41,088 nucleotides of DNA, taken from positions 1 to 41,088 of IMG/VR virus record IMGVR_UViG_2579778622_000013; one strand, given 5' to 3'. The position numbers and the translations under genes were made by a program. Below, piece after piece: positions 1 to 41,088 of this stretch. Source of the DNA: a virus. Taxonomy: Duplodnaviria; Heunggongvirae; Uroviricota; Caudoviricetes. A model generated the notes under the pieces. The model was not told the DNA's origin. It was given only the letters and a program-made list of their open reading frames with translations, and did no database searches. Positions within the stretch are counted from its first letter, which is position 1; each line of letters opens with the position of its first letter.

Positions 1-1251
1 GTGCTTACCGATACAAAATTAAAAAACCTCAAGCCGCAGGACAAACTGTACAAGGTCTCCGATCGTGACGGGCTGTATGTAGCTGTGCTTACGTCAGGCA
101 CGGTCTCGTTTCGCTATGACTACCGTATCAACGGTCGCCGTGAAACACTGGTAATCGGGCAGTATGGGCGTGACGGTATCAGCCTGGCAGAAGCGCGAGA
201 AGAACTGATTGCTGCAAAGAAGCTGCTTAAAGCAGGCCAGTCTCCGGCTGCGGCTAAACGTGACGGTATCAAAAAGATTCGTGGTGCCGAGACGTTTGCG
301 GTACATACCGACAGTTATATGAAACACGTCATCCTGGCTGACAGTACCCGCGCAATGAAGCAGGCGGTGATCGACCGTGACATACTTCCGGTTCTTGGCA
401 ACAAAATGATGGCTGAAATTACCACATCGATGGTTCGTGATTTGTGTGACCGGATTGTCGAACGCGGTGGTCGGGCAACAGCAGTACAGGCCAGGGAGAT
501 CATCAGCAGCGTATACCGTCACGCCAATGACCGTGGTCATGGTTTGTTTAATCCTGCGGCTGACATTAAACCTTCGTCTATCGCCATATTTAAACCACGA
601 GAGCGAACACTGACACCAGAAGAAATTGGCCTGTTCTTCCGCACGTTGGATGCCATTGGTGCTATGGGCACTATGAAAATGGCTTTAAAACTGGTGCTTA
701 TCACTATGGTTCGTAAGGGCGAATTCACCAATGCAACGTGGGATGAAATAGATTTTAAAAAATGGACATGGACAATTCCTTCAGACCGCATGAAGGGAAG
801 CCGGGCGCATGTTATTTACCTGCCTAAACAGGCTCAGGATATATTGGTCGGGTTGCAGATGTGCGCTGGTGGAAGTGAATATCTGGTTCCTGGTCGTTAC
901 AATTTCAGGAAGCCATTATCTAATGCCGCGCTGAACTCTCTGATCGACAGAACGGTGAAAATAATAAATGAAGATGGTGAGCATATTCAGGACTTCACCG
1001 TACACGATATGCGCCGTACAGCCAGTACGTTGTTGCATGAGGCTGGTTATCCTTCAGACTGGATTGAAAAGGCTCTGGCACATGAGCAGAAAGGTGTGCG
1101 CGCCGTATATAACAAAGCGGAATACGCCAGGCAGCGCGCCTACATGTTGCAGCAGTGGTCCGATATGATTGATTCCTGGATTAACGGGGAGCATACGGAT
1201 CTGATTCCGTTCTCCCCGTCGAAGTTTGAGAAGTGGATGGCGGGGGAATAA
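1..1251 (+). CDS. int: Tyrosine-recombinase phage integrase (P4/CP4-57-like, N-terminal arm-binding domain)
   Basis: 416 aa; N-terminus MLTDTKLKNLKP..DGLY..FRYDYR..SLAEAR matches P4-type integrase N-terminal pattern; C-terminal catalytic region ..VHDMRRTASTLL..VRAVY; GTG start at window position 1. Confidence 0.9.
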   Translation: MLTDTKLKNLKPQDKLYKVSDRDGLYVAVLTSGTVSFRYDYRINGRRETLVIGQYGRDGISLAEAREELIAAKKLLKAGQSPAAAKRDGIKKIRGAETFAVHTDSYMKHVILADSTRAMKQAVIDRDILPVLGNKMMAEITTSMVRDLCDRIVERGGRATAVQAREIISSVYRHANDRGHGLFNPAADIKPSSIAIFKPRERTLTPEEIGLFFRTLDAIGAMGTMKMALKLVLITMVRKGEFTNATWDEIDFKKWTWTIPSDRMKGSRAHVIYLPKQAQDILVGLQMCAGGSEYLVPGRYNFRKPLSNAALNSLIDRTVKIINEDGEHIQDFTVHDMRRTASTLLHEAGYPSDWIEKALAHEQKGVRAVYNKAEYARQRAYMLQQWSDMIDSWINGEHTDLIPFSPSKFEKWMAGE

Positions 1252-1254
1252 CGT

Positions 1255-1398
1255 TTAATAGTTCTGCTGATTTTCTTCCATCTCTGCTTCTGCTGCCAGT
1301 GATTCAATTTTGTTTTCGAATATTGCTGACAGTGTTGCAAATTCAGCATCAGTGACAGCGGGAATTGGAACAAACCTGATCCCGCTGTGTGCAAGCAT
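1255..1398 (-). CDS. Small acidic hypothetical protein (47 aa)
   Basis: ATG at 1398 downstream of methyltransferase stop; weak RBS; acidic C-terminus EAEMEENQQNY. Confidence 0.2.
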   Translation of the reverse strand: MLAHSGIRFVPIPAVTDAEFATLSAIFENKIESLAAEAEMEENQQNY

Positions 1399-1444
1399 GT
1401 TTGCAGTTTCAAGGCATTTCCTAAATCTGCTGGTGATGCCCTGT

Positions 1445-2095
1445 TCATGCTGCACGCTCCCGCCCCTGGTTGTCTGTTGGTGACAGCGGAGCATTGCTGA
1501 ATGCATTTGTTAATCTGGCAATATCCAACGCGTATCCAGGGTGTAGTTGCACTGCCGGGTCTTCGCACTGATTACCCCAAACATCGAAGCCATGAGACGA
1601 CTGGCGGGCGAACAGTTCAATGCGAGAAACATCGCCTAACAATTGCACAAGTTTTTCACGAACGACATCTGGTTTTCTTGAATGCTCAAGCCGCGGTGCG
1701 GTAAATGACTGAACGATCCCTGCATTAATGCGCGGAGGTAGTTTTCCCTTTACTGCAAACAGGCAATCTTCACTATTGGCGCGAGTCATGTGACCCATAC
1801 CCATAACCAGTTTATCTGGTTGTCGACTACCACATTTTATCCACGTGAATCCCTTCATGGTCATCAGACGGAATCCCCAGGCTTCAACAACTTTTAGTGC
1901 TTCGAGTGGTTGTGTTGGCACCCACCACATGGCCAACAGACAGTTTTCATCGGCCAAATCCCACACAGGAAGGCGGCAGATATCCAGCACACTCATAACC
2001 GGATATTTAAAACCGGCACCGCGATTACCATCTGCGGCTTTGTCCCGGTATACCCAGGGTGGATCTGCATAGATTAGTGTGTATTTCTTAGTCAT
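1445..2095 (-). CDS. DNA N6-adenine methyltransferase, MT-A70 family
   Basis: Catalytic motif LIYADPPW near N-terminus; ATG at 2095 overlaps stop of upstream ORF by 8 nt. Confidence 0.85.
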   Translation of the reverse strand: MTKKYTLIYADPPWVYRDKAADGNRGAGFKYPVMSVLDICRLPVWDLADENCLLAMWWVPTQPLEALKVVEAWGFRLMTMKGFTWIKCGSRQPDKLVMGMGHMTRANSEDCLFAVKGKLPPRINAGIVQSFTAPRLEHSRKPDVVREKLVQLLGDVSRIELFARQSSHGFDVWGNQCEDPAVQLHPGYALDIARLTNAFSNAPLSPTDNQGRERAA

Positions 2096-2387
2096 AAACC
2101 ACCCCACAACATCCTATGCCGCTATAGTCGCCACGGCGAAGGCCGTTACCTTTTGTGATACATTGGTCCCTGCGAACCGCGATCCTTGCACGTTCAACAT
2201 CACCAGAAGCAACATCCATACACTGAAGCCAAAGGTGAGCGGCAATGCGGAACTGCCCTTTTTTCTCTCTTTCAATCGCGCGTTTTTCGATCTCTATCGC
2301 CGCAGGAGTAACGGCGACAATCTTTGACTGACTGCGCATTGAAACCTTATTCATGTGATATTTTTCAAGTCGGCTTAACTTTCTCAC
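2088..2387 (-). CDS. Hypothetical early protein
   Basis: 99-aa ORF overlapping the methyltransferase start, same operon orientation; no recognisable motif. Confidence 0.45.
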   Translation of the reverse strand: MRKLSRLEKYHMNKVSMRSQSKIVAVTPAAIEIEKRAIEREKKGQFRIAAHLWLQCMDVASGDVERARIAVRRDQCITKGNGLRRGDYSGIGCCGVVYD

Positions 2388-2496
2388 TTAATCCAACCCT
2401 CTCTGAAAATTAATGCCAGCAGATAAAGCCATGCTGAAACAGAGGCCAGGAATAAGTACCATCCTGACCATTTGCTCCAGTGCCTTAGCAGCGCAC

Positions 2497-2745
2497 TCAT
2501 GCAGCGTTGCTCACGGGACGATATACACGTTGCTGAACAGGAGGTTTTTTACCCTGGAACTCTGCCGGGCTTGCTGCCTGACGTTCATCAAGCCAACGCT
2601 CAACTTCGTCACGGTTCCATGCGCAGCGTTTGTCAGTGATATACCAGCGTTTAGGAAATTCCCCTGCGCGCTCCATACGGTCGATAGTGCTCCATGACAG
2701 TGGCACCACCGCCAGGAGTTCCTTCTTACCTAATGCACCTTTCAT
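2497..2745 (-). CDS. AlpA-family DNA-binding regulator / excisionase-like protein
   Basis: Pattern V.PLS.STI.R...G.FP...RC.W...EV..W typical of AlpA/Xis-type winged HTH. Confidence 0.7.
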   Translation of the reverse strand: MKGALGKKELLAVVPLSWSTIDRMERAGEFPKRWYITDKRCAWNRDEVERWLDERQAASPAEFQGKKPPVQQRVYRPVSNAA

Positions 2746-2794
2746 AAATACCTCTCTTGGTTGCAGTGCGGCGCGTGTGGCGCCGCGGTGGTGG

Positions 2795-3736
2795 TTACAT
2801 AGATGTTTCGTTTAATTCTTCCCGACGAACGCTGTAAACGTCGGTGGCTTTTGCCAGCAGTTCGTCATCATCTGAAAGTTTTTGTGCAATGTATTTGTAA
2901 GCCTTATCCAGTTCGGAGACAGTGCTGTAATTCATCGCTGCGCTGGTAAAGGCCATCAGCATTTCTTCTGGATCACGGCTATCCGCTTTACGAGTTTGCT
3001 CATCAGGCTTTTTCACTGGTTTAGCGTTGATCAGACTGTTCATTCCCGCAGCAGTAGTTGTTTGCGGAGTAATGTCTCGCTCAACGCGCGGTGCCGTTTC
3101 CTGTAATTCGTCTGGTGTGTAGACGCCCATGATTACGTCAGGACAGTGCAAGCGAGACCAGCGTTTTGTCGCAAGGTATGCGAGTTGTTGTTTCGGATCA
3201 CTGGCCCAAAGTGTGGAGTTTCTTACCTGTGCTTGAGACAGCATTAACTCAAGCACTCGAGGTTGATCCTCGCCCTTCATGGTTGCCCATACGCGAACAC
3301 CGCAGCCTTCTTCGTCTTTTAGAGTCCAGCCTGGTGCGATATATGGATTGCCGTTTTTGGATGTTTTCTCAACAAACTTACCGATCACGCGTTCCCACGG
3401 CCCGAACCACTCGTAGTTGATGCGATCTTTTGTTGGCGACATCGTTGAGATAACTGCGTTTACTAATTGGGCTTCATAACCTAGCGTGCCGTTCACAACA
3501 TGGGTTTTCTGAGCAACGGCAAACGGGTTCATTCCCCACTGCGCAGCCTGCATTGCCACGGCCATGCAATCAGCTGGTTTCCCGGCGAGGTGCGCCGGTA
3601 CCGTTACGCGGCTTTGCGCCATTACCTCGGCGAATTTCATCAGTTGGTTCAAGCCGTCTGGGCTGAAAATAGTTGCAGCAGTTCCAGCGATTGCTGTGTC
3701 TACTGGTGCGTTGATGTTTGCGATGTCGTTGCTCAT
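2795..3736 (-). CDS. Single-strand annealing recombinase (RecT/Red-beta-like)
   Basis: 313 aa from ATG 3736 with AGGA RBS; immediately downstream of a PD-(D/E)XK exonuclease gene (exo-SSAP pair synteny); weak motif similarity only. Confidence 0.55.
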   Translation of the reverse strand: MSNDIANINAPVDTAIAGTAATIFSPDGLNQLMKFAEVMAQSRVTVPAHLAGKPADCMAVAMQAAQWGMNPFAVAQKTHVVNGTLGYEAQLVNAVISTMSPTKDRINYEWFGPWERVIGKFVEKTSKNGNPYIAPGWTLKDEEGCGVRVWATMKGEDQPRVLELMLSQAQVRNSTLWASDPKQQLAYLATKRWSRLHCPDVIMGVYTPDELQETAPRVERDITPQTTTAAGMNSLINAKPVKKPDEQTRKADSRDPEEMLMAFTSAAMNYSTVSELDKAYKYIAQKLSDDDELLAKATDVYSVRREELNETSM

Positions 3737-4554
3737 ATGTACATATCCTGTTTGCGTGCCCACTCAGGGCGTTTAATGATTTCCACACCGCCCCATTCAT
3801 CATTGATGCGGCATTCGTGATAGGTATTCAGATCCCGGCGGAACAGAGCGTGCCCGGCATCGACATCCTGCGCATCCAGCTCGAACACGCGTACCGGATA
3901 CCGACCACAATCAATGCTTTCGCTCACGGCAAGAAAGAAAAAACCATGCGGCTGACCAGTAACCCTCATTGCTCCTTCGCGGTACATTGCGTCCTGCACG
4001 TGGTAGCGGAATTCCTCGATGTGGCGTGCAAAACGGTCCATATCTGCAACCTTTTTCACGTCGACGATCACGTTGTGCTCGTTCAGCCATTTATCTGGGC
4101 GAATTCGGCACAACTCACCCGTCTCTTCATCGTTCCAGTACATTGATGCTTCGCAGTAACCAGGTGCTTCCAGCATCCAGCGTGCCGCCGGGTGAGCCAT
4201 TGCGCTATCACGCATCAGCTCCAGTTTCCGCCACTGCTCGGCATCAAGTACCGTAATCCCCATATCCGCTACATCACGAAGAAATGCTTCTTCGTCAGCT
4301 TTACCTTGTTTCGTCCGACGATCGAATTTCGGTGAAACAATGAAGCGTTTGTCGAACTCTCCAGGCTCCAGAAGCAGACAGTGCAATGCGGTTCCCATAT
4401 CCAGTGCAGACTTTTTCTCTTCGTCTTCTGGTGCTGCCTGAACCCATTTAAGAAGCGCCGGATTCTTGGCAACCATGTCCAGTTGCGACTTACTCACGCC
4501 GTCACCGGCGTGGTAGTCTTCGTTGCTGATGTCGAAATAGATGCCAGTATTCAT
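3733..4554 (-). CDS. PD-(D/E)XK exonuclease (RecE / exonuclease VIII C-terminal-domain type)
   Basis: 273 aa; D..(D/E).K-like motif RIRPDKW..IVDVKKV; located directly upstream of the SSAP gene. Confidence 0.6.
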   Translation of the reverse strand: MNTGIYFDISNEDYHAGDGVSKSQLDMVAKNPALLKWVQAAPEDEEKKSALDMGTALHCLLLEPGEFDKRFIVSPKFDRRTKQGKADEEAFLRDVADMGITVLDAEQWRKLELMRDSAMAHPAARWMLEAPGYCEASMYWNDEETGELCRIRPDKWLNEHNVIVDVKKVADMDRFARHIEEFRYHVQDAMYREGAMRVTGQPHGFFFLAVSESIDCGRYPVRVFELDAQDVDAGHALFRRDLNTYHECRINDEWGGVEIIKRPEWARKQDMYI

Positions 4555-4757
4555 AACTTAACCTTGTATTCGTTCTGCTTGTTGGAACGGGTTCCATCGT
4601 GGAAATATATTGCGCTCCTGGTTACCTCTACCCATTTGCGACGTTCAAGCTCAGCGATGAACCAAGAAACCTTCGATCTTGAGATACCAAGAATCTTTGC
4701 CATATCTCGGATGCTGTGTTTTCCACCTCGCAGCAATGAGAGGAGTGTTGGTTTCAT
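4551..4757 (-). CDS. Small HTH DNA-binding protein
   Basis: 68 aa; HTH-like segment IRDMAKILGISRSKVSWFIAELE. Confidence 0.5.
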   Translation of the reverse strand: MKPTLLSLLRGGKHSIRDMAKILGISRSKVSWFIAELERRKWVEVTRSAIYFHDGTRSNKQNEYKVKL

Positions 4758-5053
4758 GCCGCGTCCCTCTGTCCATCAAGCTGATCCGCCAGATCCCAGC
4801 GGGCGATAATTGCCATTGCCTCGCGCCGGTAGGCATCCATAAGTTCTTCGAACTCAGAGCTGTCTTTAGCTGCCTCCAGCACTTCCTGGCGAACTCCTTT
4901 GCCTGTTACAGCGTCAAAAGTTGAGGCCAGTTGATGAAGCCGGATGCTCTCGATCAGTTCAACTTGTCGGTCATATAACTGTTCTGACAGGCGGTAGTCC
5001 TTGTCGAATGCCAGCATGATTTTTTGAAGATTTTTCTGCTGATTAACGTTCAT
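4754..5053 (-). CDS. Hypothetical early protein
   Basis: ATG at 5053 preceded by strong GGGAGGG RBS. Confidence 0.45.
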   Translation of the reverse strand: MNVNQQKNLQKIMLAFDKDYRLSEQLYDRQVELIESIRLHQLASTFDAVTGKGVRQEVLEAAKDSSEFEELMDAYRREAMAIIARWDLADQLDGQRDAA

Positions 5054-5055
5054 TA

Positions 5056-5208
5056 TCAGCCCTCCCATATCTCGTTATCGTTGGCCACATCGCGAGCTTC
5101 TTTGCTGACGAAAGCCCACTTAATGCCTTCCTGTAAGGTGCGGAACTTCCAGCTCATGAATCCGCATGCAGTAACGCAGTACCAACCGTTGATGATTTTC
5201 CACTGCAT
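5056..5208 (-). CDS. Small hypothetical protein (50 aa), first gene of early-left operon
   Basis: ATG 5208 with GAGG RBS; below the 60-aa ORF-track cutoff; translated by hand as MQWKIINGWYCVTACGF... Confidence 0.3.
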   Translation of the reverse strand: MQWKIINGWYCVTACGFMSWKFRTLQEGIKWAFVSKEARDVANDNEIWEG

Positions 5209-5289
5209 AACTTGTTACCTCGGTCTGTTACCGTTGAGGTAATAATTATGCGTATCTGGTTTGATGTCAATAGATATGAGTTAAAAAAA

Positions 5290-5304
5290 TTACCCAAAAG
5301 GTAA
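5290..5304. promoter_or_regulatory. Operator-like palindrome TTACCCAAAAGGTAA at head of early-left operon (OL-like position)
   Basis: Perfect TTACC-N5-GGTAA dyad between repressor-gene terminator and first early-left gene. Confidence 0.5.
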
Positions 5305-5313
5305 TCTAACAGG

Positions 5314-5341
5314 CAATAAAAAAGCCGCCATGAGGCGGCTT
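5314..5341 (-). terminator. Rho-independent terminator downstream of repressor gene
   Basis: 8-bp GC-rich stem AAGCCGCC/GGCGGCTT followed by a T-run on the minus strand. Confidence 0.6.
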
Positions 5342-5361
5342 ACTTGCTGAAAACTATAGTT

Positions 5362-5946
5362 TTATTGTTTGTTTTTTTCGTTCTGGTTGATGACAAATTC
5401 AATGTAACTTTCGATCTTTGCTTTCTCGGTTTCGGGTAACAATGCGTAGCGCGAGCGGTCATAGTTGATAGTCGCAGGGTCGTGCGGGTGAATCAGTAAT
5501 TCATAGCCATGACGCCCGAATGCGGATGCAACATTCTCCAGGGTGGAAATGGAAACGCTGACCTCATTGTTTAACAGGCGGCTGATTGTCACCTGGGCGA
5601 CGCCGGATGCGCGGTGAAGTTTTCCCTGCGTTGAAAGGTCGCGGCTTTCGCTCATCCAGCGTTCCAGGTTGTGAGCCGCCAGCTGACCAATGTCGCTTGG
5701 GCCGACAGGCTGAAAACCTTCCTGAGAAAGCGAGCGATCGATATCAAGCCAGTTACGGGGTTTATTGGCGGCAGCTTCAATTTTTCGTGCAACCTGGTCG
5801 CCGATAACCTTCTTGCCAAGAGCCCAGCGGTTTACCAGATTTGCCTGAGTTCCAAGTTTTTCTGCCATCCGCGTCTGAACACCATTGAATTCACGGTCGA
5901 TCAAGTCGTTGAGATTTTGCCTGCGGACGTCCTGGATACTTTTCAT
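5362..5946 (-). CDS. Prophage repressor (CI-like), tandem HTH, no LexA-type S24 autocleavage domain
   Basis: 194 aa; divergent from cro-like gene with three operators between; HTH-like segments near residues 25-60 and 110-150; no Ala-Gly / GDSM / Lys motifs. Confidence 0.65.
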   Translation of the reverse strand: MKSIQDVRRQNLNDLIDREFNGVQTRMAEKLGTQANLVNRWALGKKVIGDQVARKIEAAANKPRNWLDIDRSLSQEGFQPVGPSDIGQLAAHNLERWMSESRDLSTQGKLHRASGVAQVTISRLLNNEVSVSISTLENVASAFGRHGYELLIHPHDPATINYDRSRYALLPETEKAKIESYIEFVINQNEKNKQ

Positions 5947-6001
5947 TTTCTGGAAAATCGCCTCATATATGAATCAGTAGATGATTCAATTTAAAGCAAT
6001 A

Positions 6002-6064
6002 TTACCCAACAGGTAAATGCACCTCATGGGTAACTATCCTTGATTTTTGTTACCTTATGGGTGA
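6002..6064. promoter_or_regulatory. Tripartite operator region between repressor and cro-like genes
   Basis: Three 15-bp dyads: 6002-6016 TTACCCAACAGGTAA, 6019-6033 GCACCTCATGGGTAA, 6050-6064 TTACCTTATGGGTGA. Confidence 0.65.
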
Positions 6065-6100
6065 ATATTTATTATCTGAAATAAATATCAGGCAATAGCT

Positions 6101-6331
6101 ATGAGCGATAACGGACATTTCGATTTCAAAAAGCACTGGCTTGCACTTACTCCGGATGAGCGTGAAGCCTTCGCACAGGAAGCCGGAACGACGAGTCACT
6201 ATATCCAGACTCACTTAACAGGTAAGCGCAAAATGCCAGGTAAAGTATTGATGAATGGGCTTTTTAAAGCCTGTAAAACAAGACAATGGCTGCGCTCAAA
6301 AGCAGAACTGGCATACTTCTTCTACTCATGA
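6101..6331 (+). CDS. Cro/CII-like HTH regulator
   Basis: 76 aa, divergent from repressor; HTH-like EREAFAQEAGTTSHYIQTHLTGKR. Confidence 0.55.
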   Translation: MSDNGHFDFKKHWLALTPDEREAFAQEAGTTSHYIQTHLTGKRKMPGKVLMNGLFKACKTRQWLRSKAELAYFFYS

Positions 6332-6353
6332 TATCCAGCTACAACCCTCTGTA

Positions 6354-6376
6354 GACCGCCACCCGGCGGTCTTTTC
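6354..6376 (+). terminator. Rho-independent terminator after cro-like gene
   Basis: Stem GACCGCC/GGCGGTC, loop ACCC, followed by TTTT. Confidence 0.55.
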
Positions 6377-6386
6377 ATATCTATTC

Positions 6387-6401
6387 GTACCTCAAAGGTA
6401 A
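6387..6401. promoter_or_regulatory. Operator-like palindrome GTACCTCAAAGGTAA
   Basis: TTACC-N5-GGTAA family site directly after the terminator, upstream of the zinc-finger gene. Confidence 0.4.
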
Positions 6402-6481
6402 TAAATAACCAAATCTGGTTGATATTTTTTTTGTGTCAGCACAAAATAACCGTAATCCCAATACTAATAGCAGGGCTTACC

Positions 6482-6682
6482 ATGGAAATCATTACACGTA
6501 TTGATGCCGCAAAGCGCGGACTTAAACGCTACTACACCGGAAAAACATGTAAGCACGGACATGACAGTGAACGCTGGGTTTACAACGGACACTGTGTTGA
6601 GTGCACCATGGAATCAAACCGTCGTATCAGGGCAGAGATTAAGCAGATCATGATTAATTCCTCCCCACAACATTCAAGCTGA
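6482..6682 (+). CDS. Small Cys/His zinc-finger-like protein
   Basis: 66 aa from ATG 6482; motif C-KHGH...C-VEC; ORF-track start at 6419 judged less likely. Confidence 0.4.
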   Translation: MEIITRIDAAKRGLKRYYTGKTCKHGHDSERWVYNGHCVECTMESNRRIRAEIKQIMINSSPQHSS

Positions 6683-6697
6683 TAGCGGAGATTAATC

Positions 6698-7513
6698 ATG
6701 AGCAGACATGCAACAGATTGGGCCTGGGAGACAGATCCAGGTAGCTCGTCATTAAAGCTCATACTGCTCTCGATGGCTGACAGAGCCGATGAATATAACC
6801 TCTGCTACCCCAGCATAGAACGCCTCGTTAAAGACACTTGCCTGAATAAAAAAACCGTGCAGGCCGGACTTATATCGCTCATGAAAATGGGGCTTATTTC
6901 AGATACCGGAGAGAGAAAGGGAGCGACGAAAAGAGTGCGGGTTTTCTCTCTTAATATAACCAAAAACGGGAACATTAAAGGCAACCGGGAAGGGGGTAAT
7001 GAACCCGAAAACGGTAATGTTACCGAAAACGGGAATATACCCAAAAACGGGATGTTGAATGATCCCAAAAACGGGATGTTGAATGATCCCAAAAACGGGA
7101 TCCAGAACCAGTCATATAACCAGTCATTTAACCAAGAGAGGGAGAGCAGGACAAAAACCGGGGATTCTGTTCCTCATGACCCCGGCGCAAACAACGCCGT
7201 GATGAATAACTTTGTTCCTCCTGGTGGGATAGGGCAATTAGGAAAATTTGTCATGCATGAACAATGGCAGCCATCAGATGACTTTCTTCGGAAAAGCTCA
7301 TTGCAGGGAATCTACCTGGACAGTCTGCCAACGGCACAGGAACTTGCAGAGTTCAGAATTTACTGGATGGCTGAGGGTAAGGCATACCATCAGGCACAGT
7401 GGGAGCAGAAGCTGGCAAGGCGGCTGCAGATTAGCAGACAGAAGCAATCAACATTACCTGATAACAACGTTCCGCACTGGAACAGCCCTGAAGCATGGGA
7501 GGATTTCTTGTGA
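6698..7513 (+). CDS. Replication initiator, lambda O-like (N-terminal DNA-binding domain, repeat-encoded linker, C-terminal domain)
   Basis: 271 aa; internal DNA iterons translate to NG-rich repeats (PKNGMLND x2); position directly upstream of P-like gene. Confidence 0.75.
   Translation: MSRHATDWAWETDPGSSSLKLILLSMADRADEYNLCYPSIERLVKDTCLNKKTVQAGLISLMKMGLISDTGERKGATKRVRVFSLNITKNGNIKGNREGGNEPENGNVTENGNIPKNGMLNDPKNGMLNDPKNGIQNQSYNQSFNQERESRTKTGDSVPHDPGANNAVMNNFVPPGGIGQLGKFVMHEQWQPSDDFLRKSSLQGIYLDSLPTAQELAEFRIYWMAEGKAYHQAQWEQKLARRLQISRQKQSTLPDNNVPHWNSPEAWEDFL
6957..7109. repeat. Replication origin iterons inside the O-like gene
   Basis: Six copies of ~CCNAAAACGGGA at 18-24 bp spacing, including two identical 24-mers CCCAAAAACGGGATGTTGAATGAT. 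Confidence 0.7.
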
Positions 7514-8295
7514 ACAACGTTTTTACCGCGATACAAAACCGTGACGGAGAAGCCCTTTCTCGCATGTCAGGTTATGAGCATCAGTACGTCAACAATGACA
7601 ATGTGGTTAACATGTCAGCAGAGAGGCTTGTTGATGCCCTTTTCAAACAGCTGAAACAACTGTTTCCGGCGGCAGTGGTAACCAACCTGAAGACGCCAGA
7701 GCAGGAAGTAGCTGCAAAACAGCAGTGGATTGCTGCGTTTGCCGAAGGGGGGATCCGAACCCGTGAACAGGTTTCTGCTGGTATGCGCCACGCCCGCGCC
7801 AGTGAATCTCCGTTCTGGCCGTCGCCTGGGCAATTCATCAAGTGGTGTAAAGACAGCAAGATGGTTCTTGGCGTCACCATTGACGATGTGATGGCGGAGT
7901 TTCACCGGTACAGCAAGGAAAAAAGTTTATATCCTGGTGGTCCCGAAAGATTCCCGTGGCGACATCCGGTTATGTACTGGGTCGTATGTGATACCCGCCG
8001 TGCAATGTATCAGCGCCAGCTTAGCGAGATTGAGGTTGAGAAACACGCGCGCAGGCTGCTCGATGATTGGGCGAAAAAGGTGGCTTCCGGACAGCAGATA
8101 CCCGATCCGGTGATCAGCATACAGGCAAAGCCAGAACCCATGAGTACACCTCCGGACACAGGGAGAGACGTTTACCATCCACCAGGGCGAAGTTTCGGGT
8201 GCATGCCTAACGCCGCCACCCTAGGGGGAATAACACCGGCGCAGTGGCTGATGGAGGAATACAGGCGGGGAAAGGCGGCAGGATTTATCAAGTAA
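7510..8295 (+). CDS. Replication protein P-like helicase loader
   Basis: Segment GGIRTREQVSAGMRHARASESPFWPSPGQFIKWC closely parallels lambda P NGITTMEQVNAGMRVARRQNRPFLPSPGQFVAWC (recalled from memory); GTG 7510 after GGAGGA RBS, overlapping O stop. Confidence 0.85.
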   Translation: MNNVFTAIQNRDGEALSRMSGYEHQYVNNDNVVNMSAERLVDALFKQLKQLFPAAVVTNLKTPEQEVAAKQQWIAAFAEGGIRTREQVSAGMRHARASESPFWPSPGQFIKWCKDSKMVLGVTIDDVMAEFHRYSKEKSLYPGGPERFPWRHPVMYWVVCDTRRAMYQRQLSEIEVEKHARRLLDDWAKKVASGQQIPDPVISIQAKPEPMSTPPDTGRDVYHPPGRSFGCMPNAATLGGITPAQWLMEEYRRGKAAGFIK

Positions 8296-8301
8296 TACCA
8301 G

Positions 8302-8320
8302 CGCGATAGCGCATTTTTTT
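8302..8320 (+). terminator. Weak intrinsic terminator after P-like gene
   Basis: GCGC-GATA-GCGC hairpin followed by ATTTTTTT. Confidence 0.35.
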
Positions 8321-8332
8321 ACGTCTCAATGA

Positions 8333-8409
8333 TTACCTGATGGGTAATAAAATATCCTAAAATCTATTGATTTCGTGTCTTATGTGGTTTTTAATTACCT
8401 CAGGGGTAA
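8333..8409. promoter_or_regulatory. Two operator-like palindromes upstream of nin-like operon
   Basis: 8333-8347 TTACCTGATGGGTAA and 8395-8409 TTACCTCAGGGGTAA; the second overlaps the RBS of the 8413 gene. Confidence 0.45.
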
Positions 8410-8412
8410 ATC

Positions 8413-8757
8413 ATGAGAAAACAGATACAGGCTCTTGGTCGACTCAAAACAGGCCAGATGAACAAAACAGAATCTGCGTATTGCCAGCACCTTGAGCTGC
8501 GTAAACGTGCAGGAGAAATCGTCTGGTATCGATTTGAGGGTATCAAGCTGCGGTTAGCTGACAACACGTTCTATACGCCCGATTTTGCTGTGATGCTCGC
8601 CACCGGCGAGATGGAACTGCACGAAGTGAAAGGTTTCTGGACCGACGATGCCAGGGTGAAAACCAAAGTCGCCGCAGATCAGTATCCGTTCCGAATCATC
8701 GGGGTAACGGTTAAGCCAAAGAAAGCAGGTGGTGGCTGGAACATCGAAGAGTTCTGA
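8413..8757 (+). CDS. DUF1064-like small phage protein, possible PD-(D/E)XK-type nuclease
   Basis: 114 aa; motif YTPDF ... ELHEVKG compatible with D..E.K nuclease core; nin-region position. Confidence 0.45.
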   Translation: MRKQIQALGRLKTGQMNKTESAYCQHLELRKRAGEIVWYRFEGIKLRLADNTFYTPDFAVMLATGEMELHEVKGFWTDDARVKTKVAADQYPFRIIGVTVKPKKAGGGWNIEEF

Positions 8758-8818
8758 ATCGACGATCTTTTTAGTTATCAATGTAATCAATAAGTTATGT
8801 GGATAAGCGAGGGTAAAG

Positions 8819-9298
8819 ATGGAAAGTAATATCAAAGGGTTAGTTTCCGCCGGGCATGAGATGGCTTCGGAACTGAAAGCAGAATGTGGTGCCGTTGATA
8901 TGCGTAGTGTGGCAAAGCTGATCAGCGATTTGGCAATGCAACTGGAAGTGCAACTGGTGCGTGCTAATGCGCTGGCGGCGGAGAATGCGGCAATGCATGA
9001 AACTATTGAAGCCGTTCGGAGTGTTGCGGATAACTCCAGTGGAATTGCCGGATGGCATTTGAATGGCGATATCGCTACATGGGAAGAGATTCTTCATGAA
9101 ATTAACGATATCGAAACCACAGCCACCGACGCTTTCTTGGCTGAAGTACGGGCGCAGGCGTTTAATGACCTTTGCTCGGTGTTCGTTAAGGACGCGACGG
9201 TTGCCGGGCTGGACGATGGCGACATCGTTACGGTGAAAGAAGCGACGGACGCCCTGCTGCATTGTGCGGAGCAGCTTCGCAAAGGAGGCAACCAGTGA
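8819..9298 (+). CDS. Hypothetical protein
   Basis: 159-aa ORF with RBS; no recognisable motif. Confidence 0.5.
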   Translation: MESNIKGLVSAGHEMASELKAECGAVDMRSVAKLISDLAMQLEVQLVRANALAAENAAMHETIEAVRSVADNSSGIAGWHLNGDIATWEEILHEINDIETTATDAFLAEVRAQAFNDLCSVFVKDATVAGLDDGDIVTVKEATDALLHCAEQLRKGGNQ

Positions 9299-9981
9299 GC
9301 GAAATTAATTACCAGGCACTGCGTGAGGCGGCGGAACGTGCAATTCCAGCAATGGAACGCCTGTTAATGTTGCCAGCTGATGATGATTTGTTAAGTGAAC
9401 AGGAACTTAAAGATTACGGTGTGGATATTGATGCGCTCAACGCCTTCAAATTTCTGACCGGACCAGAAACCGTGCTGGCGCTGCTGGATGAACGGGAAAG
9501 AAACCAGCAATACATCAAACGCCGCGACCAGGAAAACGAGGATATTGCTCTTACTGTTGGGAAGCTGCGCGTTGAGCTGGAAGGCAAAGACAGCAAAATA
9601 GCCAATCTTACCGCCGAACGCGATGCTCTTCGTGAAGGTTGGATGGGCGACGCTAGGCATAGCAACACACGGGCCGCAGCTGATATCTACTTCCAACTGG
9701 TCGAGGAGTGCGAAATTCCTGCTGGCGGATCTCTGGTCGAGTACGTTGACGATATGCGCGAGAAGCTGGAAGCCGCAGAGAAGCGCATTGCAGAGTTAGA
9801 AAGTGGTTCTCAGGCACAAAAGTTAGTTGAAGCAATCATTGTTGCGATAGAAAACGAACAGGAAAGGCTTTTTGATGAAGATTACCTAATGGATTCGAAA
9901 GAATGCATTGACGTAATTCGTGAAGAAGTAAAGCGATGGAATGATTCCCGCGCTACTGGCATTCGCATCAAAGGAGAGTGA
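9295..9981 (+). CDS. Hypothetical coiled-coil protein
   Basis: GTG 9295 six nt after AAAGGAGG RBS, overlapping upstream stop; coiled-coil-like central region. Confidence 0.5.
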   Translation: MSEINYQALREAAERAIPAMERLLMLPADDDLLSEQELKDYGVDIDALNAFKFLTGPETVLALLDERERNQQYIKRRDQENEDIALTVGKLRVELEGKDSKIANLTAERDALREGWMGDARHSNTRAAADIYFQLVEECEIPAGGSLVEYVDDMREKLEAAEKRIAELESGSQAQKLVEAIIVAIENEQERLFDEDYLMDSKECIDVIREEVKRWNDSRATGIRIKGE

Positions 9982-9982
9982 G

Positions 9983-10738
9983 ATGATTCACTACCACGGT
10001 GGGCCTATTACTCCTGATACGTGCGCAATGAGAGCATGGAAAGGGCGACATGCGTTTATCAGTTTTGCGCATTCAGGCCAGATCAATCTCGCGGCTGAAT
10101 ACTGTCAGTCGTTCGCGCTGGACAACGGTGCATTCACCGCCTGGAAAGCAGCTGGCAAAAACAAAATCAACTGGAGCGATTACTACGATTTTGTTGCTCG
10201 CTGGAAGAATCACCCGGGATTCGATTTTGCCATTATCCCGGATGTTATTGATGGCGGAGAGGAGGAAAATGATGCGCTTCTGAATGAGTGGCCTCACGGA
10301 AAACTAGCTGGCGTTCCAGTGTGGCACATGAATGAAAGTGACGAGCGATTTATTCATTTGTGCAATGAGTTTCCGCGAGTGGCTATCGGTAGTTGTGGCG
10401 ACTATGACGTAAAGCGCCCAACTCTTGCGGTAGCCAGAATGAAAGACCTGATTCGTCACATTGTTGATGGGCATGGTCAGCCGGTTACGAAACTACATGG
10501 ATTGCGCATGTTAAATCCGCTGATATTCACAAAATTACCCTTAGCCAGCGCAGATAGTACGAACGTCGCTCGAAACATCGGTATTGATAAAGCCTGGTCT
10601 GGGGCTTATGCACCTGCAAGTAAAGAGACACGCGCAGCATTAATGGTAGAACGGATTGAGGCACACAATAGCCCTGGTTCTCTTGCGTATTGTGAACAAC
10701 GCGACCGCTTTGAAATGCAATTGCAACTAGCAGTTTAA
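9983..10738 (+). CDS. TGT-fold protein, DpdA-like 7-deazaguanine DNA transglycosylase candidate
   Basis: 251 aa; motifs LDNGAF, IIPDVID, KLHGLRML, ASADSTNVARN parallel Tgt motifs TDSGGF, MIFDEC, LMGVGKP, FDCVMPTRNARNG; no zinc subdomain; strong RBS AAGGAGA. Confidence 0.5.
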   Translation: MIHYHGGPITPDTCAMRAWKGRHAFISFAHSGQINLAAEYCQSFALDNGAFTAWKAAGKNKINWSDYYDFVARWKNHPGFDFAIIPDVIDGGEEENDALLNEWPHGKLAGVPVWHMNESDERFIHLCNEFPRVAIGSCGDYDVKRPTLAVARMKDLIRHIVDGHGQPVTKLHGLRMLNPLIFTKLPLASADSTNVARNIGIDKAWSGAYAPASKETRAALMVERIEAHNSPGSLAYCEQRDRFEMQLQLAV

Positions 10739-10748
10739 GGACTAACAA

Positions 10749-11291
10749 ATGACCACTATTACCAAAGAACGTATTGAATTGTTCATTAAAAATCCGCTTG
10801 AAAACGGGCTTACTCGTGGCGAACAAATGGAACTGGCACGAATTGCACTGGCATCACTGGGAGCAGAACCTGTAAGCCAAACTTACAACTTGCCAGAATT
10901 AATCGAAGGCATGGAGGTTTCCATTGATGTAAGCACTTGTGATGCGGATTTAGGTAATCGCTATTTCGGTACCGTCACCGAGGCGTTAGAACTTGATACT
11001 GCCAAGAATGGTTACATCCTCCTGGTTCAGGACGCAGAGCCAAACTTCGATGTAAATGGCAACTCTCCGGGAACTCCGGATGGTTGGATAAGCTGTAGTG
11101 ATCGAATGCCGGAAGACACCAAAATGTTACTGGCATTTAGTCAAGGTCAAATAGTGGCAGCATATTGGAACTGGGTTGTAAATCCAATTGATTACAAAAA
11201 ATATAGAGCTTTCACGTATTTATCAGGAAATATCTTGGATGACGTAACTCACTGGATGCCGCTACCAGAACCGCCGCAGGAGGTGAAGTGA
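10749..11291 (+). CDS. DUF551-like phage protein
   Basis: C-terminus ..HWMPLPEPPQE characteristic of DUF551-type phage proteins. Confidence 0.5.
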   Translation: MTTITKERIELFIKNPLENGLTRGEQMELARIALASLGAEPVSQTYNLPELIEGMEVSIDVSTCDADLGNRYFGTVTEALELDTAKNGYILLVQDAEPNFDVNGNSPGTPDGWISCSDRMPEDTKMLLAFSQGQIVAAYWNWVVNPIDYKKYRAFTYLSGNILDDVTHWMPLPEPPQEVK

Positions 11292-11413
11292 TGAACAAGT
11301 GCAACGCTCTGCTTTATGCCATGGTGATTGGTTTCGGCCTGGCTGCTGGTATCCGGGTTTATATTACCTGGGAGTCATTAATCAATCTGGCGTGGAGTGC
11401 GATTCGTGGCTAA
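11291..11413 (+). CDS. Small hydrophobic membrane peptide (40 aa)
   Basis: ATG 11291 seven nt after AGGAGGTGA RBS; MNKCNALLYAMVIGFGLAAGIRVYITW...; not in ORF track (under 60 aa). Confidence 0.35.
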   Translation: MNKCNALLYAMVIGFGLAAGIRVYITWESLINLAWSAIRG

Positions 11414-11744
11414 ATCCCCCGCAGAACGCAAAGCCGCGCAGCGCGCTCGGCAGTCCGCCGCCGGTGAGCGCAAAATTGAACTGGTGCTGGATAAGCAGGA
11501 GCAGGAAATGCTGGAGCGTAACTGTGCCACGCGTCGCCCCGGGCGTGCGCCTTACGAATTTGGGGAGTATATAGCGTTACTGATCCGCCAGGATGATGCA
11601 CGCGTGCGCGGGCGTATAAAATCGATTAGCAGAAAACGTTGCGGTAAGTGCGGCGAGAAAGTTCCCGTTAATTCATGCCCGTGTAATGGTGACTCGCAAT
11701 GCTGGGTGACTAAAGGCTGGCATGAAACTAAATTAATAGTGTGA
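11397..11744 (+). CDS. Cys-rich putative regulatory protein, last gene before the late operon
   Basis: 115 aa; C-terminal RKRCGKCGEKVPVNSCPCNGDSQC zinc-finger-like cluster; start codon uncertain. Confidence 0.4.
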   Translation: MRFVAKSPAERKAAQRARQSAAGERKIELVLDKQEQEMLERNCATRRPGRAPYEFGEYIALLIRQDDARVRGRIKSISRKRCGKCGEKVPVNSCPCNGDSQCWVTKGWHETKLIV

Positions 11745-11793
11745 CATGTCACGAGTAGATTATGCATGATGAATTTGATGGGTTTTGAATACT

Positions 11794-11819
11794 GCCGCCA
11801 ACTATGGCGGCTTTATTTT
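11794..11819 (+). terminator. Rho-independent terminator preceding terminase operon
   Basis: 7-bp stem GCCGCCA/TGGCGGC, loop ACTA, then TTTATTTT. Confidence 0.6.
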
Positions 11820-11830
11820 GCATGGTACTA

Positions 11831-11845
11831 TTACCACAACGGTAA
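11831..11845. promoter_or_regulatory. Operator-like palindrome TTACCACAACGGTAA upstream of terminase small subunit
   Basis: Perfect dyad 18 nt upstream of terS RBS. Confidence 0.45.
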
Positions 11846-11862
11846 CAATTACCAGGGTGGTT

Positions 11863-12459
11863 ATGATGCCTGCTGAACCTAAAACCTATAAACGCAAATC
11901 AACGCAATTTAAGCCACTAACCGCAATGCAGGAGGCTTATTGCCAGTCATACATCAAAACGCCTGAAAACCAGACTCAGGCAGCGATTAACGCAGGATTC
12001 TCCCCAAATACAGCGGCAGTTAAAGCCAGTGTCATGATGCGCGATGAACGCATTCAAAAACGGATTGCCGAGTTGATGGAGGAGCGCAACAAACGAATGC
12101 GCGTCAGTGCCGATTACGTTCTCATGCGCCTGGTGGAGATCGACCAGATGGACGTGATTGATATCCTCAATGACGATGGGAGCCTTAAGCCAATCCGCGA
12201 GTGGCCGAAAATCTGGCGCACTACGCTTAGTGGCTTTGATCTGTCATCGACCATCATGAACATGAACGAGGATTCGATAGAGACAATCCTCAAAAAAATT
12301 AAATGGCCTGACAAGGTGAAGAACCTCGAACTGATTGGTAAGCACGTCGACGTCAATGCATTCAAAGAACGCCTGGATGTTAATGTGAATGTGACAATTG
12401 CTGATCGCATAGCGGCAGCCAGGAAGCGACTCAAAGAACGTCAGGATGGTAATCAGTGA
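11863..12459 (+). CDS. Terminase small subunit
   Basis: HTH-type segment AINAGFSPNTAAVKASVMMRD typical of terminase small subunits; overlaps terL start (GTGA). Confidence 0.75.
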   Translation: MMPAEPKTYKRKSTQFKPLTAMQEAYCQSYIKTPENQTQAAINAGFSPNTAAVKASVMMRDERIQKRIAELMEERNKRMRVSADYVLMRLVEIDQMDVIDILNDDGSLKPIREWPKIWRTTLSGFDLSSTIMNMNEDSIETILKKIKWPDKVKNLELIGKHVDVNAFKERLDVNVNVTIADRIAAARKRLKERQDGNQ

Positions 12460-13931
12460 CAGATACAGCGTTATCTCCTGAAGAGCAGTTGATCGAGGAT
12501 ATTGCAGGGTTCACTCACGATCCGCTTGGCTATGCCCTCTATGCGTTCCCGTGGGGGGAAGAGGGGACTGAACTGGCACATGCTACCGGCCCACGTCAGT
12601 GGCAGGCTGATGCGTTCCGAGAGATACGTGATCACCTGCAGAATCCAGAGACGCGCTATCAGCCGCTTATGCTGGCACGCGCTTCTGGTCACGGTATTGG
12701 TAAATCCGCATTCATCTCAATGCTGATCAACTGGGGCATGTCCACTTGCGAGGATTGTAAGGTCGTGGTGACCGCCAACACCGACAACCAGCTACGAACG
12801 AAGACCTGGCCGGAAATTATCAAGTGGTCGAACCTTGCTATCACGAAAGACTGGTTTACCTGTACCGCTACTGCGATGTACAGCAATGATCCTGGGCACG
12901 ACAAGCGGTGGCGAGCTGACGCAATCCCCTGGTCTGAGCACAACACTGAGGCATTCGCCGGACTACACAACGAGCGCAAACGCATCATCGTGGTATTCGA
13001 TGAAGCGTCGAACATTGCGGATCTGGTGTGGGAAGTTGCTGAGGGTGCGCTTACGGACGAAGACACTGAGATTATCTGGGTGGCGTTCGGAAACCCTACA
13101 CGTAATACCGGGCGTTTTCGCGAATGTTTCCGCAAATACAAACACCGCTGGAAAACTGCGCAGATTGACAGCCGGACGGTGGAAGGTACTAACAAACAGC
13201 AGTTGCAGAAATGGGTTGATGACTACGGGGAAGACAGCGACTTCGTTAAAATCCGTGTGCGCGGCATATTCCCTGATGCATCTGAATTGCAGTTTATCCC
13301 TACCGGTCTTACTGATGAGGCAATGAAACGGGTGGTAACCGCTGCGCAGGTGGCACATGCTCCGGTGATAATCGGTGTTGACCCGGCATATTCAGGCGTT
13401 GATGACGCGGTGATATACCTGCGGCAGGGGTTGCATAGTAAGGTGCTATGGACTGGCAACAAGACCACTGACGATCTGATTATGGCGAAGCGTATCGCTG
13501 ACTTTGAAGACCAGTATCAGGCTGACGCGGTGTTCATCGACTTCGGTTACGGAACCGGTCTGAAGTCAATCGGTGACGGGTGGGGGCGCACATGGCAACT
13601 TGTTCCGTTCGGTGGTGCGTCAACTGACCCTCAGATGCTCAACAAGCGCGGGGAGATGTTCAACTCATGCAAGACATGGCTGAGGTTGGGCGGGATGCTG
13701 GATGACCAGGAAACAGCGGACGATCTGTCGGCGGCAGAGTACAAAGTTCGCGTGGACGGTAAAATCGTTATCGAACCGAAGGAAGATATCAAAGAACGAC
13801 TTGGGCGTTCGCCTGGTAAAGGCGATGCGCTACTGCTGACGTTTGCTTTCCCGGTGTCAAAGCGCCTGCGACTTCCCGGGCAGCAGAACCAGCAAGGCAA
13901 GGCGCTTACCGAGTACGATCCATATGCTTAG
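12456..13931 (+). CDS. Terminase large subunit
   Basis: 491 aa; Walker A-like GHGIGKS, Walker B-like VVFDEAS, C-terminal nuclease-like region; position between terS and portal. Confidence 0.9.
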   Translation: MTDTALSPEEQLIEDIAGFTHDPLGYALYAFPWGEEGTELAHATGPRQWQADAFREIRDHLQNPETRYQPLMLARASGHGIGKSAFISMLINWGMSTCEDCKVVVTANTDNQLRTKTWPEIIKWSNLAITKDWFTCTATAMYSNDPGHDKRWRADAIPWSEHNTEAFAGLHNERKRIIVVFDEASNIADLVWEVAEGALTDEDTEIIWVAFGNPTRNTGRFRECFRKYKHRWKTAQIDSRTVEGTNKQQLQKWVDDYGEDSDFVKIRVRGIFPDASELQFIPTGLTDEAMKRVVTAAQVAHAPVIIGVDPAYSGVDDAVIYLRQGLHSKVLWTGNKTTDDLIMAKRIADFEDQYQADAVFIDFGYGTGLKSIGDGWGRTWQLVPFGGASTDPQMLNKRGEMFNSCKTWLRLGGMLDDQETADDLSAAEYKVRVDGKIVIEPKEDIKERLGRSPGKGDALLLTFAFPVSKRLRLPGQQNQQGKALTEYDPYA

Positions 13932-14746
13932 TCTTTATTTTTATCCTCGAAACCTGATAATCCAGATAGAACACCAAAGTTATTAAAAACGTTTGGCTTA
14001 CCAGATTTTAATCCGGATAAGTTGTGTTGCTCCAAAAAGTTGCTAATTGTTTGGCCGTTGCCAAGTGCAAGGCTTTTTATTTGAGATTTTTCAGGGTATT
14101 TGAGTTTGTATTCGTCGAAATCATTTTGGAGAGTCTTATATGCCTCATTCATTCTTCCAAGAGTTTCCGATATCTCTTTTAATGAATGATTTAGAGTTGC
14201 TAACTGAGCACTGGCGGATCTCAATTCGTCATCTTTAGCTTTCAACTCGGCAGTCAATTCCCCCATACTATTCTTTGATCGAATAATCTCTTCTTTCATC
14301 TCTTGGATGTCTTTTTCCGCGCCAGTCTTAACTTTGTCGTATGTAACATCTTTTTTAGCCAATAACCTCTGCAGTCTTGTTTCACGCTGGATTTTTCTTG
14401 CCTTCAGGTGATTTTCGATTGAGTCATTATTATCAAGAGGCTTTGCTTGCCATACGTTAATGATATTGTTTACCCATGGTAATAGGCAGCAGATAGCAAT
14501 TACAGATAAGCATGGATAAAACATAACAGTTTTCCATGTGCTGTTATCTGAGATATATGAAATTTTATCTATTATGTTTGATTTGCTAAAAAATAGATAA
14601 AGAATTGATTTCCAGTTGAAGGCGCACCAGGACATAACAAAAGCACCAAGCACAGGGTTTTTGGCTCGATTCACGGCAGTATTGGCAGTAGATAAAAACA
14701 GCTCTTTGAACGATTCAAACATGCTAATTACCTTGAAGTTTTTCAT
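13928..14746 (-). CDS. Membrane-anchored coiled-coil moron protein, function unknown
   Basis: 272 aa from ATG 14746; two hydrophobic helices then long coiled coil; AT-rich; stop overlaps terL stop (convergent). Confidence 0.55.
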   Translation of the reverse strand: MKNFKVISMFESFKELFLSTANTAVNRAKNPVLGAFVMSWCAFNWKSILYLFFSKSNIIDKISYISDNSTWKTVMFYPCLSVIAICCLLPWVNNIINVWQAKPLDNNDSIENHLKARKIQRETRLQRLLAKKDVTYDKVKTGAEKDIQEMKEEIIRSKNSMGELTAELKAKDDELRSASAQLATLNHSLKEISETLGRMNEAYKTLQNDFDEYKLKYPEKSQIKSLALGNGQTISNFLEQHNLSGLKSGKPNVFNNFGVLSGLSGFEDKNKD

Positions 14747-14750
14747 GATT

Positions 14751-14765
14751 ATACCTTTAAGGTAA
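14751..14765. promoter_or_regulatory. Operator-like palindrome ATACCTTTAAGGTAA at moron gene start
   Basis: Dyad immediately 5' of ATG 14746 on the minus strand, overlapping the RBS and a TATAAT-like hexamer. Confidence 0.4.
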
Positions 14766-14781
14766 TTTGCGGTCATCAAGC

Positions 14782-14805
14782 AAAAAAATGCCCGGCGAAC
14801 CGGGC
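14782..14805 (-). terminator. Rho-independent terminator (minus strand)
   Basis: Stem GCCCGG/CCGGGC, loop CGAA, followed by a T-run on the minus strand. Confidence 0.5.
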
Positions 14806-14876
14806 GAACTGGAAGCAATGAGTTATGCCTTCCGTGGCTGTACTGGTTTACAGCATGAAGTCATCGCAATGGCGTC

Positions 14877-14925
14877 CTGCTGTAAAAAGGGCGGTGATAG
14901 TCCTTCAAGGGAAACTATCACCGCC
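14877..14925 (-). terminator. 12-bp perfect stem-loop with T-run downstream of the tRNA
   Basis: GGCGGTGATAGT / ACTATCACCGCC with 12-nt loop, followed on the minus strand by CCTTTTTAC. Confidence 0.5.
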
Positions 14926-14968
14926 AAGCACCTGGAACTTCTGGCATCACGGTCCTTAGGCGTGATTC

Positions 14969-15045
14969 TGGCGTGGCATGCAGGATTCGAACCTGCGACC
15001 AACCGCTTAGAAGTCGGTTGCTCTGTCCAACTGAGCTAATGCCAC
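14969..15045 (-). tRNA. tRNA-Arg (anticodon UCU), phage-encoded argU-like
   Basis: 77 nt with CCA; cloverleaf GTGGCAT/ATGCCAC acceptor stem, D-arm GCTC..GAGC, anticodon loop CTTCTAA, T-arm GCAGG TTCGAAT CCTGC; similar but not identical to E. coli argU as recalled. Confidence 0.85.
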
Positions 15046-15367
15046 AACGCTGAGAGCACTTAGCCTGTTAAGGCACCACACTTTGTCGCGGCTCCATAAA
15101 TGCTCTCATCGTTGCACCCTCGTCTCTTCCGAGGTGTCACACCGAATCGCCGGGATGGTGAATCCCCGTGCGCGGAATAAAACCGCTCGACTTGCACATT
15201 CCGGCTATCTGGTTCGTTTGCCCGAGCAAGGGAGGGTGCCCCTTAAACGTATCCAGACCGCTATCGGCGCATGTGCCATACGCCGTACTGCTCAAAATAA
15301 AAGCTCACTCCACCTGTTCAATTTAACGACAAGCCAGTCAGGTTAGTAACCGGAATGAACCCTTTGC

Positions 15368-15382
15368 TTACCTGAAAGGTAA
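15368..15382. promoter_or_regulatory. Operator-like palindrome TTACCTGAAAGGTAA upstream of portal operon
   Basis: Perfect dyad ~90 nt upstream of the 15473 gene. Confidence 0.45.
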
Positions 15383-15472
15383 TAATTCGTGCGTTAAATG
15401 TCAACCATCTACGATAAATAAATCATATGTGGTTAAATTGGTAATAATTTAATTGCGTACGGAGTCATTGAT

Positions 15473-15679
15473 ATGTGCATGGGTAGCTCACCATCAGTGC
15501 CTGCAACACCAGAAGTTCAGGCAGCACCACAGGAGCAGGATGCCGCCGTTGTTGATGCCCGCGACGAAGAAACACGTCGCCGTCGCGCTGCTGCTGGTCG
15601 TAGTTCTACGCTGCTTACCGGTTCTCAGGGCGACACATCAACCGCTAATACCAGCGGTAAAACGCTGCTTGGTCAGTAA
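15473..15679 (+). CDS. Small protein preceding portal
   Basis: 68 aa; GGAG RBS; shares the initiation context CGGAGTCATTGA(T/A)ATG with the portal gene. Confidence 0.5.
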   Translation: MCMGSSPSVPATPEVQAAPQEQDAAVVDARDEETRRRRAAAGRSSTLLTGSQGDTSTANTSGKTLLGQ

Positions 15680-15693
15680 CCGGAGTCATTGAA

Positions 15694-17373
15694 ATGGCGG
15701 AAACAACTAAAGAGCGATTGAACAAACAGTTCGCACAACTTGAAAGCGAGCGTCAGTCGTTCGAGCCGCACTGGCGCGAGTTGAGTGATTACATCAACCC
15801 GCGTGGTTCCCGCTTTCTGACTTCTGAGGTCAACCGTAACGATCGACGCAATACACGCATTATTGATTCGACCGGGACTATGGCGGCGCGCACTCTCGCC
15901 AGCGGCATGATGTCAGGCATCACAAGCCCCGCGCGTCCGTGGTTTCGCCTGGCTACGCCAGATCCTGAAATGATGGATTATGGCCCTGTTAAGTTGTGGC
16001 TTGAGGCGGTGCAGAACCGCATGAACGATATGTTCAATAAGTCGAATCTCTATCAGTCTCTGCCGCAGTTATACGGAAGCCTCGGCACATACAGCACTGG
16101 TGCAATGGCAGTGCTGGAGGATGACGAGGACATCATTCGCACAATGCCATTCCCGATAGGCAGTTACTACCTGGCTAACTCACCTCGTGGCAGTGTGGAC
16201 ACCTGTTTTCGCAAGTTCTCTATGACTGTTCGTCAGCTTGTTCAGGAGTTCGGGCTAAATAACGTCAGCGAATCCGTAAAAAGCATGTGGGAAAGCGGCA
16301 CCTACGAGAAGTGGATTGAAGTGATGCATTCGGTTTACCCGAACATTGACCGCGATACATCGAAGCTGGATAGCAAGAACAAGCCATTCAAATCGGTTTA
16401 TTACGAGGTTGGTGGCGATAACGACAAGTTGTTGCGCGAGTCCGGATTCGATGAGTTTCCAATTATGGCTCCGCGCTGGGAAGTTAACGGCGAAGATGTT
16501 TATGGATCATCATGCCCGGGTATGCTGGCGCTTGGACCTGTTAAGGCATTGCAGCTTCTCCAGAAGCGCAAGTCGCAGTTGATTGATAAAGCCACCAATC
16601 CGCCGATGGTTGCTCCGACTTCCCTCAAGAATCAGCGTGCCTCCCTTCTTCCTGGCGACATCACGTATATCGATCAGATTACTGGTCAGGATGGTTTCAG
16701 GCCTGCTTATCTGGTTAACCCCAGTACAGCAGATTTGGTGGCAGACATTCAGGACACCCGTCAAATCATTAACAGCGCCTACTTTGTCGATCTGTTCATG
16801 ATGTTGCAGAACATCAATACCCGCTCGATGCCTGTTGAAGCGGTGATCGAAATGAAAGAAGAAAAACTTCTGATGTTGGGGCCGGTTCTGGAGCGTCTGA
16901 ACGACGAATGTCTTAATCCTCTCATTGACCGCGCTTTCTCGATGATGGTGCGTAAAAACATGCTGCCGCCACCGCCTGACGCGATGGAAGGCATTCCCCT
17001 GAAGGTCGAATACATTTCCGTCATGGCTCAGGCGCAGAAGTCTATCGGCCTGTCCAGTCTGGCGTCCACGGTTAACTTCATTGGTCAACTTGCGCAAGCG
17101 AAACCAGAAGCTCTCGACAAACTCAACGTTGATCAGGCGATCGATGCATTCGCTGATATGTCCGGAGTGTCTCCAACCGTCATTGTTCCGCAGGAACAGG
17201 TTGAGCAGGCTCGCCAGCAACGGGCACAGCAGCAACAGCAACAACAAATGATGGCGGTGGGGATGGCGGCGGCACAGGGTGCCAAGACGCTAAGCGAAGC
17301 TAAAACTTCGGATCCGAGTGTTTTGACAGCTATGGCGAATGCAGTTAGTGGTCAGGGTGGGCAATCACAATGA
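15694..17373 (+). CDS. Portal (head-to-tail connector) protein
   Basis: 559 aa, first large gene after terminase; size and position as T7 gp8. Confidence 0.8.
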   Translation: MAETTKERLNKQFAQLESERQSFEPHWRELSDYINPRGSRFLTSEVNRNDRRNTRIIDSTGTMAARTLASGMMSGITSPARPWFRLATPDPEMMDYGPVKLWLEAVQNRMNDMFNKSNLYQSLPQLYGSLGTYSTGAMAVLEDDEDIIRTMPFPIGSYYLANSPRGSVDTCFRKFSMTVRQLVQEFGLNNVSESVKSMWESGTYEKWIEVMHSVYPNIDRDTSKLDSKNKPFKSVYYEVGGDNDKLLRESGFDEFPIMAPRWEVNGEDVYGSSCPGMLALGPVKALQLLQKRKSQLIDKATNPPMVAPTSLKNQRASLLPGDITYIDQITGQDGFRPAYLVNPSTADLVADIQDTRQIINSAYFVDLFMMLQNINTRSMPVEAVIEMKEEKLLMLGPVLERLNDECLNPLIDRAFSMMVRKNMLPPPPDAMEGIPLKVEYISVMAQAQKSIGLSSLASTVNFIGQLAQAKPEALDKLNVDQAIDAFADMSGVSPTVIVPQEQVEQARQQRAQQQQQQQMMAVGMAAAQGAKTLSEAKTSDPSVLTAMANAVSGQGGQSQ

Positions 17374-17666
17374 CAGATTACGAAGACGATCAACTGAAAG
17401 AAGAAAACGCCCGTAAGCAACGTGACATGGCGCAGCGTGAAATTGATGACATTCGCTTTGTCATGAGCAGTGAACAAGGGCGTCGCGTTGTCTGGTCGGT
17501 GCTGGAGAAAGGCCGTGTGTTTTCCGCTATCTCACCGATGGACGCTATGGCAATGGCATTTAATGAGGGGCAACGCAATCTGGCGCTGGAACTGTTTCAG
17601 CGCGTTATGGCGCATTGCCCTGAACAGTATTTGAAGATGGCCAAAGAGGCCAGTGAACAGGAGTGA
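17370..17666 (+). CDS. Small head-assembly-associated protein
   Basis: 98 aa, start overlaps portal stop (ATGA). Confidence 0.5.
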   Translation: MTDYEDDQLKEENARKQRDMAQREIDDIRFVMSSEQGRRVVWSVLEKGRVFSAISPMDAMAMAFNEGQRNLALELFQRVMAHCPEQYLKMAKEASEQE

Positions 17667-17668
17667 TC

Positions 17669-18364
17669 ATGAATTTATTTGAGCGTTTGCTGTATAGCCG
17701 TCTTTGCAATGAGCAACCAGTCGATGGTGGAGCAGCTCCGGCTGCGTCAGAACCGTCAGCTCCTGCAGGTGATAACCCTGCTCCAGTTGGTGATCCATCA
17801 CAACAGGAAGGTGATAAGCCACAACCTGTTGCTGATGGCGATAAACCTGCTGATGACAAAAAGCCTGAAAACGATAAGCAGGATGAAAAAAAGGACGGCG
17901 ATAAACCAGAGGGTGCGCCTGAGAAGTACGAGTTTCAGGCTGCCGAAGGCGTAGAGCTGGATACAGAAGCGTTGAAGGAATTCGAGCCGGTGGCGCGAGA
18001 ACTTAACCTGACCAACGAGCAAGCGCAAAAGCTGGTTGATGCTTATCCGAAGATTCTGGCAGGTGTTCAGCAGCGCCAGGCAGAAGCCTGGCAGAAAACA
18101 ACCGAGCAGTGGGCTGCGGATGTAAAAGCTGACAAAGAAATCGGTGGCGACAAGTTGATTTCTAACCTTAGCGCCGCACAGCGTGCGCTTGACCAGTTCG
18201 GGACACCTGAACTCAAAGAATATCTGAACACCACCGGGCTGGGTAATCACCCTGATCTGGTCAAAACGTTCGTGAAAATCGGAAAGGCGATGTCTGAAGA
18301 TGGCATGGTCACCGGTGGTAATGAAGGCCAGCGTAGTGCGGCCGAAGTGCTCTATGGCAAATAA
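17669..18364 (+). CDS. Scaffolding protein
   Basis: Acidic, Pro/Ala/Asp/Lys-rich low-complexity N-terminal half, helical C-terminal half; between portal and capsid; ACAGGAG RBS. Confidence 0.6.
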   Translation: MNLFERLLYSRLCNEQPVDGGAAPAASEPSAPAGDNPAPVGDPSQQEGDKPQPVADGDKPADDKKPENDKQDEKKDGDKPEGAPEKYEFQAAEGVELDTEALKEFEPVARELNLTNEQAQKLVDAYPKILAGVQQRQAEAWQKTTEQWAADVKADKEIGGDKLISNLSAAQRALDQFGTPELKEYLNTTGLGNHPDLVKTFVKIGKAMSEDGMVTGGNEGQRSAAEVLYGK

Positions 18365-18372
18365 GAGAGGAA

Positions 18373-19365
18373 ATGACAATGGCTGTTAAAGGCTTAACTG
18401 CGCTAACGCTGGCTGACTGGGGTAAGCGCGTCGATCCAAACGGGAAAGTCGATAAGATTATCGAGCTTCTCAGTCAAACCAACCCAATCCTTCAGGATAT
18501 GCCTTTTGTTGAAGGAAACCTTCCTACCGGACACCGAACCACCATTCGTTCTGGTTTGCCTTCCGCTACTTGGCGTTTGCTGAACTATGGCGTACAACCG
18601 AGCAAATCAACAACGGTGCAGGTCACTGATTCCATTGGCATGCTGGAAACCTATGCTGAAGTCGATAAGTCTCTGGCTGATCTGAACGGTAATACTGCCG
18701 AATTCCGCCTGTCTGAAGACCGAGCATTTATTGAAGCGATGAATCAGGCGATGGCGCAGACGCTGTTTTACGGTGATTCCAGCGTTAACCCTCAGCAGTT
18801 TATGGGACTGTCCTCCCGCTATTCCAGCCTGTCTGCGGGTAATGCTCAGAACATCATTGATGCTGGTGGCACGGGTACAGATAACACTTCAATCTGGTTA
18901 GTGGTGTGGGGCGAAAACACCGTGCATGGCATCTTCCCGAAAGGGCAGAAGGCTGGCATCCAGATGGAAGATAAAGGCCAGGTGACACTGGAAGATGCTA
19001 ATGGCGGCAAGTACGAAGGTTATCGTACCCATTATAAGTGGGACAACGGGCTGACATTGCGTGACTGGCGCTATGTTGTTCGCATTGCAAACATCGATGT
19101 CAGCAATCTTGACGCTCCTTCTACTGCTGCGAATATCGCAAAACTGATGATTCGTGCCCTTCATCGAATCCCAAATCGTGGGATGGGACGTCCTATTTTC
19201 TACATGAACAGAACCATTAACGAAGTGCTTGACCTGCAATCTCTGGAGAAGAGTTCTCTGGCGATCAGCGTGAAAGAGACAGAAGGCGAATGGTGGACAG
19301 AACTTCGTGGTGTGCCGATTCGCGAAACTGACGCACTTCTGGAAACAGAAGCCCGCGTGGTGTAA
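18373..19365 (+). CDS. Major capsid protein
   Basis: 330 aa directly after scaffold; start may be ATG 18379. Confidence 0.8.
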   Translation: MTMAVKGLTALTLADWGKRVDPNGKVDKIIELLSQTNPILQDMPFVEGNLPTGHRTTIRSGLPSATWRLLNYGVQPSKSTTVQVTDSIGMLETYAEVDKSLADLNGNTAEFRLSEDRAFIEAMNQAMAQTLFYGDSSVNPQQFMGLSSRYSSLSAGNAQNIIDAGGTGTDNTSIWLVVWGENTVHGIFPKGQKAGIQMEDKGQVTLEDANGGKYEGYRTHYKWDNGLTLRDWRYVVRIANIDVSNLDAPSTAANIAKLMIRALHRIPNRGMGRPIFYMNRTINEVLDLQSLEKSSLAISVKETEGEWWTELRGVPIRETDALLETEARVV

Positions 19366-19416
19366 CGCCTGTTATTAACCTGTGGGTCGTAACAGACCCA
19401 CTAATGGAGAAAGAAG

Positions 19417-19854
19417 ATGATCACCGACAAACTGTTGATGTTCTCCGAAGCTCAGGCGGTTACGAATACCGCGGCTTCTACTGACGTAATCGATCTCGGT
19501 CCAATTGACGGAAAACGTCGTGATATCGGCGTGGGTTACCCGCTTGAGTTTTGGGCGCTGGTTAACGCAGCCGCCGCGGCAAGCGGTGATGCAACTGTAA
19601 ACATCCAGTTGCAGACGAGTGAGAATAACAGCTCATGGACCACTATTTATGATAGTGGCGCACTGGCAAAGACCGCCCTGACAGCAGGTAAACGAGTTGT
19701 TTCTGCAAAGGTGCCTGCCGGTGTTCAGCGATATCTGCGTGTTAACTACTCCGTCGCAACTGGCCCACTAACGGCTGGCAAATTCACTGCGGGTATCAGT
19801 CTGGATGTTGATGCCAATACGCCGTACCCGATCCGCTCAAAAGTAACTGGTTAA
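19417..19854 (+). CDS. Capsid-associated (decoration-like) protein
   Basis: 145 aa, Ala/Thr/Gly-rich, directly after capsid gene; GGAGA RBS. Confidence 0.45.
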   Translation: MITDKLLMFSEAQAVTNTAASTDVIDLGPIDGKRRDIGVGYPLEFWALVNAAAAASGDATVNIQLQTSENNSSWTTIYDSGALAKTALTAGKRVVSAKVPAGVQRYLRVNYSVATGPLTAGKFTAGISLDVDANTPYPIRSKVTG

Positions 19855-19864
19855 GGTGATATCG

Positions 19865-20200
19865 ATGTCAGGTGAGAAACCAAGATACCGCGTTCTGCGC
19901 CTCTCTCATATCCATAACACTCTGTGGCCGGAGGGGGCAGAAATCGAATACGAAGGTGAGCCTGGTAGCGCACTGGAACCTGTTAACGATGCAGCCAGAC
20001 AGGCAAAAGCAAAAGTTGCAGGAAAGGTGTCAATGGCAGCAACCAGCACCAAAATCATCAACGATGTGTCAGATGATGGTGAACTGGATAAGCTCCGTGA
20101 AGAGTACGAATTGCTCTTTAACGAGAAGCCACACCATAACGCCAAAGCCGAAACTCTCCGCGAGAAGATCGCAGATAAGCGTAAAGAACTGGGCGTGTAA
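19865..20200 (+). CDS. Hypothetical virion-module protein
   Basis: ATG 19865 five nt after TAAGGTGA RBS. Confidence 0.5.
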   Translation: MSGEKPRYRVLRLSHIHNTLWPEGAEIEYEGEPGSALEPVNDAARQAKAKVAGKVSMAATSTKIINDVSDDGELDKLREEYELLFNEKPHHNAKAETLREKIADKRKELGV

Positions 20201-20217
20201 GCCTCGCGAATCAGACA

Positions 20218-20238
20218 AGGGGCTTCGGCCCCTTTATT
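20218..20238 (+). terminator. Intrinsic terminator between head and tail gene blocks
   Basis: AGGGGC-TTCG-GCCCCT hairpin then TTATT. Confidence 0.5.
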
Positions 20239-20256
20239 GCAGGAGTATAGAAACTT

Positions 20257-20862
20257 ATGGCCTCTGTAGTAGAGATCTGCAATCGTGCGCTGTCCAATAT
20301 TGGCAACAGCCGCAGTATTAACAGCCTGACGGAAGCCAGCAAGGAAGCGGGGGAATGTTCGCTGCACTTTGAGGCCTGCCGTGATGCTGTGCTTTCTGAT
20401 TTTGACTGGAACTTTGCTACCAAACGCGTGGCGCTTGCAGATACGAGCAATCCGCCGCCAGACTGGGAATACGCATACCAGTACCCGTCCGATTGTCTGC
20501 GCATTACTGAAATTATGCTTCCTGGTGTACGCAATCCAACAGCAGCAATGCGCGTTCAGTACGAAGTTGGTGCAGACACCGACGGAACAGGAAAGTTGAT
20601 CTACACAGACCAGCCTCAGGCATGGCTCAAGTATGTCTCTCGCGTTACAGATGTGAACATGTTTGATGCCATTTTTATGGAGGCGTTGGCCTGGCGTCTT
20701 GCGGCAGCTATTAACATGGCGCTGACTGGGAATGCAGACCTCGGTACGTTTGCCCTCAATATGTACAATCGCGTGATTCTTAGTGCTGGCTCGCATAGCC
20801 AGAATGAATCACAGGAACCACAGCCACCGGTTGACGAGTTTACCATTGCGAGGTTGTCCTGA
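20257..20862 (+). CDS. Tail tubular protein A-like (adaptor), by synteny with T7 gp11
   Basis: 201 aa, immediately upstream of an 823-aa protein, mirroring T7 gp11 (196 aa) / gp12 (794 aa). Confidence 0.45.
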   Translation: MASVVEICNRALSNIGNSRSINSLTEASKEAGECSLHFEACRDAVLSDFDWNFATKRVALADTSNPPPDWEYAYQYPSDCLRITEIMLPGVRNPTAAMRVQYEVGADTDGTGKLIYTDQPQAWLKYVSRVTDVNMFDAIFMEALAWRLAAAINMALTGNADLGTFALNMYNRVILSAGSHSQNESQEPQPPVDEFTIARLS

Positions 20863-23333
20863 TGGCTATCAGTTGGATCCAGCCCAGCTTTGCCGGTGGT
20901 GAGATTGGACCATCGTTGTACGGTCGTATCGACATGGCGAAGTACCAGGTGGCATTGCGCAAGTGCGATAACTTTATCGTGCGGCAGTATGGCGGCGTTG
21001 AGAATCGACCTGGTACGCGTTTTGTTGGTGCCGCCAAATACCCAAATCGGAAATGCCGCCTGATCCCGTTCCAGTTCTCGACGGTTCAGACTTATGCTCT
21101 GGAGTTCGGACACCAGTACATGCGCGTTATCAAAGATGGTGCGTTGGTGCTGAACAGCAGCAATGTTATTTATGAAATTGCCACGCCATATACTGAAGCC
21201 GATCTGTTCCGAATTAAATTTACGCAAAGCGCCGACGTGCTTACGCTGGTTCACCCGGCATACCCGCCGAAAGAGTTGCGCCGCTATGCGCATGACAACT
21301 GGCAACTGGTTGATGTGGTAACGAAGAACGGGCCATTTGAAGATATCAATATTGACGAGTCAGTGACGGTTTATGCCAGCGCCAGCACCGGGACAATTAC
21401 GTTAACGGCAAGCGCCTCTATTTTTGGCGCGGAGCAGGTAGGCAAATTGTTCTATCTGGAACAGCCTGCAGTGGATTCAGTGCCGGTATGGGAAACCAGT
21501 AAGAGTACGTCGATTGGCGATATTCGCCGTGCAGACAGTAACTACTATCGCGCCGTTACAGCAGGCAAAACAGGCACTTTGCGCCCTTCGCATACAGAAG
21601 GCACATCATGGGATGGCTGGGGCGGATCCGGTGATGATGATACTGGCATTGAGTGGGAGTATCTGCACAGTGGTTTTGGCATTGCCCGTATCACTGCTGT
21701 AAACGGCACTACTGCAACTGCCGAGGTGATTTCCTATATCCCTTCGCAGGTCGTTGGCGAGGATAATGCCAGCTATAAATGGGCTAAATATGCCTGGAAC
21801 AGTGTTAATGGTTATCCTGGCACTGTTGTTTATTATCAACAACGTCTTTACTTCGCCGCATCGACTGCGTTCCCTCAGACTATCTGGGCCAGCCGTACCG
21901 GGGATTATAAGGATTTTGGCAAAAGCAATCCTACGCAGGATGACGACAGAATTATCTACACCTATGCCGGGCGTCAGGTTAATGAGATCCGTCACCTGAT
22001 TGATGTTGGTTCGCTGGTGGCGCTGACTTCCGGAGGTGAGTACGTCATCACCGGCGACCAGAACAAAGTGCTTACCCCATCATCATTTGCATTCAGCTCT
22101 CAGGGATCAAATGGCTCGAGCAATGTCCCACCAATTGCCGTGGCGAATATTGCTCTGTTCGTCCAGGAGAAAGGCAGTGTTGTCCGTGATCTCGCCTACT
22201 CATTCGATGTTGACGGCTATCAGGGGAACGACCTTACTATCCTTGCCAATCATCTTTTTCAGAAGCACAGCATTGTTGACTGGTGCTTCTCAATAGTCCC
22301 TTACTCCAGCGCCTTCTGCATCCGTGATGACGGTAAATTACTGGTGATGACCTATTTGCGTGATCAGCAGGTTTTTGCATGGGCACCACAATCCAGTACC
22401 GGAAAATATGAAAGCACATGCAGTATCAGCGAAGGCAATGAAGATGCGGTGTATTTCGTCGTTAACCGAACCGTTAACGGGCAAACAGTGAGATACATCG
22501 AGCGACTGTCCAGCCGTTTATTTACCAGCGATGAAGATGCTTTCTTTGTTGATTCTGGCCTTAGCTATGATGGAAGAAATACGTCTGACAGAACGATGAT
22601 CATCACTGGTGGTTCTGGCGAATGGGATTACCGCGCGGAATATACAATCAGTGTTTCTGGTGGTGCGTACTTCACCAGTAGTGATGTCGGCGCGCAACTA
22701 CAGTTCCCTTATACCGGAACTGATCCTGATACTGGCGATGAGGTGTCAAAAGAATTACGTTGCGACATTATTTCTGTAACCAGTAATACCGCTGTAGTGG
22801 TTCGTGCTAACAGGAACGTCCCGCCATCCCTCAGGAATGTGGCCACCACGAACTGGCAGATGGCGCGCCGGACATTTGGAGGCCTGTCTCATCTTGAAGG
22901 CCAGACCGTAAACATTCTCTCTGATGCGAACGTGGAACCACAGAAAGTGGTTTCCGGAGGTGCCGTCACGCTGGAATCTCCGGGGGCTGTAGTGCACATC
23001 GGCCTGCCAATAACTGCTGAATTCGAAACACTGGATATCAACATTAACGGACAGGAAACGCTGCTGGACAAAAAACAGGTGATCCCCTCCGTTACTCTGG
23101 TTGTGAATGCCAGTCGCGGCATCTGGGCGACTACGCCCGGCGGTAAATGGTACGAATATCCACAGCGTGAATTCGAGTTCTACGATGATCCTGTTGATGA
23201 TGCTACCGGAAAAGTAGAAGTGAAACTGGACAGTAACTGGGGCAAAAACGGGCGTGTAAAAATCCGTCAGCTTGATCCGTTGCCGCTGTCTGTTCTTGCC
23301 GTTATTCCTCGCCTTACTGTTGGGGGATTCTGA
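20862..23333 (+). CDS. Tail tubular protein B-like (nozzle), by synteny with T7 gp12
   Basis: 823 aa; size and position. Confidence 0.55.
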   Translation: MAISWIQPSFAGGEIGPSLYGRIDMAKYQVALRKCDNFIVRQYGGVENRPGTRFVGAAKYPNRKCRLIPFQFSTVQTYALEFGHQYMRVIKDGALVLNSSNVIYEIATPYTEADLFRIKFTQSADVLTLVHPAYPPKELRRYAHDNWQLVDVVTKNGPFEDINIDESVTVYASASTGTITLTASASIFGAEQVGKLFYLEQPAVDSVPVWETSKSTSIGDIRRADSNYYRAVTAGKTGTLRPSHTEGTSWDGWGGSGDDDTGIEWEYLHSGFGIARITAVNGTTATAEVISYIPSQVVGEDNASYKWAKYAWNSVNGYPGTVVYYQQRLYFAASTAFPQTIWASRTGDYKDFGKSNPTQDDDRIIYTYAGRQVNEIRHLIDVGSLVALTSGGEYVITGDQNKVLTPSSFAFSSQGSNGSSNVPPIAVANIALFVQEKGSVVRDLAYSFDVDGYQGNDLTILANHLFQKHSIVDWCFSIVPYSSAFCIRDDGKLLVMTYLRDQQVFAWAPQSSTGKYESTCSISEGNEDAVYFVVNRTVNGQTVRYIERLSSRLFTSDEDAFFVDSGLSYDGRNTSDRTMIITGGSGEWDYRAEYTISVSGGAYFTSSDVGAQLQFPYTGTDPDTGDEVSKELRCDIISVTSNTAVVVRANRNVPPSLRNVATTNWQMARRTFGGLSHLEGQTVNILSDANVEPQKVVSGGAVTLESPGAVVHIGLPITAEFETLDININGQETLLDKKQVIPSVTLVVNASRGIWATTPGGKWYEYPQREFEFYDDPVDDATGKVEVKLDSNWGKNGRVKIRQLDPLPLSVLAVIPRLTVGGF

Positions 23334-23797
23334 TGATCGATGTTCAAATTATTCCCGCAACCGAAGAGCATCTTCAGATGATTTTGCCGGATGTTCGTCA
23401 GGCTGATATTGACGAACTGTATGCGGTATCACTGATGACTACCGAAGATGCGCTGCGTGTTGGTCTGCGTACTGCGACTATGGCCTGGTCAGGATTTGCG
23501 AACGGAGAACTGGTAACCATGTTTGGCGTATCTCCGGCGTCAATGATCGGTGGCAATGGTACGCCCTGGCTGGTAGGAACCAGCCGTATTGAAAAATATC
23601 AGAAGACATTTCTTCGCCACTGCCGCCCTGTATTGCAGCAGATGCTGGCAGTTTATCCGCGCCTGGAAAACTATGTCGACGAGCGAAACCATGTTGCCAA
23701 AGCATGGCTGCACTGGCTTGGATTCAGGCTTGAAGAAGCCGCGCCTTATGGTGCTCTTGGTCTTAATTTCCACAGATTTCACATGGAGAGAAAATAA
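23333..23797 (+). CDS. Internal virion protein (gp13-like by position)
   Basis: 154 aa, overlapping start/stop coupling. Confidence 0.45.
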   Translation: MIDVQIIPATEEHLQMILPDVRQADIDELYAVSLMTTEDALRVGLRTATMAWSGFANGELVTMFGVSPASMIGGNGTPWLVGTSRIEKYQKTFLRHCRPVLQQMLAVYPRLENYVDERNHVAKAWLHWLGFRLEEAAPYGALGLNFHRFHMERK

Positions 23798-24372
23798 TGT
23801 GCGATCCGGTTATTGCTGGTGGCGCAATGCTCGCCATGAGTGGCATTCAGGCATACACCCAGTACCAACAGGGAAAGTATGCCTCGAAGGTTGCAGAAGC
23901 GAACGCAGATATAGCCACAGCTCAGGCAAATGATGCAATAAACAGGGGTAACGCTGAAGCTGAGCAACGGCGCAGAGAGACCCGACAGCGGCTTGGTACA
24001 CAGGCGGCGACAATGGGGGCTACCGGCGCTGATTTATCTACCGGTAACGCGCTGGATATATTTGGCGACACTGCCCAGTTTGGCGCTCTTGATTCGCTGA
24101 CGACGGTGAATAACGCGCAACGCGAGGCTTACGGTTATCAGGTTCAGGCTGCCAACTATAAAGCAGAAGCCAGTTCAGCCCGTAAACAGGGGAATGTAGG
24201 AGCAGCAACAACATTGCTCACTGCGCCTCTGAAGGCATACGGTGCGTACCAGATGTTTGGTGGGACGTGGAGTCCGTTCTCTAAAGGAAGTACATCTAGT
24301 GGTGGGACGCCAATGTTATCTAACTCAGGTTTTATGAATTCTGACTCCCGATTCAAAATAGGAGGTTACTGA
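23797..24372 (+). CDS. Internal virion protein (gp14-like by position)
   Basis: 191 aa, Ala/Gly/Gln-rich. Confidence 0.45.
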   Translation: MCDPVIAGGAMLAMSGIQAYTQYQQGKYASKVAEANADIATAQANDAINRGNAEAEQRRRETRQRLGTQAATMGATGADLSTGNALDIFGDTAQFGALDSLTTVNNAQREAYGYQVQAANYKAEASSARKQGNVGAATTLLTAPLKAYGAYQMFGGTWSPFSKGSTSSGGTPMLSNSGFMNSDSRFKIGGY

Positions 24373-26885
24373 TGCCAGTTGTACCAACAACATCGGGACG
24401 TCAGGTTGAGAGTCGTGGAGTTCAGTCAGCAGGCTTGCAGACGTTTTCTCAGCCAGGTATTAGTGATGCTTTTGTTCGGGCAGGGACAGAGGCAATTGAT
24501 GTTCTGGGTCAGGCAAAACAGCGTGCCAATATTGCCTTGGTTCAGGAGGCATCCCTTAAACTCAGTCAGACAGGCAGCGATCTGCTGAATAACCCTGAAA
24601 CAGGTTTGCTTAACCTGAAAGGGAAAAATGCTATTGGAAAAGGTCAGGAGTATACGCAGCAGTTTAATGCCCAGGTCGAGCAACTGGCTATGTCGCTGCC
24701 GGATGAACAAGCTCGTAATGCTTTCATGCAGCAGGCGCAGCAGCAGCGCATTCAGTTCACTACGCAGGCCGGGCGGCACGAGATAGGGCAAATAAATGCC
24801 TACGAAGAAGGCCAGTTTCAGGCGACGCTGCTGAACAATGGTAAAAATGCCGCAGCATTGTATGGCGACAACGCCGCATACGTATTGGCTAATAAGCAAA
24901 CTTTCCAGCAAATTGAGGATTACGGCATTGCACATGGCTGGAGTGACGAGCAAATCCAGGCCAAGAAAATCGAGTTTAAAGAGAAGGTTGCTGATGCTGC
25001 ATTGTCCCAGTGGTCGGCAAACAATGCGACCGCATTCATCCAAAGTAATGGCGAGTTAAGTGATACTGCTGCTGGAGCTCGCCGTGCTGTAGCAGATAGT
25101 GACTCTTCCGAGCGTGCCCGTGGCATACGCAACAATAACCCAGGAAATCTCGAATACAGCAAAACTAATCCGTGGGTAGGCCAGACCGGTGATGATGGTC
25201 GATTTGCTAAATTCGAAACACCTGAACACGGGATTCGTGCATTAGGGCGGAACCTGATGTCGTATCAGCGGCAGGGTATTGATACAGTCAGCGAGATAAT
25301 TAATCGCTGGGCACCGCCTACTGATAAAAATGACACTATGTCGTATATCAAAGCAGTGTGCGAACAACTTGGCGTTTCTGCTGATGATCCTCTCGATGCA
25401 TCTAATCCTGATACCCTGAAGGCGCTTTGTGCAGCCATTATCTATCATGAGAACGGTAGCCAGCCATACAGTGATCAGCAGTTAACTGCTGGTGTCAGTG
25501 CAGCACTTGGTTTATCAACAATTCCAACCAACACCAAACGCTATACCGGTAATGCAGCATTCGATGCGGCATCTCCTGAGGCGCAGGCAAGTTTTATGCG
25601 ACAGGCGGATCAACTGCGTCGGCAGCAGCAGGCTGAATATAAAACGATGATTGACAGCCAGGTTCGCGATGCGACAGCTGCGTATATGCGTGGCGTTGAA
25701 TTTCCTAACCCACCTGATGAGGCTGATTTTATTGCAGCTTATGGTGTCAGAGAAGGAAACCTGCGATATACCGAGTTTAAGAATACGCAGATCGCCGGAC
25801 AGTATATAGGCTCTTTCCGCAACATGCCGACAAGCAGCATTACAGCATATGTTGAGCAATTACGCCCGGATACTGGTGAGACAGGGGAGGGGTATGCGGC
25901 ACGCGCAGCTCTTTATGACAACGTTGTTTCGGCTGCAAATCAGGTGATAAAGCAGCGGCAATCGGATCCTGTGCAGTTCTCTCTTGCCGCCGGACAGGCA
26001 AAGCCTATCGACATGAGCAATAAGGATAACTTTGGACAGAGCGTTGCCTTGCGTGCCGCTCAGGTCAGTGACCTTGCCAAGTCATATGGCACTCCACTGA
26101 CGTTCTTTTCCAAAGACGAGGCCAATCAGATCGGTGTTTTCTTTCGTGATGCGCCCGTTTCCCAACAGGCAGCATATCTCGATACCATCAGGCAAAGCAC
26201 TGGTGGTGGGCAGGTGTATATGTCAGCACTACAGCAGATCAGTGCCAACGCTCCATCTGCTGCCGTTGCCGGGATACTGATGGATAAACCTGGTGGTATT
26301 TTGGCAGAAAAAAACTGGTTTAATCCGGATGTTTCCGTGTCACCTGAAACCGCTGCGCAGACAATTCTTGCTGGCGCGGCGGCTCGTAAAGGTACTGATG
26401 ATGCGAAAGGTATTCCGATGCCTAAAGATGCTGATCTTCGCCTTGAGTTTTCTGACATGGTGAAGGATGCATTTGCTGGTGATGCTCAGGGGGCATCAAT
26501 GGCATACGAGATCGCAAAGGACTATTACGCTGGTGTGATGGCGAAAAAAGGCGTGGTATCAGGCGAAATTGACAATGATATCTGGAAACAGGCTGTTAAC
26601 GTAGCTACAGGTGGCGTGCATGACTATAACGGAATGGGGAATGTTCTTTTGCCGTGGGGAATGTCTGCAGAGCAATTCGATAAGCAGGTTAATCAGGCTT
26701 GGAATGAACAAGTTGTCGGCACAGGGATAAAAACACCGCCTGGTCAGTATGGTTTGCAAAGTTACGGCGATAGTCAGTACCTGGTAAAACTTGGGACTGG
26801 ATATCTGCTGAAGGATGATGGTTCTCCTGTTGTTCTTGATCTGACACAGAAGCGTCAGAGATTCTCCGGAGATATTCCGCAATGA
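24372..26885 (+). CDS. Internal virion / ejection protein (gp15-like by position)
   Basis: 837 aa; contains GIRNNNPGNLEY segment. Confidence 0.55.
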   Translation: MPVVPTTSGRQVESRGVQSAGLQTFSQPGISDAFVRAGTEAIDVLGQAKQRANIALVQEASLKLSQTGSDLLNNPETGLLNLKGKNAIGKGQEYTQQFNAQVEQLAMSLPDEQARNAFMQQAQQQRIQFTTQAGRHEIGQINAYEEGQFQATLLNNGKNAAALYGDNAAYVLANKQTFQQIEDYGIAHGWSDEQIQAKKIEFKEKVADAALSQWSANNATAFIQSNGELSDTAAGARRAVADSDSSERARGIRNNNPGNLEYSKTNPWVGQTGDDGRFAKFETPEHGIRALGRNLMSYQRQGIDTVSEIINRWAPPTDKNDTMSYIKAVCEQLGVSADDPLDASNPDTLKALCAAIIYHENGSQPYSDQQLTAGVSAALGLSTIPTNTKRYTGNAAFDAASPEAQASFMRQADQLRRQQQAEYKTMIDSQVRDATAAYMRGVEFPNPPDEADFIAAYGVREGNLRYTEFKNTQIAGQYIGSFRNMPTSSITAYVEQLRPDTGETGEGYAARAALYDNVVSAANQVIKQRQSDPVQFSLAAGQAKPIDMSNKDNFGQSVALRAAQVSDLAKSYGTPLTFFSKDEANQIGVFFRDAPVSQQAAYLDTIRQSTGGGQVYMSALQQISANAPSAAVAGILMDKPGGILAEKNWFNPDVSVSPETAAQTILAGAAARKGTDDAKGIPMPKDADLRLEFSDMVKDAFAGDAQGASMAYEIAKDYYAGVMAKKGVVSGEIDNDIWKQAVNVATGGVHDYNGMGNVLLPWGMSAEQFDKQVNQAWNEQVVGTGIKTPPGQYGLQSYGDSQYLVKLGTGYLLKDDGSPVVLDLTQKRQRFSGDIPQ

Positions 26886-28684
26886 GTTACTTTGGCCTTA
26901 ATCCAGTAAACCAGAATCAGCAGCTTGACGAAGCAGTATCAAATCCAGCTGGCTTTAACAGCGATGTTGGTTTTTTCGACAATGCTGTAGGAGCGGCATT
27001 GTCTGGTTTGTACTCCGGGCTGGTGGCAAAGCCAGATCAGTTGCTATGGGCAGGGATGGATAAAATCGTATCCCCGATTGCTCAGTTTGTTAACGAAAAC
27101 ACCTCGCTCAATGACACTTCAGTTTCATACATTGCCGAGCAGAGAAAACTAGCAGAGCAGCAGGTTAAGCGGCTGACGCCTGATGCCGCGACAACCGGAA
27201 CCGCAGGGCAGGTTCTTTATGGGTTGTTCGATATGGGCGGGCAGGCTGTTGTCGGTACAACGCTCGGTGGTCCGCTCGGAGGTGCAGCGGCGGTAACTTC
27301 GCTACAGGGTTTTTCTGAGTTTGAACGGCTGACAGCACAGGGTGTTGATTTCAGGACAGCGCAGGAAGCGGGATTAGTGCAGGGCATTACTGCTGGGGCC
27401 GGGACATTGATCCCTATGAGCCTCGGGTTACGTGCTGGTGGTGCGCTGGCGGAAGGTGTGGCGGCTCAGCTCGCGCGGACGGGTGAAAGTTCAGTACGAC
27501 GCGCCGCAGCAACAGCAGTACGTGCAACGCCAGATATTGCCTATGCCGCAGGTACAAATATTGCGTTCGGTATGGCACAGCGTGGGCTTACTGCAAAAAC
27601 GCTTCGTGATGGTGGCTATAGCGAAATGGCTAACCAGTATGATGTGTTGGATCGACAGGCAATTGCTATTGATGCTGTTCTTGGGGTGGCGTTTGGTGGT
27701 GTCGGCAGATTTATTAACTCTCGCGGCGAGTCTACAAACGCACCAAATTTTTCACCAGTTGATATCGATGCTGCACTGGCGGCGAATGCCGCTCATCATG
27801 CTGAAATTGATATTGCGCCCGGCGTGCCGATCAACGTGCTTTCGCGCAATTCTCACATTCAGGCTCTGCGAAAAGCTATGTCTGATGTTAGCCAGGGGAG
27901 ACCTGTAGACGTTGCCAGCATTGTTGAGTCTGCATCTTTCAGTGAAATTCCTGGGCGCAAGAGTCTGCTGTCTCAGGCAGTTAATGAGGCTCTGTCATCT
28001 GTAGATGATGGAGTAACGGCGCGCGCTATAGAAAATCGGTTGCTTGAAGAACAGGCCGCGCAGCTTTTGCCGCGTGGAGATAGACAGGTTTACCAGTCTG
28101 AAATCGCTAATAGCCAACGAATTATTGAAAATCTCACTGAACAGCGTGCACAAATTCTTGCAGAAGAGCCAACCGGTAGCGGTAAAGCTTTGTCTCGTGC
28201 TCGATCAGATAAACAGGCCAGACTTCGCGATATTGATCAACGAATCCGGCAGGCACAAGAACGCCTGGAATTTTCCCGTAACGCGTTGGCACCGCACGAG
28301 CCTGGCGGTCAGCTTTTTGAAGCTCGAGCAGAACTGGCTCGGAGACAGCAGGCAGAAAGTGAACTTAATGCTCAGGCTGTTTCATTCTATAAAACAGCAG
28401 AGGTCAGGACGCCAGACGAAGTAGCTCCTTTTGAGCCTGATAAAATATTGCAACAGGCAGAACAAAAAATGATGTCAGATAAGGCAGGAGATATTGATCT
28501 GCGCATAGCTGAAGACTCGCTGCTTGAATCACCTGACATGATAATCACCGTGCTGGATGATGATGGTAATCCACAATCGCGCAGCGCGCGTGAAGTACTG
28601 GATGAAGCGAACAGGGAAAGTGAGCAGGCAATACAGGATTCCAGCCTGTTTGATGTCGCTGTGGCGTGTTTCTTGAGAGGTTAA
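26882..28684 (+). CDS. Internal virion / ejection protein (gp16 N-part-like by position)
   Basis: 600 aa, coiled-coil rich. Confidence 0.55.
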   Translation: MSYFGLNPVNQNQQLDEAVSNPAGFNSDVGFFDNAVGAALSGLYSGLVAKPDQLLWAGMDKIVSPIAQFVNENTSLNDTSVSYIAEQRKLAEQQVKRLTPDAATTGTAGQVLYGLFDMGGQAVVGTTLGGPLGGAAAVTSLQGFSEFERLTAQGVDFRTAQEAGLVQGITAGAGTLIPMSLGLRAGGALAEGVAAQLARTGESSVRRAAATAVRATPDIAYAAGTNIAFGMAQRGLTAKTLRDGGYSEMANQYDVLDRQAIAIDAVLGVAFGGVGRFINSRGESTNAPNFSPVDIDAALAANAAHHAEIDIAPGVPINVLSRNSHIQALRKAMSDVSQGRPVDVASIVESASFSEIPGRKSLLSQAVNEALSSVDDGVTARAIENRLLEEQAAQLLPRGDRQVYQSEIANSQRIIENLTEQRAQILAEEPTGSGKALSRARSDKQARLRDIDQRIRQAQERLEFSRNALAPHEPGGQLFEARAELARRQQAESELNAQAVSFYKTAEVRTPDEVAPFEPDKILQQAEQKMMSDKAGDIDLRIAEDSLLESPDMIITVLDDDGNPQSRSAREVLDEANRESEQAIQDSSLFDVAVACFLRG

Positions 28685-28689
28685 ATTAA

Positions 28690-31164
28690 ATGAGACAGGA
28701 ATGTATACAAGCGGTCCAGCAGGCGGCGCAGCGCACGTTAACGGCGCGAGAAATACAGAACATTGAAGACCGCATTTATCGAAATATGCGCTCTATTGCT
28801 CGTGATGACCCGATGTCGTGGAGACAACTTTCCGAATCAGAGCGGCTATATCGTGCAGCACAATTGGCATCTGAAGAATTACAGCGAGAAGCGGCATTAA
28901 AGAAACGTCGTGTGGCCCTCACTATAGCCGCACGTCAGAGATTGGATAAATTTATCAATAGCTATCAAGGGGCTGATGGGAAACTTGGCGCTCTTAACCG
29001 TACTATTGCTTTTAATGCAGACGGTAAATCGAATTTCCTCTCTGTTGAATCCAGAACAAAAGCCACCCGTGATTATGCATTGAGTCAATTGCAGGAGGCA
29101 TTCGAAGCAGTTGATCCTCGCTTTTTTGGTCTGTTTGAAGATGAAGCTGGCGTACGTGACCTGGTATATGAAATGCGGGGGCAAAATACTGGCAATGCTA
29201 AAGCAAGAAAAGGTGCTAAGGCGTGGAGAGAAGTTACAGAGCTGCTGCGCCGCCGGTTTAATGATGCTGGTGGGGACATTGGCTATCTCGAAAACTGGGG
29301 GATCCCTCAACATCATTCTATGGAAAAGGTTGGGGCGGTATCAAAAGATAAATGGGTTAGCGATGTTATAGGTAAGCTGGATCGCAAATATTATACCCGA
29401 GCCGATGGACAACTGATGAACGATGCCGAGTTGTCTGCATTTCTTGGAGAGGCTTATAACACGATCGCTACTGGTGGGTTGAATAAGCTTACTGATACCG
29501 GAATGCGAATTTCCGGCGCACGTGCTAACCGTGGTAATGCATCACGACAGATACATTTCAAAGATGCAGATTCCTATCTTCAATATCAGCAACTTTATGG
29601 CGATCGCTCTCTATGGGAAATCATGGTCGGTCACCTGGAAGGTATCAGTAAAGATATTGCACTGGTGGAAACATATGGCCCAAACCCCGATCATGTTTTC
29701 CGCTCTCTTCTTGATCAGGTGAAGGCAGAAACGGCAACAGCTAACCCGAGTAAAACCGGTAAAGTCGAGCGGCTGGCGAACAACACAGAGAATCTGTACA
29801 ACTTTATTTCCGGAAAGACACAGCCTGTAGCGAATCCGCACATCGCGCGATGGTCTGACAATATCCGCAACTGGCTGGTTGCCAGCAGACTCGGATCCGC
29901 GTTGCTGTCATCGTTCTCTGATCTTGGAACCATGTATCTGTCTGCGAAGGTTACCAACCTTCCAATGAACCAGTTATTCCGCAACCAGCTTGAAGCTATG
30001 GACCCAACGAACCGTACAGAACTTGCGCGGGCGCGCCGCGCTGGTCTGGCGATGGAATCTCTACTTGGCAGCGTTAACCGCTGGGCGATGGATAATATGG
30101 GGCCGTCTGTGTCTCGTTGGGCTGCAACGGCGGTAATGCGTGCCAGTGGGCTTACAGCATGGTCAGATGCGCACAAGCGCGCCTATGGCGTAACCATGAT
30201 GGGAAGCTTGGGAGAAGTAGTGTCACGGACACCAGACCTTCGTAGCCTCGATGATTCTGATTTTCGTATCCTGAAAAGCAAAGGGATTACTGACACAGAC
30301 TGGAGCGTATGGAAGCTGGCGCAACAGGAGGACTGGGGGAACGGCAATAATACGATGCTGACACCGGAAAGCATTATGCGTATCCCTGATTCAGCAGTTA
30401 AACATCTTGGTGAGCCTGAACGCGTGAAATTTGAGGCAATGCGTAAACTGCTCGGTGCCGTAACTGAAGAAGTTGATATGGCTGTTATTACACCGGGAGC
30501 ACGTGAGCAACTGATAACCGGTTCTGGTATTCAGCGTGGAACATGGAAAGGTGAATTAACGAGAAGTGTTTTCCTGTTTAAATCGTTCCCTATCTCGGTG
30601 GTTATGCGTCACTGGTCACGCGCTATGGGTATGCCGTCTGCTGGTGGGCGTGCGGCATATATTGCGACGTTTATTGCCAGTACGACCATTCTTGGCGCTT
30701 TGTCGCAGCAACTTAACGACCTTGCGTCTGGTCGTAATCCTCGCGAGATGACAGGAGAAGATGCTGCTAAATTTTGGCTTGGTGCTCTACTGAAAGGTGG
30801 TGGTCTTGGCCTTTACGGTGACTTTTTATTGTCAGATCACACTAGGTACGGAAGCGGCGCGCTGGCGTCGATGCTTGGCCCGGTAGCTGGTCTGGTTGAT
30901 GACGTAGTGAAGATTGCTCAGGGCATACCGTTAAATGCTGTGGAAGGGAAGAGTGAGCAGACTGGTGGTGATCTGGTGAAGCTGGGGAAAGGTTTGATGC
31001 CTGGTGCGAATCTCTGGTACTTGAAGGCGGCTCTCGATCACATGATCTTTAACCAGATGCAGGAGTATTTTTCACCAGGCTATTTGCGTAAAATGGAGCA
31101 ACGTTCGAAGAAAGAGTTTAACCAGACATACTGGTGGCGACCACAGGATGTCACTCCGCAATAA
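28690..31164 (+). CDS. Internal virion / ejection protein (gp16 C-part-like by position)
   Basis: 824 aa. Confidence 0.55.
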   Translation: MRQECIQAVQQAAQRTLTAREIQNIEDRIYRNMRSIARDDPMSWRQLSESERLYRAAQLASEELQREAALKKRRVALTIAARQRLDKFINSYQGADGKLGALNRTIAFNADGKSNFLSVESRTKATRDYALSQLQEAFEAVDPRFFGLFEDEAGVRDLVYEMRGQNTGNAKARKGAKAWREVTELLRRRFNDAGGDIGYLENWGIPQHHSMEKVGAVSKDKWVSDVIGKLDRKYYTRADGQLMNDAELSAFLGEAYNTIATGGLNKLTDTGMRISGARANRGNASRQIHFKDADSYLQYQQLYGDRSLWEIMVGHLEGISKDIALVETYGPNPDHVFRSLLDQVKAETATANPSKTGKVERLANNTENLYNFISGKTQPVANPHIARWSDNIRNWLVASRLGSALLSSFSDLGTMYLSAKVTNLPMNQLFRNQLEAMDPTNRTELARARRAGLAMESLLGSVNRWAMDNMGPSVSRWAATAVMRASGLTAWSDAHKRAYGVTMMGSLGEVVSRTPDLRSLDDSDFRILKSKGITDTDWSVWKLAQQEDWGNGNNTMLTPESIMRIPDSAVKHLGEPERVKFEAMRKLLGAVTEEVDMAVITPGAREQLITGSGIQRGTWKGELTRSVFLFKSFPISVVMRHWSRAMGMPSAGGRAAYIATFIASTTILGALSQQLNDLASGRNPREMTGEDAAKFWLGALLKGGGLGLYGDFLLSDHTRYGSGALASMLGPVAGLVDDVVKIAQGIPLNAVEGKSEQTGGDLVKLGKGLMPGANLWYLKAALDHMIFNQMQEYFSPGYLRKMEQRSKKEFNQTYWWRPQDVTPQ

Positions 31165-31175
31165 AAGGAGATATG

Positions 31176-31298
31176 ATGGTTCAAATAACTTTTATTGTAC
31201 TAATATGTGCAGCGTTTTTATGCTATTCATACATTTTGATAAAAATGGGTTTCAATTGGAATCTCTGTTGCGTGCAGCGGCATGGTTCGGCTTTGTAG
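31176..31298 (+). CDS. Small hydrophobic peptide (40 aa)
   Basis: ATG 31176 five nt after AAGGAG; MVQITFIVLICAAFLCYSYILIK...; AT-rich; different frame from ORF-track entry 31148..31336. Confidence 0.35.
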   Translation: MVQITFIVLICAAFLCYSYILIKMGFNWNLCCVQRHGSAL

Positions 31299-31383
31299 TA
31301 TTCGGAATTGTATTGTTCGGAAGAATAATAAAATAACTAGTTAATTTGTGGATTGGTGCTGTTTTTCCATGATAGGGGTAATT

Positions 31384-31764
31384 ATGAGAAAAGTATTTTT
31401 GATTTTTGGATTTATGCTTCTCGTTGGATGCCAGTCAGCTGCACAGTTTGAAAGAAATATGCTTACGTGGCGCGGGCAGAGTATAGACGCAATGGTTCAG
31501 CAGTGGGGGTATCCTCAGGGAGAGCTTACATCTCCAGATGGAAACAGAGTGTATGTTTACTCAAGCTCTGGTAGTTATAACGTACCACAAACCACAACGT
31601 ATAATACTACGTCTAATCTAATTGGTAATACTATATATTCAAACACATACGCAACAACTGATGGCGGTTATACACTCCATTTCAGTTGCTCTGTTTACGT
31701 TGAGTTTGGTGCTGATAAGATTATTAAAAATGTTACATGGCGCGGTAATAATTGCGTTGCGTGA
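31384..31764 (+). CDS. Moron lipoprotein (signal peptide plus lipobox LLVGC)
   Basis: MRKVFLIFGFMLLVGCQS...; Ser/Thr/Tyr/Asn-rich mature part; AT-rich. Confidence 0.6.
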   Translation: MRKVFLIFGFMLLVGCQSAAQFERNMLTWRGQSIDAMVQQWGYPQGELTSPDGNRVYVYSSSGSYNVPQTTTYNTTSNLIGNTIYSNTYATTDGGYTLHFSCSVYVEFGADKIIKNVTWRGNNCVA

Positions 31765-31772
31765 CATGTCAC

Positions 31773-31797
31773 AGGCCGCTTTCGCGGCCTTGTTTTT
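31773..31797 (+). terminator. Rho-independent terminator after lipoprotein gene
   Basis: Stem AGGCCGC/GCGGCCT, loop TTTC, then TGTTTTT. Confidence 0.6.
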
Positions 31798-31957
31798 AAC
31801 GAATGCCACCGTCACCCGGGCGGGAATCCGCAGAACGCCCACCGCAGCGGGAGCCGTCAGCGGCAGTATCGCTGTCGTGCTGACAACGACCGGCAAAGGC
31901 CTGAGTTGAAGCTACCAGAGACAACAAAACGAACAGTGCAGCAAATGCTTTTTTCAT
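31796..31957 (-). CDS. Small secreted Cys-containing peptide (53 aa)
   Basis: MKKAFAALFVLLSLVASTQAFA signal-peptide-like N-terminus; weak RBS. Confidence 0.3.
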   Translation of the reverse strand: MKKAFAALFVLLSLVASTQAFAGRCQHDSDTAADGSRCGGRSADSRPGDGGIR

Positions 31958-32027
31958 TGTGAAATTTCCATCTATAAGCCACCTCAATGTGGCGTCAATG
32001 AGTGTAGCACTGACTTTTGTTTCGTCC

Positions 32028-32050
32028 ACAAAAAAGCCCGCGCTGCGGGC
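32028..32050 (-). terminator. Rho-independent terminator after the 210-aa moron gene
   Basis: Stem AGCCCGC/GCGGGCT followed by a T-run on the minus strand. Confidence 0.6.
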
Positions 32051-32055
32051 TTCTA

Positions 32056-32688
32056 TTAATGCAGTTTATCTTTGCTTATAACCAGTAGTCTGTGGGTATG
32101 CACATCTTTATCACTGCCCCAACAGAAATCAGCCCACTGGCTATAGAAATCATCCCATGATGCCATGAAGCTAAGAGGTCTATCTTCTTCAGAGCCATCT
32201 GAAACGTATACATTATATCCTGGGGTGTTTATAGCCCAAGAAATCATTCTTTCCCAGAATCTTCTCCCATCGATTGTTTGTTGCTCATCAGATACAACGA
32301 TCGCATATTGCTCTAGGAAGAACTGAAAAAAAATCTGAGGCAAACCATGAACAGCACGGTCATGAATAACATTAGGCGTACGCCATACCATGATCTGCGT
32401 ACATGTTCTTTTGGCTTCGACGATATCTTCCCGAAAGATTAACTTAACCGCATACACCGTTTCTGGAGTATCGCTGGTAGTAATCATTCTGTAATGATCG
32501 CCATTACAAGATTTTACAAGGCGATAACCATAAGGTGTTGTGAATCCCGGAAGAACGAAATCAACCACACCTTTCGCTAAGTAGCTTTCGGTGTGACTAG
32601 TGTTCTTCTCAGACATGTTCAGTTTTCTATCGAAATCTGCTTCTGGGATAATGTATGGCATCGCTTTTCTTGTTGTATTTGTTCTCAT
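32056..32688 (-). CDS. Hypothetical cytoplasmic moron protein (210 aa)
   Basis: Strong GGGAGGA RBS; AT-rich; no recognisable motif; own operator-containing upstream region. Confidence 0.6.
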   Translation of the reverse strand: MRTNTTRKAMPYIIPEADFDRKLNMSEKNTSHTESYLAKGVVDFVLPGFTTPYGYRLVKSCNGDHYRMITTSDTPETVYAVKLIFREDIVEAKRTCTQIMVWRTPNVIHDRAVHGLPQIFFQFFLEQYAIVVSDEQQTIDGRRFWERMISWAINTPGYNVYVSDGSEEDRPLSFMASWDDFYSQWADFCWGSDKDVHTHRLLVISKDKLH

Positions 32689-32747
32689 TTCGTCCTCCCA
32701 TGTTTGGCTACAGGACGCGTTTTGAAGGGAAGATTAAAAATGCTTTC

Positions 32748-32762
32748 TTACCCTTGAGGTAA
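32748..32762. promoter_or_regulatory. Operator-like palindrome TTACCCTTGAGGTAA
   Basis: Perfect dyad ~60 nt upstream of the 32688 start codon. Confidence 0.45.
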
Positions 32763-32834
32763 TAGTACGCTATTCACCCCCAGTCTGCAATCTGTACAGA
32801 ATTATTTAAAGGCACATCCCTGTGCCGCCGCCCG

Positions 32835-33545
32835 TCAGAAGAACCCTGCCTTGTCGTTGATGTACTCCGCGTGCGTCTGGATATCACGCAGGCATTTGCT
32901 CACACCGACGATGTAGCAGAACATGGTGGTCAGCTCCGCCGCCGCGCCCGATACGTCGTGCCCGTCGTCCTGTAACTGGTTCAGCAGATTCATCAGCAGT
33001 GAGTTCTCCGTCAGGCCGAGAACACCAGACGGCGAGTGAATCAGGCTGCGGTAGCCGGGCTTCAGCGGGGCGCTGTAGGTTTTGTTCTCTATCTTCATTG
33101 CCTGCATCACTGCTGACGCCGTGGCGTTGGCTACCTGGTCGGCAACCATCTTTATGCGTTCTTCCTGCGGGAGCGAGTTTTTAATGTAACTTCCGGTGCG
33201 GCGGATCTGAGGAAGAACCTCACCTGTAACCCATTTACGAAAGCGGTAGGGGATAGTGCCTGGTGTCACTGCGTCGCGGCAGCGGAGGATCAGTGTGTAG
33301 AGGCCTGACTCGGAGATGATGTTGATCTCTTTTACTCGGCTGTCAAAAATTGCACGATGTTCATGCCCTATGTTGAACATAGACCTTTCATCATCATCCA
33401 GTTTTTCAAGTGCTTGGGTGACGTTTTGGATACGCAGCGCACTACAAACGTCTTGGGCTACAAACCATGGTTGGCCATCGATAATGATGGAACGGATAGG
33501 GTTAACAGATTCAAATTTGAAGATGGCAGTTTGAGCATTAGCCAT
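32835..33545 (-). CDS. Antirepressor, Bro-N/AntA-type N-terminal domain
   Basis: N-terminus MANAQTAIFKFE..IRSIIIDGQPWFVAQDVCSALRI typical of Bro-N/AntA; ATG 33545 with GGAGA RBS. Confidence 0.75.
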   Translation of the reverse strand: MANAQTAIFKFESVNPIRSIIIDGQPWFVAQDVCSALRIQNVTQALEKLDDDERSMFNIGHEHRAIFDSRVKEINIISESGLYTLILRCRDAVTPGTIPYRFRKWVTGEVLPQIRRTGSYIKNSLPQEERIKMVADQVANATASAVMQAMKIENKTYSAPLKPGYRSLIHSPSGVLGLTENSLLMNLLNQLQDDGHDVSGAAAELTTMFCYIVGVSKCLRDIQTHAEYINDKAGFF

Positions 33546-33942
33546 GGTGGTTATCTCCACTTAGTGATTTTAATCACCACCGCAACGCCAATTACTGGTG
33601 GTGAACTGGACAAGGTTGGCGTACCGGCCTAAGTGGTACCGGCGTCCTTTCGGACCCCTGCCCAGCCCACCATAATTCGGATATAGCTGTGCTTAACGCA
33701 TAAAAAAACCACGTCTGGCGTGGTATGCGCCACTTAGTAACTCGGGACGCCAATCCCGGCACTGGATTTTGCCAGTACCCGATTACTATGGCACAAGAGG
33801 AGTGCGATGTAAATTTACCGCAAAGGTAATGATAAACGCGTAGAAATATCAAAATCAACCGTATTTGGTTGATTGCGTTTAACGCTTGATCACCTGAAAG
33901 CAAGATATTACCTTTAAGGTAATGTTATTGTGAGGAAAAGCA
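33546..33942. promoter_or_regulatory. Divergent control region and long antirepressor leader
   Basis: Dyads at 33815-33829 and 33908-33922; minus-strand intrinsic terminator 33702-33724; palindrome GTGATTTTAATCAC at 33564-33577; three mutually complementary 9-mers. Confidence 0.45.
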
Positions 33943-34671
33943 ATGGAAGTTTTCTGGATAGTTGTTGGTGTGGTTGCGGTGATTATTTACGTTATCAACC
34001 AGAACAAGACTAAGATCTCTGATCGTACGGTCGTTAATCATAACAAAACGATAAAGACCGAAGATGGGGAGATAACGATTAATCGTACACAGGTGATAGA
34101 ACACACCTCTACTCAGTTTCAAAAAACTGGAGGTAATGCGCCTAATATTTCCGCACCTCCTGCTTATGATAGTGCGGTAATCCAGACATATTATAAACAG
34201 CAGGAGTTAGCAAAAGAGAGGCAACTGATTCAGCCAAAGCCATTTACAGCAGAGCTTCCACCTGGAGTGTCAACGCGTCCGGCATATCATGGAAGATTCC
34301 CTGGTGATGACACATCGTCTCAGTCACCTAAAAAAGCACCTCAGGCAGTATCAGAGCCAGCAAGAATACCTTCTGTATCGCCGCCAAAAGAAGAATCAGC
34401 TAACAGAGTTTCAAGTGGTAGCAAGCAGTGCTTGCGATGCAGAATAAATCTTCCATATGAAAAATTCAGGAAATCGTCAAAAAATCCAGATGGATTGACT
34501 AAGTGGTGTGCAAGGTGTCTCGATGGCCCAAAGAATACACGCCATATGAAGTGGTGCCCAATTTGTAATGTCCGCAGAAAACGAACAAGCTTTTACCCTA
34601 ATAATCAAAATGCGGACGGCTTAATGGCATGGTGCAAAACGTGCTGGGATGAGCACAAAGCGAAACGATAG
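33943..34671 (+). CDS. Membrane-anchored protein with tandem CxxC zinc-ribbon repeats
   Basis: N-terminal TM helix VFWIVVGVVAVIIYVI; two repeats C-x2-C..DGL..WC-x2-C at the C-terminus. Confidence 0.6.
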   Translation: MEVFWIVVGVVAVIIYVINQNKTKISDRTVVNHNKTIKTEDGEITINRTQVIEHTSTQFQKTGGNAPNISAPPAYDSAVIQTYYKQQELAKERQLIQPKPFTAELPPGVSTRPAYHGRFPGDDTSSQSPKKAPQAVSEPARIPSVSPPKEESANRVSSGSKQCLRCRINLPYEKFRKSSKNPDGLTKWCARCLDGPKNTRHMKWCPICNVRRKRTSFYPNNQNADGLMAWCKTCWDEHKAKR

Positions 34672-34694
34672 GCCGCTCTTGCGGCCTTTAAATT
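34671..34694 (+). terminator. Rho-independent terminator
   Basis: GGCCGC-TCTT-GCGGCC then TTTAAATTT. Confidence 0.55.
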
Positions 34695-34951
34695 TACCGG
34701 GTTTGTTTTCGTAATTGTTCGGCACAATAGTCGAGATGTGTTTGCAGATCCCGCATAGACATCTGTGAGCTGGTGACGTAGTTAATCAGTGCAGTCAGTT
34801 CGGCAAGTGGGCCATCGACATTAAATCCATCCTTATCGAGATCCCGGAGTAATTTCATCAAGTGCGATCCCTCCACCAGTGACCTGACGCCTCCCGGCGT
34901 GTGAATCCTTTCGGTAAATCCGTCTTCCAGTGGATAGTGATACCGCTGCAT
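34694..34951 (-). CDS. Small protein homologous to the antirepressor C-terminal domain; LexA-boxed (candidate SOS antirepressor)
   Basis: 85 aa from ATG 34951 with GGAGA RBS; TPGGVRSLVEGSHLMKLLRDLDKDGFNVDGPLAELT..MRDLQTHLDY parallels the Ant C-terminus SPSGVLGLTENSLLMNLLNQLQDDGHDVSGAAAELT..LRDIQTHAEY. Confidence 0.6.
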   Translation of the reverse strand: MQRYHYPLEDGFTERIHTPGGVRSLVEGSHLMKLLRDLDKDGFNVDGPLAELTALINYVTSSQMSMRDLQTHLDYCAEQLRKQTR

Positions 34952-34972
34952 CTTATCTTCTCCATGCAATAA

Positions 34973-34988
34973 CTGTATATTTATACAG
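34973..34988. promoter_or_regulatory. LexA (SOS) box CTGTATATTTATACAG
   Basis: Matches CTGT-N8-ACAG with AT-rich spacer; 22 nt upstream of the 34951 start codon. Confidence 0.65.
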
Positions 34989-35027
34989 TATCAAATAATT
35001 TGTTTGCTATCCAGCACGTTTTGCAAA

Positions 35028-35042
35028 TCACCTGAAAGGTAA
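35028..35042. promoter_or_regulatory. Operator-like palindrome TCACCTGAAAGGTAA
   Basis: Dyad in the divergent region between the small SOS gene and the tailspike. Confidence 0.4.
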
Positions 35043-35146
35043 TATCTATTCGTATTTACAGTCTTTCTATCCATATGTGGTTTTTCAGGTAATAGAATAA
35101 CCAGATATGCGGCGCAACGGGCGCTGCGACTATCTGGAGATTTAAC

Positions 35147-37462
35147 ATGACGGTCTCAACCGAAGTTAACCACAACGAATACACAGGTAACGGCGTTACG
35201 ACATCGTTTCCGTATACTTTTCGAATTTTCAGAAAATCAGACCTGGTTGTTCAGGTGTCTGACCTGAACGGGAACGTAACAGAATTGGTTCTGGATACCG
35301 GTTATACGGTAACTGGGGCGGGCACTTATAGTGGCGGTTCAGTGGTTCTGCCGTCTCCGCTTGCTGCTGGCTGGCGAATTACGATAGATCGTGTGCTTGA
35401 TGTAGTGCAGGAGACAGATCTTCGCAATCAGGGAAAATTTTTCCCCGAAGTGCATGAAGATGCTTTTGACTACCTGACGATGCTGATCCAGCAATGTTTT
35501 GGGTGGTTCAGACGTGCATTGATGAAACCATCTTTGCTTGCAAAATATTACGATGCAAAGCAAAACAAAATTTCTAACCTTGCAGATCCATCACTTGAGC
35601 AGGACGCTGTAAATAATCGCTCAATGCGTAATTATGTCGATGCTGCAATCGCCGGGGTTGTTGGTGGTTTTGGTTGGTTTATTCAGTATGGTTCTGGAGC
35701 AGTATACCGAACGTTCCAGGATAAGATGAGAGACACCGTTAGTGTTCGCGATTTTGGGGCAAAAGGCGATGGTATAACAGATGATACATCTGCATTGATC
35801 CTGGCTGCAGAATATGCACGAGAATCATCCAGAACATTACGAGCGGAAGGTAATTTTATTATTACGGAGACATTAAATCTTCGTAATGTCAGCCTCGAAA
35901 TGACCAATGCTGTTTTTACCATATCCCACTCAGGAATAGGGGTATTGCTTGGCGGGAATGCATCAAACCCTAACAACCCAAGACAAAACTTCGGAACGAT
36001 TATCAGAAATTCTGGTATTTCATCTGAAACGACACCGGATATTCGTATTATCGGGGCAAAAGGGCAGCATATAAACATTGAGCGTTGCGACTACTTACAG
36101 TTATATGCAAATTATAATGCTTCGGTGGCATCGACGGATTATTCAATAGCATACTCAACCTTTAACCTGAAAAAGGTCGATACAATTCATTTTCTTGGAG
36201 TTGAGAAAGGATGGATAAATGAAAACTATTTTTATCTGAATCGTACGAATAATATCATTTTCGCTGATAATCCATATCATCATAACCACAATAAGTTTTA
36301 TGGTGGAACTATGGAGGGGGCAGGTAAAATTGATATTCAAAGAGGTGATAACAATTACTTCTACGGGTTTCGTTTTGAACGAGATCCATCATCCCAAACT
36401 AACCAACAGTTGATAATTAACTTTGGTGAATATACGTGGAATAACTCAATTGAAGCTACATGGTTAAGTTCTCCTTACTATACAAATGAGCCATACAATC
36501 CATCACCTTACACTTATGTCGAGGTAACTGATAATGGCAAGGGGAATGCAGTATTTCATATTCAGGAAAATATATCCGATGAAGTAACATTGTTTTCTTT
36601 AAATGCTAACACCCCATTTATATCCAGTGCTAACAATGGAGAAGTTGGTGTATTAGCATTTCAAACAGATGTAGATGGTTTATATAATATCCGTCACCTG
36701 GTTTCTTCTAAGTTTGCTTTTATGCGGAATTTTGGGTTGTTATGGGAATCTGGAGATGTACCAGTAAGAAATGGTGATATGTTTACATTCTCAGCAGATA
36801 CGGCATCGTTTCGCATTTACCTGTATGCATTAGATGGAGATGGGAATGTCATAACTTCACAAACAGAAGCAATAACTTCTTCTATGCAATGGGATTCATC
36901 TAACCATAGATATGCTACTGTTGCTAACATTTCTTCCATTAAGATCAGGATTAATAATGAAGGGGTTCCAGTTAGTGCAATTCGTTTAGCTGTGTATTCT
37001 GGTGGTAATGTAGCGAATACTGCATTTTCATGGCTATGCTTAACTGGTAGATATTACAAAAATAGCACATCCTTGCCAAGGAAAAGCAAAGATAACTTCA
37101 CCTTAAAACAAGGAAAAGCAATTACTTATTATAGTGATACTGATATTAGTATGGCTAACATTGGTTCAGGAATTACCTGTTATAAAACCGATTTATCTGA
37201 ACTCAAAATTAATCTTGTAAGGGGCAGGTATTTAGTGAAATCAATTTCAGGCAGTGAAATATATGTATACCAAGGAACAGTCACTTATTACCCTCCATTC
37301 AGTGATGTCAAATTGGTATATACGGATGGGGTTGAAAATAAATTATTAGATGTGCAAAACATCTCTTCAGAAAAGATTACTCTTGCAGATACAGTACCAT
37401 CAGCTATATCTGCAGGTGATTTTGTAGATATTATTGTTACAAAGACGAAATCTATTTTATGA
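35147..37462 (+). CDS. Tailspike with N-terminal particle-binding domain and pectate-lyase-like beta-helix (polysaccharide depolymerase)
   Basis: 771 aa; N-terminal segment ..RNQGKFFPEVHEDAFDYLT..; VSVRDFGAKGDGITDDTSAL pectate-lyase-superfamily hallmark; AT-rich C-terminal two-thirds. Confidence 0.85.
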   Translation: MTVSTEVNHNEYTGNGVTTSFPYTFRIFRKSDLVVQVSDLNGNVTELVLDTGYTVTGAGTYSGGSVVLPSPLAAGWRITIDRVLDVVQETDLRNQGKFFPEVHEDAFDYLTMLIQQCFGWFRRALMKPSLLAKYYDAKQNKISNLADPSLEQDAVNNRSMRNYVDAAIAGVVGGFGWFIQYGSGAVYRTFQDKMRDTVSVRDFGAKGDGITDDTSALILAAEYARESSRTLRAEGNFIITETLNLRNVSLEMTNAVFTISHSGIGVLLGGNASNPNNPRQNFGTIIRNSGISSETTPDIRIIGAKGQHINIERCDYLQLYANYNASVASTDYSIAYSTFNLKKVDTIHFLGVEKGWINENYFYLNRTNNIIFADNPYHHNHNKFYGGTMEGAGKIDIQRGDNNYFYGFRFERDPSSQTNQQLIINFGEYTWNNSIEATWLSSPYYTNEPYNPSPYTYVEVTDNGKGNAVFHIQENISDEVTLFSLNANTPFISSANNGEVGVLAFQTDVDGLYNIRHLVSSKFAFMRNFGLLWESGDVPVRNGDMFTFSADTASFRIYLYALDGDGNVITSQTEAITSSMQWDSSNHRYATVANISSIKIRINNEGVPVSAIRLAVYSGGNVANTAFSWLCLTGRYYKNSTSLPRKSKDNFTLKQGKAITYYSDTDISMANIGSGITCYKTDLSELKINLVRGRYLVKSISGSEIYVYQGTVTYYPPFSDVKLVYTDGVENKLLDVQNISSEKITLADTVPSAISAGDFVDIIVTKTKSIL

Positions 37463-37496
37463 AGTGTTTATTTATCCTTATGTTAAAGGAGCGATA

Positions 37497-37781
37497 ATGG
37501 ATATAACACCTTTCCTTCATGCGTTTTGTGCTGTGGCTGCGCAGGTACTGATTGGCCTTTTTACCGGAAACTGGGCTTACGGAGCGATAGCTGGTTGTAC
37601 GTTCTTCATTGCGCGTGAACACACCCAGGCAGAATATCGCTGGATTGAAATGTTCGGGCATGGCAAGCGTATGAATATGCCGTGGTGGGGAGGTTTTGAT
37701 CCGCGCGTATGGGATGTTGGAAGCCTGTTTGACTTTGTTGTTCCTGTTACTGTTTGTTTTGGTGTTTATTTCTATATTTGA
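37497..37781 (+). CDS. Small membrane protein of unknown function
   Basis: 95 aa, hydrophobic segments, AAGGAG RBS; between tailspike and lysis genes. Confidence 0.5.
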   Translation: MDITPFLHAFCAVAAQVLIGLFTGNWAYGAIAGCTFFIAREHTQAEYRWIEMFGHGKRMNMPWWGGFDPRVWDVGSLFDFVVPVTVCFGVYFYI

Positions 37782-37990
37782 CTGCTACCGCGCCATTTGA
37801 TGGCGCGGAATTCAACTAAGCCTCTATATTTTAAATAATTTCTGTACTGCAATCTCTTCAGAGTTATGTAAAAGGCGAGCCTTATTATCGACATCAAAGG
37901 CAGGGGATTTACGATGCTAGGGTAACAAAAAACCATAAATGGTTTATCATGCATGATGCTTTACTATTTAGGGGGTCGTTATGCATATAA

Positions 37991-38407
37991 ATGGTGGAAA
38001 ATATGTCAGCTCAACTAACCAGTGAAACATTAAATCAGTGGCTTAGCATGAGTTCTCTGGCGGCGGTGATAGCAGGAGTGCCTCCTGAGGTTGCTTTGGG
38101 AGCTTTGGCTGGCGCGGTAATTTTTGTTACCTCTGCGGTAGAGTACCCAATTCGTCGTCGCGTACTCTTGTCGATGCTTAGTTTTCTCTGCGGACTTCTT
38201 TTCTACAAACCAGCAGCATCAATTCTTATCGGCATAGCCAGCCTGATACCTACCATCACGCAGGACTCTTTCGAGAAAGGGATTGTTTTCTCTGCTGGCG
38301 CATTTGTGTCAGCAATCGTCGCAGTACGAATTGGCATCTGGCTCTATCACCGTTCCGATAACCCACGCGAGTTAATTCCGGGGAGAAAAGAAGATGGTAA
38401 CGCATGA
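37991..38407 (+). CDS. Holin-like multi-TM membrane protein
   Basis: 138 aa with about four hydrophobic helices; two in-frame Met codons (M1, M5); upstream of endolysin. Confidence 0.45.
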   Translation: MVENMSAQLTSETLNQWLSMSSLAAVIAGVPPEVALGALAGAVIFVTSAVEYPIRRRVLLSMLSFLCGLLFYKPAASILIGIASLIPTITQDSFEKGIVFSAGAFVSAIVAVRIGIWLYHRSDNPRELIPGRKEDGNA

Positions 38408-38702
38408 GTTTTTTTTGCTTATCACTAATGCAGTTATTTGCACTGGCATAGCAATTCGCGTTGTCACATTCCGGCGTAACGGCTCTCAACATCGAAGGTG
38501 GGGAGGATGGCTTGCTTATTTCCTGATTGTTGCTGCGGCCAGTATTCCTGTTCGAGTCGCCTATGCAATCTGGTTACGTACGCCAATGGCTGTGGATTTA
38601 TCTGAGGTCATTATCAACGCTGTCATGCTGGCTGCGGTTATTAAAACGCGCGGTAACGTCGTTCAAATTTTTAAAGTATCGAGGTCTAAACATGGAGATT
38701 AA
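38394..38702 (+). CDS. Holin-like membrane protein
   Basis: 102 aa, three hydrophobic helices, basic C-terminus; overlaps endolysin start. Confidence 0.5.
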
Positions 38703-39321
38703 ACAATTCCAGCGAGCTGCTGGTATCAGCGAGGCACTGGCCGCACGCTGGTTCTCGCATATAACTTCTGCGATGAAAGAGTTTGGTATCAGCAAAGCAG
38801 AAGATCAGGCAATGTTTATTGCTCAAGTCGGGCATGAGTCTGGGGGCTTCACCAGGTTGCAGGAGAATTTCAACTACAGTGTCAGCGGACTGGCTAACTT
38901 CGTTCGGGCTGGGCGTCTCACTCAGGGGCAGGCTAATGCACTGGGGCGCCGTGCTGGTGAACCACCATTGCCACTTGAGCGCCAGCGCGCGATCGCAAAT
39001 CTGGTATACAGCAAACGCATGGGGAACAATGCCCCTGGTGATGGCTGGAATTACCGAGGGCGCGGACTTATCCAGATTACCGGTTTGAATAACTATCGTG
39101 ATTGCGGAAACGGTCTGAAGGTTGACCTGCTGGAGAGCCCTGAACTGCTGGCGCAGGACGAATATGCGGCTCGTAGCGCGGCGTGGTTCTTCGCCAGCAA
39201 AGGATGCATGAAGTATACCGGCGATATTGCACGTGTAACTCTGATTATCAATGGTGGCCGGAACGGCATCGACGACCGGCGAGCGCGGTACATCACTGCC
39301 AGTAAGGTGCTGGCGGTATGA
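38692..39321 (+). CDS. Endolysin, glycoside hydrolase family 19 (chitinase-like lysozyme)
   Basis: [21 protein letters not shown] ... [16 protein letters not shown] signature of GH19 endolysins. Confidence 0.85.
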
Positions 39322-39800
39322 TCTGGGCATTCGTAAAAGCATACTGGAAACAGTTGATTATCGTGGCAGTGCTTGCTGTTCTGGTCATATCAGGAGTTGT
39401 TGCCTGGAATATACACGGCAGTCGCCAGTACGATGCCGGGTATGCTCAGGCGGAAGAAGACCGCAAAGCCGAAGAAGACAAAGTTCGTCAGTACTACGAA
39501 CAGGAGAAAGTGACCAATGAACGTGAAGCTCAGCAGAGGATCGACCAGGCGCGCAATGATGCTCTTGATGCTGCCGCTAGCGCTGGCCGGTTGCAGCAAC
39601 AACTCTTTGCCATCCGTGAGCAGCTCAGGCAGTATAACGCCATTGTCGGCGCTGGGTCGTCAGCCGCAGACACCGGAGTTTTGCTTGCCGACGTGCTCAG
39701 CAAATCTCTCGAGAGAAACAGACAACTGGCAGAGTATGCTGACCGGGCAGCCGAAGCCGGAAGAGTCTGCGAAAAACAGTACGACACTTTGACCAGATAG
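39318..39800 (+). CDS. Rz: Rz-like inner-membrane spanin
   Basis: N-terminal TM helix then coiled coil; directly after endolysin; contains embedded +1-frame lipoprotein gene. Confidence 0.8.
39556..39792 (+). CDS. Rz1: Rz1-like outer-membrane lipoprotein spanin, embedded in Rz
   Basis: [14 protein letters not shown] lipobox, Pro-rich mature part, entirely inside the Rz gene in another frame. Confidence 0.75.
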   Translation: MMLLMLPLALAGCSNNSLPSVSSSGSITPLSALGRQPQTPEFCLPTCSANLSRETDNWQSMLTGQPKPEESAKNSTTL

Positions 39801-39951
39801 CATGGCATTTTTCATGGTACTGATTTCCGGTGACGGTATATAAAACGGTACGGGAAAAATTGAGATTTGGAAAAATGTTATCACTCAATTGGTTATGGTT
39901 ATCGTAAATAATTGAGTGGGAATGATTTGACCCTGCACTATGAATGAACAA

Positions 39952-39981
39952 AACCCTCTGTTACTACAGAGGGTTTTTTAT
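39952..39981. terminator. Bidirectional Rho-independent terminator at prophage/host junction
   Basis: 9-bp stem AACCCTCTG/CAGAGGGTT flanked by A-run and T-run. Confidence 0.65.
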
Positions 39982-40017
39982 CTTCAAGAATTATAGGATT
40001 GAAGTTACTAACATCGA

Positions 40018-40557
40018 TTAATTAAACCAGCTGTCCGATTTGTTCTCTTCTGCTTTGCCCACGCTTTTCATCAGATCGCGACCGCCTTCAGTCATATTTC
40101 TGTTGGCGTCAGCTTCAGATTGCACCACATCGGTTTGCGCAGCTTTGTGCTTCAGTTCCTGATCGATAAATTCGTTTTCTCGCTTAACGCGGGCTTCTTC
40201 TTTCGCCAGCGCCAGTTTTTGTTTCTGAATCTCTAAGCTGCGTAGCTCATCTTCATAACTTTGATCGCGTTTTTTGTCCGCAGAGGCTTCGGCGTCCAGT
40301 TTATCCTGACGAGCTTTCTTATTTGCCGCTGCCGTTGCCGCTCTTTTGTTAGCGGCGGCCTGGGCATTTGCGCGACGTTGCTTCTCTTGCTGGATTTCCC
40401 TGTTGCGCTCCGCGACCCATTCGTCATGCTGCCTTTGCTCTTCATTTTTACCTTGCTGTTCCGCTTCTGCGACAGCAGAGAGTTGATCCTGCAATGATGA
40501 GGCGATAGCCGGATAGCTTAAGGAGGCTAAGATGGCGCAAAGAAAAACTTTCTTCAT
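40018..40557 (-). CDS. Host-like periplasmic coiled-coil protein (signal peptide, Lys/Ala/Glu-rich)
   Basis: MKKVFLCAILASLSYPAIASS signal peptide; charged coiled-coil body; lies beyond the terminator. Confidence 0.55.
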   Translation of the reverse strand: MKKVFLCAILASLSYPAIASSLQDQLSAVAEAEQQGKNEEQRQHDEWVAERNREIQQEKQRRANAQAAANKRAATAAANKKARQDKLDAEASADKKRDQSYEDELRSLEIQKQKLALAKEEARVKRENEFIDQELKHKAAQTDVVQSEADANRNMTEGGRDLMKSVGKAEENKSDSWFN

Positions 40558-40572
40558 GACTCCTCCTGATTA

Positions 40573-41088
40573 TTAGCTCTTTTCAGGACATTTGGTATTT
40601 GGCTGAATACGCGTTTCGTTATACGTCGTGGTAATAACAACGGCTAAACCTGTCGTAAACTGGCACTCTTTACCCACCTGGGTAGAGGTATACACTTTGG
40701 TGCCTTCCTTATAGGTTAAAGAAACACCTTCCACTAAGGTTTTATCATTCACCATAGAACCCGCTGCCGCGCCTACAGCTCCGCCGCCAACTGCACCTGC
40801 CGTCGTTCCGGAATTGCTGCCAGACCCGACGTTGTGGCCGATAACACCGCCAGCGACTGCGCCAATAAGCGCGCCGAAGGCTTGTGCGTTCCGTTTATTT
40901 TGGGAGTTGTCTACGGCAACTTTTGCGGGAAGAATGGAAATAATATTAACGGTTTTAGTTTCTTGTTTGGTATTCAGTTGATCGGTTTGATAAACATCGG
41001 CAGCATGATCGTCAGCATTTGACTGGCATCCTGCCAGAGTGAATGACGCTAACATTGCCACAGGCAGAAGACATTTTTTAAATTTCAT
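40573..41088 (-). CDS. Host-like lipoprotein with glycine-zipper segment
   Basis: Lipobox LAGC; GALIGAVAGGVIGH glycine zipper; ATG coincides with window end. Confidence 0.6.
   Translation of the reverse strand: MKFKKCLLPVAMLASFTLAGCQSNADDHAADVYQTDQLNTKQETKTVNIISILPAKVAVDNSQNKRNAQAFGALIGAVAGGVIGHNVGSGSNSGTTAGAVGGGAVGAAAGSMVNDKTLVEGVSLTYKEGTKVYTSTQVGKECQFTTGLAVVITTTYNETRIQPNTKCPEKS

Follow-up and report, generated by a model that had tools for sequence, protein, structure and literature searches.

What does a single 15-bp palindrome, TTACC-N5-GGTAA, do both between the divergent repressor and cro-like genes of a prophage and in front of its late, accessory, and antirepressor genes? The window analyzed here, a stretch of 41,088 nt, is a prophage of the phiV10/epsilon15 kind (Uetakevirus), located at guaA of E. 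coli. We consider it about 85% probable that the palindrome, in its extended form (A)TTACC-N5-GGTAA(T), constitutes a dispersed operator set for the prophage repressor, Rep, relieved by a LexA-controlled small antirepressor, Ant.

A palindrome repeated outside genes

The palindrome is real as a repeated motif in the window. Exact TTACCNNNNNGGTAA matched 10 times (at 5228, 5290, 6002, 8333, 8395, 11831, 15368, 32748, 33815, and 33908). Dinucleotide shuffles gave an expectation of 0.02, and none of 100 shuffles reached 10. All 10 copies lay outside mapped genes, in DNA that by our gene map makes up 7.4% of the window (P ~ 5e-12), in keeping with the intergenic placement described in the first-pass annotation and with its observation that the long structural genes hold no site. 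That annotation had listed 14 sites, nine of which are exact, four carry one mismatch (6050, 6387, 14751, and 35028), and one, at 6019, carries two (GCACC...GGTAA); an exact copy at 5228 and a one-mismatch copy at 11849 had been overlooked. The three sites that it placed between the repressor and cro genes (6002, 6019, and 6050) are indeed there.

We then scored candidates with a 17-bp matrix trained on the 10 exact sites only, using 100 random Markov sequences as background. The one-mismatch sites at 35028, 14751, and 6387 scored 17.6-19.0, above the random-sequence maximum of 17.1; that at 6050 scored 13.7, which by itself is not significant, and those at 6019 and 11849 scored below 9. These last three weak sites were accepted only because relatives carry a site at the matching offset. 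At 38127 there is a further one-mismatch match, within the gene for the p27 membrane protein; relatives do not share it, and with ~0.6 chance matches expected per genome it fits a random occurrence.

Table. Candidate operators and regulatory features of the window; promoters are predicted.
Feature	Position	Strand	Remarks
Candidate operator OL1, exact	5228..5242		Kept in 12 genomes
Candidate operator OL2, exact	5290..5304		19 nt upstream of PL -35 (TTGACA, 5270-5265)
rep, prophage repressor, 194 aa	5362..5946	-	100% identical to phiV10 p40; full-length SPC32H Rep homologue
Candidate operator OR1, exact	6002..6016		70 nt from rep start codon; offset kept in relatives
Candidate operator OR2, degenerate, two mismatches (GCACC)	6019..6033		Exact site at offset -86/-87 in epsilon15-type relatives
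Candidate operator OR3, one mismatch (GGTGA)	6050..6064		Within predicted PR spacer; 31 bp from OR2
cro-like gene, 76 aa, phiV10 p41	6101..6331	+	PHROG 35 'transcriptional repressor'
Candidate operator, one mismatch (GTACC)	6387..6401		Past terminator that follows cro-like gene
Candidate operator, upstream member of second 62-bp pair	8333..8347		19 nt upstream of -35 TTGATT (8367-8372)
Candidate operator, downstream member of second pair	8395..8409		Begins at final T of -10 TTTAAT (8390-8395)
Candidate operator, exact	11831..11845		Past terminator 11794-11811, just before terS
Candidate weak second operator, one mismatch (GGTTA)	11849..11863		18 bp from 11831
Candidate operator, one mismatch	14751..14765		Over spacer and -10 (TATAAT 14753-14748) of predicted leftward promoter
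Candidate operator, exact	15368..15382		Overlaps -10 (TACCTT) of conserved leftward promoter toward tRNA-Arg
Candidate operator, exact	32748..32762		Begins at final T of -10 TACTAT of predicted leftward promoter
Second antirepressor-type module	32835..33778	-	Downstream of operator 33815
Candidate operator, exact	33815..33829		Abuts -35 (TTTACA 33813-33808) of predicted leftward promoter
Candidate operator, exact, highest-scoring	33908..33922		20 nt before ATG of 242-aa gene (33943-34671)
ant, small antirepressor, 85 aa	34697..34951	-	87% identical to SPC32H Ant
LexA box CTGTATATTTATACAG, perfect	34973..34988		Covers predicted -10 (TACTGT) of ant promoter
Candidate operator, one mismatch (TCACC)	35028..35042		Between divergent ant and tailspike genes

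Conservation across relatives

The motif occupied the same slots in phiV10, epsilon15, SPC32H, Tyrion, and BUCT711, as well as in prophages of six further enterobacterial species, and the Reps of motif-bearing relatives were only 41-78% identical. In alignments among these relatives the half-sites were conserved and the N5 and flanks variable, and operator-pair spacing was 61-63 bp in 12 of 12 genomes. Distant Rep homologues with a different recognition helix came from genomes without the motif, although there is no true protein-site covariation because the motif is invariant across the family. In the epsilon15 GenBank record, the authors of that phage annotated seven motif copies as 'protein_bind: repressor' (features that are annotations and may be predictions), among them those to the left of rep and before terS, gp3, the tail fibre gene, and gene 43. 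Since the epsilon15 authors had marked several copies as repressor sites, the motif is an ordinary, already described feature. The earlier statement that it precedes nearly every operon is roughly right, with the exception of the lysis cassette, which has no site in the window, whereas epsilon15 has one before its lysis genes at 24704. A site preceding int was seen just beyond the window edge.

Sites at predicted promoters

We compared the sites with predicted sigma-70 promoters, which were called as consensus matches and are in total no more numerous than in shuffles. For PL, the predicted leftward promoter, the -10 is AATTAT (5247-5242); OL1 begins at its final T and spans the +1, with a centre-to-centre distance of 62 bp to OL2. 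PL (TTGACA/AATTAT) has 10/12 consensus matches and is among the strongest predicted promoters. It has in common with the DUF1064 promoter a longer module, consisting of operator, 19 nt, CTATTGA, 17 nt, -10, and operator, the second of which at the latter promoter ends 3 nt before the DUF1064 ATG (8413). The predicted rightward promoter PR comprises TTGTTA (6047-6052) and TATTAT (6070-6075). A predicted replication-gene promoter (TTGATA 6419, CAAAAT 6442-6447) has its -35 17 nt downstream of the site at 6387, which has a counterpart in the matching location of phiV10, Tyrion, and BUCT711.

Further along, TGgTACTAT may be an extended -10, its final T being the first base of 11831, and the weak 11849, of a type also found adjacent in phiV10, epsilon15, and Tyrion, directly precedes the likely terS start (ATG 11864). 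The predicted leftward promoter at 14751 faces a 264-aa accessory gene (13928-14722, PHROG 4780), and the mismatch in this site is what creates TATAAT. The site at 15368 had been described as standing before the portal operon; it is upstream of that operon, ~90 nt from its first gene (ATG 15473), but overlaps the conserved leftward promoter (-35 TTGACA, 17-nt spacer) toward tRNA-Arg and the accessory gene, and a separately conserved block 60-70 bp downstream is more likely to be the rightward promoter. Another predicted leftward promoter, at 32748 (TTGCAG, 17 nt, TACTAT), serves a 210-aa gene (32056-32688, PHROG 1349). The start of the promoter next to 33815 coincides with the 5′ end of the isrK RNA, and the same site also coincides with the -10/+1 of another predicted promoter (TTGATT/TATCAT, 33858-33829); its spacing from 33908 is 93 bp. 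Finally, the centre of 35028 is ~57 nt ahead of the start predicted for the ant promoter. The epsilon15 equivalents of 11831, 15368, and 35028 are all annotated as repressor-binding. Consensus scans did not find a convincing -35 for terS, the tailspike gene, or the 242-aa gene.

Repressor and antirepressor genes

Rep matched SPC32H Rep (PDB 5D50) over residues 1-190 (E = 4e-42), and a Pfam search returned only HTH_3/XRE-type and YdaS-type matches, with no S24 peptidase domain found. Despite the common motif, the phiV10-type Rep is only ~42% identical to the Salmonella-phage Reps. The recognition helix, NLVNRW..G.K.IG...AR.IE, was invariant in all five aligned Reps. SPC32H Rep is reported to be a tetramer on palindromic sites that binds DNA through its N-terminal domains, in which the two DNA-binding pairs come from different dimers and the paired domains are ~100 A apart. 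Apart from ant, the window contains a second antirepressor-type module, made up of isrK RNA (33702-33778), C4 antisense RNA (33594-33677), and a Bro-N domain gene (32835-33560), and two further regulator genes, encoding a PerC-like protein (2088-2354) and an epsilon15 gp49-like regulator (11406-11744).

Rep as the probable reader of the palindrome

We infer binding of Rep to these sites from its homology, from the way epsilon15 is annotated, and from the recognition helix that does not vary among the aligned Reps. The earlier proposal that one regulator, the repressor, acts at the three-site operator and at late, accessory, and antirepressor promoters alike fits both the family annotation in the epsilon15 record and the homology of Rep to that of SPC32H. 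Rep would be a non-cleavable repressor like those of SPC32H and epsilon15, and each palindrome would be read by one pair of its N-terminal domains. With two DNA-binding pairs to a tetramer, two operators could be held simultaneously, and the conserved spacing, together with the published tetramer, suggests that paired operators are bridged by one Rep tetramer. Operators held together may be adjacent, at 17-18 bp (6002/6019 and 11831/11849), or on the same helix face, at 31 bp (6019/6050), 62 bp (5228/5290 and 8333/8395), and 93 bp (33815/33908).

PL and the DUF1064 promoter are each sandwiched by operators at ~+1 and -62, and at the other predicted promoters a single operator covers the spacer, the -35 edge, or the -10/+1 region. 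As the operators are on core promoter elements, Rep would directly silence those promoters in the lysogen, namely the early-left, early-right, replication, terS, accessory-gene, and second-antirepressor promoters. Upon DNA damage, LexA would leave its box before ant, Ant would be made, and Ant would strip Rep from the DNA at all sites together.

Alternative readings

It is unlikely that the cro-like protein is the main binder of all the sites or of some of them, for instance the three separating rep from cro, with the phage-wide copies dampening genes in lytic growth rather than maintaining lysogeny. The gene is in the cro position, its product matches a PHROG named for transcriptional repression, and the OR layout is classic. 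Moreover, Cro proteins of lambdoid phages have operators in common with their repressors. However, neither a Pfam match nor a characterised homologue was found for the cro-like protein, and the epsilon15 authors attribute the sites to the repressor instead. This protein could bind some or all of the sites too, but that would complement Rep binding, not replace it.

Less probable still is a site for a phage activator, for which the two regulators, the PerC-like and gp49-like proteins, would be candidates, the marked promoters being switched on. The lack of a good -35 at the terS, tailspike, and 242-aa gene promoters would suit such a protein, as would the location of 5290, 8333, 6387, and 35028 upstream of a -35, a frequent activator position. 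Yet at least eight sites are on the -10/+1 region or spacer, at which protein binding blocks RNA polymerase, three copies stand between rep and cro, promoters as strong as PL should need no activator, and the family annotation names a repressor. The activator element raised in the first-pass annotation is thus disfavoured, given that sites overlap the -10/+1, spacer, or -35 edge wherever a sigma-70 promoter is predictable.

We give very little credence to a small RNA hairpin acting as a processing, stability, or termination signal in place of a DNA site. The 17-mers do form hairpins of 6-7 bp with energies (-3.6 to -4.5 kcal/mol) better than those of most shuffles, and RNase III sites are listed in the epsilon15 record for some of these intergenic regions, but the predicted hairpins are weak, the predicted starts fall downstream of or within many copies, which would not be fully transcribed, and the helical phasing of pairs is meaningless in RNA. 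In addition, the stem sequence is invariant across phages, without compensatory changes, which points to a protein reading bases. The most improbable reading, that the repeats bind nothing themselves and are either duplicated promoter cassettes or an artefact of chance or composition, could appeal to the module common to PL and the DUF1064 promoter; it is effectively refuted already by the excess of exact copies over shuffles, by the confinement of those copies to non-coding DNA, by the restriction of what is common beyond the two paired modules to 15-17 bp, and by half-sites that are kept while flanks diverge across genera.

Comparison with known systems

The proposed Rep operator set closely resembles the SPC32H/epsilon15 Rep/Ant switch of Salmonella phages (Uetakevirus), being alike in Rep, Ant, the LexA box before ant, and the motif slots; the prophage in the window adds the accessory-gene sites 14751, 32748, 33815, and 33908. 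In P1, operators of the C1 repressor are dispersed over the genome, and the immI region comprises c4 RNA, icd, and ant. The system proposed for the window is similar in having one repressor with many scattered operators at separate operons, an antirepressor operon under a repressor operator, and a C4-family antisense RNA upstream of an antirepressor-type gene. P1, a plasmid prophage, has asymmetric 17-mer operators, the sequence of which is unrelated to the palindrome, and C1 is unrelated to the HTH repressor of the window.

Lambda CI acts at OL and OR, 2.4 kb apart, with CI-mediated looping. The window likewise has three operators between the divergent repressor and cro-like genes and, probably, separated operators bridged by a repressor oligomer, but its operators extend beyond the immunity region, and its pairs flank a single promoter at 62 bp. 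As Rep lacks the S24 autocleavage domain, induction would be by antirepressor, unlike lambda CI. The stoperators of L5 gp71 and Bxb1 gp69 act in a single orientation, halting elongation within transcription units. They too combine one repressor with many genome-wide sites, mostly in short intergenic spaces. Multiple asymmetric operators are described for the mycobacteriophage L5/Bxb1 repressor (PMC1934351), whereas the sites in the window are palindromic and overlap promoter elements.

A repeated palindrome in the non-coding DNA of a Uetakevirus prophage

The window holds an epsilon15/phiV10-group prophage (genus Uetakevirus), to which phiv142-3, PAS61, and phiV10 were 96-98% identical over the aligned parts. 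Integration was at the 3′ end of E. coli guaA, with the att core at the end of that gene, as seen in L008, a stretch of E. coli EC5654 with the left prophage junction. Host DNA encoding yfgI (a DUF5384 protein) and yfgH (a glycine-zipper lipoprotein) makes up the right end of the window; among 5426 complete E. coli genomes, 5422 had this flank and 554, about 1 in 10, had a match to the integrase region.

Exact copies of the palindrome TTACCNNNNNGGTAA numbered 10 in the window, against 0.02 expected from dinucleotide-preserving shuffles. According to a gene map built from phiV10 homology and family scans, all 10 fell within the 7.4% of the window that is non-coding (P ~5e-12), and the repeat reported in the first-pass annotation is thus real. 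The 14 sites that it had listed by eye comprised nine exact copies, four with one mismatch, and one (6019; sites are named by start coordinate) with two, while 5228 and 11849 had been overlooked. The exact sites are perfect, symmetric palindromes, with the 17-bp consensus A-TTACC-N5-GGTAA-T and a centre of A/T. When a 17-bp matrix trained on the 10 exact sites alone was compared with 100 random sequences, sites 35028, 14751, and 6387 scored 17.6-19.0, against a random maximum of 17.1; 6050 and 38127 both scored 13.7, a value that random sequences also reached, and the scores of 6019 and 11849 were <9. Thirteen sites are statistically secure, and the motif was neither common in random sequence nor, for exact copies, in coding DNA, the two outcomes that had been named as counting against it. 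The weak sites 6019, 6050, and 11849 were accepted as putative operators solely from their kept position in relatives.

The one-mismatch copy at 38127-38141 (TTACCTCTGCGGTAG) lies within p27, a membrane-protein gene in the lysis cassette, is absent in relatives, and probably arose by chance. No operator was present upstream of the lysis cassette in the window; relatives have one there (epsilon15 24704). A further one-mismatch operator was located upstream of the integrase start, just outside the window; its offset is shared by phiV10, epsilon15, Tyrion, and BUCT711.

Operator sites and neighbouring features of the prophage (window positions unless L008 is named)
Feature	Position	Strand	Basis or remark
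Exact operators	5228, 5290, 6002, 8333, 8395, 11831, 15368, 32748, 33815, 33908		Exact scan
One-mismatch copies	6050, 6387, 11849, 14751, 35028, 38127		Mismatch-tolerant scan
Two-mismatch copy	6019		Mismatch-tolerant scan
Pre-integrase operator, one mismatch, TTACCTTAAAGGTAT	L008 545-559		42-56 nt before window position 1
att core, ATTGAGTGGGAATGATT	L008 398-414		End of guaA
Rep (prophage repressor)	5362-5946	-	194 aa
Predicted PL	-35 TTGACA 5270-5265; -10 AATTAT 5247-5242	leftward	10/12 matches
Six iteron-like repeats, core CCCAAAAACGGGA	6952-7104		18-24 bp spacing
DnaT-like replication gene	6698-7513
Hairpin after tRNA-Arg	14925-14890		Strong
tRNA-Arg (anticodon TCT)	14969-15045	-	ARAGORN + Rfam
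Conserved block, CATATGTGGTT-N5-GGTAATA(A/G)(T/A)AT	15424-15450, 35072-35098		Full copies
Conserved block, looser copy	8382-8399
Bro-N domain gene	32835-33560
C4 antisense RNA	33594-33677	-	Rfam, 66 bits
isrK Hfq-binding RNA	33702-33778	-	Rfam, 63.5 bits
Ant (small antirepressor)	34697-34951	-
LexA box, CTGTATATTTATACAG	34973-34988		Perfect
-35 of predicted ant promoter, TGGATA	35013-35008	-	Kept in six phages
Terminator, 12-bp stem	39950-39977		3′ of spanin genes
Host DNA (yfgI, yfgH)	40018-41088	-

Conservation of the sites and prior annotation

The palindrome was similarly abundant in relatives, with 14 copies at up to one mismatch in phiV10 (0.65 expected), 15 in epsilon15 (0.61 expected), and 10 exact copies in SPC32H, and it was strongly over-represented in Enterobacter phage Tyrion and Klebsiella phage BUCT711. 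Near rep, the common slots were a pair to its left, three sites between rep and the cro-like gene, and one after the latter; elsewhere, the DUF1064/resolvase gene was preceded by a pair, terS by two sites, and gp3 and int by one each, with another single site in the ant-tailspike interval. Palindromes of the window occupied these epsilon15/SPC32H-family positions at the rep flanks, the DUF1064/resolvase gene, terS, gp3, and the ant-tailspike interval. Additionally, prophages of six more species (Superficieibacter, Erwinia dacicola, K. pneumoniae, two Citrobacter, and Scandinavium) carried the motif at fixed offsets from rep, specifically at about -70, -87, and -117 upstream of its start, with a pair past its stop and a second pair ~2.3-3.4 kb upstream. 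In the alignments, the half-sites were kept and the N5 and flanks diverged.

The epsilon15 authors' record (AY150271.2) and its RefSeq copy contain seven features labeled 'protein_bind, repressor, lysogeny', the sequences of which are the motif. One feature each precedes terS, gp3, the tail fibre gene, and gene 43, and the other three are to the left of the gene for the repressor. Since this annotation spans late genes, the phage-wide distribution had already been recognised for the family, and the finding is known already in kind and largely in detail. The phiV10-type records examined carry no operator annotation, and full-text literature searches, the coverage of which did not extend to three original papers (Kropinski 2007; Kim & Ryu 2013; Kim 2016), returned no statement of the site sequence or of phiV10/epsilon15 operators. 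A repressor identical to that of the window was overexpressed in the ZX5 paper, in which no operator was mapped.

The repressor, its antirepressor, and the LexA box

Rep and the cro-like protein were 100% identical to phiV10 p40 and p41, and a phmmer search of the PDB connected residues 1-190 of the 194 in Rep to SPC32H Rep (5D50 chain A, E = 4e-42). SPC32H Rep is described as having an N-terminal DNA-binding domain, a middle dimerisation domain, and a C-terminal domain for tetramerisation and Ant binding; according to secondary sources, it forms a tetramer in which N-terminal domains from different dimers pair to bind palindromic sites, and which the antirepressor Ant takes apart. A 2023 structural paper places the two pairs of DNA-binding domains ~100 A apart and states that the repression mechanism 'has not been extensively characterized'. 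Pfam matches to Rep were limited to HTH_3, HTH_26, LacI, YdaS_toxin, and HTH_31, and the scan returned no match to Peptidase_S24, the domain of RecA-dependent autocleavage.

Conserved N- and C-terminal blocks were recovered in an alignment of five Reps, although the E. coli-type and Salmonella/Klebsiella-type proteins were just 42-45% identical. Across these five, the N-terminal stretch NLVNRW..G.K.IG...AR.IE did not vary; the Scandinavium Rep had one substitution in the recognition stretch (TLVNRW). The motif was unchanged wherever the NLVNRW helix occurred, and distant N-terminal homologues from Paraburkholderia, Hydrogenovibrio, and Thiomicrospira had another helix, no TTACC-N5-GGTAA, and no clear alternative palindrome. 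This co-occurrence fits Rep reading the operator and is distinct from true covariation. A scan of IMG/VR with the Rep alignment gave 80 loci, but no extra diversity, as every Rep was 100% identical.

Ant was 87% identical to its SPC32H counterpart, is divergent from the tailspike gene, and had the gene order of SPC32H. A perfect LexA box, kept in the six-phage alignment, covers the likely ant -10 (TACTGT), and the centre of Rep operator 35028 falls near -57 of the predicted promoter, so that ant may be under dual control by LexA and Rep. Taken together, every testable defining feature of the epsilon15/SPC32H Rep-Ant system was found, and by sequence the window prophage is a member of it.

Position of the sites relative to predicted promoters

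As the total from the promoter scan was no higher than in shuffles, we relied only on individual, conserved promoter calls. At PL, the predicted leftward promoter flanking rep, operator 5228 starts at the last T of the -10 and operator 5290 sits 19 nt upstream of the -35. The predicted promoter of the DUF1064 gene had the order operator 8333, 19 nt, TTGATT, 17 nt, TTTAAT, with the final T being the start of operator 8395. Both modules were free of indels between operators in the six-phage alignment, with the exception of BUCT711 (63 bp), and the pair spacing was 61-63 bp in 12 of 12 genomes. Operator 6050 was within the spacer of PR, the predicted rightward promoter, and 14751 covered the spacer and -10 of a predicted accessory-gene promoter (10/12 matches), its one mismatch making TATAAT; transcription would be expected to start ~19 nt ahead of Met9, the family-supported start of that gene. 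Operators 32748 and 11831 each start at the final T of a TACTAT, while 33815 adjoins the -35 of a predicted promoter, the expected start of which is the 5′ end of the isrK-family RNA. Finally, operator 15368 overlaps the -10 of a predicted leftward promoter with a -35 (TTGAC) at a fixed distance in six of six phages; it is assigned here to this putative promoter, a point that may be new. Relative to the predicted promoters, the site positions are those of a repressor and not of an activator.

Interpretation and alternative explanations

We consider it highly probable (roughly 85%) that the palindromes form a dispersed operator set for Rep. This repressor-operator interpretation, raised in the first-pass annotation, gains support from the 'repressor' features of epsilon15, the homology of Rep, and the overlap with core promoter elements. 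That same overlap speaks against the alternative raised alongside it, that the palindrome is an activator site, which is disfavoured. Disfavoured, too, is action of the motif as an RNA hairpin: at -3.6 to -4.5 kcal/mol, the stems are weak, their bases do not vary and show no compensatory changes, and the predicted starts lie downstream of many copies. Recurrence by chance is excluded by the number of exact copies and their confinement to non-coding DNA. The cro-like protein (6101-6331; PHROG 35) may well share the three OR sites between rep and its own gene, which would add to the model of Rep operators and not replace it.

By analogy with SPC32H, Rep would bind these operators as a tetramer and be released by Ant. 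At 10.3 bp per helical turn, operator spacings of 31, 62, and 93 bp amount to 3, 6, and 9 turns and would place paired operators on one DNA face, where one Rep tetramer could hold both members of a phased pair. Repression would then depend on tetramers bridging phased operators that sandwich promoters, and a single LexA-controlled antirepressor would free every promoter at once. Hosts of the genus include Escherichia, Salmonella, Klebsiella, Enterobacter, Citrobacter, and others, and the remainder of Rep has drifted to ~42% identity; the operator and recognition helix are likely frozen because at least 15 dispersed sites cannot co-evolve with the protein. An operator unchanged across the genus despite divergent Reps would imply cross-immunity. 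The reading as a whole, combining a genus-wide frozen operator and helix, mutual immunity, release by one antirepressor, and tetramer bridging of phased sites, is unlikely to hold in every part. No description of operator phasing or genus-wide cross-immunity was found in the literature reached, the three original papers aside. Three points may be new, namely the strict 62-bp promoter sandwich, the genus-wide operator invariance with its implied cross-immunity, and the leftward assignment of 15368, but it is unlikely that they are both correct and undescribed.

The system resembles P1 in its logic of dispersed operators and antirepressor control, but the proteins and sites are unrelated: Rep is HTH_3/YdaS-type and not of the P1 C1 family, and the window sites are perfect palindromes, in contrast to the asymmetric 17-bp operators of P1. 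There is also a likeness to P1 immI, in organisation only, in that a C4 RNA lies upstream of an antirepressor-type gene under repressor operator 33815. Lambda CI and LexA-like autocleavable repressors carry a C-terminal S24 peptidase domain, with an Ala-Gly cleavage site, which was not matched in Rep. The system differs from lambda in having no autocleavage and in having operators outside the immunity region as well. The stoperators bound by mycobacteriophage L5 gp71 are asymmetric, orientation-dependent, and inside transcription units, whereas the window sites are symmetric and at predicted promoter elements.

The main value of these results is for annotation, given unmarked operators in phiV10-type records and the frequency of the prophage integrase region in E. 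coli. The operator set would indicate the genes silenced directly by Rep, including terS, the tRNA/accessory-gene promoter, and a C4-RNA-controlled second antirepressor module, with relevance to phiV10-based reporter phages and induction prediction. The conserved 62-bp pairs offer a simple testable model of repression by the published Rep tetramer.

Neighbouring elements

A second conserved intergenic block was present in two full copies, against 0.22 expected at up to three mismatches, with Rep operators ~60-70 bp upstream. The copy before the portal operon had 28 nt identical in six phages between divergent flanks, and that before the tailspike gene ends in a good -10 (TAGAAT); candidate roles for the block are the actual rightward (late) promoter and a site for an activator.

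The C4 and isrK RNAs lie between operator 33815 and the Bro-N domain gene, immediately 5′ of the latter, and the 103-aa ORF that spans them (33592-33903) is probably not a gene. The tRNA-Arg of the window is followed by a strong hairpin and overlaps ORF 14788-15039, which corresponds to phiV10 p04, so that the annotated p04 is probably spurious; SPC32H also carries a tRNA-Arg at this location. Six iteron-like repeats within the DnaT-like replication gene are probably the replication origin, a location reminiscent of lambda gene O. A terminator follows the spanin genes. With the phiV10-style TTG start at 11785, terS would contain two operators as well as the terminator hairpin at 11794-11811; a start at ATG 11864, directly 3′ of operator 11849, is more likely, and the terS of epsilon15 is annotated likewise.

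Follow-up and report, generated by a model that had tools for sequence, protein, structure and literature searches.

The window, which is the whole stretch of 41,088 nt that was analysed (IMG/VR record IMGVR_UViG_2579778622_000013), is a complete epsilon15/phiV10-like prophage, and its first 25 kb are 97.8% identical over 94% to the guaA-adjacent prophage of E. coli BE311. From the integrase, the gene order runs through an MT-A70 methyltransferase gene on the minus strand, recombination and repressor genes, a DnaT/HTH replication protein and a lambda-P-like protein to DUF1064, a hypothetical gene, the Ead/Ea22-like gene, the DpdA-like gene that is the subject of this work, DUF551, a further hypothetical gene and the small and large terminase genes (Table 1). 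The original prediction had placed the DpdA-like gene in a 'nin-like region', a description that holds by position alone, the gene having replication protein P on one side and the small terminase on the other. The MT-A70 methyltransferase that had also been claimed for the window is present.

Table 1. Positions in the window of the DpdA-like gene, its putative active-site codons and two further prophage genes.
Feature	Positions	Strand	Assignment and basis
MT-A70 family DNA adenine methyltransferase gene	1445..2107	-	Pfam PF05063, E=7.6e-22; 7.9 kb from the DpdA-like gene
Ead/Ea22-like coiled-coil gene	9262..9981	+	Upstream neighbour; Pfam PF13935, E=5.8e-29
Ribosome-binding site GGAGAG	9973..9978	+	4 nt 5′ of the ATG at 9983; direct sequence reading
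DpdA-type (TGT-superfamily) transglycosylase gene, DpdA-only subgroup	9983..10738	+	251 aa plus stop
Asp47 codon, LDNGAF	10121..10123	+	Putative general acid/base; paired with D69 in Iggy DpdA; would match bacterial DpdA D95 and E. coli Tgt D89
Asp87 codon, IIPDVID	10241..10243	+	Putative base-reading Asp; corresponds to D111 of Iggy DpdA (profile-profile alignment)
His115 codon, VWHMNE	10325..10327	+	Putative base recognition; corresponds to H138 of Iggy DpdA; end of model strand 5
His172-Gly173 codons, KLHGLR	10496..10501	+	Putative; would hydrogen-bond the nucleophile; located on strand 7, at the place of YLMGVG in Tgt
Asp191 codon, SADSTN	10553..10555	+	Putative nucleophile; paired with D212 in Iggy DpdA; would match bacterial DpdA D256 and E. 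coli Tgt D264

The DpdA-like gene is an intact open reading frame of 251 codons and a stop, and both its translation and its ribosome-binding site agree with the 251-aa product that had been proposed. A longer frame from an ATG at 9941 was rejected, as the homologues begin at MIHYHGGP. The Ead/Ea22-like frame ends with a TGA at 9979-9981, two bases ahead of the ATG of the DpdA-like gene, and with the two signals so near to each other the genes are probably translationally coupled. Neither a promoter-like site nor a terminator-like site on the plus strand was found between 8200 and about 11740, which places the DpdA-like gene inside the early-right transcription unit. Ead/Ea22 is the commonest upstream neighbour, occurring in 23 of 80 related loci and also in phage BTP1; as an obligate partner it was rejected, being missing in SfI, HK106, SEN1, Vibrio phage D105 and most other contexts.

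Several further features of the prophage were observed. In the BE311 prophage a Ser/Thr protein phosphatase gene lies between the integrase and MT-A70, whereas the window has no phosphatase gene and its MT-A70 gene follows ∼190 nt past the integrase. The slot at 10749-11291 (+), in the interval from Ead/Ea22 to the terminase, is a variable cargo region across E. coli prophages, and in relatives it holds DUF551, DUF4752, ASCH-domain or dATP/dGTP pyrophosphohydrolase genes that either replace the DpdA-like gene or stand beside it. Between the large terminase and portal genes lies a tRNA-Arg gene (anticodon UCU, 14969-15045, minus strand), which is also annotated in the BE311 prophage. Beside it in the same gap is a 296-aa open reading frame (13928-14818, minus strand) with weak, sub-threshold Pfam matches of coiled-coil type, which looks like an inserted accessory gene (moron).

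Relationship to phage DpdA proteins

The protein encoded by the gene (the window protein) matches phrog_887 of the PHROGs collection ('queuine tRNA-ribosyltransferase') at E=7e-103, and the same profile also takes the DpdA of phage Iggy (E=5e-86) and that of the 9g-like phage JenP1 (E=8e-99). In tblastn searches of a phage collection, the matches included Iggy DpdA (E=3e-5, residues 46-211), Vid5 DpdA (E=4e-4) and many DpdA genes of Queuovirinae. For a comparison between profiles, an alignment of 71 sequences of the DpdA-like family was set against one of seven DpdA1 proteins, the latter chosen as products of genes that stand beside folE, queD, queC or queE. Here hhalign gave a probability of 99.6% and E=2.2e-24 over 166 columns, with residues 22-196 of the window protein aligned against residues 41-217 of Iggy DpdA, and with the C-terminal third (residues 197-251) unaligned to DpdA1. 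The assignment to the TGT family and DpdA thus came through the profile check, by the alignment to DpdA1 as well as by the PHROG in common with validated DpdA1, and the window protein is almost certainly a member of the phage DpdA family.

Scans of the window protein against Pfam (none at E≤10), NCBIfam and PADLOC gave no match. The validated DpdA1 proteins of Iggy and JenP1 also have no Pfam match, PF01702 included, and DpdA1 has no PADLOC match either, so that the Pfam and PADLOC blanks are uninformative on membership of the DpdA family. In the suggested comparison with Tgt (PF01702), no match was obtained for the window protein, just as none is obtained for validated DpdA1. Among the PDB sequences, neither phmmer nor three profiles (family, DpdA1 and merged) picked out a chain of TGT type at a convincing E-value; the DpdA1 profile came nearest, with 7ui4 at E=1.6. 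Comparison of the family profile with the single E. coli Tgt sequence by hhalign gave no match (0.6% probability), nor did tblastn with E. coli Tgt against the window. At the level of sequence, the resemblance of the motifs to Tgt, taken alone, is below statistical detection, and the kinship to phage DpdA, as judged from phrog_887, hhalign and more than 7,800 homologues, is far above chance.

The homologues number more than 7,800 at 90% clustering, and form 795 clusters at 50% identity (E≤1e-3). Among 5426 complete E. coli genomes, the window allele (≥95% nucleotide identity) occurs in 204, its RefSeq annotation there is always 'hypothetical protein', and the copy in E. coli IAI1 is 99.7% identical. 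Most of the left 25 kb of the window prophage is found in 341 E. coli genomes, as against 204 with the allele, which indicates that the DpdA-like gene is an exchangeable accessory gene. Placement in an early operon recurs in phages of different types, namely the P22-like BTP1, the lambdoid SfI, the HK97-like HK106 and the P2-like SEN1, and in SEN1 the gene is directly upstream of a replication gene. A copy of 92% identity is also found in GenBank OR850331.1, which is 1,719 bp long, bears the title 'Staphylococcus phage SA 1298 Kay' and is probably mislabelled or a contaminant.

As an identification, the original interpretation is supported; it is correct but published, since copies 92% identical were listed as DpdA in 2019. 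Supplementary Data 1 of Hutinet 2019 (Nat Commun 10:5442, PMC6884629) contains BTP1 (SIU02687), SPN3UB (YP_007011024), SfI (YP_009147480), HK106, SEN1, SE131 and 7-11 among phages that 'encode DpdA but no G+ or preQ0 biosynthesis protein'. Identity of the window protein to these is 92% for BTP1 and SPN3UB, 68% for SfI and 36-38% for HK106, SEN1, SE131 and 7-11 (36% for 7-11). With the gamma-proteobacterial cluster of DpdA-only ('singleton') phages the window protein shares a length class of about 234-276 aa, the lack of que genes and a location in the early regions of temperate phages. The window copy resides in an epsilon15/phiV10-like E. coli prophage and not in a P22-like or lambdoid one; nothing substantive differs otherwise. 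In the published similarity network, the gamma-proteobacterial DpdA-only proteins form a cluster of their own, apart from pathway-linked DpdA, and may have diverged in function (PMC6884629). We found no enzyme assay in the literature for the DpdA of BTP1, SfI, HK106, a prophage or a lysogen, and the DpdA-only clade is not among the enzymes assayed in later work on DpdA1-4 (PMC10516641), Iggy, GrwAB and Dag1.

Catalytic motifs and predicted fold

The four motifs named in the original prediction occur in the order given there, LDNGAF at residue 46, IIPDVID at 84, KLHGLRML at 170 and ASADSTNVARN at 188, and the E. coli Tgt strings with which they were compared are TDSGGF at 88, FDEC at 142, MGVG at 244 and DCV...RNARNG at 264-275. 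The residues picked out within them (D47, D87, H172/G173 and D191) proved to be highly conserved. Among the aligned family members, D47 and H172 occur in 71/71, D87, H115 and D191 in 70/71, G136 in 68/71 and G173 in 64/71, and D191 is invariant across the window-protein family together with DpdA1. The profile-profile alignment pairs these residues with those of Iggy DpdA1 as given in Table 1, with G136-S137 facing G159-G160 and H172-G173 facing H193-G194, and every one of the paired residues faces an invariant position of DpdA1. BLASTP pairs the less conserved D90, instead of D87, with D111 of Iggy DpdA. The full conserved set is thus present in the window protein: an acid/base Asp, a base-reading Asp and His, a Gly-rich loop, a His-Gly pair and a nucleophile Asp. 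The order and spacing of the D, D, H, GG/GS, HG and D positions are identical to those of DpdA1, the validated dPreQ0 insertases of 9g, CAjan and Iggy, with which the window protein also shares its PHROG. Differences from DpdA1 are found outside this core, in that the window protein is about 60 residues shorter and has no aligned counterpart of the N-terminal about 40 and the C-terminal about 95 residues of DpdA1. A further difference falls in the first catalytic motif, which is DNG in the window protein and DSG in DpdA1; the Asn48 of this motif is found in 65/71 family members, as opposed to the base-reading Ser (DSG) of DpdA1, Tgt and Cap10.

Roles for these residues may be proposed from bacterial DpdA (Dpd system, PDB 7UI4), in which D95 is the general acid/base, D130 and H181 read the base and D256 is the nucleophile, and in which the D256A substitution abolishes guanine exchange (PMC10164549). 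By order and spacing, D47, D87, H115 and D191 of the window protein would match D95, D130, H181 and D256, respectively, three Asp and a His in all. His115 would on the same grounds also correspond to K154 of Cap10. In Cap10, H226 hydrogen-bonds the nucleophile D248 (preprint 10.1101/2025.04.06.647259), and by analogy His172 and Asp191 resemble this pair. The size of the bacterial enzyme is different: it has 413 aa and includes Ins8, an insertion of 128 residues held in place by a zinc site (CXCX2CX22H), whereas the window protein has 251 aa and neither of these elements. The guanine-exchange assays of bacterial DpdA used the ParB-like ATPase DpdB and ATP (PMC10164549). No ParB-like gene or dpd cluster is found at the locus, where Ead/Ea22, DUF551, DUF1064, replication P and terminase genes are the neighbours. 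Two actinophages, Funsized and Sonali, have within the que cluster a ParB-like gene directly upstream of DpdA1, an arrangement that recalls the bacterial DpdA-DpdB pair.

The absence of the zinc subdomain, which had been put forward as a trait shared with phage DpdA, is borne out, as no conserved Cys cluster is seen in either the 71-member family or the DpdA1 alignment, and the five Cys of the window protein are each poorly conserved. E. coli Tgt, on the other hand, carries CDCYTC at 302-307 (C302, C304 and C307) in its CxCxxC...H zinc site, which has no counterpart in the window protein. Lack of a zinc motif and of any PF01702 match is common to the window protein and DpdA1, and Tgt (PF01702) differs from the window protein in giving no sequence or profile match to it.

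A first AF2 model, for which 28 close homologues were used, reached a pLDDT of just 68, and was replaced by a confident one built from the 71-sequence alignment (pLDDT 91.8, pTM 0.89). The replacement model has eight strands alternating with helices, with the conserved residues at or just past the strand ends, as in a TGT-like (beta/alpha)8 barrel. Comparison with structures of the TGT superfamily gave scores of 15.7 for Cap10 (9ntn_B), 14.9 for bacterial DpdA (7ui4), 13.5 for bacterial Tgt (3unt) and 13.3 for archaeosine TGT (1iq8), as against 13.5 for aldolase and 13.4 for PdxJ as unrelated barrels in the same comparison. In terms of the model, proteins of the TGT superfamily thus appear ahead of unrelated barrels by a small margin. 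Foldseek against the PDB returned generic barrels alone (TrpA and others) at E≥1e-3 and a TM of about 0.45, and did not single out TGT. The structure agrees with the DpdA assignment, the weight of which is carried by the profile link to DpdA1.

Probable base exchange in phage DNA and its alternatives

It had been claimed that no que genes are encoded in the window and that the protein would depend on host preQ0, and the sequence agrees with this reading. A tblastn search with phage QueC, QueD, QueE, FolE and QueF and with E. coli QueA and Tgt gave nothing in the window, the best match having E=0.023 over 21 residues, and its extension to 80 related IMG/VR loci (1.09 Mb in total, flanks of at most 10 kb per side included) found no que homologues. 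The DpdA1 genes adjoin folE, queD, queC and queE, whereas the genes of the DpdA-like family never do so in the window and the 80 loci, and on these data DpdA-only status is consistent across the clade. Such phages could draw on host preQ0, as suggested in PMC6884629, and 9g DpdA alone in E. coli leads to dPreQ0 in plasmid DNA from the host pool (PMC6884629). The nearest relative with measured DNA is Salmonella phage 7-11, whose protein is the one of 36% identity; its DNA contains dADG at a trace level, 50 per million nucleotides or roughly 0.02% of G, and no dPreQ0 (PMC6884629). The DNA of Mycobacterium phage Orion, which is also DpdA-only, was measured in the same study and contained no such modification (PMC6884629).

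Adenine methyltransferase genes number 39 in the 80 related loci and belong to three unrelated families (Dam PF05869, MT-A70 PF05063 and D12 PF02086). Of these, 21 share the strand of the DpdA-like gene and are separated from it by no more than 300 nt, a position in which such genes are far commoner than elsewhere in the flanks; many of the 80 loci are close relatives, and the independent events are fewer than these counts. The adjoining methyltransferases occur on either side of the DpdA-like gene, in at least nine arrangements, and 14 other methyltransferase genes have the opposite orientation at a distance of 4.7-9.9 kb, which is also the situation in the window. This pattern suggests recurrent two-gene DNA-modification cassettes composed of a DpdA-like gene and an adenine methyltransferase gene, and the adjacency supports, as guilt by association, a role in DNA modification. 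Two chimeric homologues, one joining a truncated D12 methyltransferase to part of a DpdA-like protein and the other a DpdA-like N-terminus to a tail baseplate GPD domain, were considered as 'Rosetta stone' fusions and dropped; at least the second is an artefact of assembly or gene calling, as the first probably is too, and inference from fusions needs care.

By analogy with the characterised enzymes, we consider it probable, at about 0.6, that the window protein exchanges dG for a host-derived 7-deazaguanine in phage DNA. We draw the mechanism from bacterial DpdA and Tgt. Family membership, the conserved active-site residues, the lack of que genes and of a zinc site and the early-operon position are direct results, and we infer which base is used, where in DNA it goes, how much of it is inserted and whether it protects. 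A compact, zinc-free phage DpdA of the que-less subgroup would be expressed from the early-right operon in lytic growth, and would flip a target dG from double-stranded DNA into the pocket of the barrel. Asp191, held by His172, would then attack C1′, such that guanine leaves and a covalent enzyme-DNA intermediate is formed, with Asp47 as general acid and base. A free 7-deazaguanine from the host FolE-QueD-QueE-QueC pathway, most likely preQ0 and possibly preQ1 or ADG, would bind to Asp87, His115 and the Gly136-Ser137 loop, and its N9 would resolve the intermediate to leave 7-deazaguanine in the phage DNA. Modification would be expected at a low level and probably at particular sequences, and would weaken the action of some restriction systems. 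As the original prediction has it, this putative protection would come on top of MT-A70 methylation, but for all members of the DpdA-only clade such an effect is hypothetical.

The main doubts on this base-exchange reading are the near-nil modification of 7-11, the Asn48 in place of the base-reading Ser and the unaligned C-terminal third. The same observations lend weight to a reading that we regard as rather unlikely, although it deserves consideration, in which the protein is an active exchange enzyme of the TGT superfamily that has drifted from inserting preQ0 into DNA, either to another 7-deazaguanine (preQ1, ADG or CDG) or to an RNA or tRNA target. The replacement of the pocket Ser by Asn in 65/71 members and a C-terminal region unrelated to that of DpdA1 would fit such a drift, as would the presence of dADG and not dPreQ0 in 7-11 DNA (PMC6884629), the promiscuity of DpdA2 enzymes for preQ1, preQ0 and CDG (PMC10516641) and the separate clustering of DpdA-only proteins in the published network (PMC6884629). 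However, the closest characterised homologues all act on DNA, the missing zinc subdomain is a region that in Tgt-type enzymes helps to hold the nucleic-acid substrate, and the repeated adjacency to DNA methyltransferases points to DNA.

It is improbable, in our estimate, that the protein binds or removes a base without inserting one, be it as a guanine or 7-deazaguanine DNA glycosylase or as a protein that is directed against rival modified phages or host defences and does not serve to protect the phage's own DNA. This role would account for the lack of partner and precursor genes alongside, for the almost absent modification in the one related phage measured (7-11) and for the coming and going of an accessory gene that is held by 204 of 5426 E. 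coli genomes as compared with 341 that have the left 25 kb of the prophage. It sits poorly with the retention of the full transglycosylase residue set, in which the Asp for acid/base chemistry and the Asp and His that read the base are kept exactly as in inserting enzymes, with the location of the gene in early operons of lytic growth, where it has no separate promoter, in contrast to typical defence genes expressed in the lysogen, and with the absence of a PADLOC match. A role like that of Cap10 (PDB 9NTN chain B), which in type IV CBASS handles protein-conjugated 7-deazaguanine, is very improbable: the partners of Cap10 are the QueC-like Cap9 and a CD-NTase, to whose deazaguanylated N-terminus it binds, and no gene for Cap9, a CD-NTase or an effector is present in the window or the related loci, the BE311 prophage has no annotated CD-NTase or QueC-like gene, PADLOC again gives no match, and the sequence homology is to DpdA1 and not demonstrably to Cap10. 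Exchange of dG for a host-derived 7-deazaguanine in DNA is thus the reading that we prefer.

As an identification, the finding adds one more copy of a catalogued gene. A wider, and doubtful, proposal is that the DpdA-only clade of temperate phages represents a functionally distinct DpdA operating on the host pool of queuosine precursors, with an altered pocket (Asn for Ser), a different DNA-binding C-terminus and perhaps another base or a new motif, and tending to travel with an adenine methyltransferase. If this were true, protection of the phage DNA would depend on host Q metabolism. If the stand-alone DpdA does insert host-made 7-deazaguanines, a sizeable share of enterobacterial prophages would package partly modified DNA, and this would affect restriction barriers to lysogenic conversion, including that by Stx phages, sensitivity to the defences GrwAB and Dag1 that target 7-deazaguanine DNA, and the long-read base-calling of prophage DNA.

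Follow-up and report, generated by a model that had tools for sequence, protein, structure and literature searches.

In Escherichia coli, the Ter macrodomain is defined by matS, the site bound by the protein MatP. The matS motif is 13 bp long, GTGAC[AG]N[TC]GTCAC, and its E. coli consensus is GTGACATTGTCAC (PMC3603311, PMC8669397). MatP binds matS through a central ribbon-helix-helix (RHH) domain together with an N-terminal helical bundle. According to Bobay et al., no true matS is present in the approximately 500 prophages that they studied, and the site was argued to be counter-selected there. In one abstract, MatP is described as confined to enteric bacteria.

The RHH repressors, which include Arc and Mnt of P22, CopG and the antitoxins MazE, ParD and TacA, use a short symmetric site near their own gene. 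In N15, the SopB sites are dispersed, centromere-like palindromes that are bound by one phage protein. In mycobacteriophage L5, short repressor-type sites called stoperators, said to have been described by Brown and colleagues in 1997, reportedly lie in tiny intergenic gaps and often on stop codons. The stoperators are said to be asymmetric and oriented, to number about 20-30 per genome and to be bound by the immunity repressor, and they have reportedly been proposed to stop elongating RNA polymerase. Among known host operators (CRP, LexA, the SlmA-box and others), none is known to match the arms and spacing of the site described here.

The stretch of DNA that was analysed, referred to as the window, is 41,088 nt long and belongs by megablast to the phiV10/epsilon15 group of temperate podoviruses (genus Uetakevirus). 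In a scan of the whole window, GTGACATGTCAC occurs exactly twice, at 11741-11752 (copy 1) and at 31761-31772 (copy 2), with no strand assigned to either. No further copy is present in the window when one mismatch is tolerated. The sequence is a dyad of the structure GTGAC-AT-GTCAC, with the general form GTGAC-N2-GTCAC. The ORF at 11397..11744 terminates on the TGA at 11742-11744 and the ORF at 31348..31764 on the TGA at 31762-31764, so that the internal TGA of the palindrome is the stop codon at both sites. The first of these stops belongs to the gene of a Cys-rich protein with predicted RHH and zinc-ribbon domains and the second to a moron lipoprotein gene. The original prediction had reported the two copies, the use of the internal TGA as the stop codon of the upstream gene, and Rho-independent terminators 41 nt away (11794-11819) and directly adjacent (31773-31797). 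Each of these observations was confirmed, from the window scan, from the two ORFs and from the presence of a hairpin and T-run, respectively.

The arms of the phage dyad, GTGAC and GTCAC, are identical to those of matS, and the phage site equals GTGACATTGTCAC minus one central T. In both systems, a few sites are dispersed over the replicon. Unlike matS, which is 13 bp long and lies in the chromosomal Ter region, the phage dyad is 12 bp long with a strict N2 spacing and lies on phage genomes at gene ends. No N3 site, which would have the length of matS, is present in the window or in the epsilon15, SPN1S, ZF40, N15 or AH07 genomes. The one-base difference from matS, together with a putative RHH binder, raises the question of whether these phages have a MatP-like system of their own or avoid or exploit that of the host. 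The near-identity to matS and the occurrence of the motif in unrelated phages both go beyond the original prediction.

The last gene of the early-right operon ends at copy 1, with a terminator and terS downstream. This gene (11406-11744, plus strand) encodes a 112-aa Cys-rich protein of the epsilon15 gp49 / N15 gp46 family (PHROG 536), which is the proposed binder of the dyad. Intrinsic terminator 1 (11794-11819, plus strand) lies 41 nt downstream of copy 1 and ends the early-right operon upstream of terS. It consists of a hairpin at 11794-11811 (GCCGCC-AACT-ATGGCGGC) and a T-run that extends to 11819, and its counterpart in epsilon15 is annotated as a terminator. The 12-mer is exact and on the stop codon of the Cys-rich gene in all IMG/VR relatives that reach this site (79 of 79), and both of its flanks vary. 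In 24 of 80 relatives, an ORF of approximately 70 aa lies between the dyad and terminator 1, and the dyad is therefore tied to the end of the gene and not to the terminator. By comparison with these relatives, the window contains an 8-codon remnant of the approximately 70-aa gene (MHDEFDGF plus stop, 11762-11788, plus strand). A cassette insertion at site 1 was considered and rejected. The 186 bp by which 24 of 80 relatives differ reflect an internal deletion of a small ORF, and no cassette abuts the dyad at this site.

Copy 2 marks the end of the long structural operon; a variable moron precedes it and a convergent gene faces it. The variable moron cassette (31165-31759, plus strand) begins after the stop codon of the gene for an 824-aa virion protein (31164) and extends to the dyad. 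In the window, the cassette contains a 62-aa ORF as well as the lipoprotein gene (31384-31764), whose product has the lipobox LLVGC and is assigned to PHROG 3716. Intrinsic terminator 2 (31773-31797, plus strand) directly adjoins the dyad and closes the structural operon, opposite a convergent minus-strand gene whose end is at 31796. Its hairpin spans 31773-31790 (AGGCCGC-TTTC-GCGGCCT) and is followed by a T-run to 31797; the counterpart in phiV10 is annotated as a terminator. Among the loci that share terminator 2, the exact dyad directly precedes it in 72 of 80, and in 101 of 119 when the full set is counted. In one variant of site 2, the terminator is kept and the motif is absent.

At least eight unrelated cassettes abut the dyad at site 2, with ends that lie within 0-10 nt of it. 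In three types, the cassette ORF stops at +1, on the TGA of the dyad itself; the other stops are at -4, -6 and -10. In eight dyad-bearing cassette types, homology to the window is lost at 31164 and regained at 31756-31760. These positions are consistent with a dyad that is primarily a recombination or junction sequence, a short 3'-end block that guides the exchange of moron cassettes, as is the presence of the motif at the 3' edge of the Cys-rich gene in otherwise unrelated genomes. However, no recombinase is associated with the motif, and the left edge of the cassette has no matching element, just the stop codon of the 824-aa gene. The copies in ZF40, N15 and AH07 that lie inside coding regions also argue against a junction role, with no exchange seen there. 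A constrained functional site next to a hypervariable locus would give an equally sharp edge, and 12 bp plus a terminator would amount to incidental homology. Guidance of cassette exchange is a doubtful primary role on this evidence. The module boundary of the original prediction stands as a description of site 2, where the dyad is the right edge of the 31165-31759 cassette in at least eight cassette types. The sharp boundary more probably follows from constraint on the site than represents its function, and a dyad beside a hypervariable locus can double as incidental homology.

Within the window, the statistical evidence is weak. The 11 perfect 12-bp palindromes observed are a chance number (11.2 in shuffles), and an exact 12-mer repeat is not rare, with 232 different 12-mers present at least twice. 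Of 2000 dinucleotide-preserving shuffles, 43 (2.2%) contain a repeated 12-bp palindrome. The evidence is weaker still once the post hoc selection of the motif is taken into account, and the case for function must therefore rest on other data.

Epsilon15 and SPN1S are approximately 80% identical to the window in terS, and their terminators and flanking sequences differ from those of the window. Both genomes have the exact dyad at the two homologous positions. A third exact copy is located between terL and the convergent moron, 3-4 nt before the terminator of the moron, and a decayed copy is located on the Rz stop codon. In the epsilon15 record, repressor, IHF, RNase III and integrase sites are annotated, and nothing is annotated at the three motif positions. 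All Uetakevirus sites have an intrinsic terminator 0-41 nt downstream on the strand of the T-run. A search for the 12-mer at the gene ends of related prophages had been proposed in the original prediction, which took absence from relatives as evidence against itself; the 12-mer is present in essentially all of them. Its description as a shared, selected cis element is thus borne out by the 79 of 79 and 72 of 80 relatives and by epsilon15 and SPN1S.

Outside the Uetakeviruses, the motif is found in phages that encode a homologue of the Cys-rich protein. The myovirus ZF40 contains three exact GTGAC-N2-GTCAC sites, one of which is 2 nt downstream of the homologue's stop codon. In the myovirus AH07, GTGACAGGTCAC is on the stop codon of the homologue and one exact copy is present elsewhere. 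The linear plasmid prophage N15 has GTGACTGGTCAC on the gp46 stop codon and two further copies of GTGACTGGTCAC. The dyad is on or just past the stop codon of the homologue in all N15-like loci (49 of 49), with an identical register in 46. The TGA of the motif is the stop codon of the homologue in the window, phiV10, epsilon15, SPN1S, AH07 and these 46 of 49 N15-like loci. Genomes generally contain two to three copies, one by the stop codon of the gene and one or two elsewhere. The exceptions are Vibrio phage K233, which has three copies of which none is at the gene end, a Yersinia P2-like phage, in which two adjacent copies (one exact and one with one mismatch) lie away from the gene end, and Aeromonas phage 85AhydR10PP, which has no copy despite a 32%-identical homologue.

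When gene ends from five lineages are aligned, the only invariant positions are those of GTGAC..GTCAC. The central dinucleotide of the motif varies among lineages and the arms are constant. In ZF40, N15 and AH07, the sites occur in either orientation relative to the genes and some are inside ORFs. Terminator adjacency is absent outside the Uetakeviruses.

Nine genomes that were picked for carrying the Cys-rich gene contain 20 GTGAC-N2-GTCAC sites, against 0.35 expected. The other spacings in these genomes number zero (N1), one (N3) and zero (N4). The 49 N15-like loci (883 kb) contain 105 N2 sites, against 0.84 expected, and no N1, N3 or N4 sites. The enrichment of GTGAC-N2-GTCAC in gene-bearing genomes is 60- to 125-fold. 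A sequence-redundant control set of 81 loci (1.50 Mb) was taken from around lambda-type large terminase genes. In this set, the N2 motif occurs three times, solely in the three loci that encode a homologue (N15-like), and each time at the stop codon of the homologue. The other 78 loci of this redundant set, which are from E. coli and all lack the gene, have no N2 motif. In a scan for repeated 5-N-5 dyads, which recovered the annotated epsilon15 repressor operators as a positive control, GTGAC-N2-GTCAC is the top or near-top dyad in epsilon15, SPN1S, ZF40, N15, AH07 and Vibrio K233.

These sequence comparisons demonstrate that the dyad is a real, strictly selected cis signal that is spacing-specific and genetically linked to the Cys-rich gene in at least five unrelated lineages. 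The motif tracks the gene and not the phage type, with gene and site co-mobile across podo-, sipho- and myoviruses. The original prediction had called the repeat unlikely by chance. Judged from the window alone the odds are mild, and it is the comparative data that exclude chance. A palindrome repeated by chance and without function could be argued from the 2.2% of shuffles and from the post hoc choice of the motif. This explanation is already refuted by the exact conservation in diverged phages, by the strength and strict spacing of the enrichment and by the co-occurrence with one gene family, and its probability is negligible. Conservation in relatives and genome-wide enrichment both indicate that the motif is more than a chance repeat.

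The Cys-rich protein is predicted to contain a basic N-terminal helix, an RHH domain and a C-terminal zinc ribbon. Pfam scans found no family at a useful threshold. PHROG 536 is labelled 'transcriptional regulator', and no characterised member of the gp49/gp46 family was found in the literature. A lead from lysogen proteomics was rejected, as the 'gp46' reported in a telomere-phage lysogen is the cB repressor of that phage and not a homologue of N15 gp46. Homologues of the Cys-rich protein are present in 151 of 50,697 phage records, from phages that infect Vibrio, Escherichia, Klebsiella, Salmonella, Yersinia, Aeromonas, Enterobacter, Pectobacterium, Citrobacter and Pantoea, and all gene-bearing phages have hosts in the Enterobacterales, Vibrionales or Aeromonadales. 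The family is small: at 50% identity it forms about 185 clusters in a set of 1.84 billion representatives.

An AlphaFold2 (AF2) model built from a diverse 58-sequence alignment has a pLDDT of 92.3. It was used in place of an earlier model from a shallow 23-sequence alignment, which had a pLDDT of 62.6 and returned noise in Foldseek. The model contains a helix (5-19), an extended segment (20-29), two helices (30-42 and 52-74), a Cys-rich knuckle and a final helix (100-107), and the strand-helix-helix arrangement of the RHH fold is present. Twenty-one of the 58 members match the NCBIfam YbfE model ('LexA regulated protein', CopG-type), with a best E of 1.5e-5. The modelled structure shows the Cys-rich protein with an RHH fold. 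Within the 58-sequence alignment, C79 and C82 are invariant and C99 is nearly so. R8 and R13, in the basic N-terminal helix, are nearly invariant, and the residues of the putative DNA-reading strand differ between lineages. This pattern of variation fits a protein whose conserved arginines would read the arms and whose strand would read the centre of the dyad.

The C-terminal half of the protein is weakly similar to F TraR (hhalign probability 47%, E 1.9e-4, 59 columns). In a PDB profile search, TraR and YbiI are on top, although with weak scores (E ~0.03). The PRK11019, PRK13715 and TIGR02419 models match 6 of 58 members. Compared with the DksA/TraR arrangement, a CxxC-N17-CxxC zinc finger that follows a long helix, the fourth ligand of the Cys-rich protein is off the TraR position. 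The acidic DxxDxA tip with which DksA/TraR proteins reach into the active site of RNA polymerase is absent from its sequence, and the start of the helix equivalent to the tip region is joined to the RHH domain in the AF2 model.

Homology of the Cys-rich protein to MatP was not detected (hhalign probability 0.2%; BLASTP E 13). The four-helix bundle and C-terminal coiled coil of MatP are absent from the modelled phage protein, which has a predicted zinc ribbon in their place. By these comparisons, with a 12-bp spacing and no detected MatP homology, the phage pair falls outside the MatP/matS family and is only MatP/matS-like. It is unlikely that the dyad and the RHH/zinc-ribbon protein are a phage-borne counterpart of MatP/matS, off-register at 12 bp versus 13 bp. 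If they are, phages of gamma-proteobacteria that have MatP and MukBEF would organise or bridge their own DNA, or would interfere with SMC-type or MatP-dependent processes of the host, in either case without the site being read as true matS.

The dyad could also be bound by a host protein. MatP is the most obvious candidate and would recognise the dyad as a matS-like site that links phage or prophage DNA to MatP, MukBEF and ZapB. The linked phage protein would then be a competitor, a partner or a specificity modifier and not the sole binder. The identical arms and the single missing T are consistent with binding by MatP, as are the host orders of the gene-bearing phages and the fact that MatP is itself an RHH protein. 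MatP is also present in Vibrio. However, the spacing is strictly N2 and not N3, and rigid dimers are usually intolerant of a 1-bp change in spacing. Moreover, the motif tracks the phage gene and not the host, being absent from the 78 E. coli lambda-type loci, and true matS is reportedly avoided in prophages. Recognition by MatP therefore appears improbable.

On balance, the dyad is probably the operator of the protein encoded at 11406-11744, placed at operon ends. A dimer of the RHH/zinc-ribbon protein would be bound across the two GTGAC arms. Gene-bearing phages generally have one such site at the gene's own stop codon or beside it, and one or two more elsewhere. In the Uetakeviruses, all sites mark the 3' ends of transcription units, 0-41 nt before intrinsic terminators. 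They are found where the early-right operon ends, behind the structural operon with its moron and, in the Salmonella relatives, also in the convergent junction that follows terL. The bound protein may affect RNA polymerase at these operon boundaries, either by insulation or roadblock or by the tuning of read-through, and would limit transcription across the end of its own gene. We infer both the binding of the dyad by the Cys-rich protein, from the co-occurrence of gene and site, and the effect of that binding.

Three mechanisms were offered in the original prediction, and a protein-binding site is the best supported of these, with gene and motif linked in at least five phage lineages. The protein that it proposed for an electrophoretic mobility shift assay (EMSA), encoded by 11397..11744, is the product of the gene that is genetically linked to the motif in these lineages. 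Control of polymerase traffic at operon boundaries is the most economical function in the Uetakeviruses, though a weakly supported one. Terminator adjacency is absent outside the Uetakeviruses, is broken at site 1 in 24 of 80 relatives and is dispensable in one variant of site 2, so a terminator-coupled role is at most lineage-specific. A roadblock positioned over the stop codon would cut the upstream transcript short, a difficulty in the case of the moron. The dyad may instead have a non-transcriptional role, for example the bridging or organisation of DNA in the manner of MatP.

An RHH protein with a dyad operator is of a known kind. The features that are unusual here are the placement at stop codons and terminators, the co-mobility of gene and site and the near-identity to matS. 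In the RHH repressors, the operator is in the promoter, whereas the phage dyad is at the 3' end of the gene, over the stop codon, and has extra copies at the ends of other operons. The phage protein also differs in its Cys-rich zinc ribbon, which has weak TraR/DksA-type similarity, where the antitoxins have a toxin-binding tail. The dyad and the L5 stoperators are both short sites in tiny gaps and on stop codons. Unlike the stoperators, the dyad is symmetric and present in two to three copies, and it does not qualify as one. The operators of the immunity repressor are a different dyad (TACCT-N3-AGGTA / TTACC-N5-GGTAA), as seen in the epsilon15 annotation and in the dyad scan.

The SopB sites of N15 and the GTGAC dyad are both palindromes of which a few copies are scattered through a phage genome. 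However, the GTGAC dyad has no linked ParA/ParB partner, and most of its carriers are integrating prophages, which have no need for partition. In N15, a second dyad of this dispersed kind, GCGACC-N2-GGTCGC, is present four times.

Like the lambda Q/QBE-pR'-tR' arrangement, the Cys-rich gene is the last early-right gene and lies directly before a terminator and the late genes. At site 1, a weak promoter-like match (9/12) uses the dyad as the -35 element (GTGACA-18-CATGAT), in a scan that returned fewer promoter-like matches than shuffled sequence. In the same scan, no promoter-like match is present at site 2, and the Cys-rich protein has no homology to Q proteins. Repressor operators are annotated before the late operons in epsilon15, which implies separate promoters for these operons. 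A Q-like late switch does not fit site 2.

The motif is always transcribed as the last bases of the gene. In the Uetakeviruses, it directly precedes terminator hairpins, and minimum free energy (MFE) folds draw a separate 4-bp stem beside the terminator, with the variable central bases in what would be the loop. These features could be explained if the dyad worked as RNA, as a 3'-end hairpin or protein-binding motif that affects termination, read-through, stop decoding or stability. However, the hairpin has a predicted energy of -1.2 kcal/mol, which is equal to that of shuffled controls, and with this fold and no T-run the dyad is not itself an intrinsic terminator. The arms are always GTGAC/GTCAC, with no compensatory change in any lineage. 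No Rfam family covers the motif; in the window, only tRNA, C4 antisense RNA and isrK reach the gathering score, and none of these is near either site. The two orientations and the intra-ORF sites in ZF40, N15 and AH07 argue against an RNA role, as does the predicted DNA-binding fold of the linked protein. The RNA hairpin involved in antitermination that the original prediction had put forward is not supported by the folding energy, by the arms, which never covary, or by the sites outside the Uetakeviruses, which are not beside terminators. A function at the RNA level is very unlikely.

The exact 12-mer was not found in the searchable literature, a body of text that does not include the epsilon15 genome paper. 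As an operator, the dyad would provide a candidate function and a precise DNA target for PHROG 536, a family without an experimentally established function. Members of this family occur in temperate phages that infect E. coli O157, Salmonella, Klebsiella, Yersinia, Vibrio and plant pathogens. In phiV10/epsilon15-like prophages, strict conservation makes the dyad a landmark of operon ends and of the locus where morons are exchanged. The dyad was also considered as a physical genome end (cos/pac) and rejected, as the phiV10 record is merely linearised after the stop codon of the last gene and terL is of the headful type. The phiV10 record begins inside the motif.

In the Salmonella relatives epsilon15 and SPN1S, a third exact copy of the GTGAC-N2-GTCAC dyad lies between terL and the convergent moron (position 2142 in epsilon15 and 2174 in SPN1S). 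A decayed copy is found on the Rz stop codon of both phages (26618 and 26722), with 10/12 and 11/12 matches. Neither the terL-moron dyad nor the Rz-stop copy is present in the window. Where the Salmonella relatives have the third dyad, the terL stop codon of the window is overlapped by a 296-aa minus-strand gene.

In phiV10, site 1 (window 11741-11752) is a one-base variant, GTGACATGTTAC, that is seen in none of the 79 IMG/VR relatives. The phiV10 reference record (NC_007804.2) is linearised within this dyad; the record ends in GTGA and starts with CATGTTAC. In 24 of 80 relatives, an ORF of approximately 70 aa (MPKIRYDLEDMRDN...DEFDGL; for example, locus L007 1859-2083) separates the dyad from terminator 1. 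In the window, this ORF is reduced to an 8-codon remnant, MHDEFDGF* (11762-11788). In the phiV10 annotation, the terS ORF begins at a TTG that corresponds to window 11785; with that start, the coding region would include terminator 1 (11794-11819). A start at ATG 11866, preceded by GGTGG, is more plausible than the annotated TTG. Numbered from this ATG, the Pfam Terminase_2 match starts at residue 18.

At site 2 (window 31761-31772), seven loci of the L101, L112 and L136 type retain the terminator (window 31773-31797) and have CAGTGATCAAAC, or CAGTTATCAAAC in one of them, in place of the dyad. In these variant loci, a 285-aa ORF reaches as far as the terminator. The Cys-rich gene (window 11406-11744) and that gene's own dyad are retained in one or more of the variant contigs.

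The window also contains dyads of a probable repressor type. TACCT-N3-AGGTA occurs in four copies (6388, 14752, 15369 and 33909) and is also found inside two epsilon15 sites annotated as repressor binding (2931-2947 and 19895-19911). The window copies are likely immunity repressor operators before late operons. A separate dyad, TTACC-N5-GGTAA (11831-11845), lies between terminator 1 and terS, is homologous to an annotated epsilon15 repressor-binding site (record positions 12-27), and has a related GGTA..TACC dyad directly upstream.

N15 contains a second dispersed dyad, GCGACC-N2-GGTCGC, in four copies (33481, 35932, 41126 and 45563), which may correspond to the dispersed SopB centromere sites. 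The genome of Vibrio phage K233 contains three 12-bp dyads and one 13-mer, GTGACACCGTCAC (19491), that matches the true matS consensus for MatP. The 81 lambda-type control loci (L262-L341) contain 41 copies of the one-base spacing variant GTGAC-N1-GTCAC, which in lambda lies at 9747 and 19010. These 41 copies presumably represent one conserved coding position, repeated across near-identical loci.

One tRNA gene and two matches to RNA families are on the minus strand of the window. The tRNA-Arg gene (anticodon tct; 14969-15045) separates the portal operon from the minus-strand moron that follows terL. A C4 antisense RNA (33594-33677; 66 bits) and isrK (33702-33778; 63.5 bits) both match Rfam over the gathering score. 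The tail-fibre gene has a Bro/antirepressor-type region upstream of it, which the two matches adjoin; they suggest a P1/P7-style RNA-controlled antirepressor module.

Follow-up and report, generated by a model that had tools for sequence, protein, structure and literature searches.

A lone, AT-rich gene that is read against the late operon of a prophage raises two questions, namely what it does for the phage and whether it is active in the dormant prophage or only during lytic growth. The initial annotation of this locus regarded the gene as a moron for a membrane-anchored coiled-coil protein and favoured its expression in the lysogen. The stretch of DNA analysed here (the window, 41,088 nucleotides) is a phiV10/epsilon15-like (Uetakevirus) prophage of E. 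coli. The gene, referred to as the cargo gene in the following, was said to lie between the terminase and a phage tRNA, and this is the case: the slot that it occupies is bordered on the left by terL, which encodes the large terminase subunit (12456..13931, plus strand), and on the right by a tRNA-Arg with the anticodon UCU (14969..15045, minus strand; ARAGORN and Rfam), which is outside the cassette.

The open reading frame described originally (13928..14746, minus strand, 272 aa, ATG at 14746) is present and is also the one annotated in RefSeq (WP_000787773.1, 272 aa), but its real start is Met9. This residue is the first one in 29 of 29 aligned homologues (alignment A1), and the codon equivalent to ATG 14746 is CAG, CAC or TAG in the other loci compared. 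The PHROG 4780 profile likewise aligns, by its positions 1-267 of 275, with residues 9-272 (E 1.6e-137). Moreover, a single nucleotide separates the -10 hexamer from ATG 14746, and the transcript, whose start is predicted near 14741, would therefore begin downstream of that codon. The conservation of Met9 and the position of the upstream ATG outside the predicted transcript thus define a coding sequence of 264 aa plus stop (13928..14722, minus strand). Read from the sequence, a Shine-Dalgarno motif AAGG (14734..14731, minus strand) stands 8 nt before the Met9 ATG (14722..14720), and AAGG, AAGAG or AAGGG is kept at the same spacing in other loci. At the other end, the gene converges on terL with overlapping stop codons, as had been noted; the TAG of terL (13929-13931) and the TAA of the cargo gene (complement of 13928-13930) share 2 nt.

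The AT-richness of the segment was also confirmed. The GC content of the cargo gene is 36.5%, compared to 47-54% in the flanking phage genes, and at third codon positions the values are 36.6% and 54-60%, respectively (GC/GC3 of terL 54.1/59.8 and of the portal gene 51.8/58.4). The dN/dS ratio of 0.05-0.10 over codons 1-155 indicates purifying selection on the N-terminal module, and the frame is a real gene. With Rfam, no small RNA was found inside or beside it.

We found that the slot between terL and the tRNA holds optional cargo. It is either empty (locus L019), filled with a Gp49-family gene (phiV10 and most prophages) or filled with an allele of the family described here, of which at least five divergent forms were detected (264, 282, 246, 201 and 296 aa). 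About 38 of 5,426 E. coli genomes carry the 264-aa allele, while roughly 500 carry the flanks. The gene is absent or replaced in most otherwise near-identical prophages, and it is absent from phiV10, epsilon15 and ZX5. A link between the AGA codons of the cargo gene and the adjoining tRNA-Arg(UCU) was considered and set aside, because the tRNA is still present where the slot is empty. Outside this type of phage, the cassette was found in a Klebsiella podophage, in Hafnia and Enterobacter lambdoid prophages and in a Cronobacter remnant, and in unrelated phages it is located in replication or nin regions. In each case it consists of a single gene, and wherever the prophage is intact, the neighbouring phage genes are encoded on the other strand. 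The patchy presence at one position among close relatives, the base composition unlike that of the neighbours and the orientation against the late operon support the designation as a moron, and the cargo gene is genuine optional cargo. A role as virion or assembly component, which the location between terminase and portal within the packaging and head gene block might suggest, is highly improbable for a membrane protein of foreign GC content that is encoded on the opposite strand, is missing from phiV10, epsilon15, ZX5 and most such prophages (in L019 with an empty slot) and also occurs in the replication or nin regions of unrelated phages.

The protein belongs to an undescribed family that comprises about 2,400 clusters when grouped at 50% identity (2,385 clusters were found with a profile of the N-terminal domain), whose members are mostly encoded in Enterobacteriaceae prophages and likely phage-plasmids. 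The only strong match in PHROGs is PHROG 4780, a family of unknown function. It had been stated that the protein cannot be placed in a known family, and our searches agree with this, since Pfam, NCBIfam, PADLOC, PDB and BFVD gave no match. The hits obtained in Pfam, NCBIfam and PADLOC were coiled-coil noise only (SMC, DndD, LmuB and JetC regions; in PADLOC-DB 2.0 weak SMC-like matches to DndD, LmuB and JetC, best E 1.8e-5), and scans of the same kind of libraries with 131 diverse relatives again returned coiled-coil noise only. With the N-domain profile, a sequence search of PDB gave no match below E 0.1, Foldseek with the second AlphaFold2 model described below found no neighbour (best E 2.4 in PDB and 0.63 in BFVD), and a literature search by protein accession and PHROG id retrieved nothing.

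Regarding the architecture, the two N-terminal hydrophobic helices proposed earlier were recovered. TM2 (residues 65-92; 14447..14530, minus strand) is strong, with a Kyte-Doolittle maximum of 2.15, and TM1 (residues 23-45; 14588..14656, minus strand) is marginal in this allele (1.1-1.2); its hydropathy averages 1.53 across the 131 relatives. Both helices are part of a conserved N-terminal module (residues 1-160; 14243..14722, minus strand), supported by alignments A1-A3, hydropathy and an AlphaFold2 pLDDT of 88-98, which starts with an amphipathic helix (residues 2-20) and also comprises a 19-aa loop between TM1 and TM2 and a conserved juxtamembrane helix. The variable C-terminal module (residues 161-264; 13931..14242, minus strand) consists of a distal coiled coil and a disordered, Gly/Ser/Asn-rich tail ending in KNKD. 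A first AlphaFold2 model, computed with 30 aligned sequences, was poor (pLDDT 63, pTM 0.25), and the second one, from the 131-sequence alignment, reached a pLDDT of 86.6. It predicts a single unbroken helix over residues 63-208 with pLDDT above 90, while values fall below 60 beyond residue 210 and the last ~55 residues are predicted to be disordered. Heptad periodicity extends from about residue 115 to 220. Of the coiled coil of ~150 residues that had been suggested, the long helix is thus supported by prediction, but its soluble part spans only ~115 residues, because the 146-residue helix includes TM2.

The charge distribution suggests that both termini are cytoplasmic. Averaged over the 131 relatives, positive and negative charges number 2.9 and 1.4 at the N-terminus, 2.4 and 3.3 in the 19-aa loop, and 6.4 and 4.6 in the first 30 residues past TM2. 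Given the marginal TM1 of the cargo allele, the protein may instead cross the membrane only once, with its coiled coil in the periplasm. The two modules evolve differently: identity to the 282-aa allele is 95-100% and drops to 9-41% after about residue 150, and the C-terminal region cannot be aligned across alignment A1. A conserved N-terminal module joined to a swapped C-terminal module is a pattern typical of conflict genes. As a side observation, only 71 of 376 relatives carry a conserved C-terminal K-x-K tag, which is thus not a family feature.

The TATAAT-like hexamer reported upstream of the gene is indeed a TATAAT, at 14753..14748, and is preceded by ATGACC at 14776..14771 with a spacer of 17 nt. 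These elements match 10 of 12 consensus positions and define a sigma-70-type promoter (14748..14776, minus strand) which, judged from its sequence, is near consensus and predicted to be strong. The same layout precedes divergent alleles, also in other phage types, as seen in the locus comparison, and the promoter moves together with the gene between loci. On the upstream side the cassette is insulated. An intrinsic terminator (GCCCGGTTCGCCGGGC followed by a T-run; 14790..14805, minus strand) ends the upstream tRNA unit ahead of the cargo promoter and is kept at the right edge of the slot whichever allele is present, as well as where the slot is empty, and a second terminator with a 14-bp stem (14890..14925, minus strand) follows directly after the tRNA-Arg. 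Downstream, only a weak terminator-like hairpin inside terL was found (13810..13794); the gene lacks a strong terminator of its own because its stop overlaps that of terL.

The timing of expression probably depends on the dyad in this promoter. The initial annotation described an operator-like dyad overlapping the ribosome-binding site. A perfect dyad TACC-N5-GGTA is present at 14752..14764 (TACCTTAAAGGTA), but it covers the promoter spacer and the -10 region, and the ribosome-binding site that belongs to Met9 lies outside it. With its flanking bases it forms a putative Rep operator, TTACC-TTAAA-GGTAT (14751..14765, without strand), that overlaps the first bases of the -10 hexamer, and the wider motif of the Rep regulon, ATTACC-N5-GGTAAT, is matched by TTACCTTAAAGGTA at 14752-14765. 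Exact TACC-N5-GGTA sites occur 13 times in the window, where 0.25 would be expected. Between the gene for the repressor and the cro-like gene there is a tripartite set (6002-6065), and others stand in front of terS, the portal operon and the tailspike gene. One of them, TACCTGAAAGGTA (15369..15381, without strand), neighbours the cargo cassette in front of a small ORF and the portal operon, and its equivalent in epsilon15 is annotated as a repressor site (2931-2947). In the epsilon15 record the motif is annotated seven times as 'protein_bind repressor', with 13 exact sites in total, and phiV10 has 10 exact sites at equivalent intergenic positions. Among the slot alleles, the half-sites of the dyad are kept and the central 5 nt vary. 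The dyad was also considered as a site for a host factor (NarL-, MerR- or CueR-like). This reading was rejected in view of the over-representation of the motif in the prophage alone and its agreement with annotated Rep sites.

The presumed binder is the lysogeny repressor Rep (5362..5946, minus strand), a protein of 194 aa with two HTH domains (Pfam HTH_3 and a YdaS-like HTH). It is homologous to SPC32H Rep (PDB 5D50, E 4e-42) and 100% identical to a CDS labelled 'repressor' in the record of phage ZX5. The ZX5 paper gives experimental support for the ORF21 repressor, whose overexpression shuts lytic transcription; presumably, ORF21 is the CDS identical to Rep. Binding of Rep in the cargo promoter is what the sequence of the site suggests. 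Since the midpoint of the dyad falls at about -17, between two promoter elements (-35 and -10) that are 17 bp apart, repression in the lysogen is predicted. The claim that the gene is lysogen-expressed thereby becomes doubtful: the motif placed between -35 and -10 is the one recorded in epsilon15 as the operator of its lysogeny repressor, and the cargo gene is probably switched off in the dormant prophage.

A possible reading, which we favour with reserve, is that the locus is a self-contained, Rep-gated conflict cassette encoding an exclusion- or abortive-type membrane effector of lytic development. The cassette would comprise one promoter and one gene, housed in the variable terL/tRNA-Arg slot. 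Its product would reside in the inner membrane. A short amphipathic helix on the cytoplasmic side would lead into a membrane hairpin of two helices, the second of which (TM2) would extend unbroken as a long helix in the cytoplasm, expected to pair into a parallel coiled coil. The hairpin and the juxtamembrane helix may serve as the conserved working or anchoring module, while the distal coiled coil and tail, exchanged between alleles, would most likely set partner specificity. With the operator between -35 and -10, the gene would most likely be silent in the established lysogen and would come on as a burst once Rep is missing or has been inactivated, that is, just after infection or upon induction by an antirepressor. 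At later times it would be counteracted by the convergent late transcription that comes from terS-terL. The most likely job of the protein would be in phage-versus-phage or phage-versus-host conflict at the inner membrane. If this is true, it provides a testable role for a very large family of prophage membrane proteins that lacks annotation, as well as a domain logic, in which a conserved hairpin is combined with an exchangeable coiled coil. The terL/tRNA-Arg junction of Uetakevirus-type prophages, which roughly one in ten complete E. coli genomes contains, would then be a cargo hotspot.

The attribution to conflict is in line with predictions for other alleles. DefensePredictor, a machine-learning model, independently flags two of the slot alleles, WP_021523210.1 and WP_024946521.1, as 'predicted novel defense genes', with log-odds of 5.9-6.05 and 4.36 at a strict cutoff of 4. 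They are encoded in the same terL/tRNA-Arg slot (loci L017 and L018, with 30% and 41% identity, respectively) and have the N-terminal hairpin and the promoter with dyad in common with the cargo gene. In the DefensePredictor paper, 118 units were cloned with an overall validation rate of ~45%; the two alleles were not among them and are predictions only, outside the cloned or validated systems. The validated TM/coiled-coil systems DS-40 and DS-43 were considered as relatives, and their sequences are unrelated. The paper on the LF82 'Gally' prophage deals with a different phage type and reports no morons there. A moron of the conflict type is thus supported, and a conflict function is what the sequence data make probable.

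Control by a Rep operator, as on the lytic promoters of the phage, would equally fit an early lytic accessory protein, for instance a holin-like or antiholin factor of lysis timing, a protein organising the membrane, or an inhibitor directed at a membrane-associated defence or division factor of the host. A non-conflict role of this kind, in lysis timing or host takeover, fits early-lytic timing as well as a conflict function does. The gene is dispensable and thus accessory, and the coiled coil is predicted to be cytoplasmic. Class II holins have two TM helices in an N-in/C-in arrangement, as predicted for the hairpin, and are ~65-150 aa long, with genes beside the endolysin. The cargo protein is compatible with them in its predicted topology, but with 264 aa it is far larger and its gene is outside the lysis cassette, which is complete elsewhere in phiV10 and epsilon15 (holin, endolysin and Rz/Rz1). 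It matched no holin families in Pfam and PHROGs, nor any spanin family. An Rz-like inner-membrane spanin would be single-pass (N-in/C-out), with a gene for an outer-membrane lipoprotein as partner and a place in the lysis cassette. The two hydrophobic helices and the charge bias towards a cytoplasmic C-terminus do not suit such a protein, and no embedded or adjacent lipoprotein ORF was found at the gene, Rz/Rz1 being located elsewhere in phiV10 and epsilon15. Replacement of the C-terminus and a multi-allele hotspot are, moreover, more typical of conflict genes, and we regard a lytic accessory role as rather doubtful.

It appears unlikely that the gene acts as originally thought, as a constitutive, lysogen-expressed protein of superinfection exclusion or abortive infection like P22 SieA/SieB or HK97 gp15, with an operator that is leaky, non-functional or modulatory. 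The strong promoter insulated by terminators, the foreign composition and the orientation against the late operon would suit such a role, as would the DefensePredictor scores and a hypervariable C-terminus that resembles the specificity switching of exclusion proteins. P22 SieA/SieB and lambda SieB are, like the cargo protein, single small or medium-sized proteins associated with the inner membrane, accessory and variable among related phages, and P22 sieA and sieB are annotated as lone genes with their own promoters on the strand opposite to neighbouring operons. Both are expressed in the lysogen. The cargo promoter differs from theirs in that it carries a repressor operator, with a perfect consensus at -35/-10 of the same class as the sites on lytic promoters, and its half-sites are kept across alleles in phiV10-like phages. 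SieA and SieB also lack the long coiled coil of the cargo protein, and there is no homology to either of them: hhalign gave probabilities of 0.9% for P22 SieB and 0.5% for SieA (alignment A3), and Pfam SieB (PF14163) did not match the cargo protein at E up to 10, nor did it match any of the 131 relatives. Lambdoid morons (HK97 gp15, lambda bor/lom) share with the cargo gene the insertion of one extra gene of atypical composition between conserved genes, with its own promoter and a flanking terminator, which for the cargo gene is on the upstream side. Morons in the sense of Hendrix and Juhala are by definition expressed from the repressed prophage. Unlike them, the cargo gene has the operator of the prophage repressor in its promoter and is followed by no strong terminator.

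A more elaborate variant, which we consider quite improbable, is that Rep silences a potentially toxic membrane effector and that neutralisation of Rep, by the antirepressor of a superinfecting relative or by induction, would release exclusion or abortive killing, with the C-terminal coiled coil picking the target. If it were true, this would be a defence module that senses via the prophage's own immunity circuit, in an undescribed family of ~2,400 clusters. For the Rep-gated conflict cassette that we favour, counterparts in timing are Imm and Sp of T4, small membrane proteins without coiled coils that are made early in the lytic cycle for superinfection exclusion. Their timing would match that predicted for the cargo gene, a resemblance by logic only, and no homology to Imm or Sp was found in any library scanned.

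In terms of regulation, the locus resembles P1 with its C1 repressor and epsilon15/SPC32H with Rep, where one repressor acts on many scattered promoters; this likeness concerns the regulation and not the function of the protein. The sites described above suggest that the cargo promoter was recruited into the Rep regulon. If so, a moron gained by horizontal transfer can become wired to the repressor of a prophage as part of its regulon, and caution would be advisable in assuming that AT-rich, opposite-strand prophage genes are lysogen-expressed, an assumption which underlies many screens for prophage-encoded defence. Such wiring is not general in the family. Promoter and dyad are also found in the Klebsiella phage and the Hafnia lambdoid prophage, neither of which has other copies of the motif. 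There the cassette keeps its working parts, as would be expected of a lysogen-expressed exclusion gene, and may be constitutive. In several contexts outside phiV10-like phages (L055, L056 and L010) the left half-site has decayed, and in a more distant allele from Enterobacter the promoter is a different one and lacks the dyad. From the Klebsiella and Hafnia loci and the dyad-less Enterobacter promoter it follows that repressor gating is a feature of the lineage and not of the family.

The minus-strand gene between terL and tRNA-Arg, here called the cargo gene, had been read in the initial annotation as a 272-aa ORF that converges on terL with overlapping stops. This ORF (13928..14746, minus strand) is present in the window, and its TAA overlaps the terL TAG by 2 nt. 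We found that Met9 of the ORF is the start in 29/29 aligned homologues, that the PHROG 4780 alignment begins at residue 9, and that the codon at the upstream ATG is CAG, CAC or TAG in other loci. Moreover, the -10 hexamer ends one base before the upstream ATG, so transcription is expected to start past that codon. For these reasons the predicted CDS is 13928..14722 (264 aa, to which residue numbers below refer), and the 272-aa start codon is judged to be wrong. An AAGG lies 8 nt ahead of the Met9 ATG. The segment is AT-rich, as had been noted: the cargo gene has GC/GC3 values of 36.5%/36.6%, terL of 54.1/59.8 and the portal gene of 51.8/58.4.

The reported TATAAT-like hexamer is the -10 element of a promoter-like ATGACC-17-TATAAT sequence (14776..14748, minus strand; 10/12 consensus matches). 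It has the best consensus promoter score in the region and lies downstream of both intrinsic terminators (14925..14890 and 14805..14790, minus strand) that follow tRNA-Arg(UCU) (14969..15045, on the same strand as the cargo gene). An operator-like dyad, TACCTTAAAGGTA, had been placed on the ribosome-binding site; the dyad is real (14752..14764), but with the revised start it falls within the promoter. The neighbouring tRNA decodes AGA. Four of the eight Arg codons of the cargo gene (13928-14722) are AGA and one is AGG; AGA does not occur in terS, terL and portal (11785-17373). This link is probably incidental, since the tRNA is also present where the slot between terL and tRNA-Arg is empty.

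The dyad in the cargo promoter is predicted to be an operator of the prophage lysogeny repressor Rep (194 aa, 5362..5946, minus strand). The window contains 13 TACC-N5-GGTA sites, where 0.25 would be expected and none of 300 simulations gave more than 2, and the full dyad with up to 2 mismatches likewise gives 13 matches against 0.5 expected. Almost all Rep operator sites are intergenic. They lie on the left-operator side (5229-5241, 5291-5303), in a tripartite set between the repressor and cro-like genes (6002-6065, comprising 6003-6015 and the imperfect 6021-6033 and 6052-6064), past the cro-like gene (6388-6400), ahead of the DUF1064 gene (8334-8346, 8396-8408), just upstream of the terS start (11832-11844), in the cargo promoter, ahead of the portal operon (15369-15381), in the antirepressor region (32749-32761, 33816-33828, 33909-33921), ahead of the tailspike gene with one mismatch (35029-35041), and at 38128-38140. 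In phiV10, 10 sites occupy equivalent places. In the epsilon15 GenBank record, seven copies of ATTACC-N5-GGTAAT carry the annotation 'protein_bind: repressor, lysogeny', among them copies ahead of terS, the portal operon and the tailspike; phiV10-type records, unlike that of epsilon15, do not annotate these operators. The pattern points to a dispersed Rep regulon (TTACC-N5-GGTAA) ahead of early, packaging, portal and tailspike units. Structural genes thus appear to be directly repressor-controlled and not only via a late activator, similar to the direct control exerted by P1 C1.

The phage ZX5 record contains a CDS labelled 'repressor', presumably ZX5 ORF21, to which the window repressor is 100% identical. 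Overexpression of the ORF21 repressor abolished free phage and lowered holin and endolysin mRNA by >99.9% (PMC9782041). The window repressor is also homologous to SPC32H Rep (PDB 5D50, E 4e-42). According to a summary in PMC9638917, Rep tetramers bind palindromic sites, and an antirepressor releases them.

Within the cargo promoter the operator is centred at about -17, between -35 and -10 elements with the optimal 17 bp spacing, the geometry expected for repression. Promoter and dyad travel with the cargo gene, including an allele of only 30% identity. Among alleles the half-sites are fixed and the five bases between them differ (TTAAA, ATATC, ATAAC, TTAGA). The left half-site has degenerated in several contexts other than phiV10-like phages (loci L055, L056, L010), and an Enterobacter lambdoid prophage has a different promoter altogether. 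It would be unusual for an acquired cargo promoter to be wired into the regulon of the prophage repressor in this way. The cargo gene is most likely off in a stable lysogen of this prophage; its expression would be expected soon after infection or upon induction, when Rep is absent or has been neutralised. On the plus strand no factor-independent terminator was found between terL and the cargo gene, so late transcripts from the Rep-controlled terS promoter are expected to cross the gene in antisense and confine its expression to an early window.

Hydropathy supports the two N-terminal hydrophobic helices described initially: TM2 (residues 65-92) is strong and TM1 (23-45) weaker. The family's most conserved polar residues, among them an N-W-K motif, lie in TM1. 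Over 131 diverse relatives the Kyte-Doolittle averages are 1.53 for TM1 and 2.01 for TM2. Positive and negative charges in these relatives average 2.9 and 1.4 at the N-terminus, 2.4 and 3.3 in the 19-aa loop, and 6.4 and 4.6 in the first 30 residues past TM2, which favours an N-in, loop-out, C-in topology. AlphaFold2 on the 131-sequence alignment gave a confident model (pLDDT 86.6) with helices at 2-20, 23-35, 37-45 and 50-60, a single unbroken helix at 63-208 in which TM2 continues into the soluble part, and a helix at 210-232 followed by a disordered tail. Windows compatible with heptads span about residues 115-220, in agreement with the proposed coiled coil. Purifying selection acts on the N-terminal 155 codons (dN/dS 0.05-0.10 where dS is unsaturated). 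Compared with a 282-aa allele, the first ~140 residues are 95-100% identical and the remainder 9-41%; since dS is only 0.34, the C-terminal part has been exchanged by module replacement rather than altered by gradual drift.

The region matches phiV10-type phages, and a 99.3%-identical prophage is integrated beside guaA in one E. coli chromosome, where PGAP labels the cargo protein 'hypothetical protein' (WP_000787773.1). The gene order, terS, terL, cargo gene (opposite strand), tRNA-Arg, small ORF, portal and capsid, corresponds to the Uetakevirus (epsilon15/phiV10) layout. Of 5,426 complete E. coli genomes, ~500 have flanks of phiV10 type and 38 have the window allele. The slot is empty (locus L019), holds a 123-aa Gp49-family gene of the phiV10 gp03 type, the commonest state, or holds cargo-family alleles of 264, 282, 246, 201 or 296 aa, the last four being 72%, 57%, 41% and 30% identical to the window protein. 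The same cassette is found in the terL slot of Salmonella and Cronobacter relatives, between replication and nin-type genes in a Klebsiella podophage, in a Hafnia lambdoid prophage, where it adjoins int, xis and a methylase, and in an Enterobacter one, where it sits between replication and the RusA/Q region; a Cronobacter chromosomal remnant holds it too. The cassette is always one gene, on the strand opposite to its phage neighbours in every intact-prophage locus, and the status as a moron, proposed at the outset, is therefore robust on these comparisons.

The left slot junction differs per allele (L036-L085, L016-L020), with overlapping stops in the window, a 1-nt gap in L016 and terL-to-gene gaps of 4-23 nt in L017, L018 and L020; the right edge is the same terminator in all alleles. 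The pattern suggests that the gene's 3' end has recombined repeatedly, rather than that there is one insertion site. The alternative Gp49/Sf6-gp66-family cargo (123 aa; 2278-2649 in the phiV10 loci L002/L022, 2181-2546 in epsilon15) starts 16 nt past the tRNA-unit terminator; it lacks a promoter or dyad of its own and would depend on read-through.

A family profile built on the N-terminal 162 residues matched 2,385 cluster representatives with E-values no higher than 1e-3, of which 343 had values no higher than 1e-10, and in nearly all of the matches listed the domain is at the extreme N-terminus. Full-length members (131 aligned) measure 190-514 aa. All named members are labelled 'hypothetical protein'; most are from Escherichia, Salmonella, Klebsiella, Enterobacter, Citrobacter, Cronobacter, Hafnia and Pantoea, and several lie on ~110 kb contigs. 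As in the first reading, no known family could be assigned: protein-family library scans of the cargo protein returned coiled-coil noise only, the 131 diverse members gave no Pfam match in the N-terminal domain and no PADLOC match, a PDB sequence search found no relative, Foldseek found no structural neighbour in PDB or BFVD, and P22 SieB and SieA show no similarity. The family is undescribed, while a single membrane protein as prophage cargo is a familiar kind.

Independent, machine-predicted support for a conflict role comes from DefensePredictor (Science 2026, PMC13092281), whose supplementary tables list two alleles of this slot as 'predicted novel defense gene', WP_021523210.1 (296 aa, log-odds 5.9-6.05) and WP_024946521.1 (201 aa, 4.36), at a strict cutoff of 4. 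The 118 cloned units, with a validation rate of ~45%, exclude both. We tentatively propose a Rep-gated inner-membrane protein, a hairpin-anchored coiled coil, that would act in phage-vs-phage or phage-vs-host conflict during lytic development. The conserved hairpin may be the membrane-acting or anchoring module, and the exchangeable distal coiled coil may select partners. A non-conflict lytic accessory, e.g. a lysis-timing or takeover factor, would share the predicted timing; we consider it rather doubtful. A further rival is a constitutively expressed Sie/Abi protein, in line with the initial annotation, which favoured a lysogen-expressed defence or exclusion function. The Rep-operator finding does not contradict its conflict part, but the predicted operator between -35 and -10 contradicts lysogen expression, and this view is unlikely. 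The slot can stand empty, and a virion component is highly improbable.

Further features of the prophage were observed. Directly 5' of tRNA-Arg, a conserved ~245-nt element (15042-15287, minus strand) has ~83%-identical copies in ~400 E. coli genomes; these copies lie in CPS-53/KpLE1-like prophages, where yfdP and an XRE repressor flank a stretch that has no annotation (L086). The minus strand of the element has an RNA fold z-score of -2.2, and the equivalent epsilon15 region is an annotated RNase III processing site. The element is possibly a structured leader or a small RNA. In the antirepressor region, a C4 antisense RNA and an isrK-like small RNA (Rfam; 33594-33677 and 33702-33778, minus strand) adjoin in tandem a Bro-N antirepressor gene (32835-33560, minus strand), a putative module controlling the antirepressor that resembles P1/P7 immI, here in a podophage. 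The perfect operator at 33909-33921 directly precedes a gene (33943-34671, plus strand) for a 242-aa protein with an N-terminal TM helix and a Cys-rich C-terminus (Stc1-like, weak), putatively another Rep-gated membrane protein. Finally, the cargo region between tail genes and tailspike (32056-32688) differs from that of the closest chromosome match (L001, 38463-39008), where a YafO-family toxin is annotated, and possibly represents a second variable region in prophages of this type.

Follow-up and report, generated by a model that had tools for sequence, protein, structure and literature searches.

The question raised by this locus is what kind of genes lie between the virion genes and the antirepressor gene of a prophage, and whether they serve the virion, the lysogen or the bacterium that carries it. 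The window analyzed here is a stretch of 41,088 nucleotides, and the interval in question (the island) spans positions 31165-32762. A megablast search with the window returned phiV10, TL-2011b, ZX5 and phiv142-3, and Escherichia coli CE10 and APEC O1 carry the same prophage. These matches identify the window as a Uetakevirus (phiV10/epsilon15-like) prophage of ExPEC E. coli. The features discussed below are collected in Table 1.

Table 1. Features of the island and its flanks, with positions in the window.
Feature	Position	Strand	Description
Left anchor, 824-aa virion (internal/ejection-type) protein	28690..31164	+	phrog_684 'virion structural protein', E = 0
Cassette A	31165-31758	+	Apparently frameshifted small membrane-peptide gene and lipoprotein gene; just before the shared late terminator
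Frame-A small ORF, 40-aa hydrophobic peptide	31176..31298	+	SD AAGGAG at 31165-31170, 5 nt upstream
Small ORF in the -1 frame relative to frame A	31205..31336	+	Second helix WFGFVVFGIVL; clusters with the 57-aa peptide
126-aa lipoprotein precursor	31384..31764	+	Lipobox LVGC16, Gln at +2; RefSeq gives the same coordinates
Cassette B	31760-32051	- (gene)	53-aa precursor of a conserved 31-aa secreted peptide (predicted), two cysteines
Intrinsic terminator T1	31773..31797	+	7-bp GC stem and TGTTTTT, -14.3 kcal/mol
53-aa precursor	31796..31957	-	RefSeq WP_000708858; phrog_14503; 54 clusters
Intrinsic terminator T2 of the 210-aa gene	32028..32052	-	8-nt perfect arms, then TTTTTTG, -15.3 kcal/mol
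Cassette C	32052-32747	-	210-aa gene between shared junction and shared terminator
210-aa cytoplasmic protein	32056..32688	-	phrog_1349; RefSeq WP_001260052; weakly GNAT-like predicted fold
Junction upstream of cargo	32748..32834	-	Ant-gene hairpin 32826-32811, palindrome TCTGTACAGA 32800-32791, putative promoter
Right anchor, Bro-N antirepressor (Ant)	32835..33560	-	Pfam PF02498, E = 1e-19; phrog_130
C4 antisense RNA, upstream of Ant	33594-33677	-	Rfam 66 bits (gathering score 45)
isrK, upstream of Ant	33702-33778	-	Rfam 63.5 bits (gathering score 50)
a1/b1 targets, upstream of Ant	33739-33791	-	Rfam 43.4 bits, just under the gathering score of 46.7

The flanks are those proposed in a preliminary description of this DNA, which had placed the island between an internal virion gene and an antirepressor gene. 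On the left, the 824-aa gene is the final conserved gene of the late operon (the phiV10 equivalent is phiV10p20), and its product falls into a family of virion structural proteins; on the right is the gene of a Bro-N antirepressor. The RNA elements upstream of the latter (33594..33791) all lie on the Ant strand, and together with Bro-N they assign the right flank to a predicted P1-type immI unit (isrK/c4 RNA and antirepressor). The island had also been described as AT-rich, in agreement with a GC content of 42.2%, compared to 48.4% for the window; the flanking genes have 49.4% and 52.5%. The composition within the island is uneven, with 34-40% in the genes of cassette A and 56.8% in the 53-aa gene.

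Comparison with relatives showed how the island is built. Homology to all of them stops directly after the 824-aa gene, at the first of a series of mosaic breakpoints (31164/31177, 31759, 32051/32052 and 32748), and we conclude with high confidence that the interval is an accessory-gene (moron) hot spot, located where the late virion operon meets immI and composed of three independently exchangeable cassettes. All four island ORFs are missing from phiV10, and differing subsets of them are found in TL-2011b, phiv142-3, 2015C-4944 and Salmonella relatives. A survey of the slot in 46 IMG/VR relatives and the window (47 loci) revealed 29 architectures. Position A holds the lipoprotein gene in 8 loci and the gene for a 98-aa polytopic membrane protein in 25. 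The 210-aa gene occupies position C in 9 loci, YafO with a 59-aa partner in 8, and DUF4760 in 7, and further cargoes at this position include DUF2335, a second YafO type and several unknowns.

The junction of about 90 bp (32840-32748) retains 88-99% identity upstream of at least seven cargo types, and cargo-specific sequence starts at a break at 32743-32750. This junction contains a candidate cargo promoter (TTGCAG at 32790-32785, 17 nt, TACTAT at 32767-32762) that is below the scanner threshold; no sigma-70 site above this threshold was found in 31900-32900. The TACTAT-TACC element also occurs upstream of the 210-aa homologue in the lambdoid phage LLS. An operator-like dyad had been reported upstream of the 210-aa gene. 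The palindrome TCTGTACAGA is indeed there (32791-32800), however it is not a statistically notable operator: it is a single copy, and a match with at most one mismatch was found in 49 of 100 shuffles.

Two canonical terminators, T1 and T2, were confirmed, whereas the earlier statement that each gene is bounded by a terminator of its own did not hold. T1 ends the late operon and cassette A, and is common to phiV10, TL-2011b and phiv142-3; the region that includes it (31759-31818) is conserved in relatives, and the phiV10 record annotates a terminator there. T1 has no T-run on the minus strand, which leaves the 53-aa gene without its own terminator. T2 was recognized in the sequence as an inverted repeat with a T-run, and was not listed by the consensus terminator scanner. 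It is part of the conserved cassette-B block, with homology to TL-2011b and phiv142-3 extending to 32051.

The label "moron-like" in the preliminary description is therefore appropriate, in that the island is extra, exchangeable accessory DNA, each part of which is absent or replaced in relatives, with a deviating base composition and with terminators. The morons described by Hendrix and Juhala (HK97 gene 15, lambda bor and lom, P22 sieA) are likewise segments absent from close relatives, with deviating GC content and terminators, within or bordering late/structural operons. However, the island products resemble none of gp15, Bor, Lom and SieA, the island promoters are putative, and the cargo position in cassette C, defined by a common junction and terminator, is more regular than the classical one-off moron. 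A second parallel is with the prophage defence hot spots of P2 and P4, reportedly described by Rousset et al., in which unrelated cargoes, including toxin-antitoxin systems, are likewise swapped between conserved flanks at a fixed prophage position. The island differs in phage family and position; moreover, no cargo matches a PADLOC-catalogued defence system (eight alternative cargoes were compared to the PADLOC defence models), and anti-phage activity is only putative. The island is a moron hot spot of a known kind, carrying one uncharacterised family, that of the 210-aa protein. A literature search on the island genes, BamE-like exclusion or a Uetakevirus hot spot found nothing on these genes.

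RefSeq annotates three of the proposed ORFs (31384-31764 on the plus strand, 31796-31957 and 32056-32688 on the minus strand) with coordinates identical to those given earlier. The first encodes the lipoprotein, and the lipobox ascribed to it is present (L-V-G-C16), with Cys16 invariant in 22 homologues; Cys102 and Cys124 are also invariant. According to the +2 rule, Gln at +2 leads to outer-membrane sorting, which is the location expected for this lipoprotein. A 138-aa extended ORF (GTG at 31348) was considered and rejected, as homologues begin at the internal Met. The PHROG search returned phrog_3716, of unknown function, as the sole match, and no Pfam family was found at E <= 0.1, including PF04355. 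The predicted model matches BamE, OsmE, BLIP-like and T6SS-immunity (BtiO) domains, and the domain is assigned, on this model, to the BamE/OsmE/BLIP-like fold. It differs from the SmpA_OmlA-type members in a longer beta-sheet with five long strands, and in an Asn/Thr/Tyr-rich insert. Kinship with a BamE-like Serratia lipoprotein was rejected, since the two have no sequence similarity.

The suggestion of a Cor/Llp-type lipoprotein was not borne out by sequence or by fold. There are parallels with T5 Llp and lambdoid Cor, which are likewise small phage lipoproteins with a lipobox, an expected outer-membrane site and cysteines that possibly form disulfides. However, there is no sequence similarity to Llp or Cor, neither is among the structural matches, and the mature form is larger (about 110 aa); furthermore, the receptor of this phage type is O-antigen, bound via a tailspike, compared to FhuA in the Llp/Cor case. 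An exclusion role of the lipoprotein is possible.

The 53-aa product contains the signal peptide ascribed to it (MKK, a hydrophobic stretch and AFA|G). Predicted cleavage after AFA yields a hydrophilic 31-aa peptide with Cys25 and Cys38, and this predicted mature peptide is periplasmic or secreted. In the alignment, 19 positions are invariant, and the mature part is far better conserved than the signal peptide. A candidate promoter of this gene, TTGACG (31998-31993)-16-TATAGA (31976-31971), was read from the sequence and fails the scanner. A 77-aa extended ORF (GTG at 32029) was rejected because homologues start at the internal Met, and because it would cross a terminator.

The 40-aa hydrophobic peptide was only partly confirmed: its ORF and SD exist, however it is unlikely to be an intact gene. 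RefSeq does not annotate this ORF, and comparative support is absent, as all E. coli copies are at least 99% identical. At the same position, 24 relatives encode a 57-aa two-helix peptide. It is not similar to frame A, and shares the motif WFxFVVxGIVL with the -1 frame (9 of 11 residues are identical, with synonymous third-position differences). If the A5 run at 31241-31245 is lengthened by one A, the two frames become one, encoding a 53-aa two-helix peptide whose alignment to the 57-aa peptide has z = 4.8 against shuffles. This run is the likely frameshift site, and a two-helix peptide gene has probably been disrupted here, with the 40-aa ORF as its N-terminal half.

As for function, we tentatively suggest, with somewhat less than even confidence, that the island genes serve the lysogen or phage-phage conflict and not virion building. 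In a way resembling superinfection exclusion, the lipoprotein, the secreted peptide and the membrane peptide could bind some component of the host or of an incoming phage, at the level of the periplasm or outer membrane. The 210-aa protein could be a lone cytoplasmic, divergent GNAT-like modifying or binding protein, probably acyl-CoA-dependent; its gene would have its own short leader and promoter, with an effect independent of any phage partner. Prophage accessory slots have repeatedly yielded exclusion and defence functions, as with HK97 gp15, P22 SieA and the P2/P4 hot spots. In P22, the exclusion gene sieA is downstream of the ejection-protein genes, a location analogous to that of the island after the 824-aa gene. 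SieA blocks DNA delivery (PMC10883804).

The slot is well defined: its breakpoints are fixed, junction and terminator are shared, and the alternative cargoes number at least eight, toxin-antitoxin modules accounting for two of them. Prophages of this Uetakevirus type are common in pathogenic E. coli and Salmonella. If any product excludes phages or alters the envelope, this would be relevant to the host range of therapeutic phages in ExPEC lineages, and the catalogue of defence or lysogenic conversion would gain a new family; if none acts so, the locus is simply one more mosaic junction.

The plus-strand genes allow another reading. Cassette A has no recognisable promoter and precedes the late terminator, and in Salmonella relatives the lipoprotein ORF starts 10 bp past the 824-aa gene; therefore, it may be a late lytic gene. 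If so, the products of cassette A would be synthesized together with the virion proteins and would act at the end of infection, in receptor or envelope masking, or in envelope disruption. T5 Llp masks the receptor and in this way prevents the loss of progeny to debris. The orientation of cassette A on the late-operon strand, before the shared terminator, is consistent with this reading, as is the small two-helix peptide gene that immediately follows the 824-aa stop in phiV10-type relatives, with the same SD position. The region upstream of cassette A contains only weak promoter-like matches; however, consensus scanning could miss a promoter active in the lysogen. The low GC content is a mark of acquisition, and many relatives have no lipoprotein or an unrelated membrane protein, which makes the cassette dispensable. 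On balance, we regard late lytic genes as an unlikely explanation, albeit one of some weight, and tentatively retain a role in the lysogen or in phage-phage conflict.

The 210-aa protein, previously described as an orphan, is a member of phrog_1349 with many homologues. Its profile matches 920 representative clusters (50% identity) of a family that has no Pfam entry, and the gene is found in 94 of 5426 complete E. coli genomes. Polar residues conserved in the wide family are N29, Y79, Q98, R103, D134, Q137 and T138. Homologues are found in the add-on slots of four phage types that are unrelated to one another, on plasmids (47) and at fixed single-gene chromosomal sites. In phage LLS, the homologue follows the lysis genes, a slot that presumably corresponds to the one where lambda carries bor. 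In P1-like elements, it is flanked by the gene-16/R baseplate-tail-fibre block and an SLT-domain gene, which we take to be the pmgA-sit position on the P1 map. In siphoviral prophages of Serratia and Leclercia, it is between the tail chaperone and tape-measure genes, the same slot that holds the exclusion moron of HK97, gp15 (PMC3594210). The gp15/YebO family has non-prophage chromosomal homologues (PMC3594210), and so does the 210-aa family: lone copies are found at fixed sites in Photorhabdus (between cellobiose PTS genes and hda in six species), the Enterobacter group (adjoining nfsB in about 17 species), Proteus (between thiD and pagP), Morganella and Xenorhabdus. A search of 64 genome loci, and of several contexts in phages and plasmids, found no conserved partner gene; neighbouring genes on a Shewanella plasmid, considered as paralogues, are not paralogous. 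Single fusions among distant members involve an MqsA N-terminal (zinc) domain, DUF5397 and a weak SRA-like domain, and tandem paralogues also occur. Judging from these genomic contexts, the mobile unit in the 210-aa family is the single gene.

The preliminary description recognized no motif in this protein. The predicted model does carry a signal, as it resembles GNAT acyltransferases only, although weakly and without sequence-level support. The best Foldseek matches are aminoglycoside 2'-N-acetyltransferases, and the GNAT toxins AtaT, TacT and KacT are among the structural matches. The CoA pyrophosphate-binding motif A (Q/R-x-x-G-x-G/A) is absent from the two family alignments, A1 and A2, and the candidate CoA registers HGLPQ (114-118) and QTIDGRR (137-143) each stem from a non-significant hhalign match. 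Comparison of the profile to RimI and SpeG by hhalign was discarded (probability <1%, conflicting registers). A Pfam scan of 57 distant members at E <= 10 returned no acetyltransferase among the 25 most frequent of 41 families, and the search of PDB sequences with profiles A1 and A2 produced only chance matches to de novo TIM barrels, or none. Pfam, NCBIfam and PADLOC scans of all island products found nothing, with Bro-N detected on the neighbouring gene only, and the four island products and Ant had no match to PADLOC-DB 2.0 models at E <= 0.1. No island gene was matched to known defence, toxin or exclusion families.

This combination of a GNAT-like model and a wide distribution can be read in several ways. 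The protein could be a host-physiology enzyme, e.g., an N-acyltransferase of small molecules or cell-wall precursors that provides tolerance to a toxic compound, with phages as mere carriers. The stable lone gene at fixed core-genome sites across species argues for this, as do the aminoglycoside acetyltransferases as best structural matches and the good -10 boxes immediately upstream of chromosomal copies. However, the fold match is weak, with no recognisable CoA motif; the link to mobile elements is strong, and in other elements the same slots contain genes for toxin-antitoxin or exclusion functions. Fusion to other domains and the occurrence of tandem paralogues are also more typical of conflict systems. 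We consider a host enzyme possible but rather improbable. In the opposite direction, the family may be a large, unnamed group of stand-alone, GNAT-like single-gene conflict effectors (defence or counter-defence), and the Uetakevirus slot an undescribed hot spot of minable cargo; in this extended form the claim is doubtful, and more so than the general reading of lysogen service or phage-phage conflict.

A role of the 210-aa protein as a dose-sensitive effector (toxin-like or anti-defence), with translation damped by a leader hairpin that pairs with the RBS, is even less likely. The gene takes the same position as YafO toxin modules in relatives, and GNAT toxins are among its structural matches. 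The strong RBS that had been noted is present (GGAGG at 32698-32694, 5 nt before ATG); most leaders retain a TCC element at a distance of 10-15 nt upstream of GGAGG, and this element pairs with the SD in MFE folds, with one compensatory difference (C-G to T-A) between clades. However, occlusion of the SD is no stronger than in shuffled leaders (the fraction of shuffles at or below the observed value is 0.2-0.7 for most leaders), and an RNAalifold consensus is absent, so that the SD-sequestering hairpin was rejected. GNAT type II toxin-antitoxin systems (TacT, AtaT, KacT) have an adjacent upstream antitoxin gene, whereas the 210-aa gene is preceded by 146 bp free of ORFs, between the Ant gene and its start codon, and is followed by a terminator. 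Lone chromosomal copies persist without a partner, as well.

That some or all of the island ORFs are non-functional remnants in a recombination-prone junction, as the apparently frameshifted small-peptide region and the highly mosaic slot might suggest, is very improbable in view of the dozens of full-length homologous clusters with conserved residues for each of the lipoprotein, 53-aa and 210-aa products, and of the 210-aa ORF, which is intact and at least 99% identical in 93 of the E. coli genomes that carry it.

It should be noted that the long-term syntenic retention of the 210-aa family in several genera is unusual for defence genes, and that a housekeeping-like role fits this pattern equally well.

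The accessory island between the virion genes and the antirepressor, which had been correctly spotted in the preliminary description, is genuine. In our view, the description that suits it best is a moron hot spot of three cassettes that includes a defined position for cargo. All four predicted ORFs were found in their places, and three of them (126, 53 and 210 aa) are annotated in RefSeq. The sequence itself shows the lipobox, the signal peptide and the strong RBS, and both hairpin-plus-T-run terminators were confirmed as real. The AT-richness of the island holds overall (42.2% versus 48.4% GC) but is not uniform, the 53-aa gene being GC-rich. The proposed operator-like dyad, TCTGTACAGA, is present in one copy, but at a frequency within chance expectation; no promoter exceeded the threshold of a consensus scan.

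Positions of the island, its flanks and related loci (window coordinates unless a locus is named)
Feature	Position	Strand	Remark
tRNA-Arg (anticodon TCT)	14969-15045	-	inside the prophage; adjoins a low-GC stretch (38% at 14001-14500)
824-aa virion gene	28690..31164	+	phrog_684
End of left anchor	31164/31177		
Small membrane-peptide region	31165-31340	+	a pair of overlapping small ORFs, each in its own frame, that look like a 53-aa two-helix membrane peptide broken in two at the A5 run (31241-31245)
Envelope segment	31178-31758		small ORFs and lipoprotein
Lipoprotein gene	31384..31764	+	126 aa
Common segment	31759-32051		T1, 53-aa gene, T2
Terminator T1	31773-31797	+	
53-aa gene	31796..31957	-	
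Terminator T2	32028-32052	-	
Cargo segment	32052-32747		210-aa gene
210-aa gene	32056..32688	-	
210-aa leader	32689-32725	-	compared with loci L025, L006, L016, L035 and others
Junction/cargo break	32743-32750		
Junction region	32743-32840	-	compared across loci L096-L170
Restart of homology to relatives	32748		
Bro-N antirepressor gene	32835-33560	-	
immI RNA elements	33594-33791	-	directly upstream of the antirepressor gene, same strand
242-aa ORF	33943-34671	+	phrog_6762; flanked by the immI region and the next conserved gene
91-aa ORF	34694-34969	-	
Tailspike gene	35147-37462	+	
Serratia prophage	L006 5001-7459		
Tandem paralogues, two metagenomic contigs	L014 851-2148; L015 4186-5480		
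MqsA-domain fusion (P0151)	L023 1519-2262		

The region is matched by Uetakevirus (phiV10/epsilon15-like) phages, namely phiV10, TL-2011b, vB_EcoP_ZX5 and phiv142-3, and prophages of E. coli CE10 (O7:K1), APEC O1 and 14 other complete genomes match the full 1.75-kb query at 99.7-99.8% identity. Breakpoints determined by pairwise blastn against six relatives were sharp. The envelope segment is replaced by a 46-aa peptide in phiV10 and 2015C-4944, and its Salmonella counterpart contains only the lipoprotein gene, with a nucleotide identity of 70%. The common segment is present in the window, TL-2011b and phiv142-3. In place of the 210-aa gene, TL-2011b carries a YafO-type toxin with a small partner, and Salmonella a DUF2335 protein. 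A survey of 46 IMG/VR relatives yielded 29 slot architectures: the envelope position is occupied by either the lipoprotein or a 98-aa polytopic membrane protein, and the cargo position adjoining the antirepressor by the 210-aa gene, two distinct YafO-toxin pairs, DUF4760, DUF2335 or several unknowns. At least seven types of cargo are preceded by the same approximately 90 bp, from the antirepressor stop to the restart of homology, at 88-99% identity, and the break before these unrelated genes always falls at the same few bases. This junction contains a hairpin, the palindromic dyad and TTGCAG-17-TACTAT, and the TACTAT-TACC element was seen again in LLS, an unrelated lambdoid phage, upstream of its homologue of the 210-aa gene. 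From these motifs we infer a putative shared cargo promoter in the conserved junction.

The lipoprotein has 37 homologous clusters, is 126 aa long in nearly all of them, and occurs in the same slot of a very common Salmonella prophage. Its invariant features are the lipobox Cys, two further Cys and a WGYP...GN.VYVY core. Cor/Llp-type exclusion had been raised as a possible role; however, nothing connects it to Cor or Llp, and its predicted fold is BamE/BLIP-like instead. Because its gene lies upstream of the late terminator, without a clear promoter, late expression is a serious alternative to expression in the lysogen. The 53-aa product (54 clusters across Enterobacterales) has a variable signal peptide and a 31-aa mature part in which 19 positions are invariant, Cys25, Cys38 and the Asp-rich stretch DxDTAADGSRC among them. 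Its behaviour is that of a conserved mini-peptide, either periplasmic or secreted; its database name, "transmembrane anchored protein", would fit only if the signal peptide were uncleaved.

The 40-aa hydrophobic peptide of the preliminary description does exist as an ORF, with an excellent SD, but is absent from RefSeq annotation, and its only copies, in 34 genomes, share at least 99% identity. At the same position, 24 relatives have a 57-aa two-helix peptide starting at the same SD. Its second-helix motif, WFxFVVxGIVL, is also found in the window in the -1 frame, with synonymous codon differences (GTA/GTT, GTA/GTG, ATT/ATA and others). One A inserted in the A5 run fuses both frames into a 53-aa two-helix hairpin, which aligns to the 57-aa peptide with z = 4.8 over shuffles. 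In the simplest reading of the sequence, the region is probably a copy of a gene for a small membrane peptide that has undergone a frameshift; possibly, ribosomes slip at the A5 run instead of the frameshift being fixed.

The 210-aa protein, initially called an orphan, is a member of a large uncharacterised family and a testable candidate. It matches phrog_1349 along its full length and has 63 homologous clusters in Enterobacterales and 920 representative clusters at E <= 1e-3 in a profile search; comparisons with Pfam, NCBIfam, PADLOC and PDB sequences gave no match. Of 5426 complete E. coli genomes, 94 have the gene, and in 93 of the 94 its identity is at least 99%. Homologues turn up as lone genes in a variety of places: following the lysis genes in phage LLS; on plasmids (47, from Aeromonas, Shewanella, Pantoea and others); and, in P1-like elements, between the gene-16/R baseplate-tail-fibre block and an SLT-domain gene, which we take to be the pmgA-sit position of the P1 map. 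Fixed chromosomal sites were found in Photorhabdus (between the cellobiose PTS genes and hda), in the Enterobacter group (between MFS and XRE genes on one side and nfsB on the other), in Proteus (between thiD and pagP), and in Morganella and Xenorhabdus (between ppc and metF). Prophages of Serratia and Leclercia have the homologue between the tail chaperone and the tape measure, the classic HK97 gp15 moron slot (PMC3594210). No neighbour is conserved across phage, plasmid and chromosomal contexts. In one Serratia prophage (L006), a P22-type antirepressor, an Arc repressor and a different 126-aa BamE-like lipoprotein adjoin the homologue; the combination of gene kinds is that of the window, whereas the sequences are unrelated. 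Some distant members are tandem paralogues, and on two metagenomic contigs a 205-aa paralogue follows 15 bp on (hhalign probability 99.6%). Other distant members are fused to the zinc-binding N-terminal domain of the antitoxin MqsA (P0151, E = 3e-20) or carry a weak SAD/SRA-like N-terminus (P0135) or a C-terminal DUF5397 (P0144).

The AF2 model of the 210-aa protein is confident (pLDDT 81.5, pTM 0.77). Residues conserved in the wide family (N29, Y79, Q98, W102, R103, D134, Q137, T138, G141, F144, W145 and W190) are compatible with a putative ligand or active site at a strand-helix junction. Tentatively, the model suggests a weak GNAT-like fold and a protein that may work like a GNAT-type one. 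We did not assign it to the GNAT superfamily, because a canonical CoA motif is not recognisable in the family and the profile comparison with two GNATs was insignificant. A TCC element lies 10-15 nt before the GGAGG in the leaders of the gene family and is conserved in phage and chromosomal copies alike. In MFE folds, this element pairs with the SD (CGTCCT/AGGACG in the window, TTGTCC/GGACAA in Xenorhabdus, CTCC/GGAG in Serratia), with one compensatory difference between clades. Such pairing is plausible, but RNAalifold found no consensus structure in the leaders and shuffled leaders occluded the SD about as much as real ones; we therefore keep the element as unexplained conservation.

We regard as established the anatomy of the island, its modular exchange, the conservation of three products, their predicted locations and the fold neighbourhoods. 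Given the company in which they occur (toxin-antitoxin modules, exclusion-moron slots), together with their mobility and envelope targeting, the island genes would serve the lysogen or phage-phage conflict. Against such a role stand the long-term chromosomal synteny of the 210-aa family, the lack of any match to catalogued defence systems, and a literature search that found no expression or phenotype data for the island genes.

To the left, the large internal virion genes encode proteins of 837 aa (transglycosylase-type matches), 600 aa and 824 aa; to the right, the Bro-N antirepressor is followed by the tailspike. Rfam elements upstream of the antirepressor, a C4 antisense RNA (66 bits), an isrK-like RNA (63.5 bits) and a1/b1 target sites, identify the right flank as a P1-type immI unit; thus, a podoviral Uetakevirus prophage uses the P1/Gifsy-type immI RNA switch. 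The 91-aa ORF has phrog_450 and phrog_15539 in common with the C-terminal part of the antirepressor, so that an antirepressor domain is also present as a separate gene nearby. The 242-aa ORF, with an N-terminal hydrophobic helix, C-terminal zinc-ribbon repeats and weak endonuclease VII, Lar-like and Stc1 matches, is missing in phiV10 and 2015C-4944 and is therefore another insert. In the tailspike, about 170 N-terminal residues are conserved and the C-terminal part is variable (33-36% GC), the alternatives in close relatives being an endosialidase, GDSL lipase or P22-type tailspike domain.

Follow-up and report, generated by a model that had tools for sequence, protein, structure and literature searches.

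The leader of the antirepressor gene ant in the window (the whole stretch of 41,088 nucleotides analysed here, from an epsilon15/phiV10-like Uetakevirus prophage of E. coli) is very probably an anti-immunity module of the P1/P7 immI type, also called the 'IsrK-C4' module. The module is functional-looking and real, but it is already known: it is an ordinary copy of the RNA immunity module first described in phage P1, and it introduces no new principle. The P1/P7 c4 type has been named the 'IsrK-C4 immunity system' (PMC3632133), and the c4 and c4-a1b1 motifs have been described before (PMC2864571). For the copy in the window, membership of two RNA families, the predicted fold, the complementarity of the segments and their three-way co-variation, the gene context and the overlap of segment b2 with the ribosome-binding site are established here.

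The isrK and C4 models of Rfam both match above their curated thresholds, in tandem and on the minus strand, the same strand as ant (Table 1). The first match has the layout of an IsrK-type RNA, with two 5' hairpins, a linker and a Rho-independent terminator, and C4 lies directly downstream of it; the c4-a1b1 model (RF03163) reaches 43.4 bits at 33791..33739, just below its gathering score of 46.7, over a stretch that is covered by the isrK match. The protein encoded downstream matches the Bro-N domain of Pfam (E = 9.5e-20) and PHROG 130, 'anti-repressor Ant' (E = 4.8e-56), which places the C4 RNA in the leader of an antirepressor operon. It has been reported that over-expression of the antirepressor found at the same position in phage ZX5 favours the lytic cycle (PMC9782041). 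The whole leader (261 nt) folds with a z-score of -4.8 relative to shuffled sequences. A riboswitch or other ligand-sensing leader was also considered, and no known aptamer family was matched: Rfam returned isrK, C4 and c4-a1b1 alone, besides a CRISPR repeat at E = 0.49.

Table 1. Coordinates of the elements of the ant leader and of the features around it in the window.
Feature	Position	Strand	Description
Operator-like palindrome	33814..33830	none	ATTACC-N5-GGTAAA; core TTACCnnnnnGGTAA at 33815-33829; sequence confirmed
Promoter of the IsrK-C4-ant transcript	33785..33813	minus	Predicted, sigma-70 type; -35 TTTACA at 33813..33808, 17-nt spacer; 9/12 consensus matches
TG-extended -10 hexamer	33790..33785	minus	CATAGT; predicted start ~33778
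IsrK-type leader RNA ('c4-a1b1' element)	33702..33778	minus	Rfam RF01394, 63.5 bits (gathering score 50)
a1	33747..33754	minus	AUUGGCGU, loop of IsrK hairpin 2; complement of C4 a'
b1	33730..33738	minus	ACUAAGUGG, IsrK linker; complement of C4 b' loop; first 9-mer of the first-pass annotation
Outer helix bridging the terminator	33694..33732	minus	Predicted; UGGCGCAU (33732..33725) with AUGCGUUA (33701..33694)
IsrK intrinsic terminator	33702..33724	minus	Stem ACCACG/CGUGGU, loop CCAGA, U-run
C4 antisense RNA gene	33594..33677	minus	Rfam RF01695, 66.0 bits (gathering score 45); match covers the full model (87 positions, 1-87)
b'	33628..33636	minus	CCACUUAGG, loop of C4 hairpin 2, specificity determinant; middle 9-mer of the first-pass annotation
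a'	33616..33622	minus	ACGCCAA, single-stranded C4 junction
a2	33585..33592	minus	AUUGGCGU, just 3' of C4; complement of a'
Long-range helix	33544..33580	minus	Predicted; GGUGGUG (33580..33575) / CACCAU (33549..33544); alignment A1 pairs 20-60 to 26-54
Local palindrome	33564..33577	minus	GUGAUUAAAAUCAC, directly 5' of b2, shares the first two bases of b2
b2	33557..33565	minus	ACUAAGUGG, target of the b' loop; third 9-mer of the first-pass annotation
Shine-Dalgarno sequence of ant	33555..33558	minus	GGAG, 9 nt before the AUG; read from sequence
ant	32835..33545	minus	236-aa Bro-N antirepressor, the regulated gene; ATG at 33545..33543

The first-pass annotation had proposed that ant is under the control of its leader RNA, with a set of complementary segments as the working parts. 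A direct check of the sequence recovered every feature it had named, and the proposal itself is supported by the Rfam matches and by co-variation. The three 9-mers it described read CCACTTAGT (at the sites of b1 and b2) and CCTAAGTGG (at the site of b') on the plus strand, and they follow one another as ACUAAGUGG, CCACUUAGG and ACUAAGUGG in the minus-strand RNA. The pairing attributed to the middle segment with either flank holds at eight of the nine positions, the ninth being a G-A mismatch. A second triple, a1/a'/a2 (AUUGGCG / ACGCCAA / AUUGGCG), and the C4 fold had escaped that annotation. On the plus strand of the window, CCACTTAG occurs at the sites of b1 and b2 only, and CTAAGTGG solely at 33629 and 34499. 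The fourth copy of ACTAAGTGG (plus strand, position 34498, within a divergent 242-aa ORF) was considered as an extra C4 target and dropped, as it shows no co-variation: TL-2011b has a different b' loop and yet an unchanged site, and ~0.3 copies are expected by chance.

The terminator that had been placed inside the leader is borne out, since a scan for terminators found the same hairpin (33724..33708; six pairs, four of them G-C, and a loop of 5) followed by the U-run, within the isrK match, and its stem co-varies among relatives. The outer helix that would bridge this terminator is predicted separately in 15 of 15 loci with a different sequence in each, and it is possible only in read-through transcripts; it was assessed by independent folds of each sequence, the MAFFT alignment of the terminator region (A2) having mis-registered the helix.

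The C4 match fits the Rfam consensus, in which a long closing stem surrounds two hairpins and both b' (the loop of hairpin 2) and a' (the junction) are unpaired. By homology with the annotated ends of the 77-nt c4 RNA of P1, the mature C4 is predicted to span 33671..33597 (75 nt); in the minimum-energy fold of this predicted RNA (-43.1 kcal/mol), both ACCACUUAG and ACGCCAA are unpaired. A reading frame that begins with an AUG at the 5' end of C4 runs for 14 codons and stops in the b' loop. In P1, RNase P cleaves the 5' end of the c4 precursor, and the product, of ~77 nt, is stable and represses in trans. The middle 9-mer, previously read as a mere arm of a switch within one transcript, is actually the loop of a structured RNA of ~75 nt, the kind that in P1 is excised and trans-acting.

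The 9-mer next to the ribosome-binding site had been singled out as the segment whose pairing matters for ant, and it is indeed the target: b2 complements b' and overlaps the Shine-Dalgarno sequence of ant by 2 nt. The complement between a' and a2 is 7 nt long and that between b' and b2 is 8 nt long, and the duplex energy of b'-b2 is -12.6 kcal/mol, as against -6.3 kcal/mol with a phiV10-type target. In relatives, a2 is presented by a co-varying hairpin, which is weak in the window. The palindrome upstream of the ribosome-binding site was likewise confirmed (GTGATTTTAATCAC at 33564-33577), and a comparison by eye places hairpins of differing sequence before b2 in P1, ZX5, P27, SfV and Stx1_14040. 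The predicted long-range helix encloses b2 and the Shine-Dalgarno sequence and pairs the A and the U of the start codon; five of its seven pairs are kept in 13 to 15 of the 15 sequences, and it is also part of the minimum-energy fold.

Folding, which had been suggested as a check on the alternative pairing of the 9-mers, does not predict it, and all the domains fold independently. The contact between loop and target would be a pseudoknot or kissing interaction, which lies beyond such methods. Cofolding of C4 with its targets (RNAcofold) gave no intermolecular pairs, loop contacts being outside its model, and duplexfold applied to the whole molecules was uninformative, as the unfolding of the long stems dominates the result. 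Pairing was assessed by means of co-variation and of duplex energies of short oligonucleotides.

What tells most decisively against chance is that the three segments change together across 15 related loci. The b' loop varies across the 15 phages, and b1 and b2 change along with it: a perfect complement of at least 8 nt between b' and its own partner is found for b1 in 11 of the 15 and for b2 in 12 of the 15, and in none of the 210 mismatched pairings, where the maximum is 7 nt. The longest perfect complement of b' has a mean length of 7.5 nt with the IsrK of the same phage versus 4.1 nt with that of the others, and of 8.0 nt with its own leader versus 4.5 nt with the others. In P1, Stx1_14040, EH1910 and the Klebsiella phage ST512, a' also changes together with a1 and a2. 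The b' loops were located by anchoring on stem sequences, given that extraction from minimum-energy folds took the wrong loop in several phages. The tandem of an isrK-type element and C4 is present in 15 of 15 related phage loci; that of P1 consists of a c4-a1b1 match above the gathering score (the isrK match is weak) and then C4. In P1 and in each of the 13 enterobacterial relatives, 22 to 25 nt separate isrK from C4; the gap is 69 nt in Aaphi23, where the isrK match is weak.

The promoter predicted for the IsrK-C4-ant transcript is kept in relatives, and its -10 hexamer aligns with that of the P1 promoter P1c4/P51b; promoter-like matches in the region as a whole show no excess over shuffled sequence. 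The Rfam isrK model starts at 33778, the predicted start of transcription, and with this start the leader, previously taken to be ~270 nt long, becomes a 5' UTR of ~233 nt. The 'operator-like' site described upstream is present (TTACCGCAAAGGTAA at 33815-33829), but its motif recurs across the phage at 16 dispersed sites, this one included (0.7 expected in the window), and a putative helix-turn-helix repressor gene is flanked by four of them. Counted from the predicted IsrK start, the palindrome occupies positions -51..-37, directly next to the -35 hexamer. In ZX5, TL-2011b and two Klebsiella phages the same motif precedes isrK by 51 nt; a protein presumably binds at this putative operator. A second promoter further upstream (TTGATT-18 nt-TATCAT, 33858..33829, a 9/12 match that mimics the tandem P51a/P51b of P1) was discarded, as it is not conserved in ZX5 and phiV10.

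By analogy with P1, P7 and Gifsy-1, the module would work through the processing of C4, its action in trans, a translational block and a decoy role for IsrK. Transcription would start at ~33778, from a promoter with one of the dispersed operator palindromes immediately upstream, and some transcripts would end at the terminator (33724..33702), yielding a short, ~77-nt IsrK RNA in which a1 and b1 are both present. The read-through RNA would carry C4 (33677..33594), which may be excised, as in P1, to a stable RNA of ~75 nt, with b' (CCACUUAG) exposed in the loop of a hairpin and a' (ACGCCAA) at an unpaired junction. By pairing with a2 and b2 in the ant leader, C4 would block the ribosome, whose exclusion is proposed because b2 overlaps the Shine-Dalgarno sequence GGAG; no antirepressor would then be made and the prophage repressor would stay active, with the specificity of immunity set by the sequence of b'. 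The short IsrK is a candidate competitor because its a and b sequences are those of the target, and by competing either for C4 itself or for the part of the long transcript that contains C4, it may relieve repression as in Gifsy-1. The c4 mechanism of P1 is outlined in PMC12197685, which cites Citron and Schuster (1990), and in Gifsy-1 the IsrK terminator, the read-through, the processed RNA STnc1160 and the trans activation of translation by the short RNA, which is known from that phage only, have all been described (PMC4825925). The P1 route, in which a block of icd translation has a polar effect on ant, and the Gifsy-1 route, through the coupling of orf45 to anrP, cannot apply literally here, because an icd/orf45-like ORF coupled to ant is absent from the window.

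An extension of this scheme, which we put forward only tentatively and regard as unlikely, is that in the epsilon15-like lineage the module, lacking a coupling ORF, has an extra cis layer in the form of the helix GGUGGUG/CACCAU(G), which would hide the ant start codon. If this were true, the 5' strand of the helix would alternatively pair with the C4 3' strand UCACCACC, and the folding or excision of C4 would be coupled to the opening and closing of the ribosome-binding site. The ratio between terminated IsrK (the decoy) and read-through C4 (the repressor), set at a single leaky terminator, would then make a self-contained toggle for prophage induction.

The role of C4 may also be looked at in terms of transcription, as in phage P4: the RNA would bind the nascent a1/b1 and a2/b2 segments and cause premature termination, whether at the terminator of IsrK or at a Rho-dependent site in ant, and would not act mainly by blocking the ribosome. 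In P4, transcription is terminated prematurely through the pairing of the homologous CI RNA with seqA and seqC (PMC4825925; PMC3632133), and the authors of the Gifsy-1 study raise this possibility for STnc1160, with the IsrK terminator as its site of action (PMC4825925). In the window the terminator stem lies just 5 nt downstream of b1, and ant mRNA, if untranslated, would be exposed to Rho. Nonetheless, the overlap of b2 with the Shine-Dalgarno sequence, seen here and in most relatives, fits a translational block, the effect of IsrK in Gifsy-1 persisted despite constitutive STnc1160 (PMC4825925), and inspection of the sequence revealed no convincing anti-terminator pairing that C4 could remove. 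Termination as the main route is a possibility to which we give a rather low weight, and the two modes of action are compatible, not mutually exclusive.

The explanation offered by the first-pass annotation was a purely cis RNA switch, in which the middle segment toggles access to the ribosome-binding site and no processed RNA acts in trans. It is true that all three segments are on one transcript before processing, that the isrK-orf45 RNA of Gifsy-1 adopts two conformers in vitro and that cis mutations in IsrK raise translation (PMC4825925), and that the leader segment GGUGGUGA has two alternative pairing partners, the start-codon region and the C4 3' strand UCACCACC. The middle segment, however, forms the loop of the C4 fold, which is defined by the family and very stable (-43 kcal/mol), the domains are all separate in both centroid and minimum-energy folds, and a hypervariable b' with matched targets is the pattern of a trans-acting specificity determinant; c4 of P1/P7 is trans-acting and defines heteroimmunity (PMC12197685). 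A switch of this kind is, in our judgement, improbable. Even harder to sustain, to the point of being scarcely credible, is the idea that the repeats are due to chance or to a small protein-coding ORF over the leader: an open frame does run across it (103 aa, 33903..33592), a further candidate is the 'ash family protein' annotated in ZX5, and GenBank annotators have called small CDSs here in ZX5, VT2-Sakai and P27, yet the leader frames, including the ZX5 CDS, have zero matches in Pfam and NCBIfam, the frame from the C4 AUG is closed after its 14 codons in the window, the substitutions are compensatory at the RNA level, and two covariance models score above threshold.

Among the known systems closest to this IsrK-C4 module is the immI region of P1/P7 (Citron and Schuster, 1990; RF01695, RF03163). 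The two have the same order of parts: a promoter close to an operator (a putative one in the window), then a1 and b1, a hairpin resembling a terminator, c4, a2, b2 at the ribosome-binding site and an antirepressor. The RNA fold family is the same, with b' in a loop and a' in a junction. The P1 record gives Oc4, P2c4/P1c4, a1, b1, c4 RNA, a2, b2 and icd-ant, in an order and with a spacing similar to those found here, and between the -10 hexamer and the start codon the window, ZX5 and P1 align without any change of order. The distances in P1 and in the window are, respectively, 7 and 9 nt for a1-b1, 3 and 1 nt for c4-a2, 22 and 20 nt for a2-b2, and 10 and 11 nt for b2-AUG. The a and b sequences differ (UUGACAG and GUUAGUGA in P1, UUGGCGU and CUAAGUGG in the window). 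In P1 the target of C4 is the ribosome-binding site of icd, which is coupled to ant, whereas in the window there is no ORF between b2 and ant; given that no icd/orf45 leader ORF is present, b2 lies directly on the ribosome-binding site of ant. P1 also differs in having Ant1/Ant2 in place of a single 236-aa Bro-N Ant, an asymmetric C1 operator in place of a palindrome of 15-17 bp upstream of the -35, and the life of a plasmid prophage in place of that of an integrating podovirus.

The isrK-orf45-anrP region of Gifsy-1 in Salmonella (RF01394) has in common with the window the IsrK promoter, a terminator that would be leaky here too, a C4-like RNA that would likewise be processed, a Bro/Ant-type regulator and the complementarity of IsrK to a downstream element. 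There, a 45-codon ORF starts at the 5' AUG of the C4-like RNA and is coupled to anrP, whereas the frame at this place in the window has 14 codons and ant has its own Shine-Dalgarno sequence; a counterpart of the downstream effects in Gifsy-1 (the AntQ antiterminator) was not identified in the window. In the immunity system of satellite phage P4 (seqA, CI RNA/seqB, seqC) and the CA RNA anti-immunity system of N15, a processed leader RNA pairs with complements upstream and downstream, and both have been considered structural homologues of IsrK/C4 (PMC3632133). What P4 controls in this way, through premature transcription termination, is its replication genes and not the ribosome-binding site of an antirepressor.

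With the immI region of P22 (mnt, arc, ant, sar) the window would share the post-transcriptional antisense control of an antirepressor, in a temperate podovirus and near the tailspike gene; the sar RNA, however, is encoded on the opposite strand over the ribosome-binding site of ant, while C4 is on the same strand as its target. The control of ant had been suggested beforehand to be perhaps an 'analogous but different solution' to that of P22. It is different in that it does not use Arc/Mnt and sar: sar gave no match at the gathering threshold in the whole window, nor over 33450-34000 with E allowed to reach 1, a look for genes resembling arc or mnt found none, and the stretch from the promoter to ant contains no small ORF on their strand. 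The solution is not a novel one, though, as the two Rfam models identify it with the already described c4 system of P1/P7.

The module would give epsilon15/phiV10-like prophages a second, RNA-based layer of immunity. The b' specificity of the window is unlike that of near-identical phages, and because the specificity loop differs between phages that are otherwise ~97% identical, heteroimmunity classes are predicted within the genus. The model predicts that a swap of b' from CCACUUAG to CCUUUUAG would switch the specificity to the phiV10/ZX5 class. As to annotation, the GenBank records of ZX5, TL-2011b and phiV10, which were checked, carry no RNA gene at the leader, and among the RefSeq E. coli matches listed the annotation under the match is Bro-N or hypothetical protein only; the leader should be labelled as IsrK plus C4 antisense RNA, and the spurious small CDSs called over it should be dropped. 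The same leader is present in 455 of 5,426 complete E. coli genomes.

The 261-nt leader of ant folds into a far more structured RNA than shuffled controls (z = -4.8). When the whole window was scanned against Rfam at curated thresholds, three matches were obtained; two of them, isrK and the C4 antisense RNA, follow each other within this leader in the sense of ant, and the third, a tRNA, lies elsewhere. A looser scan adds c4-a1b1 (RF03163, titled 'a1, b1 targets of C4 antisense RNA') at 33791..33739, which scores 43.4 bits, slightly below its threshold of 46.7. Weinberg et al. were the ones to define both the c4 and the c4-a1b1 motif (PMC2864571), and the pair is termed the 'IsrK-C4 immunity system' by Barquist et al., who relate it to the seqA/CI RNA of P4 and to N15 (PMC3632133).

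The first-pass annotation had described in this leader an internal terminator and three mutually complementary 9-mers, and had proposed a possible RNA switch. Direct sequence check found every one of these elements in place, and the features observed are confirmed as real. In the minus-strand RNA the segments are, in order, ACUAAGUGG, CCACUUAGG and ACUAAGUGG; 8 Watson-Crick pairs are possible between the middle one and either of its neighbours, and an independent terminator scan recovers the hairpin (33724..33708, six pairs, followed by a U run). As for the interpretation, RNA-based control, a terminated leader RNA and a target at the ribosome-binding site all stand; what changes is that the system is already known and is recognised by curated models. 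The internal terminator is that of IsrK, the middle 9-mer is b', the loop of C4 hairpin 2, and the upstream and downstream 9-mers are b1, in the IsrK linker, and b2. A second complementary triple, a1/a'/a2, had been overlooked. By homology with the annotated P1 RNA, mature C4 should span 33671..33597 (75 nt), and in its predicted fold (-43 kcal/mol) both b' and a' are single-stranded.

Features of the ant leader in the window
Feature	Sequence	Position	Strand	Remark
Operator-like site	TTACCGCAAAGGTAA	33815-33829		direct check
Promoter	TTTACA, 17 nt, TG-CATAGT	33813..33785	minus	sequence; kept in relatives
isrK (RF01394)		33778..33702	minus	63.5 bits; gathering score 50
a1	AUUGGCG	33754..33748	minus	loop of IsrK hairpin 2
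Outer 9-mers (b1, b2)	CCACTTAGT	33730-33738 and 33557-33565		plus-strand sequence; direct check
Hairpin and A run (U on minus strand)	CCACGTCTGGCGTGG	33702-33723		direct check
C4 antisense RNA (RF01695)		33677..33594	minus	66 bits; gathering score 45
Middle 9-mer (b')	CCTAAGTGG	33628-33636		plus-strand sequence; direct check
a'	ACGCCAA	33622..33616	minus	single-stranded junction of C4
a2	AUUGGCG	33592..33586	minus	directly 3' of C4
Palindrome	GTGATTTTAATCAC	33564-33577		direct check
ant Shine-Dalgarno	GGAG	33558..33555	minus	9 nt ahead of AUG; overlapped by b2
ant ATG		33545	minus	direct check

Short complementary segments may arise by chance, and this explanation was weighed by comparison across phages. 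The loci of P1 and of 15 relatives were fetched: ZX5, TL-2011b, phiV10, two Klebsiella phages, a Yersinia phage, Salmonella 118970_sal3, VT2-Sakai, P27, IdasGreatGrand, Ayreon, SfV, two Stx phages and Aaphi23. Every relative carries the tandem of isrK followed by C4, the isrK match of Aaphi23 being weak; in P1 the element ahead of C4 is c4-a1b1, above its gathering score, and the isrK match there is weak. Since the elements of TL-2011b and phiV10 are the same as those of ZX5, these two were omitted, and the co-variation test comprised 15 loci, including the window and P1. The b' loop is distinct in nearly every phage, and b1 and b2 vary along with it.

Examples of b' and its target in different phages
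Phage	b'	Target (b1/b2)
Window	CCACUUAG	CUAAGUGG
ZX5 / phiV10	CCUUUUAG	CUAAAAGG
P27	CCUUUUUC	GAAAAAGG
SfV	CCUUGAUC	GAUCAAGG
P1	UCACUAAC	GUUAGUGA

As a control, the longest perfect complement was searched in every pairing of a C4 with a target. Its mean length was 7.5 nt between C4 and the IsrK of the same phage, against 4.1 nt with those of other phages, and 8.0 against 4.5 nt for the leader. Complements of at least 8 nt were found in 11 of 15 cognate b1 pairs and 12 of 15 cognate b2 pairs, and in none of 210 non-cognate ones; where cognate pairs lacking a long perfect match were compared by eye, they contained a G-U pair or another single difference. Most loci share the a' segment ACGCCAA; P1, both Stx phages and Klebsiella phage ST512 have another version, matched by changes in a1 and a2. 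This co-variation rules out a chance origin of the complementary segments, and it is the pattern that a trans-acting specificity determinant would show. The b' specificity of the window is not that of its close relatives ZX5, phiV10 and TL-2011b, and the cognate duplex (-12.6 kcal/mol) is predicted to be stronger than cross-pairing with the ZX5/phiV10 type (about -6.3 kcal/mol). This difference predicts a separate anti-immunity class for the phage of the window.

Further conserved structure surrounds these elements. An outer helix over the IsrK terminator (33732..33725 with 33701..33694, minus strand) was predicted independently, with differing sequences, in 15 of 15 loci (the window, L001 and L004-L016), for example GGCGCAUA/UAUGCGUU, GCGACAA/UUGUCGC and, in P1, CGGACA/UGUCCG. 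Its 5' strand begins where b1 ends, and the 3' strand directly follows the U run, so that it can form in read-through transcripts only; the Rfam isrK model does not include it. In the leader alignment of 15 loci (A1; window 33544-33596, minus strand), a co-varying hairpin after C4 presents a2, and a helix GGUGGUG:CACCAU, which involves the ant start codon in its pairing, closes around b2 and the Shine-Dalgarno. As the 3' strand of C4, UCACCACC, is a second complement of GGUGGUGA in this helix, the latter has a choice of two partners until C4 is cut out. The palindrome at 33577..33564 (minus strand) is a local hairpin immediately 5' of b2, and hairpins of other sequence were seen by eye at that place in P1, ZX5, P27, SfV and Stx1_14040.

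The GenBank annotation of P1 gives the order C1 operator Oc4, promoters P2c4 and P1c4, a1, b1, the 77-nt c4 RNA, a2, b2 and icd-ant, and an alignment of the window, ZX5 and P1 keeps one order of elements all the way between the -10 hexamer and the start codon. The intervals in P1 and the window are, respectively, 7 and 9 nt from a1 to b1, 3 and 1 nt from c4 to a2, 22 and 20 nt from a2 to b2, and 10 and 11 nt from b2 to AUG. Unlike P1 and Gifsy-1, the window has no coupled ORF of the icd or orf45 kind, and its ant has its own Shine-Dalgarno adjoining b2; the frame that begins with the AUG at 33673, at the 5' end of C4, runs for 14 codons only and ends at a UAG inside b'. The genes ant and P1 icd can be aligned over their first 11 nt (ATGGCTAATGC, 33535-33545, minus strand, and ATGGTTAATGC, L016 28471-28481, respectively), either as the remnant of a common target-site ancestor or by coincidence.

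According to PMC12197685, which cites Citron & Schuster 1990, C4 of P1 and P7 is a processed antisense RNA: by loop pairing at the ribosome-binding site of the ant-operon mRNA it blocks antirepressor synthesis, and this sets the heteroimmunity of the two phages. In Gifsy-1, IsrK is ended by its own leaky terminator, read-through yields mRNA and a processed C4-like RNA, STnc1160, and short IsrK given in trans turns translation on (PMC4825925). What this analysis shows for the window is the predicted fold, the complementarity, the co-variation and that b2 overlaps the ribosome-binding site. By analogy with the homologous systems, we infer that C4 would be processed from the same transcript as ant, act in trans and cover the ant Shine-Dalgarno by pairing with a2 and b2; a1 and b1 in IsrK would be decoy copies able to titrate C4, and the IsrK terminator would fix the ratio of IsrK to C4.

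The predicted transcription start of the promoter is the first base of the isrK model. The site next to it, earlier called operator-like, is a palindrome at -51..-37 (a putative operator). Its motif, TTACC-N5-GGTAA, is present in 16 copies across the window (one mismatch allowed; 0.7 expected), at 5228, 5290, 6002, 6050, 6387, 8333, 8395, 11831, 11849, 14751, 15368, 32748, 33815, 33908, 35028 and 38127. Nearly all copies are intergenic, and four, in two pairs, flank a putative helix-turn-helix repressor gene (5362..5946, minus strand). The window, ZX5, TL-2011b and the two Klebsiella phages have a copy exactly 51 nt upstream of isrK. Taken together, the palindromes look like a dispersed-operator regulon over most transcription units, reminiscent of the C1 operators of P1. 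A phage-borne tRNA-Arg (anticodon TCT; 14969-15045, minus strand) has copies on either side, at 14751 and 15368.

The first 25 kb of the window are about 97% identical to phiv142-3, PAS61, ZX5, HEMP4 and TL-2011b, and the genus is Uetakevirus where the fetched records name one (ZX5, phiV10). Uetakevirus comprises epsilon15/phiV10-like temperate podoviruses. The product of ant is a Bro-N protein matching the PHROG 'anti-repressor Ant', and in ZX5 over-expression of the antirepressor in the same position favours the lytic cycle (PMC9782041). The leader is present in 455 of 5,426 complete E. coli genomes, at least 99% identical in 78 of those, and is mostly unannotated or overlaid by doubtful small CDSs. 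In GenBank, such CDSs ('ash family protein', hypothetical proteins) lie over the C4 gene in ZX5 (L001 1637-1750), VT2-Sakai (L008 863-1036) and P27 (L009 906-1049). A Pfam/NCBIfam search of the small frames across the C4 gene in these three loci matched no family, and they are probably mis-annotations of the RNA gene.

Over window positions 33570-34000, TL-2011b shares the upstream flank and the promoter, the whole matched stretch being 88% identical, and carries phiV10-type b1, b' and b2 and a different Ant. Since the flank is common while the module elements and Ant differ, a mosaic or recombination boundary would lie inside the IsrK-C4 module. Upstream of ant, a 91-aa ORF (34694-34969, minus strand) matches PHROG 450, a family hit by the C-terminal part of Ant as well, and is 44% identical to the Ant C-terminal domain (residues 157-228); judging from this likeness, it is a free-standing paralogue of that domain encoded beside ant. 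By position alone, its phiV10 counterpart is the 258-nt CDS ahead of isrK, whose annotation notes a similarity to epsilon15 p19. A 242-aa Cys-rich ORF (33943-34671, plus strand), divergent from the isrK promoter, matches PHROG 6762, has weak endonuclease-VII / zinc-ribbon-like repeats and its own palindrome copy at 33908-33922. It contains a fourth copy of ACTAAGTGG (34498-34506, plus strand); TL-2011b has the identical copy despite its different C4 loop, so chance is the most likely origin. TL-2011b has the ORF at 98% identity and ZX5 and phiV10 lack it at this place, which makes an inserted accessory gene (moron) the probable explanation.
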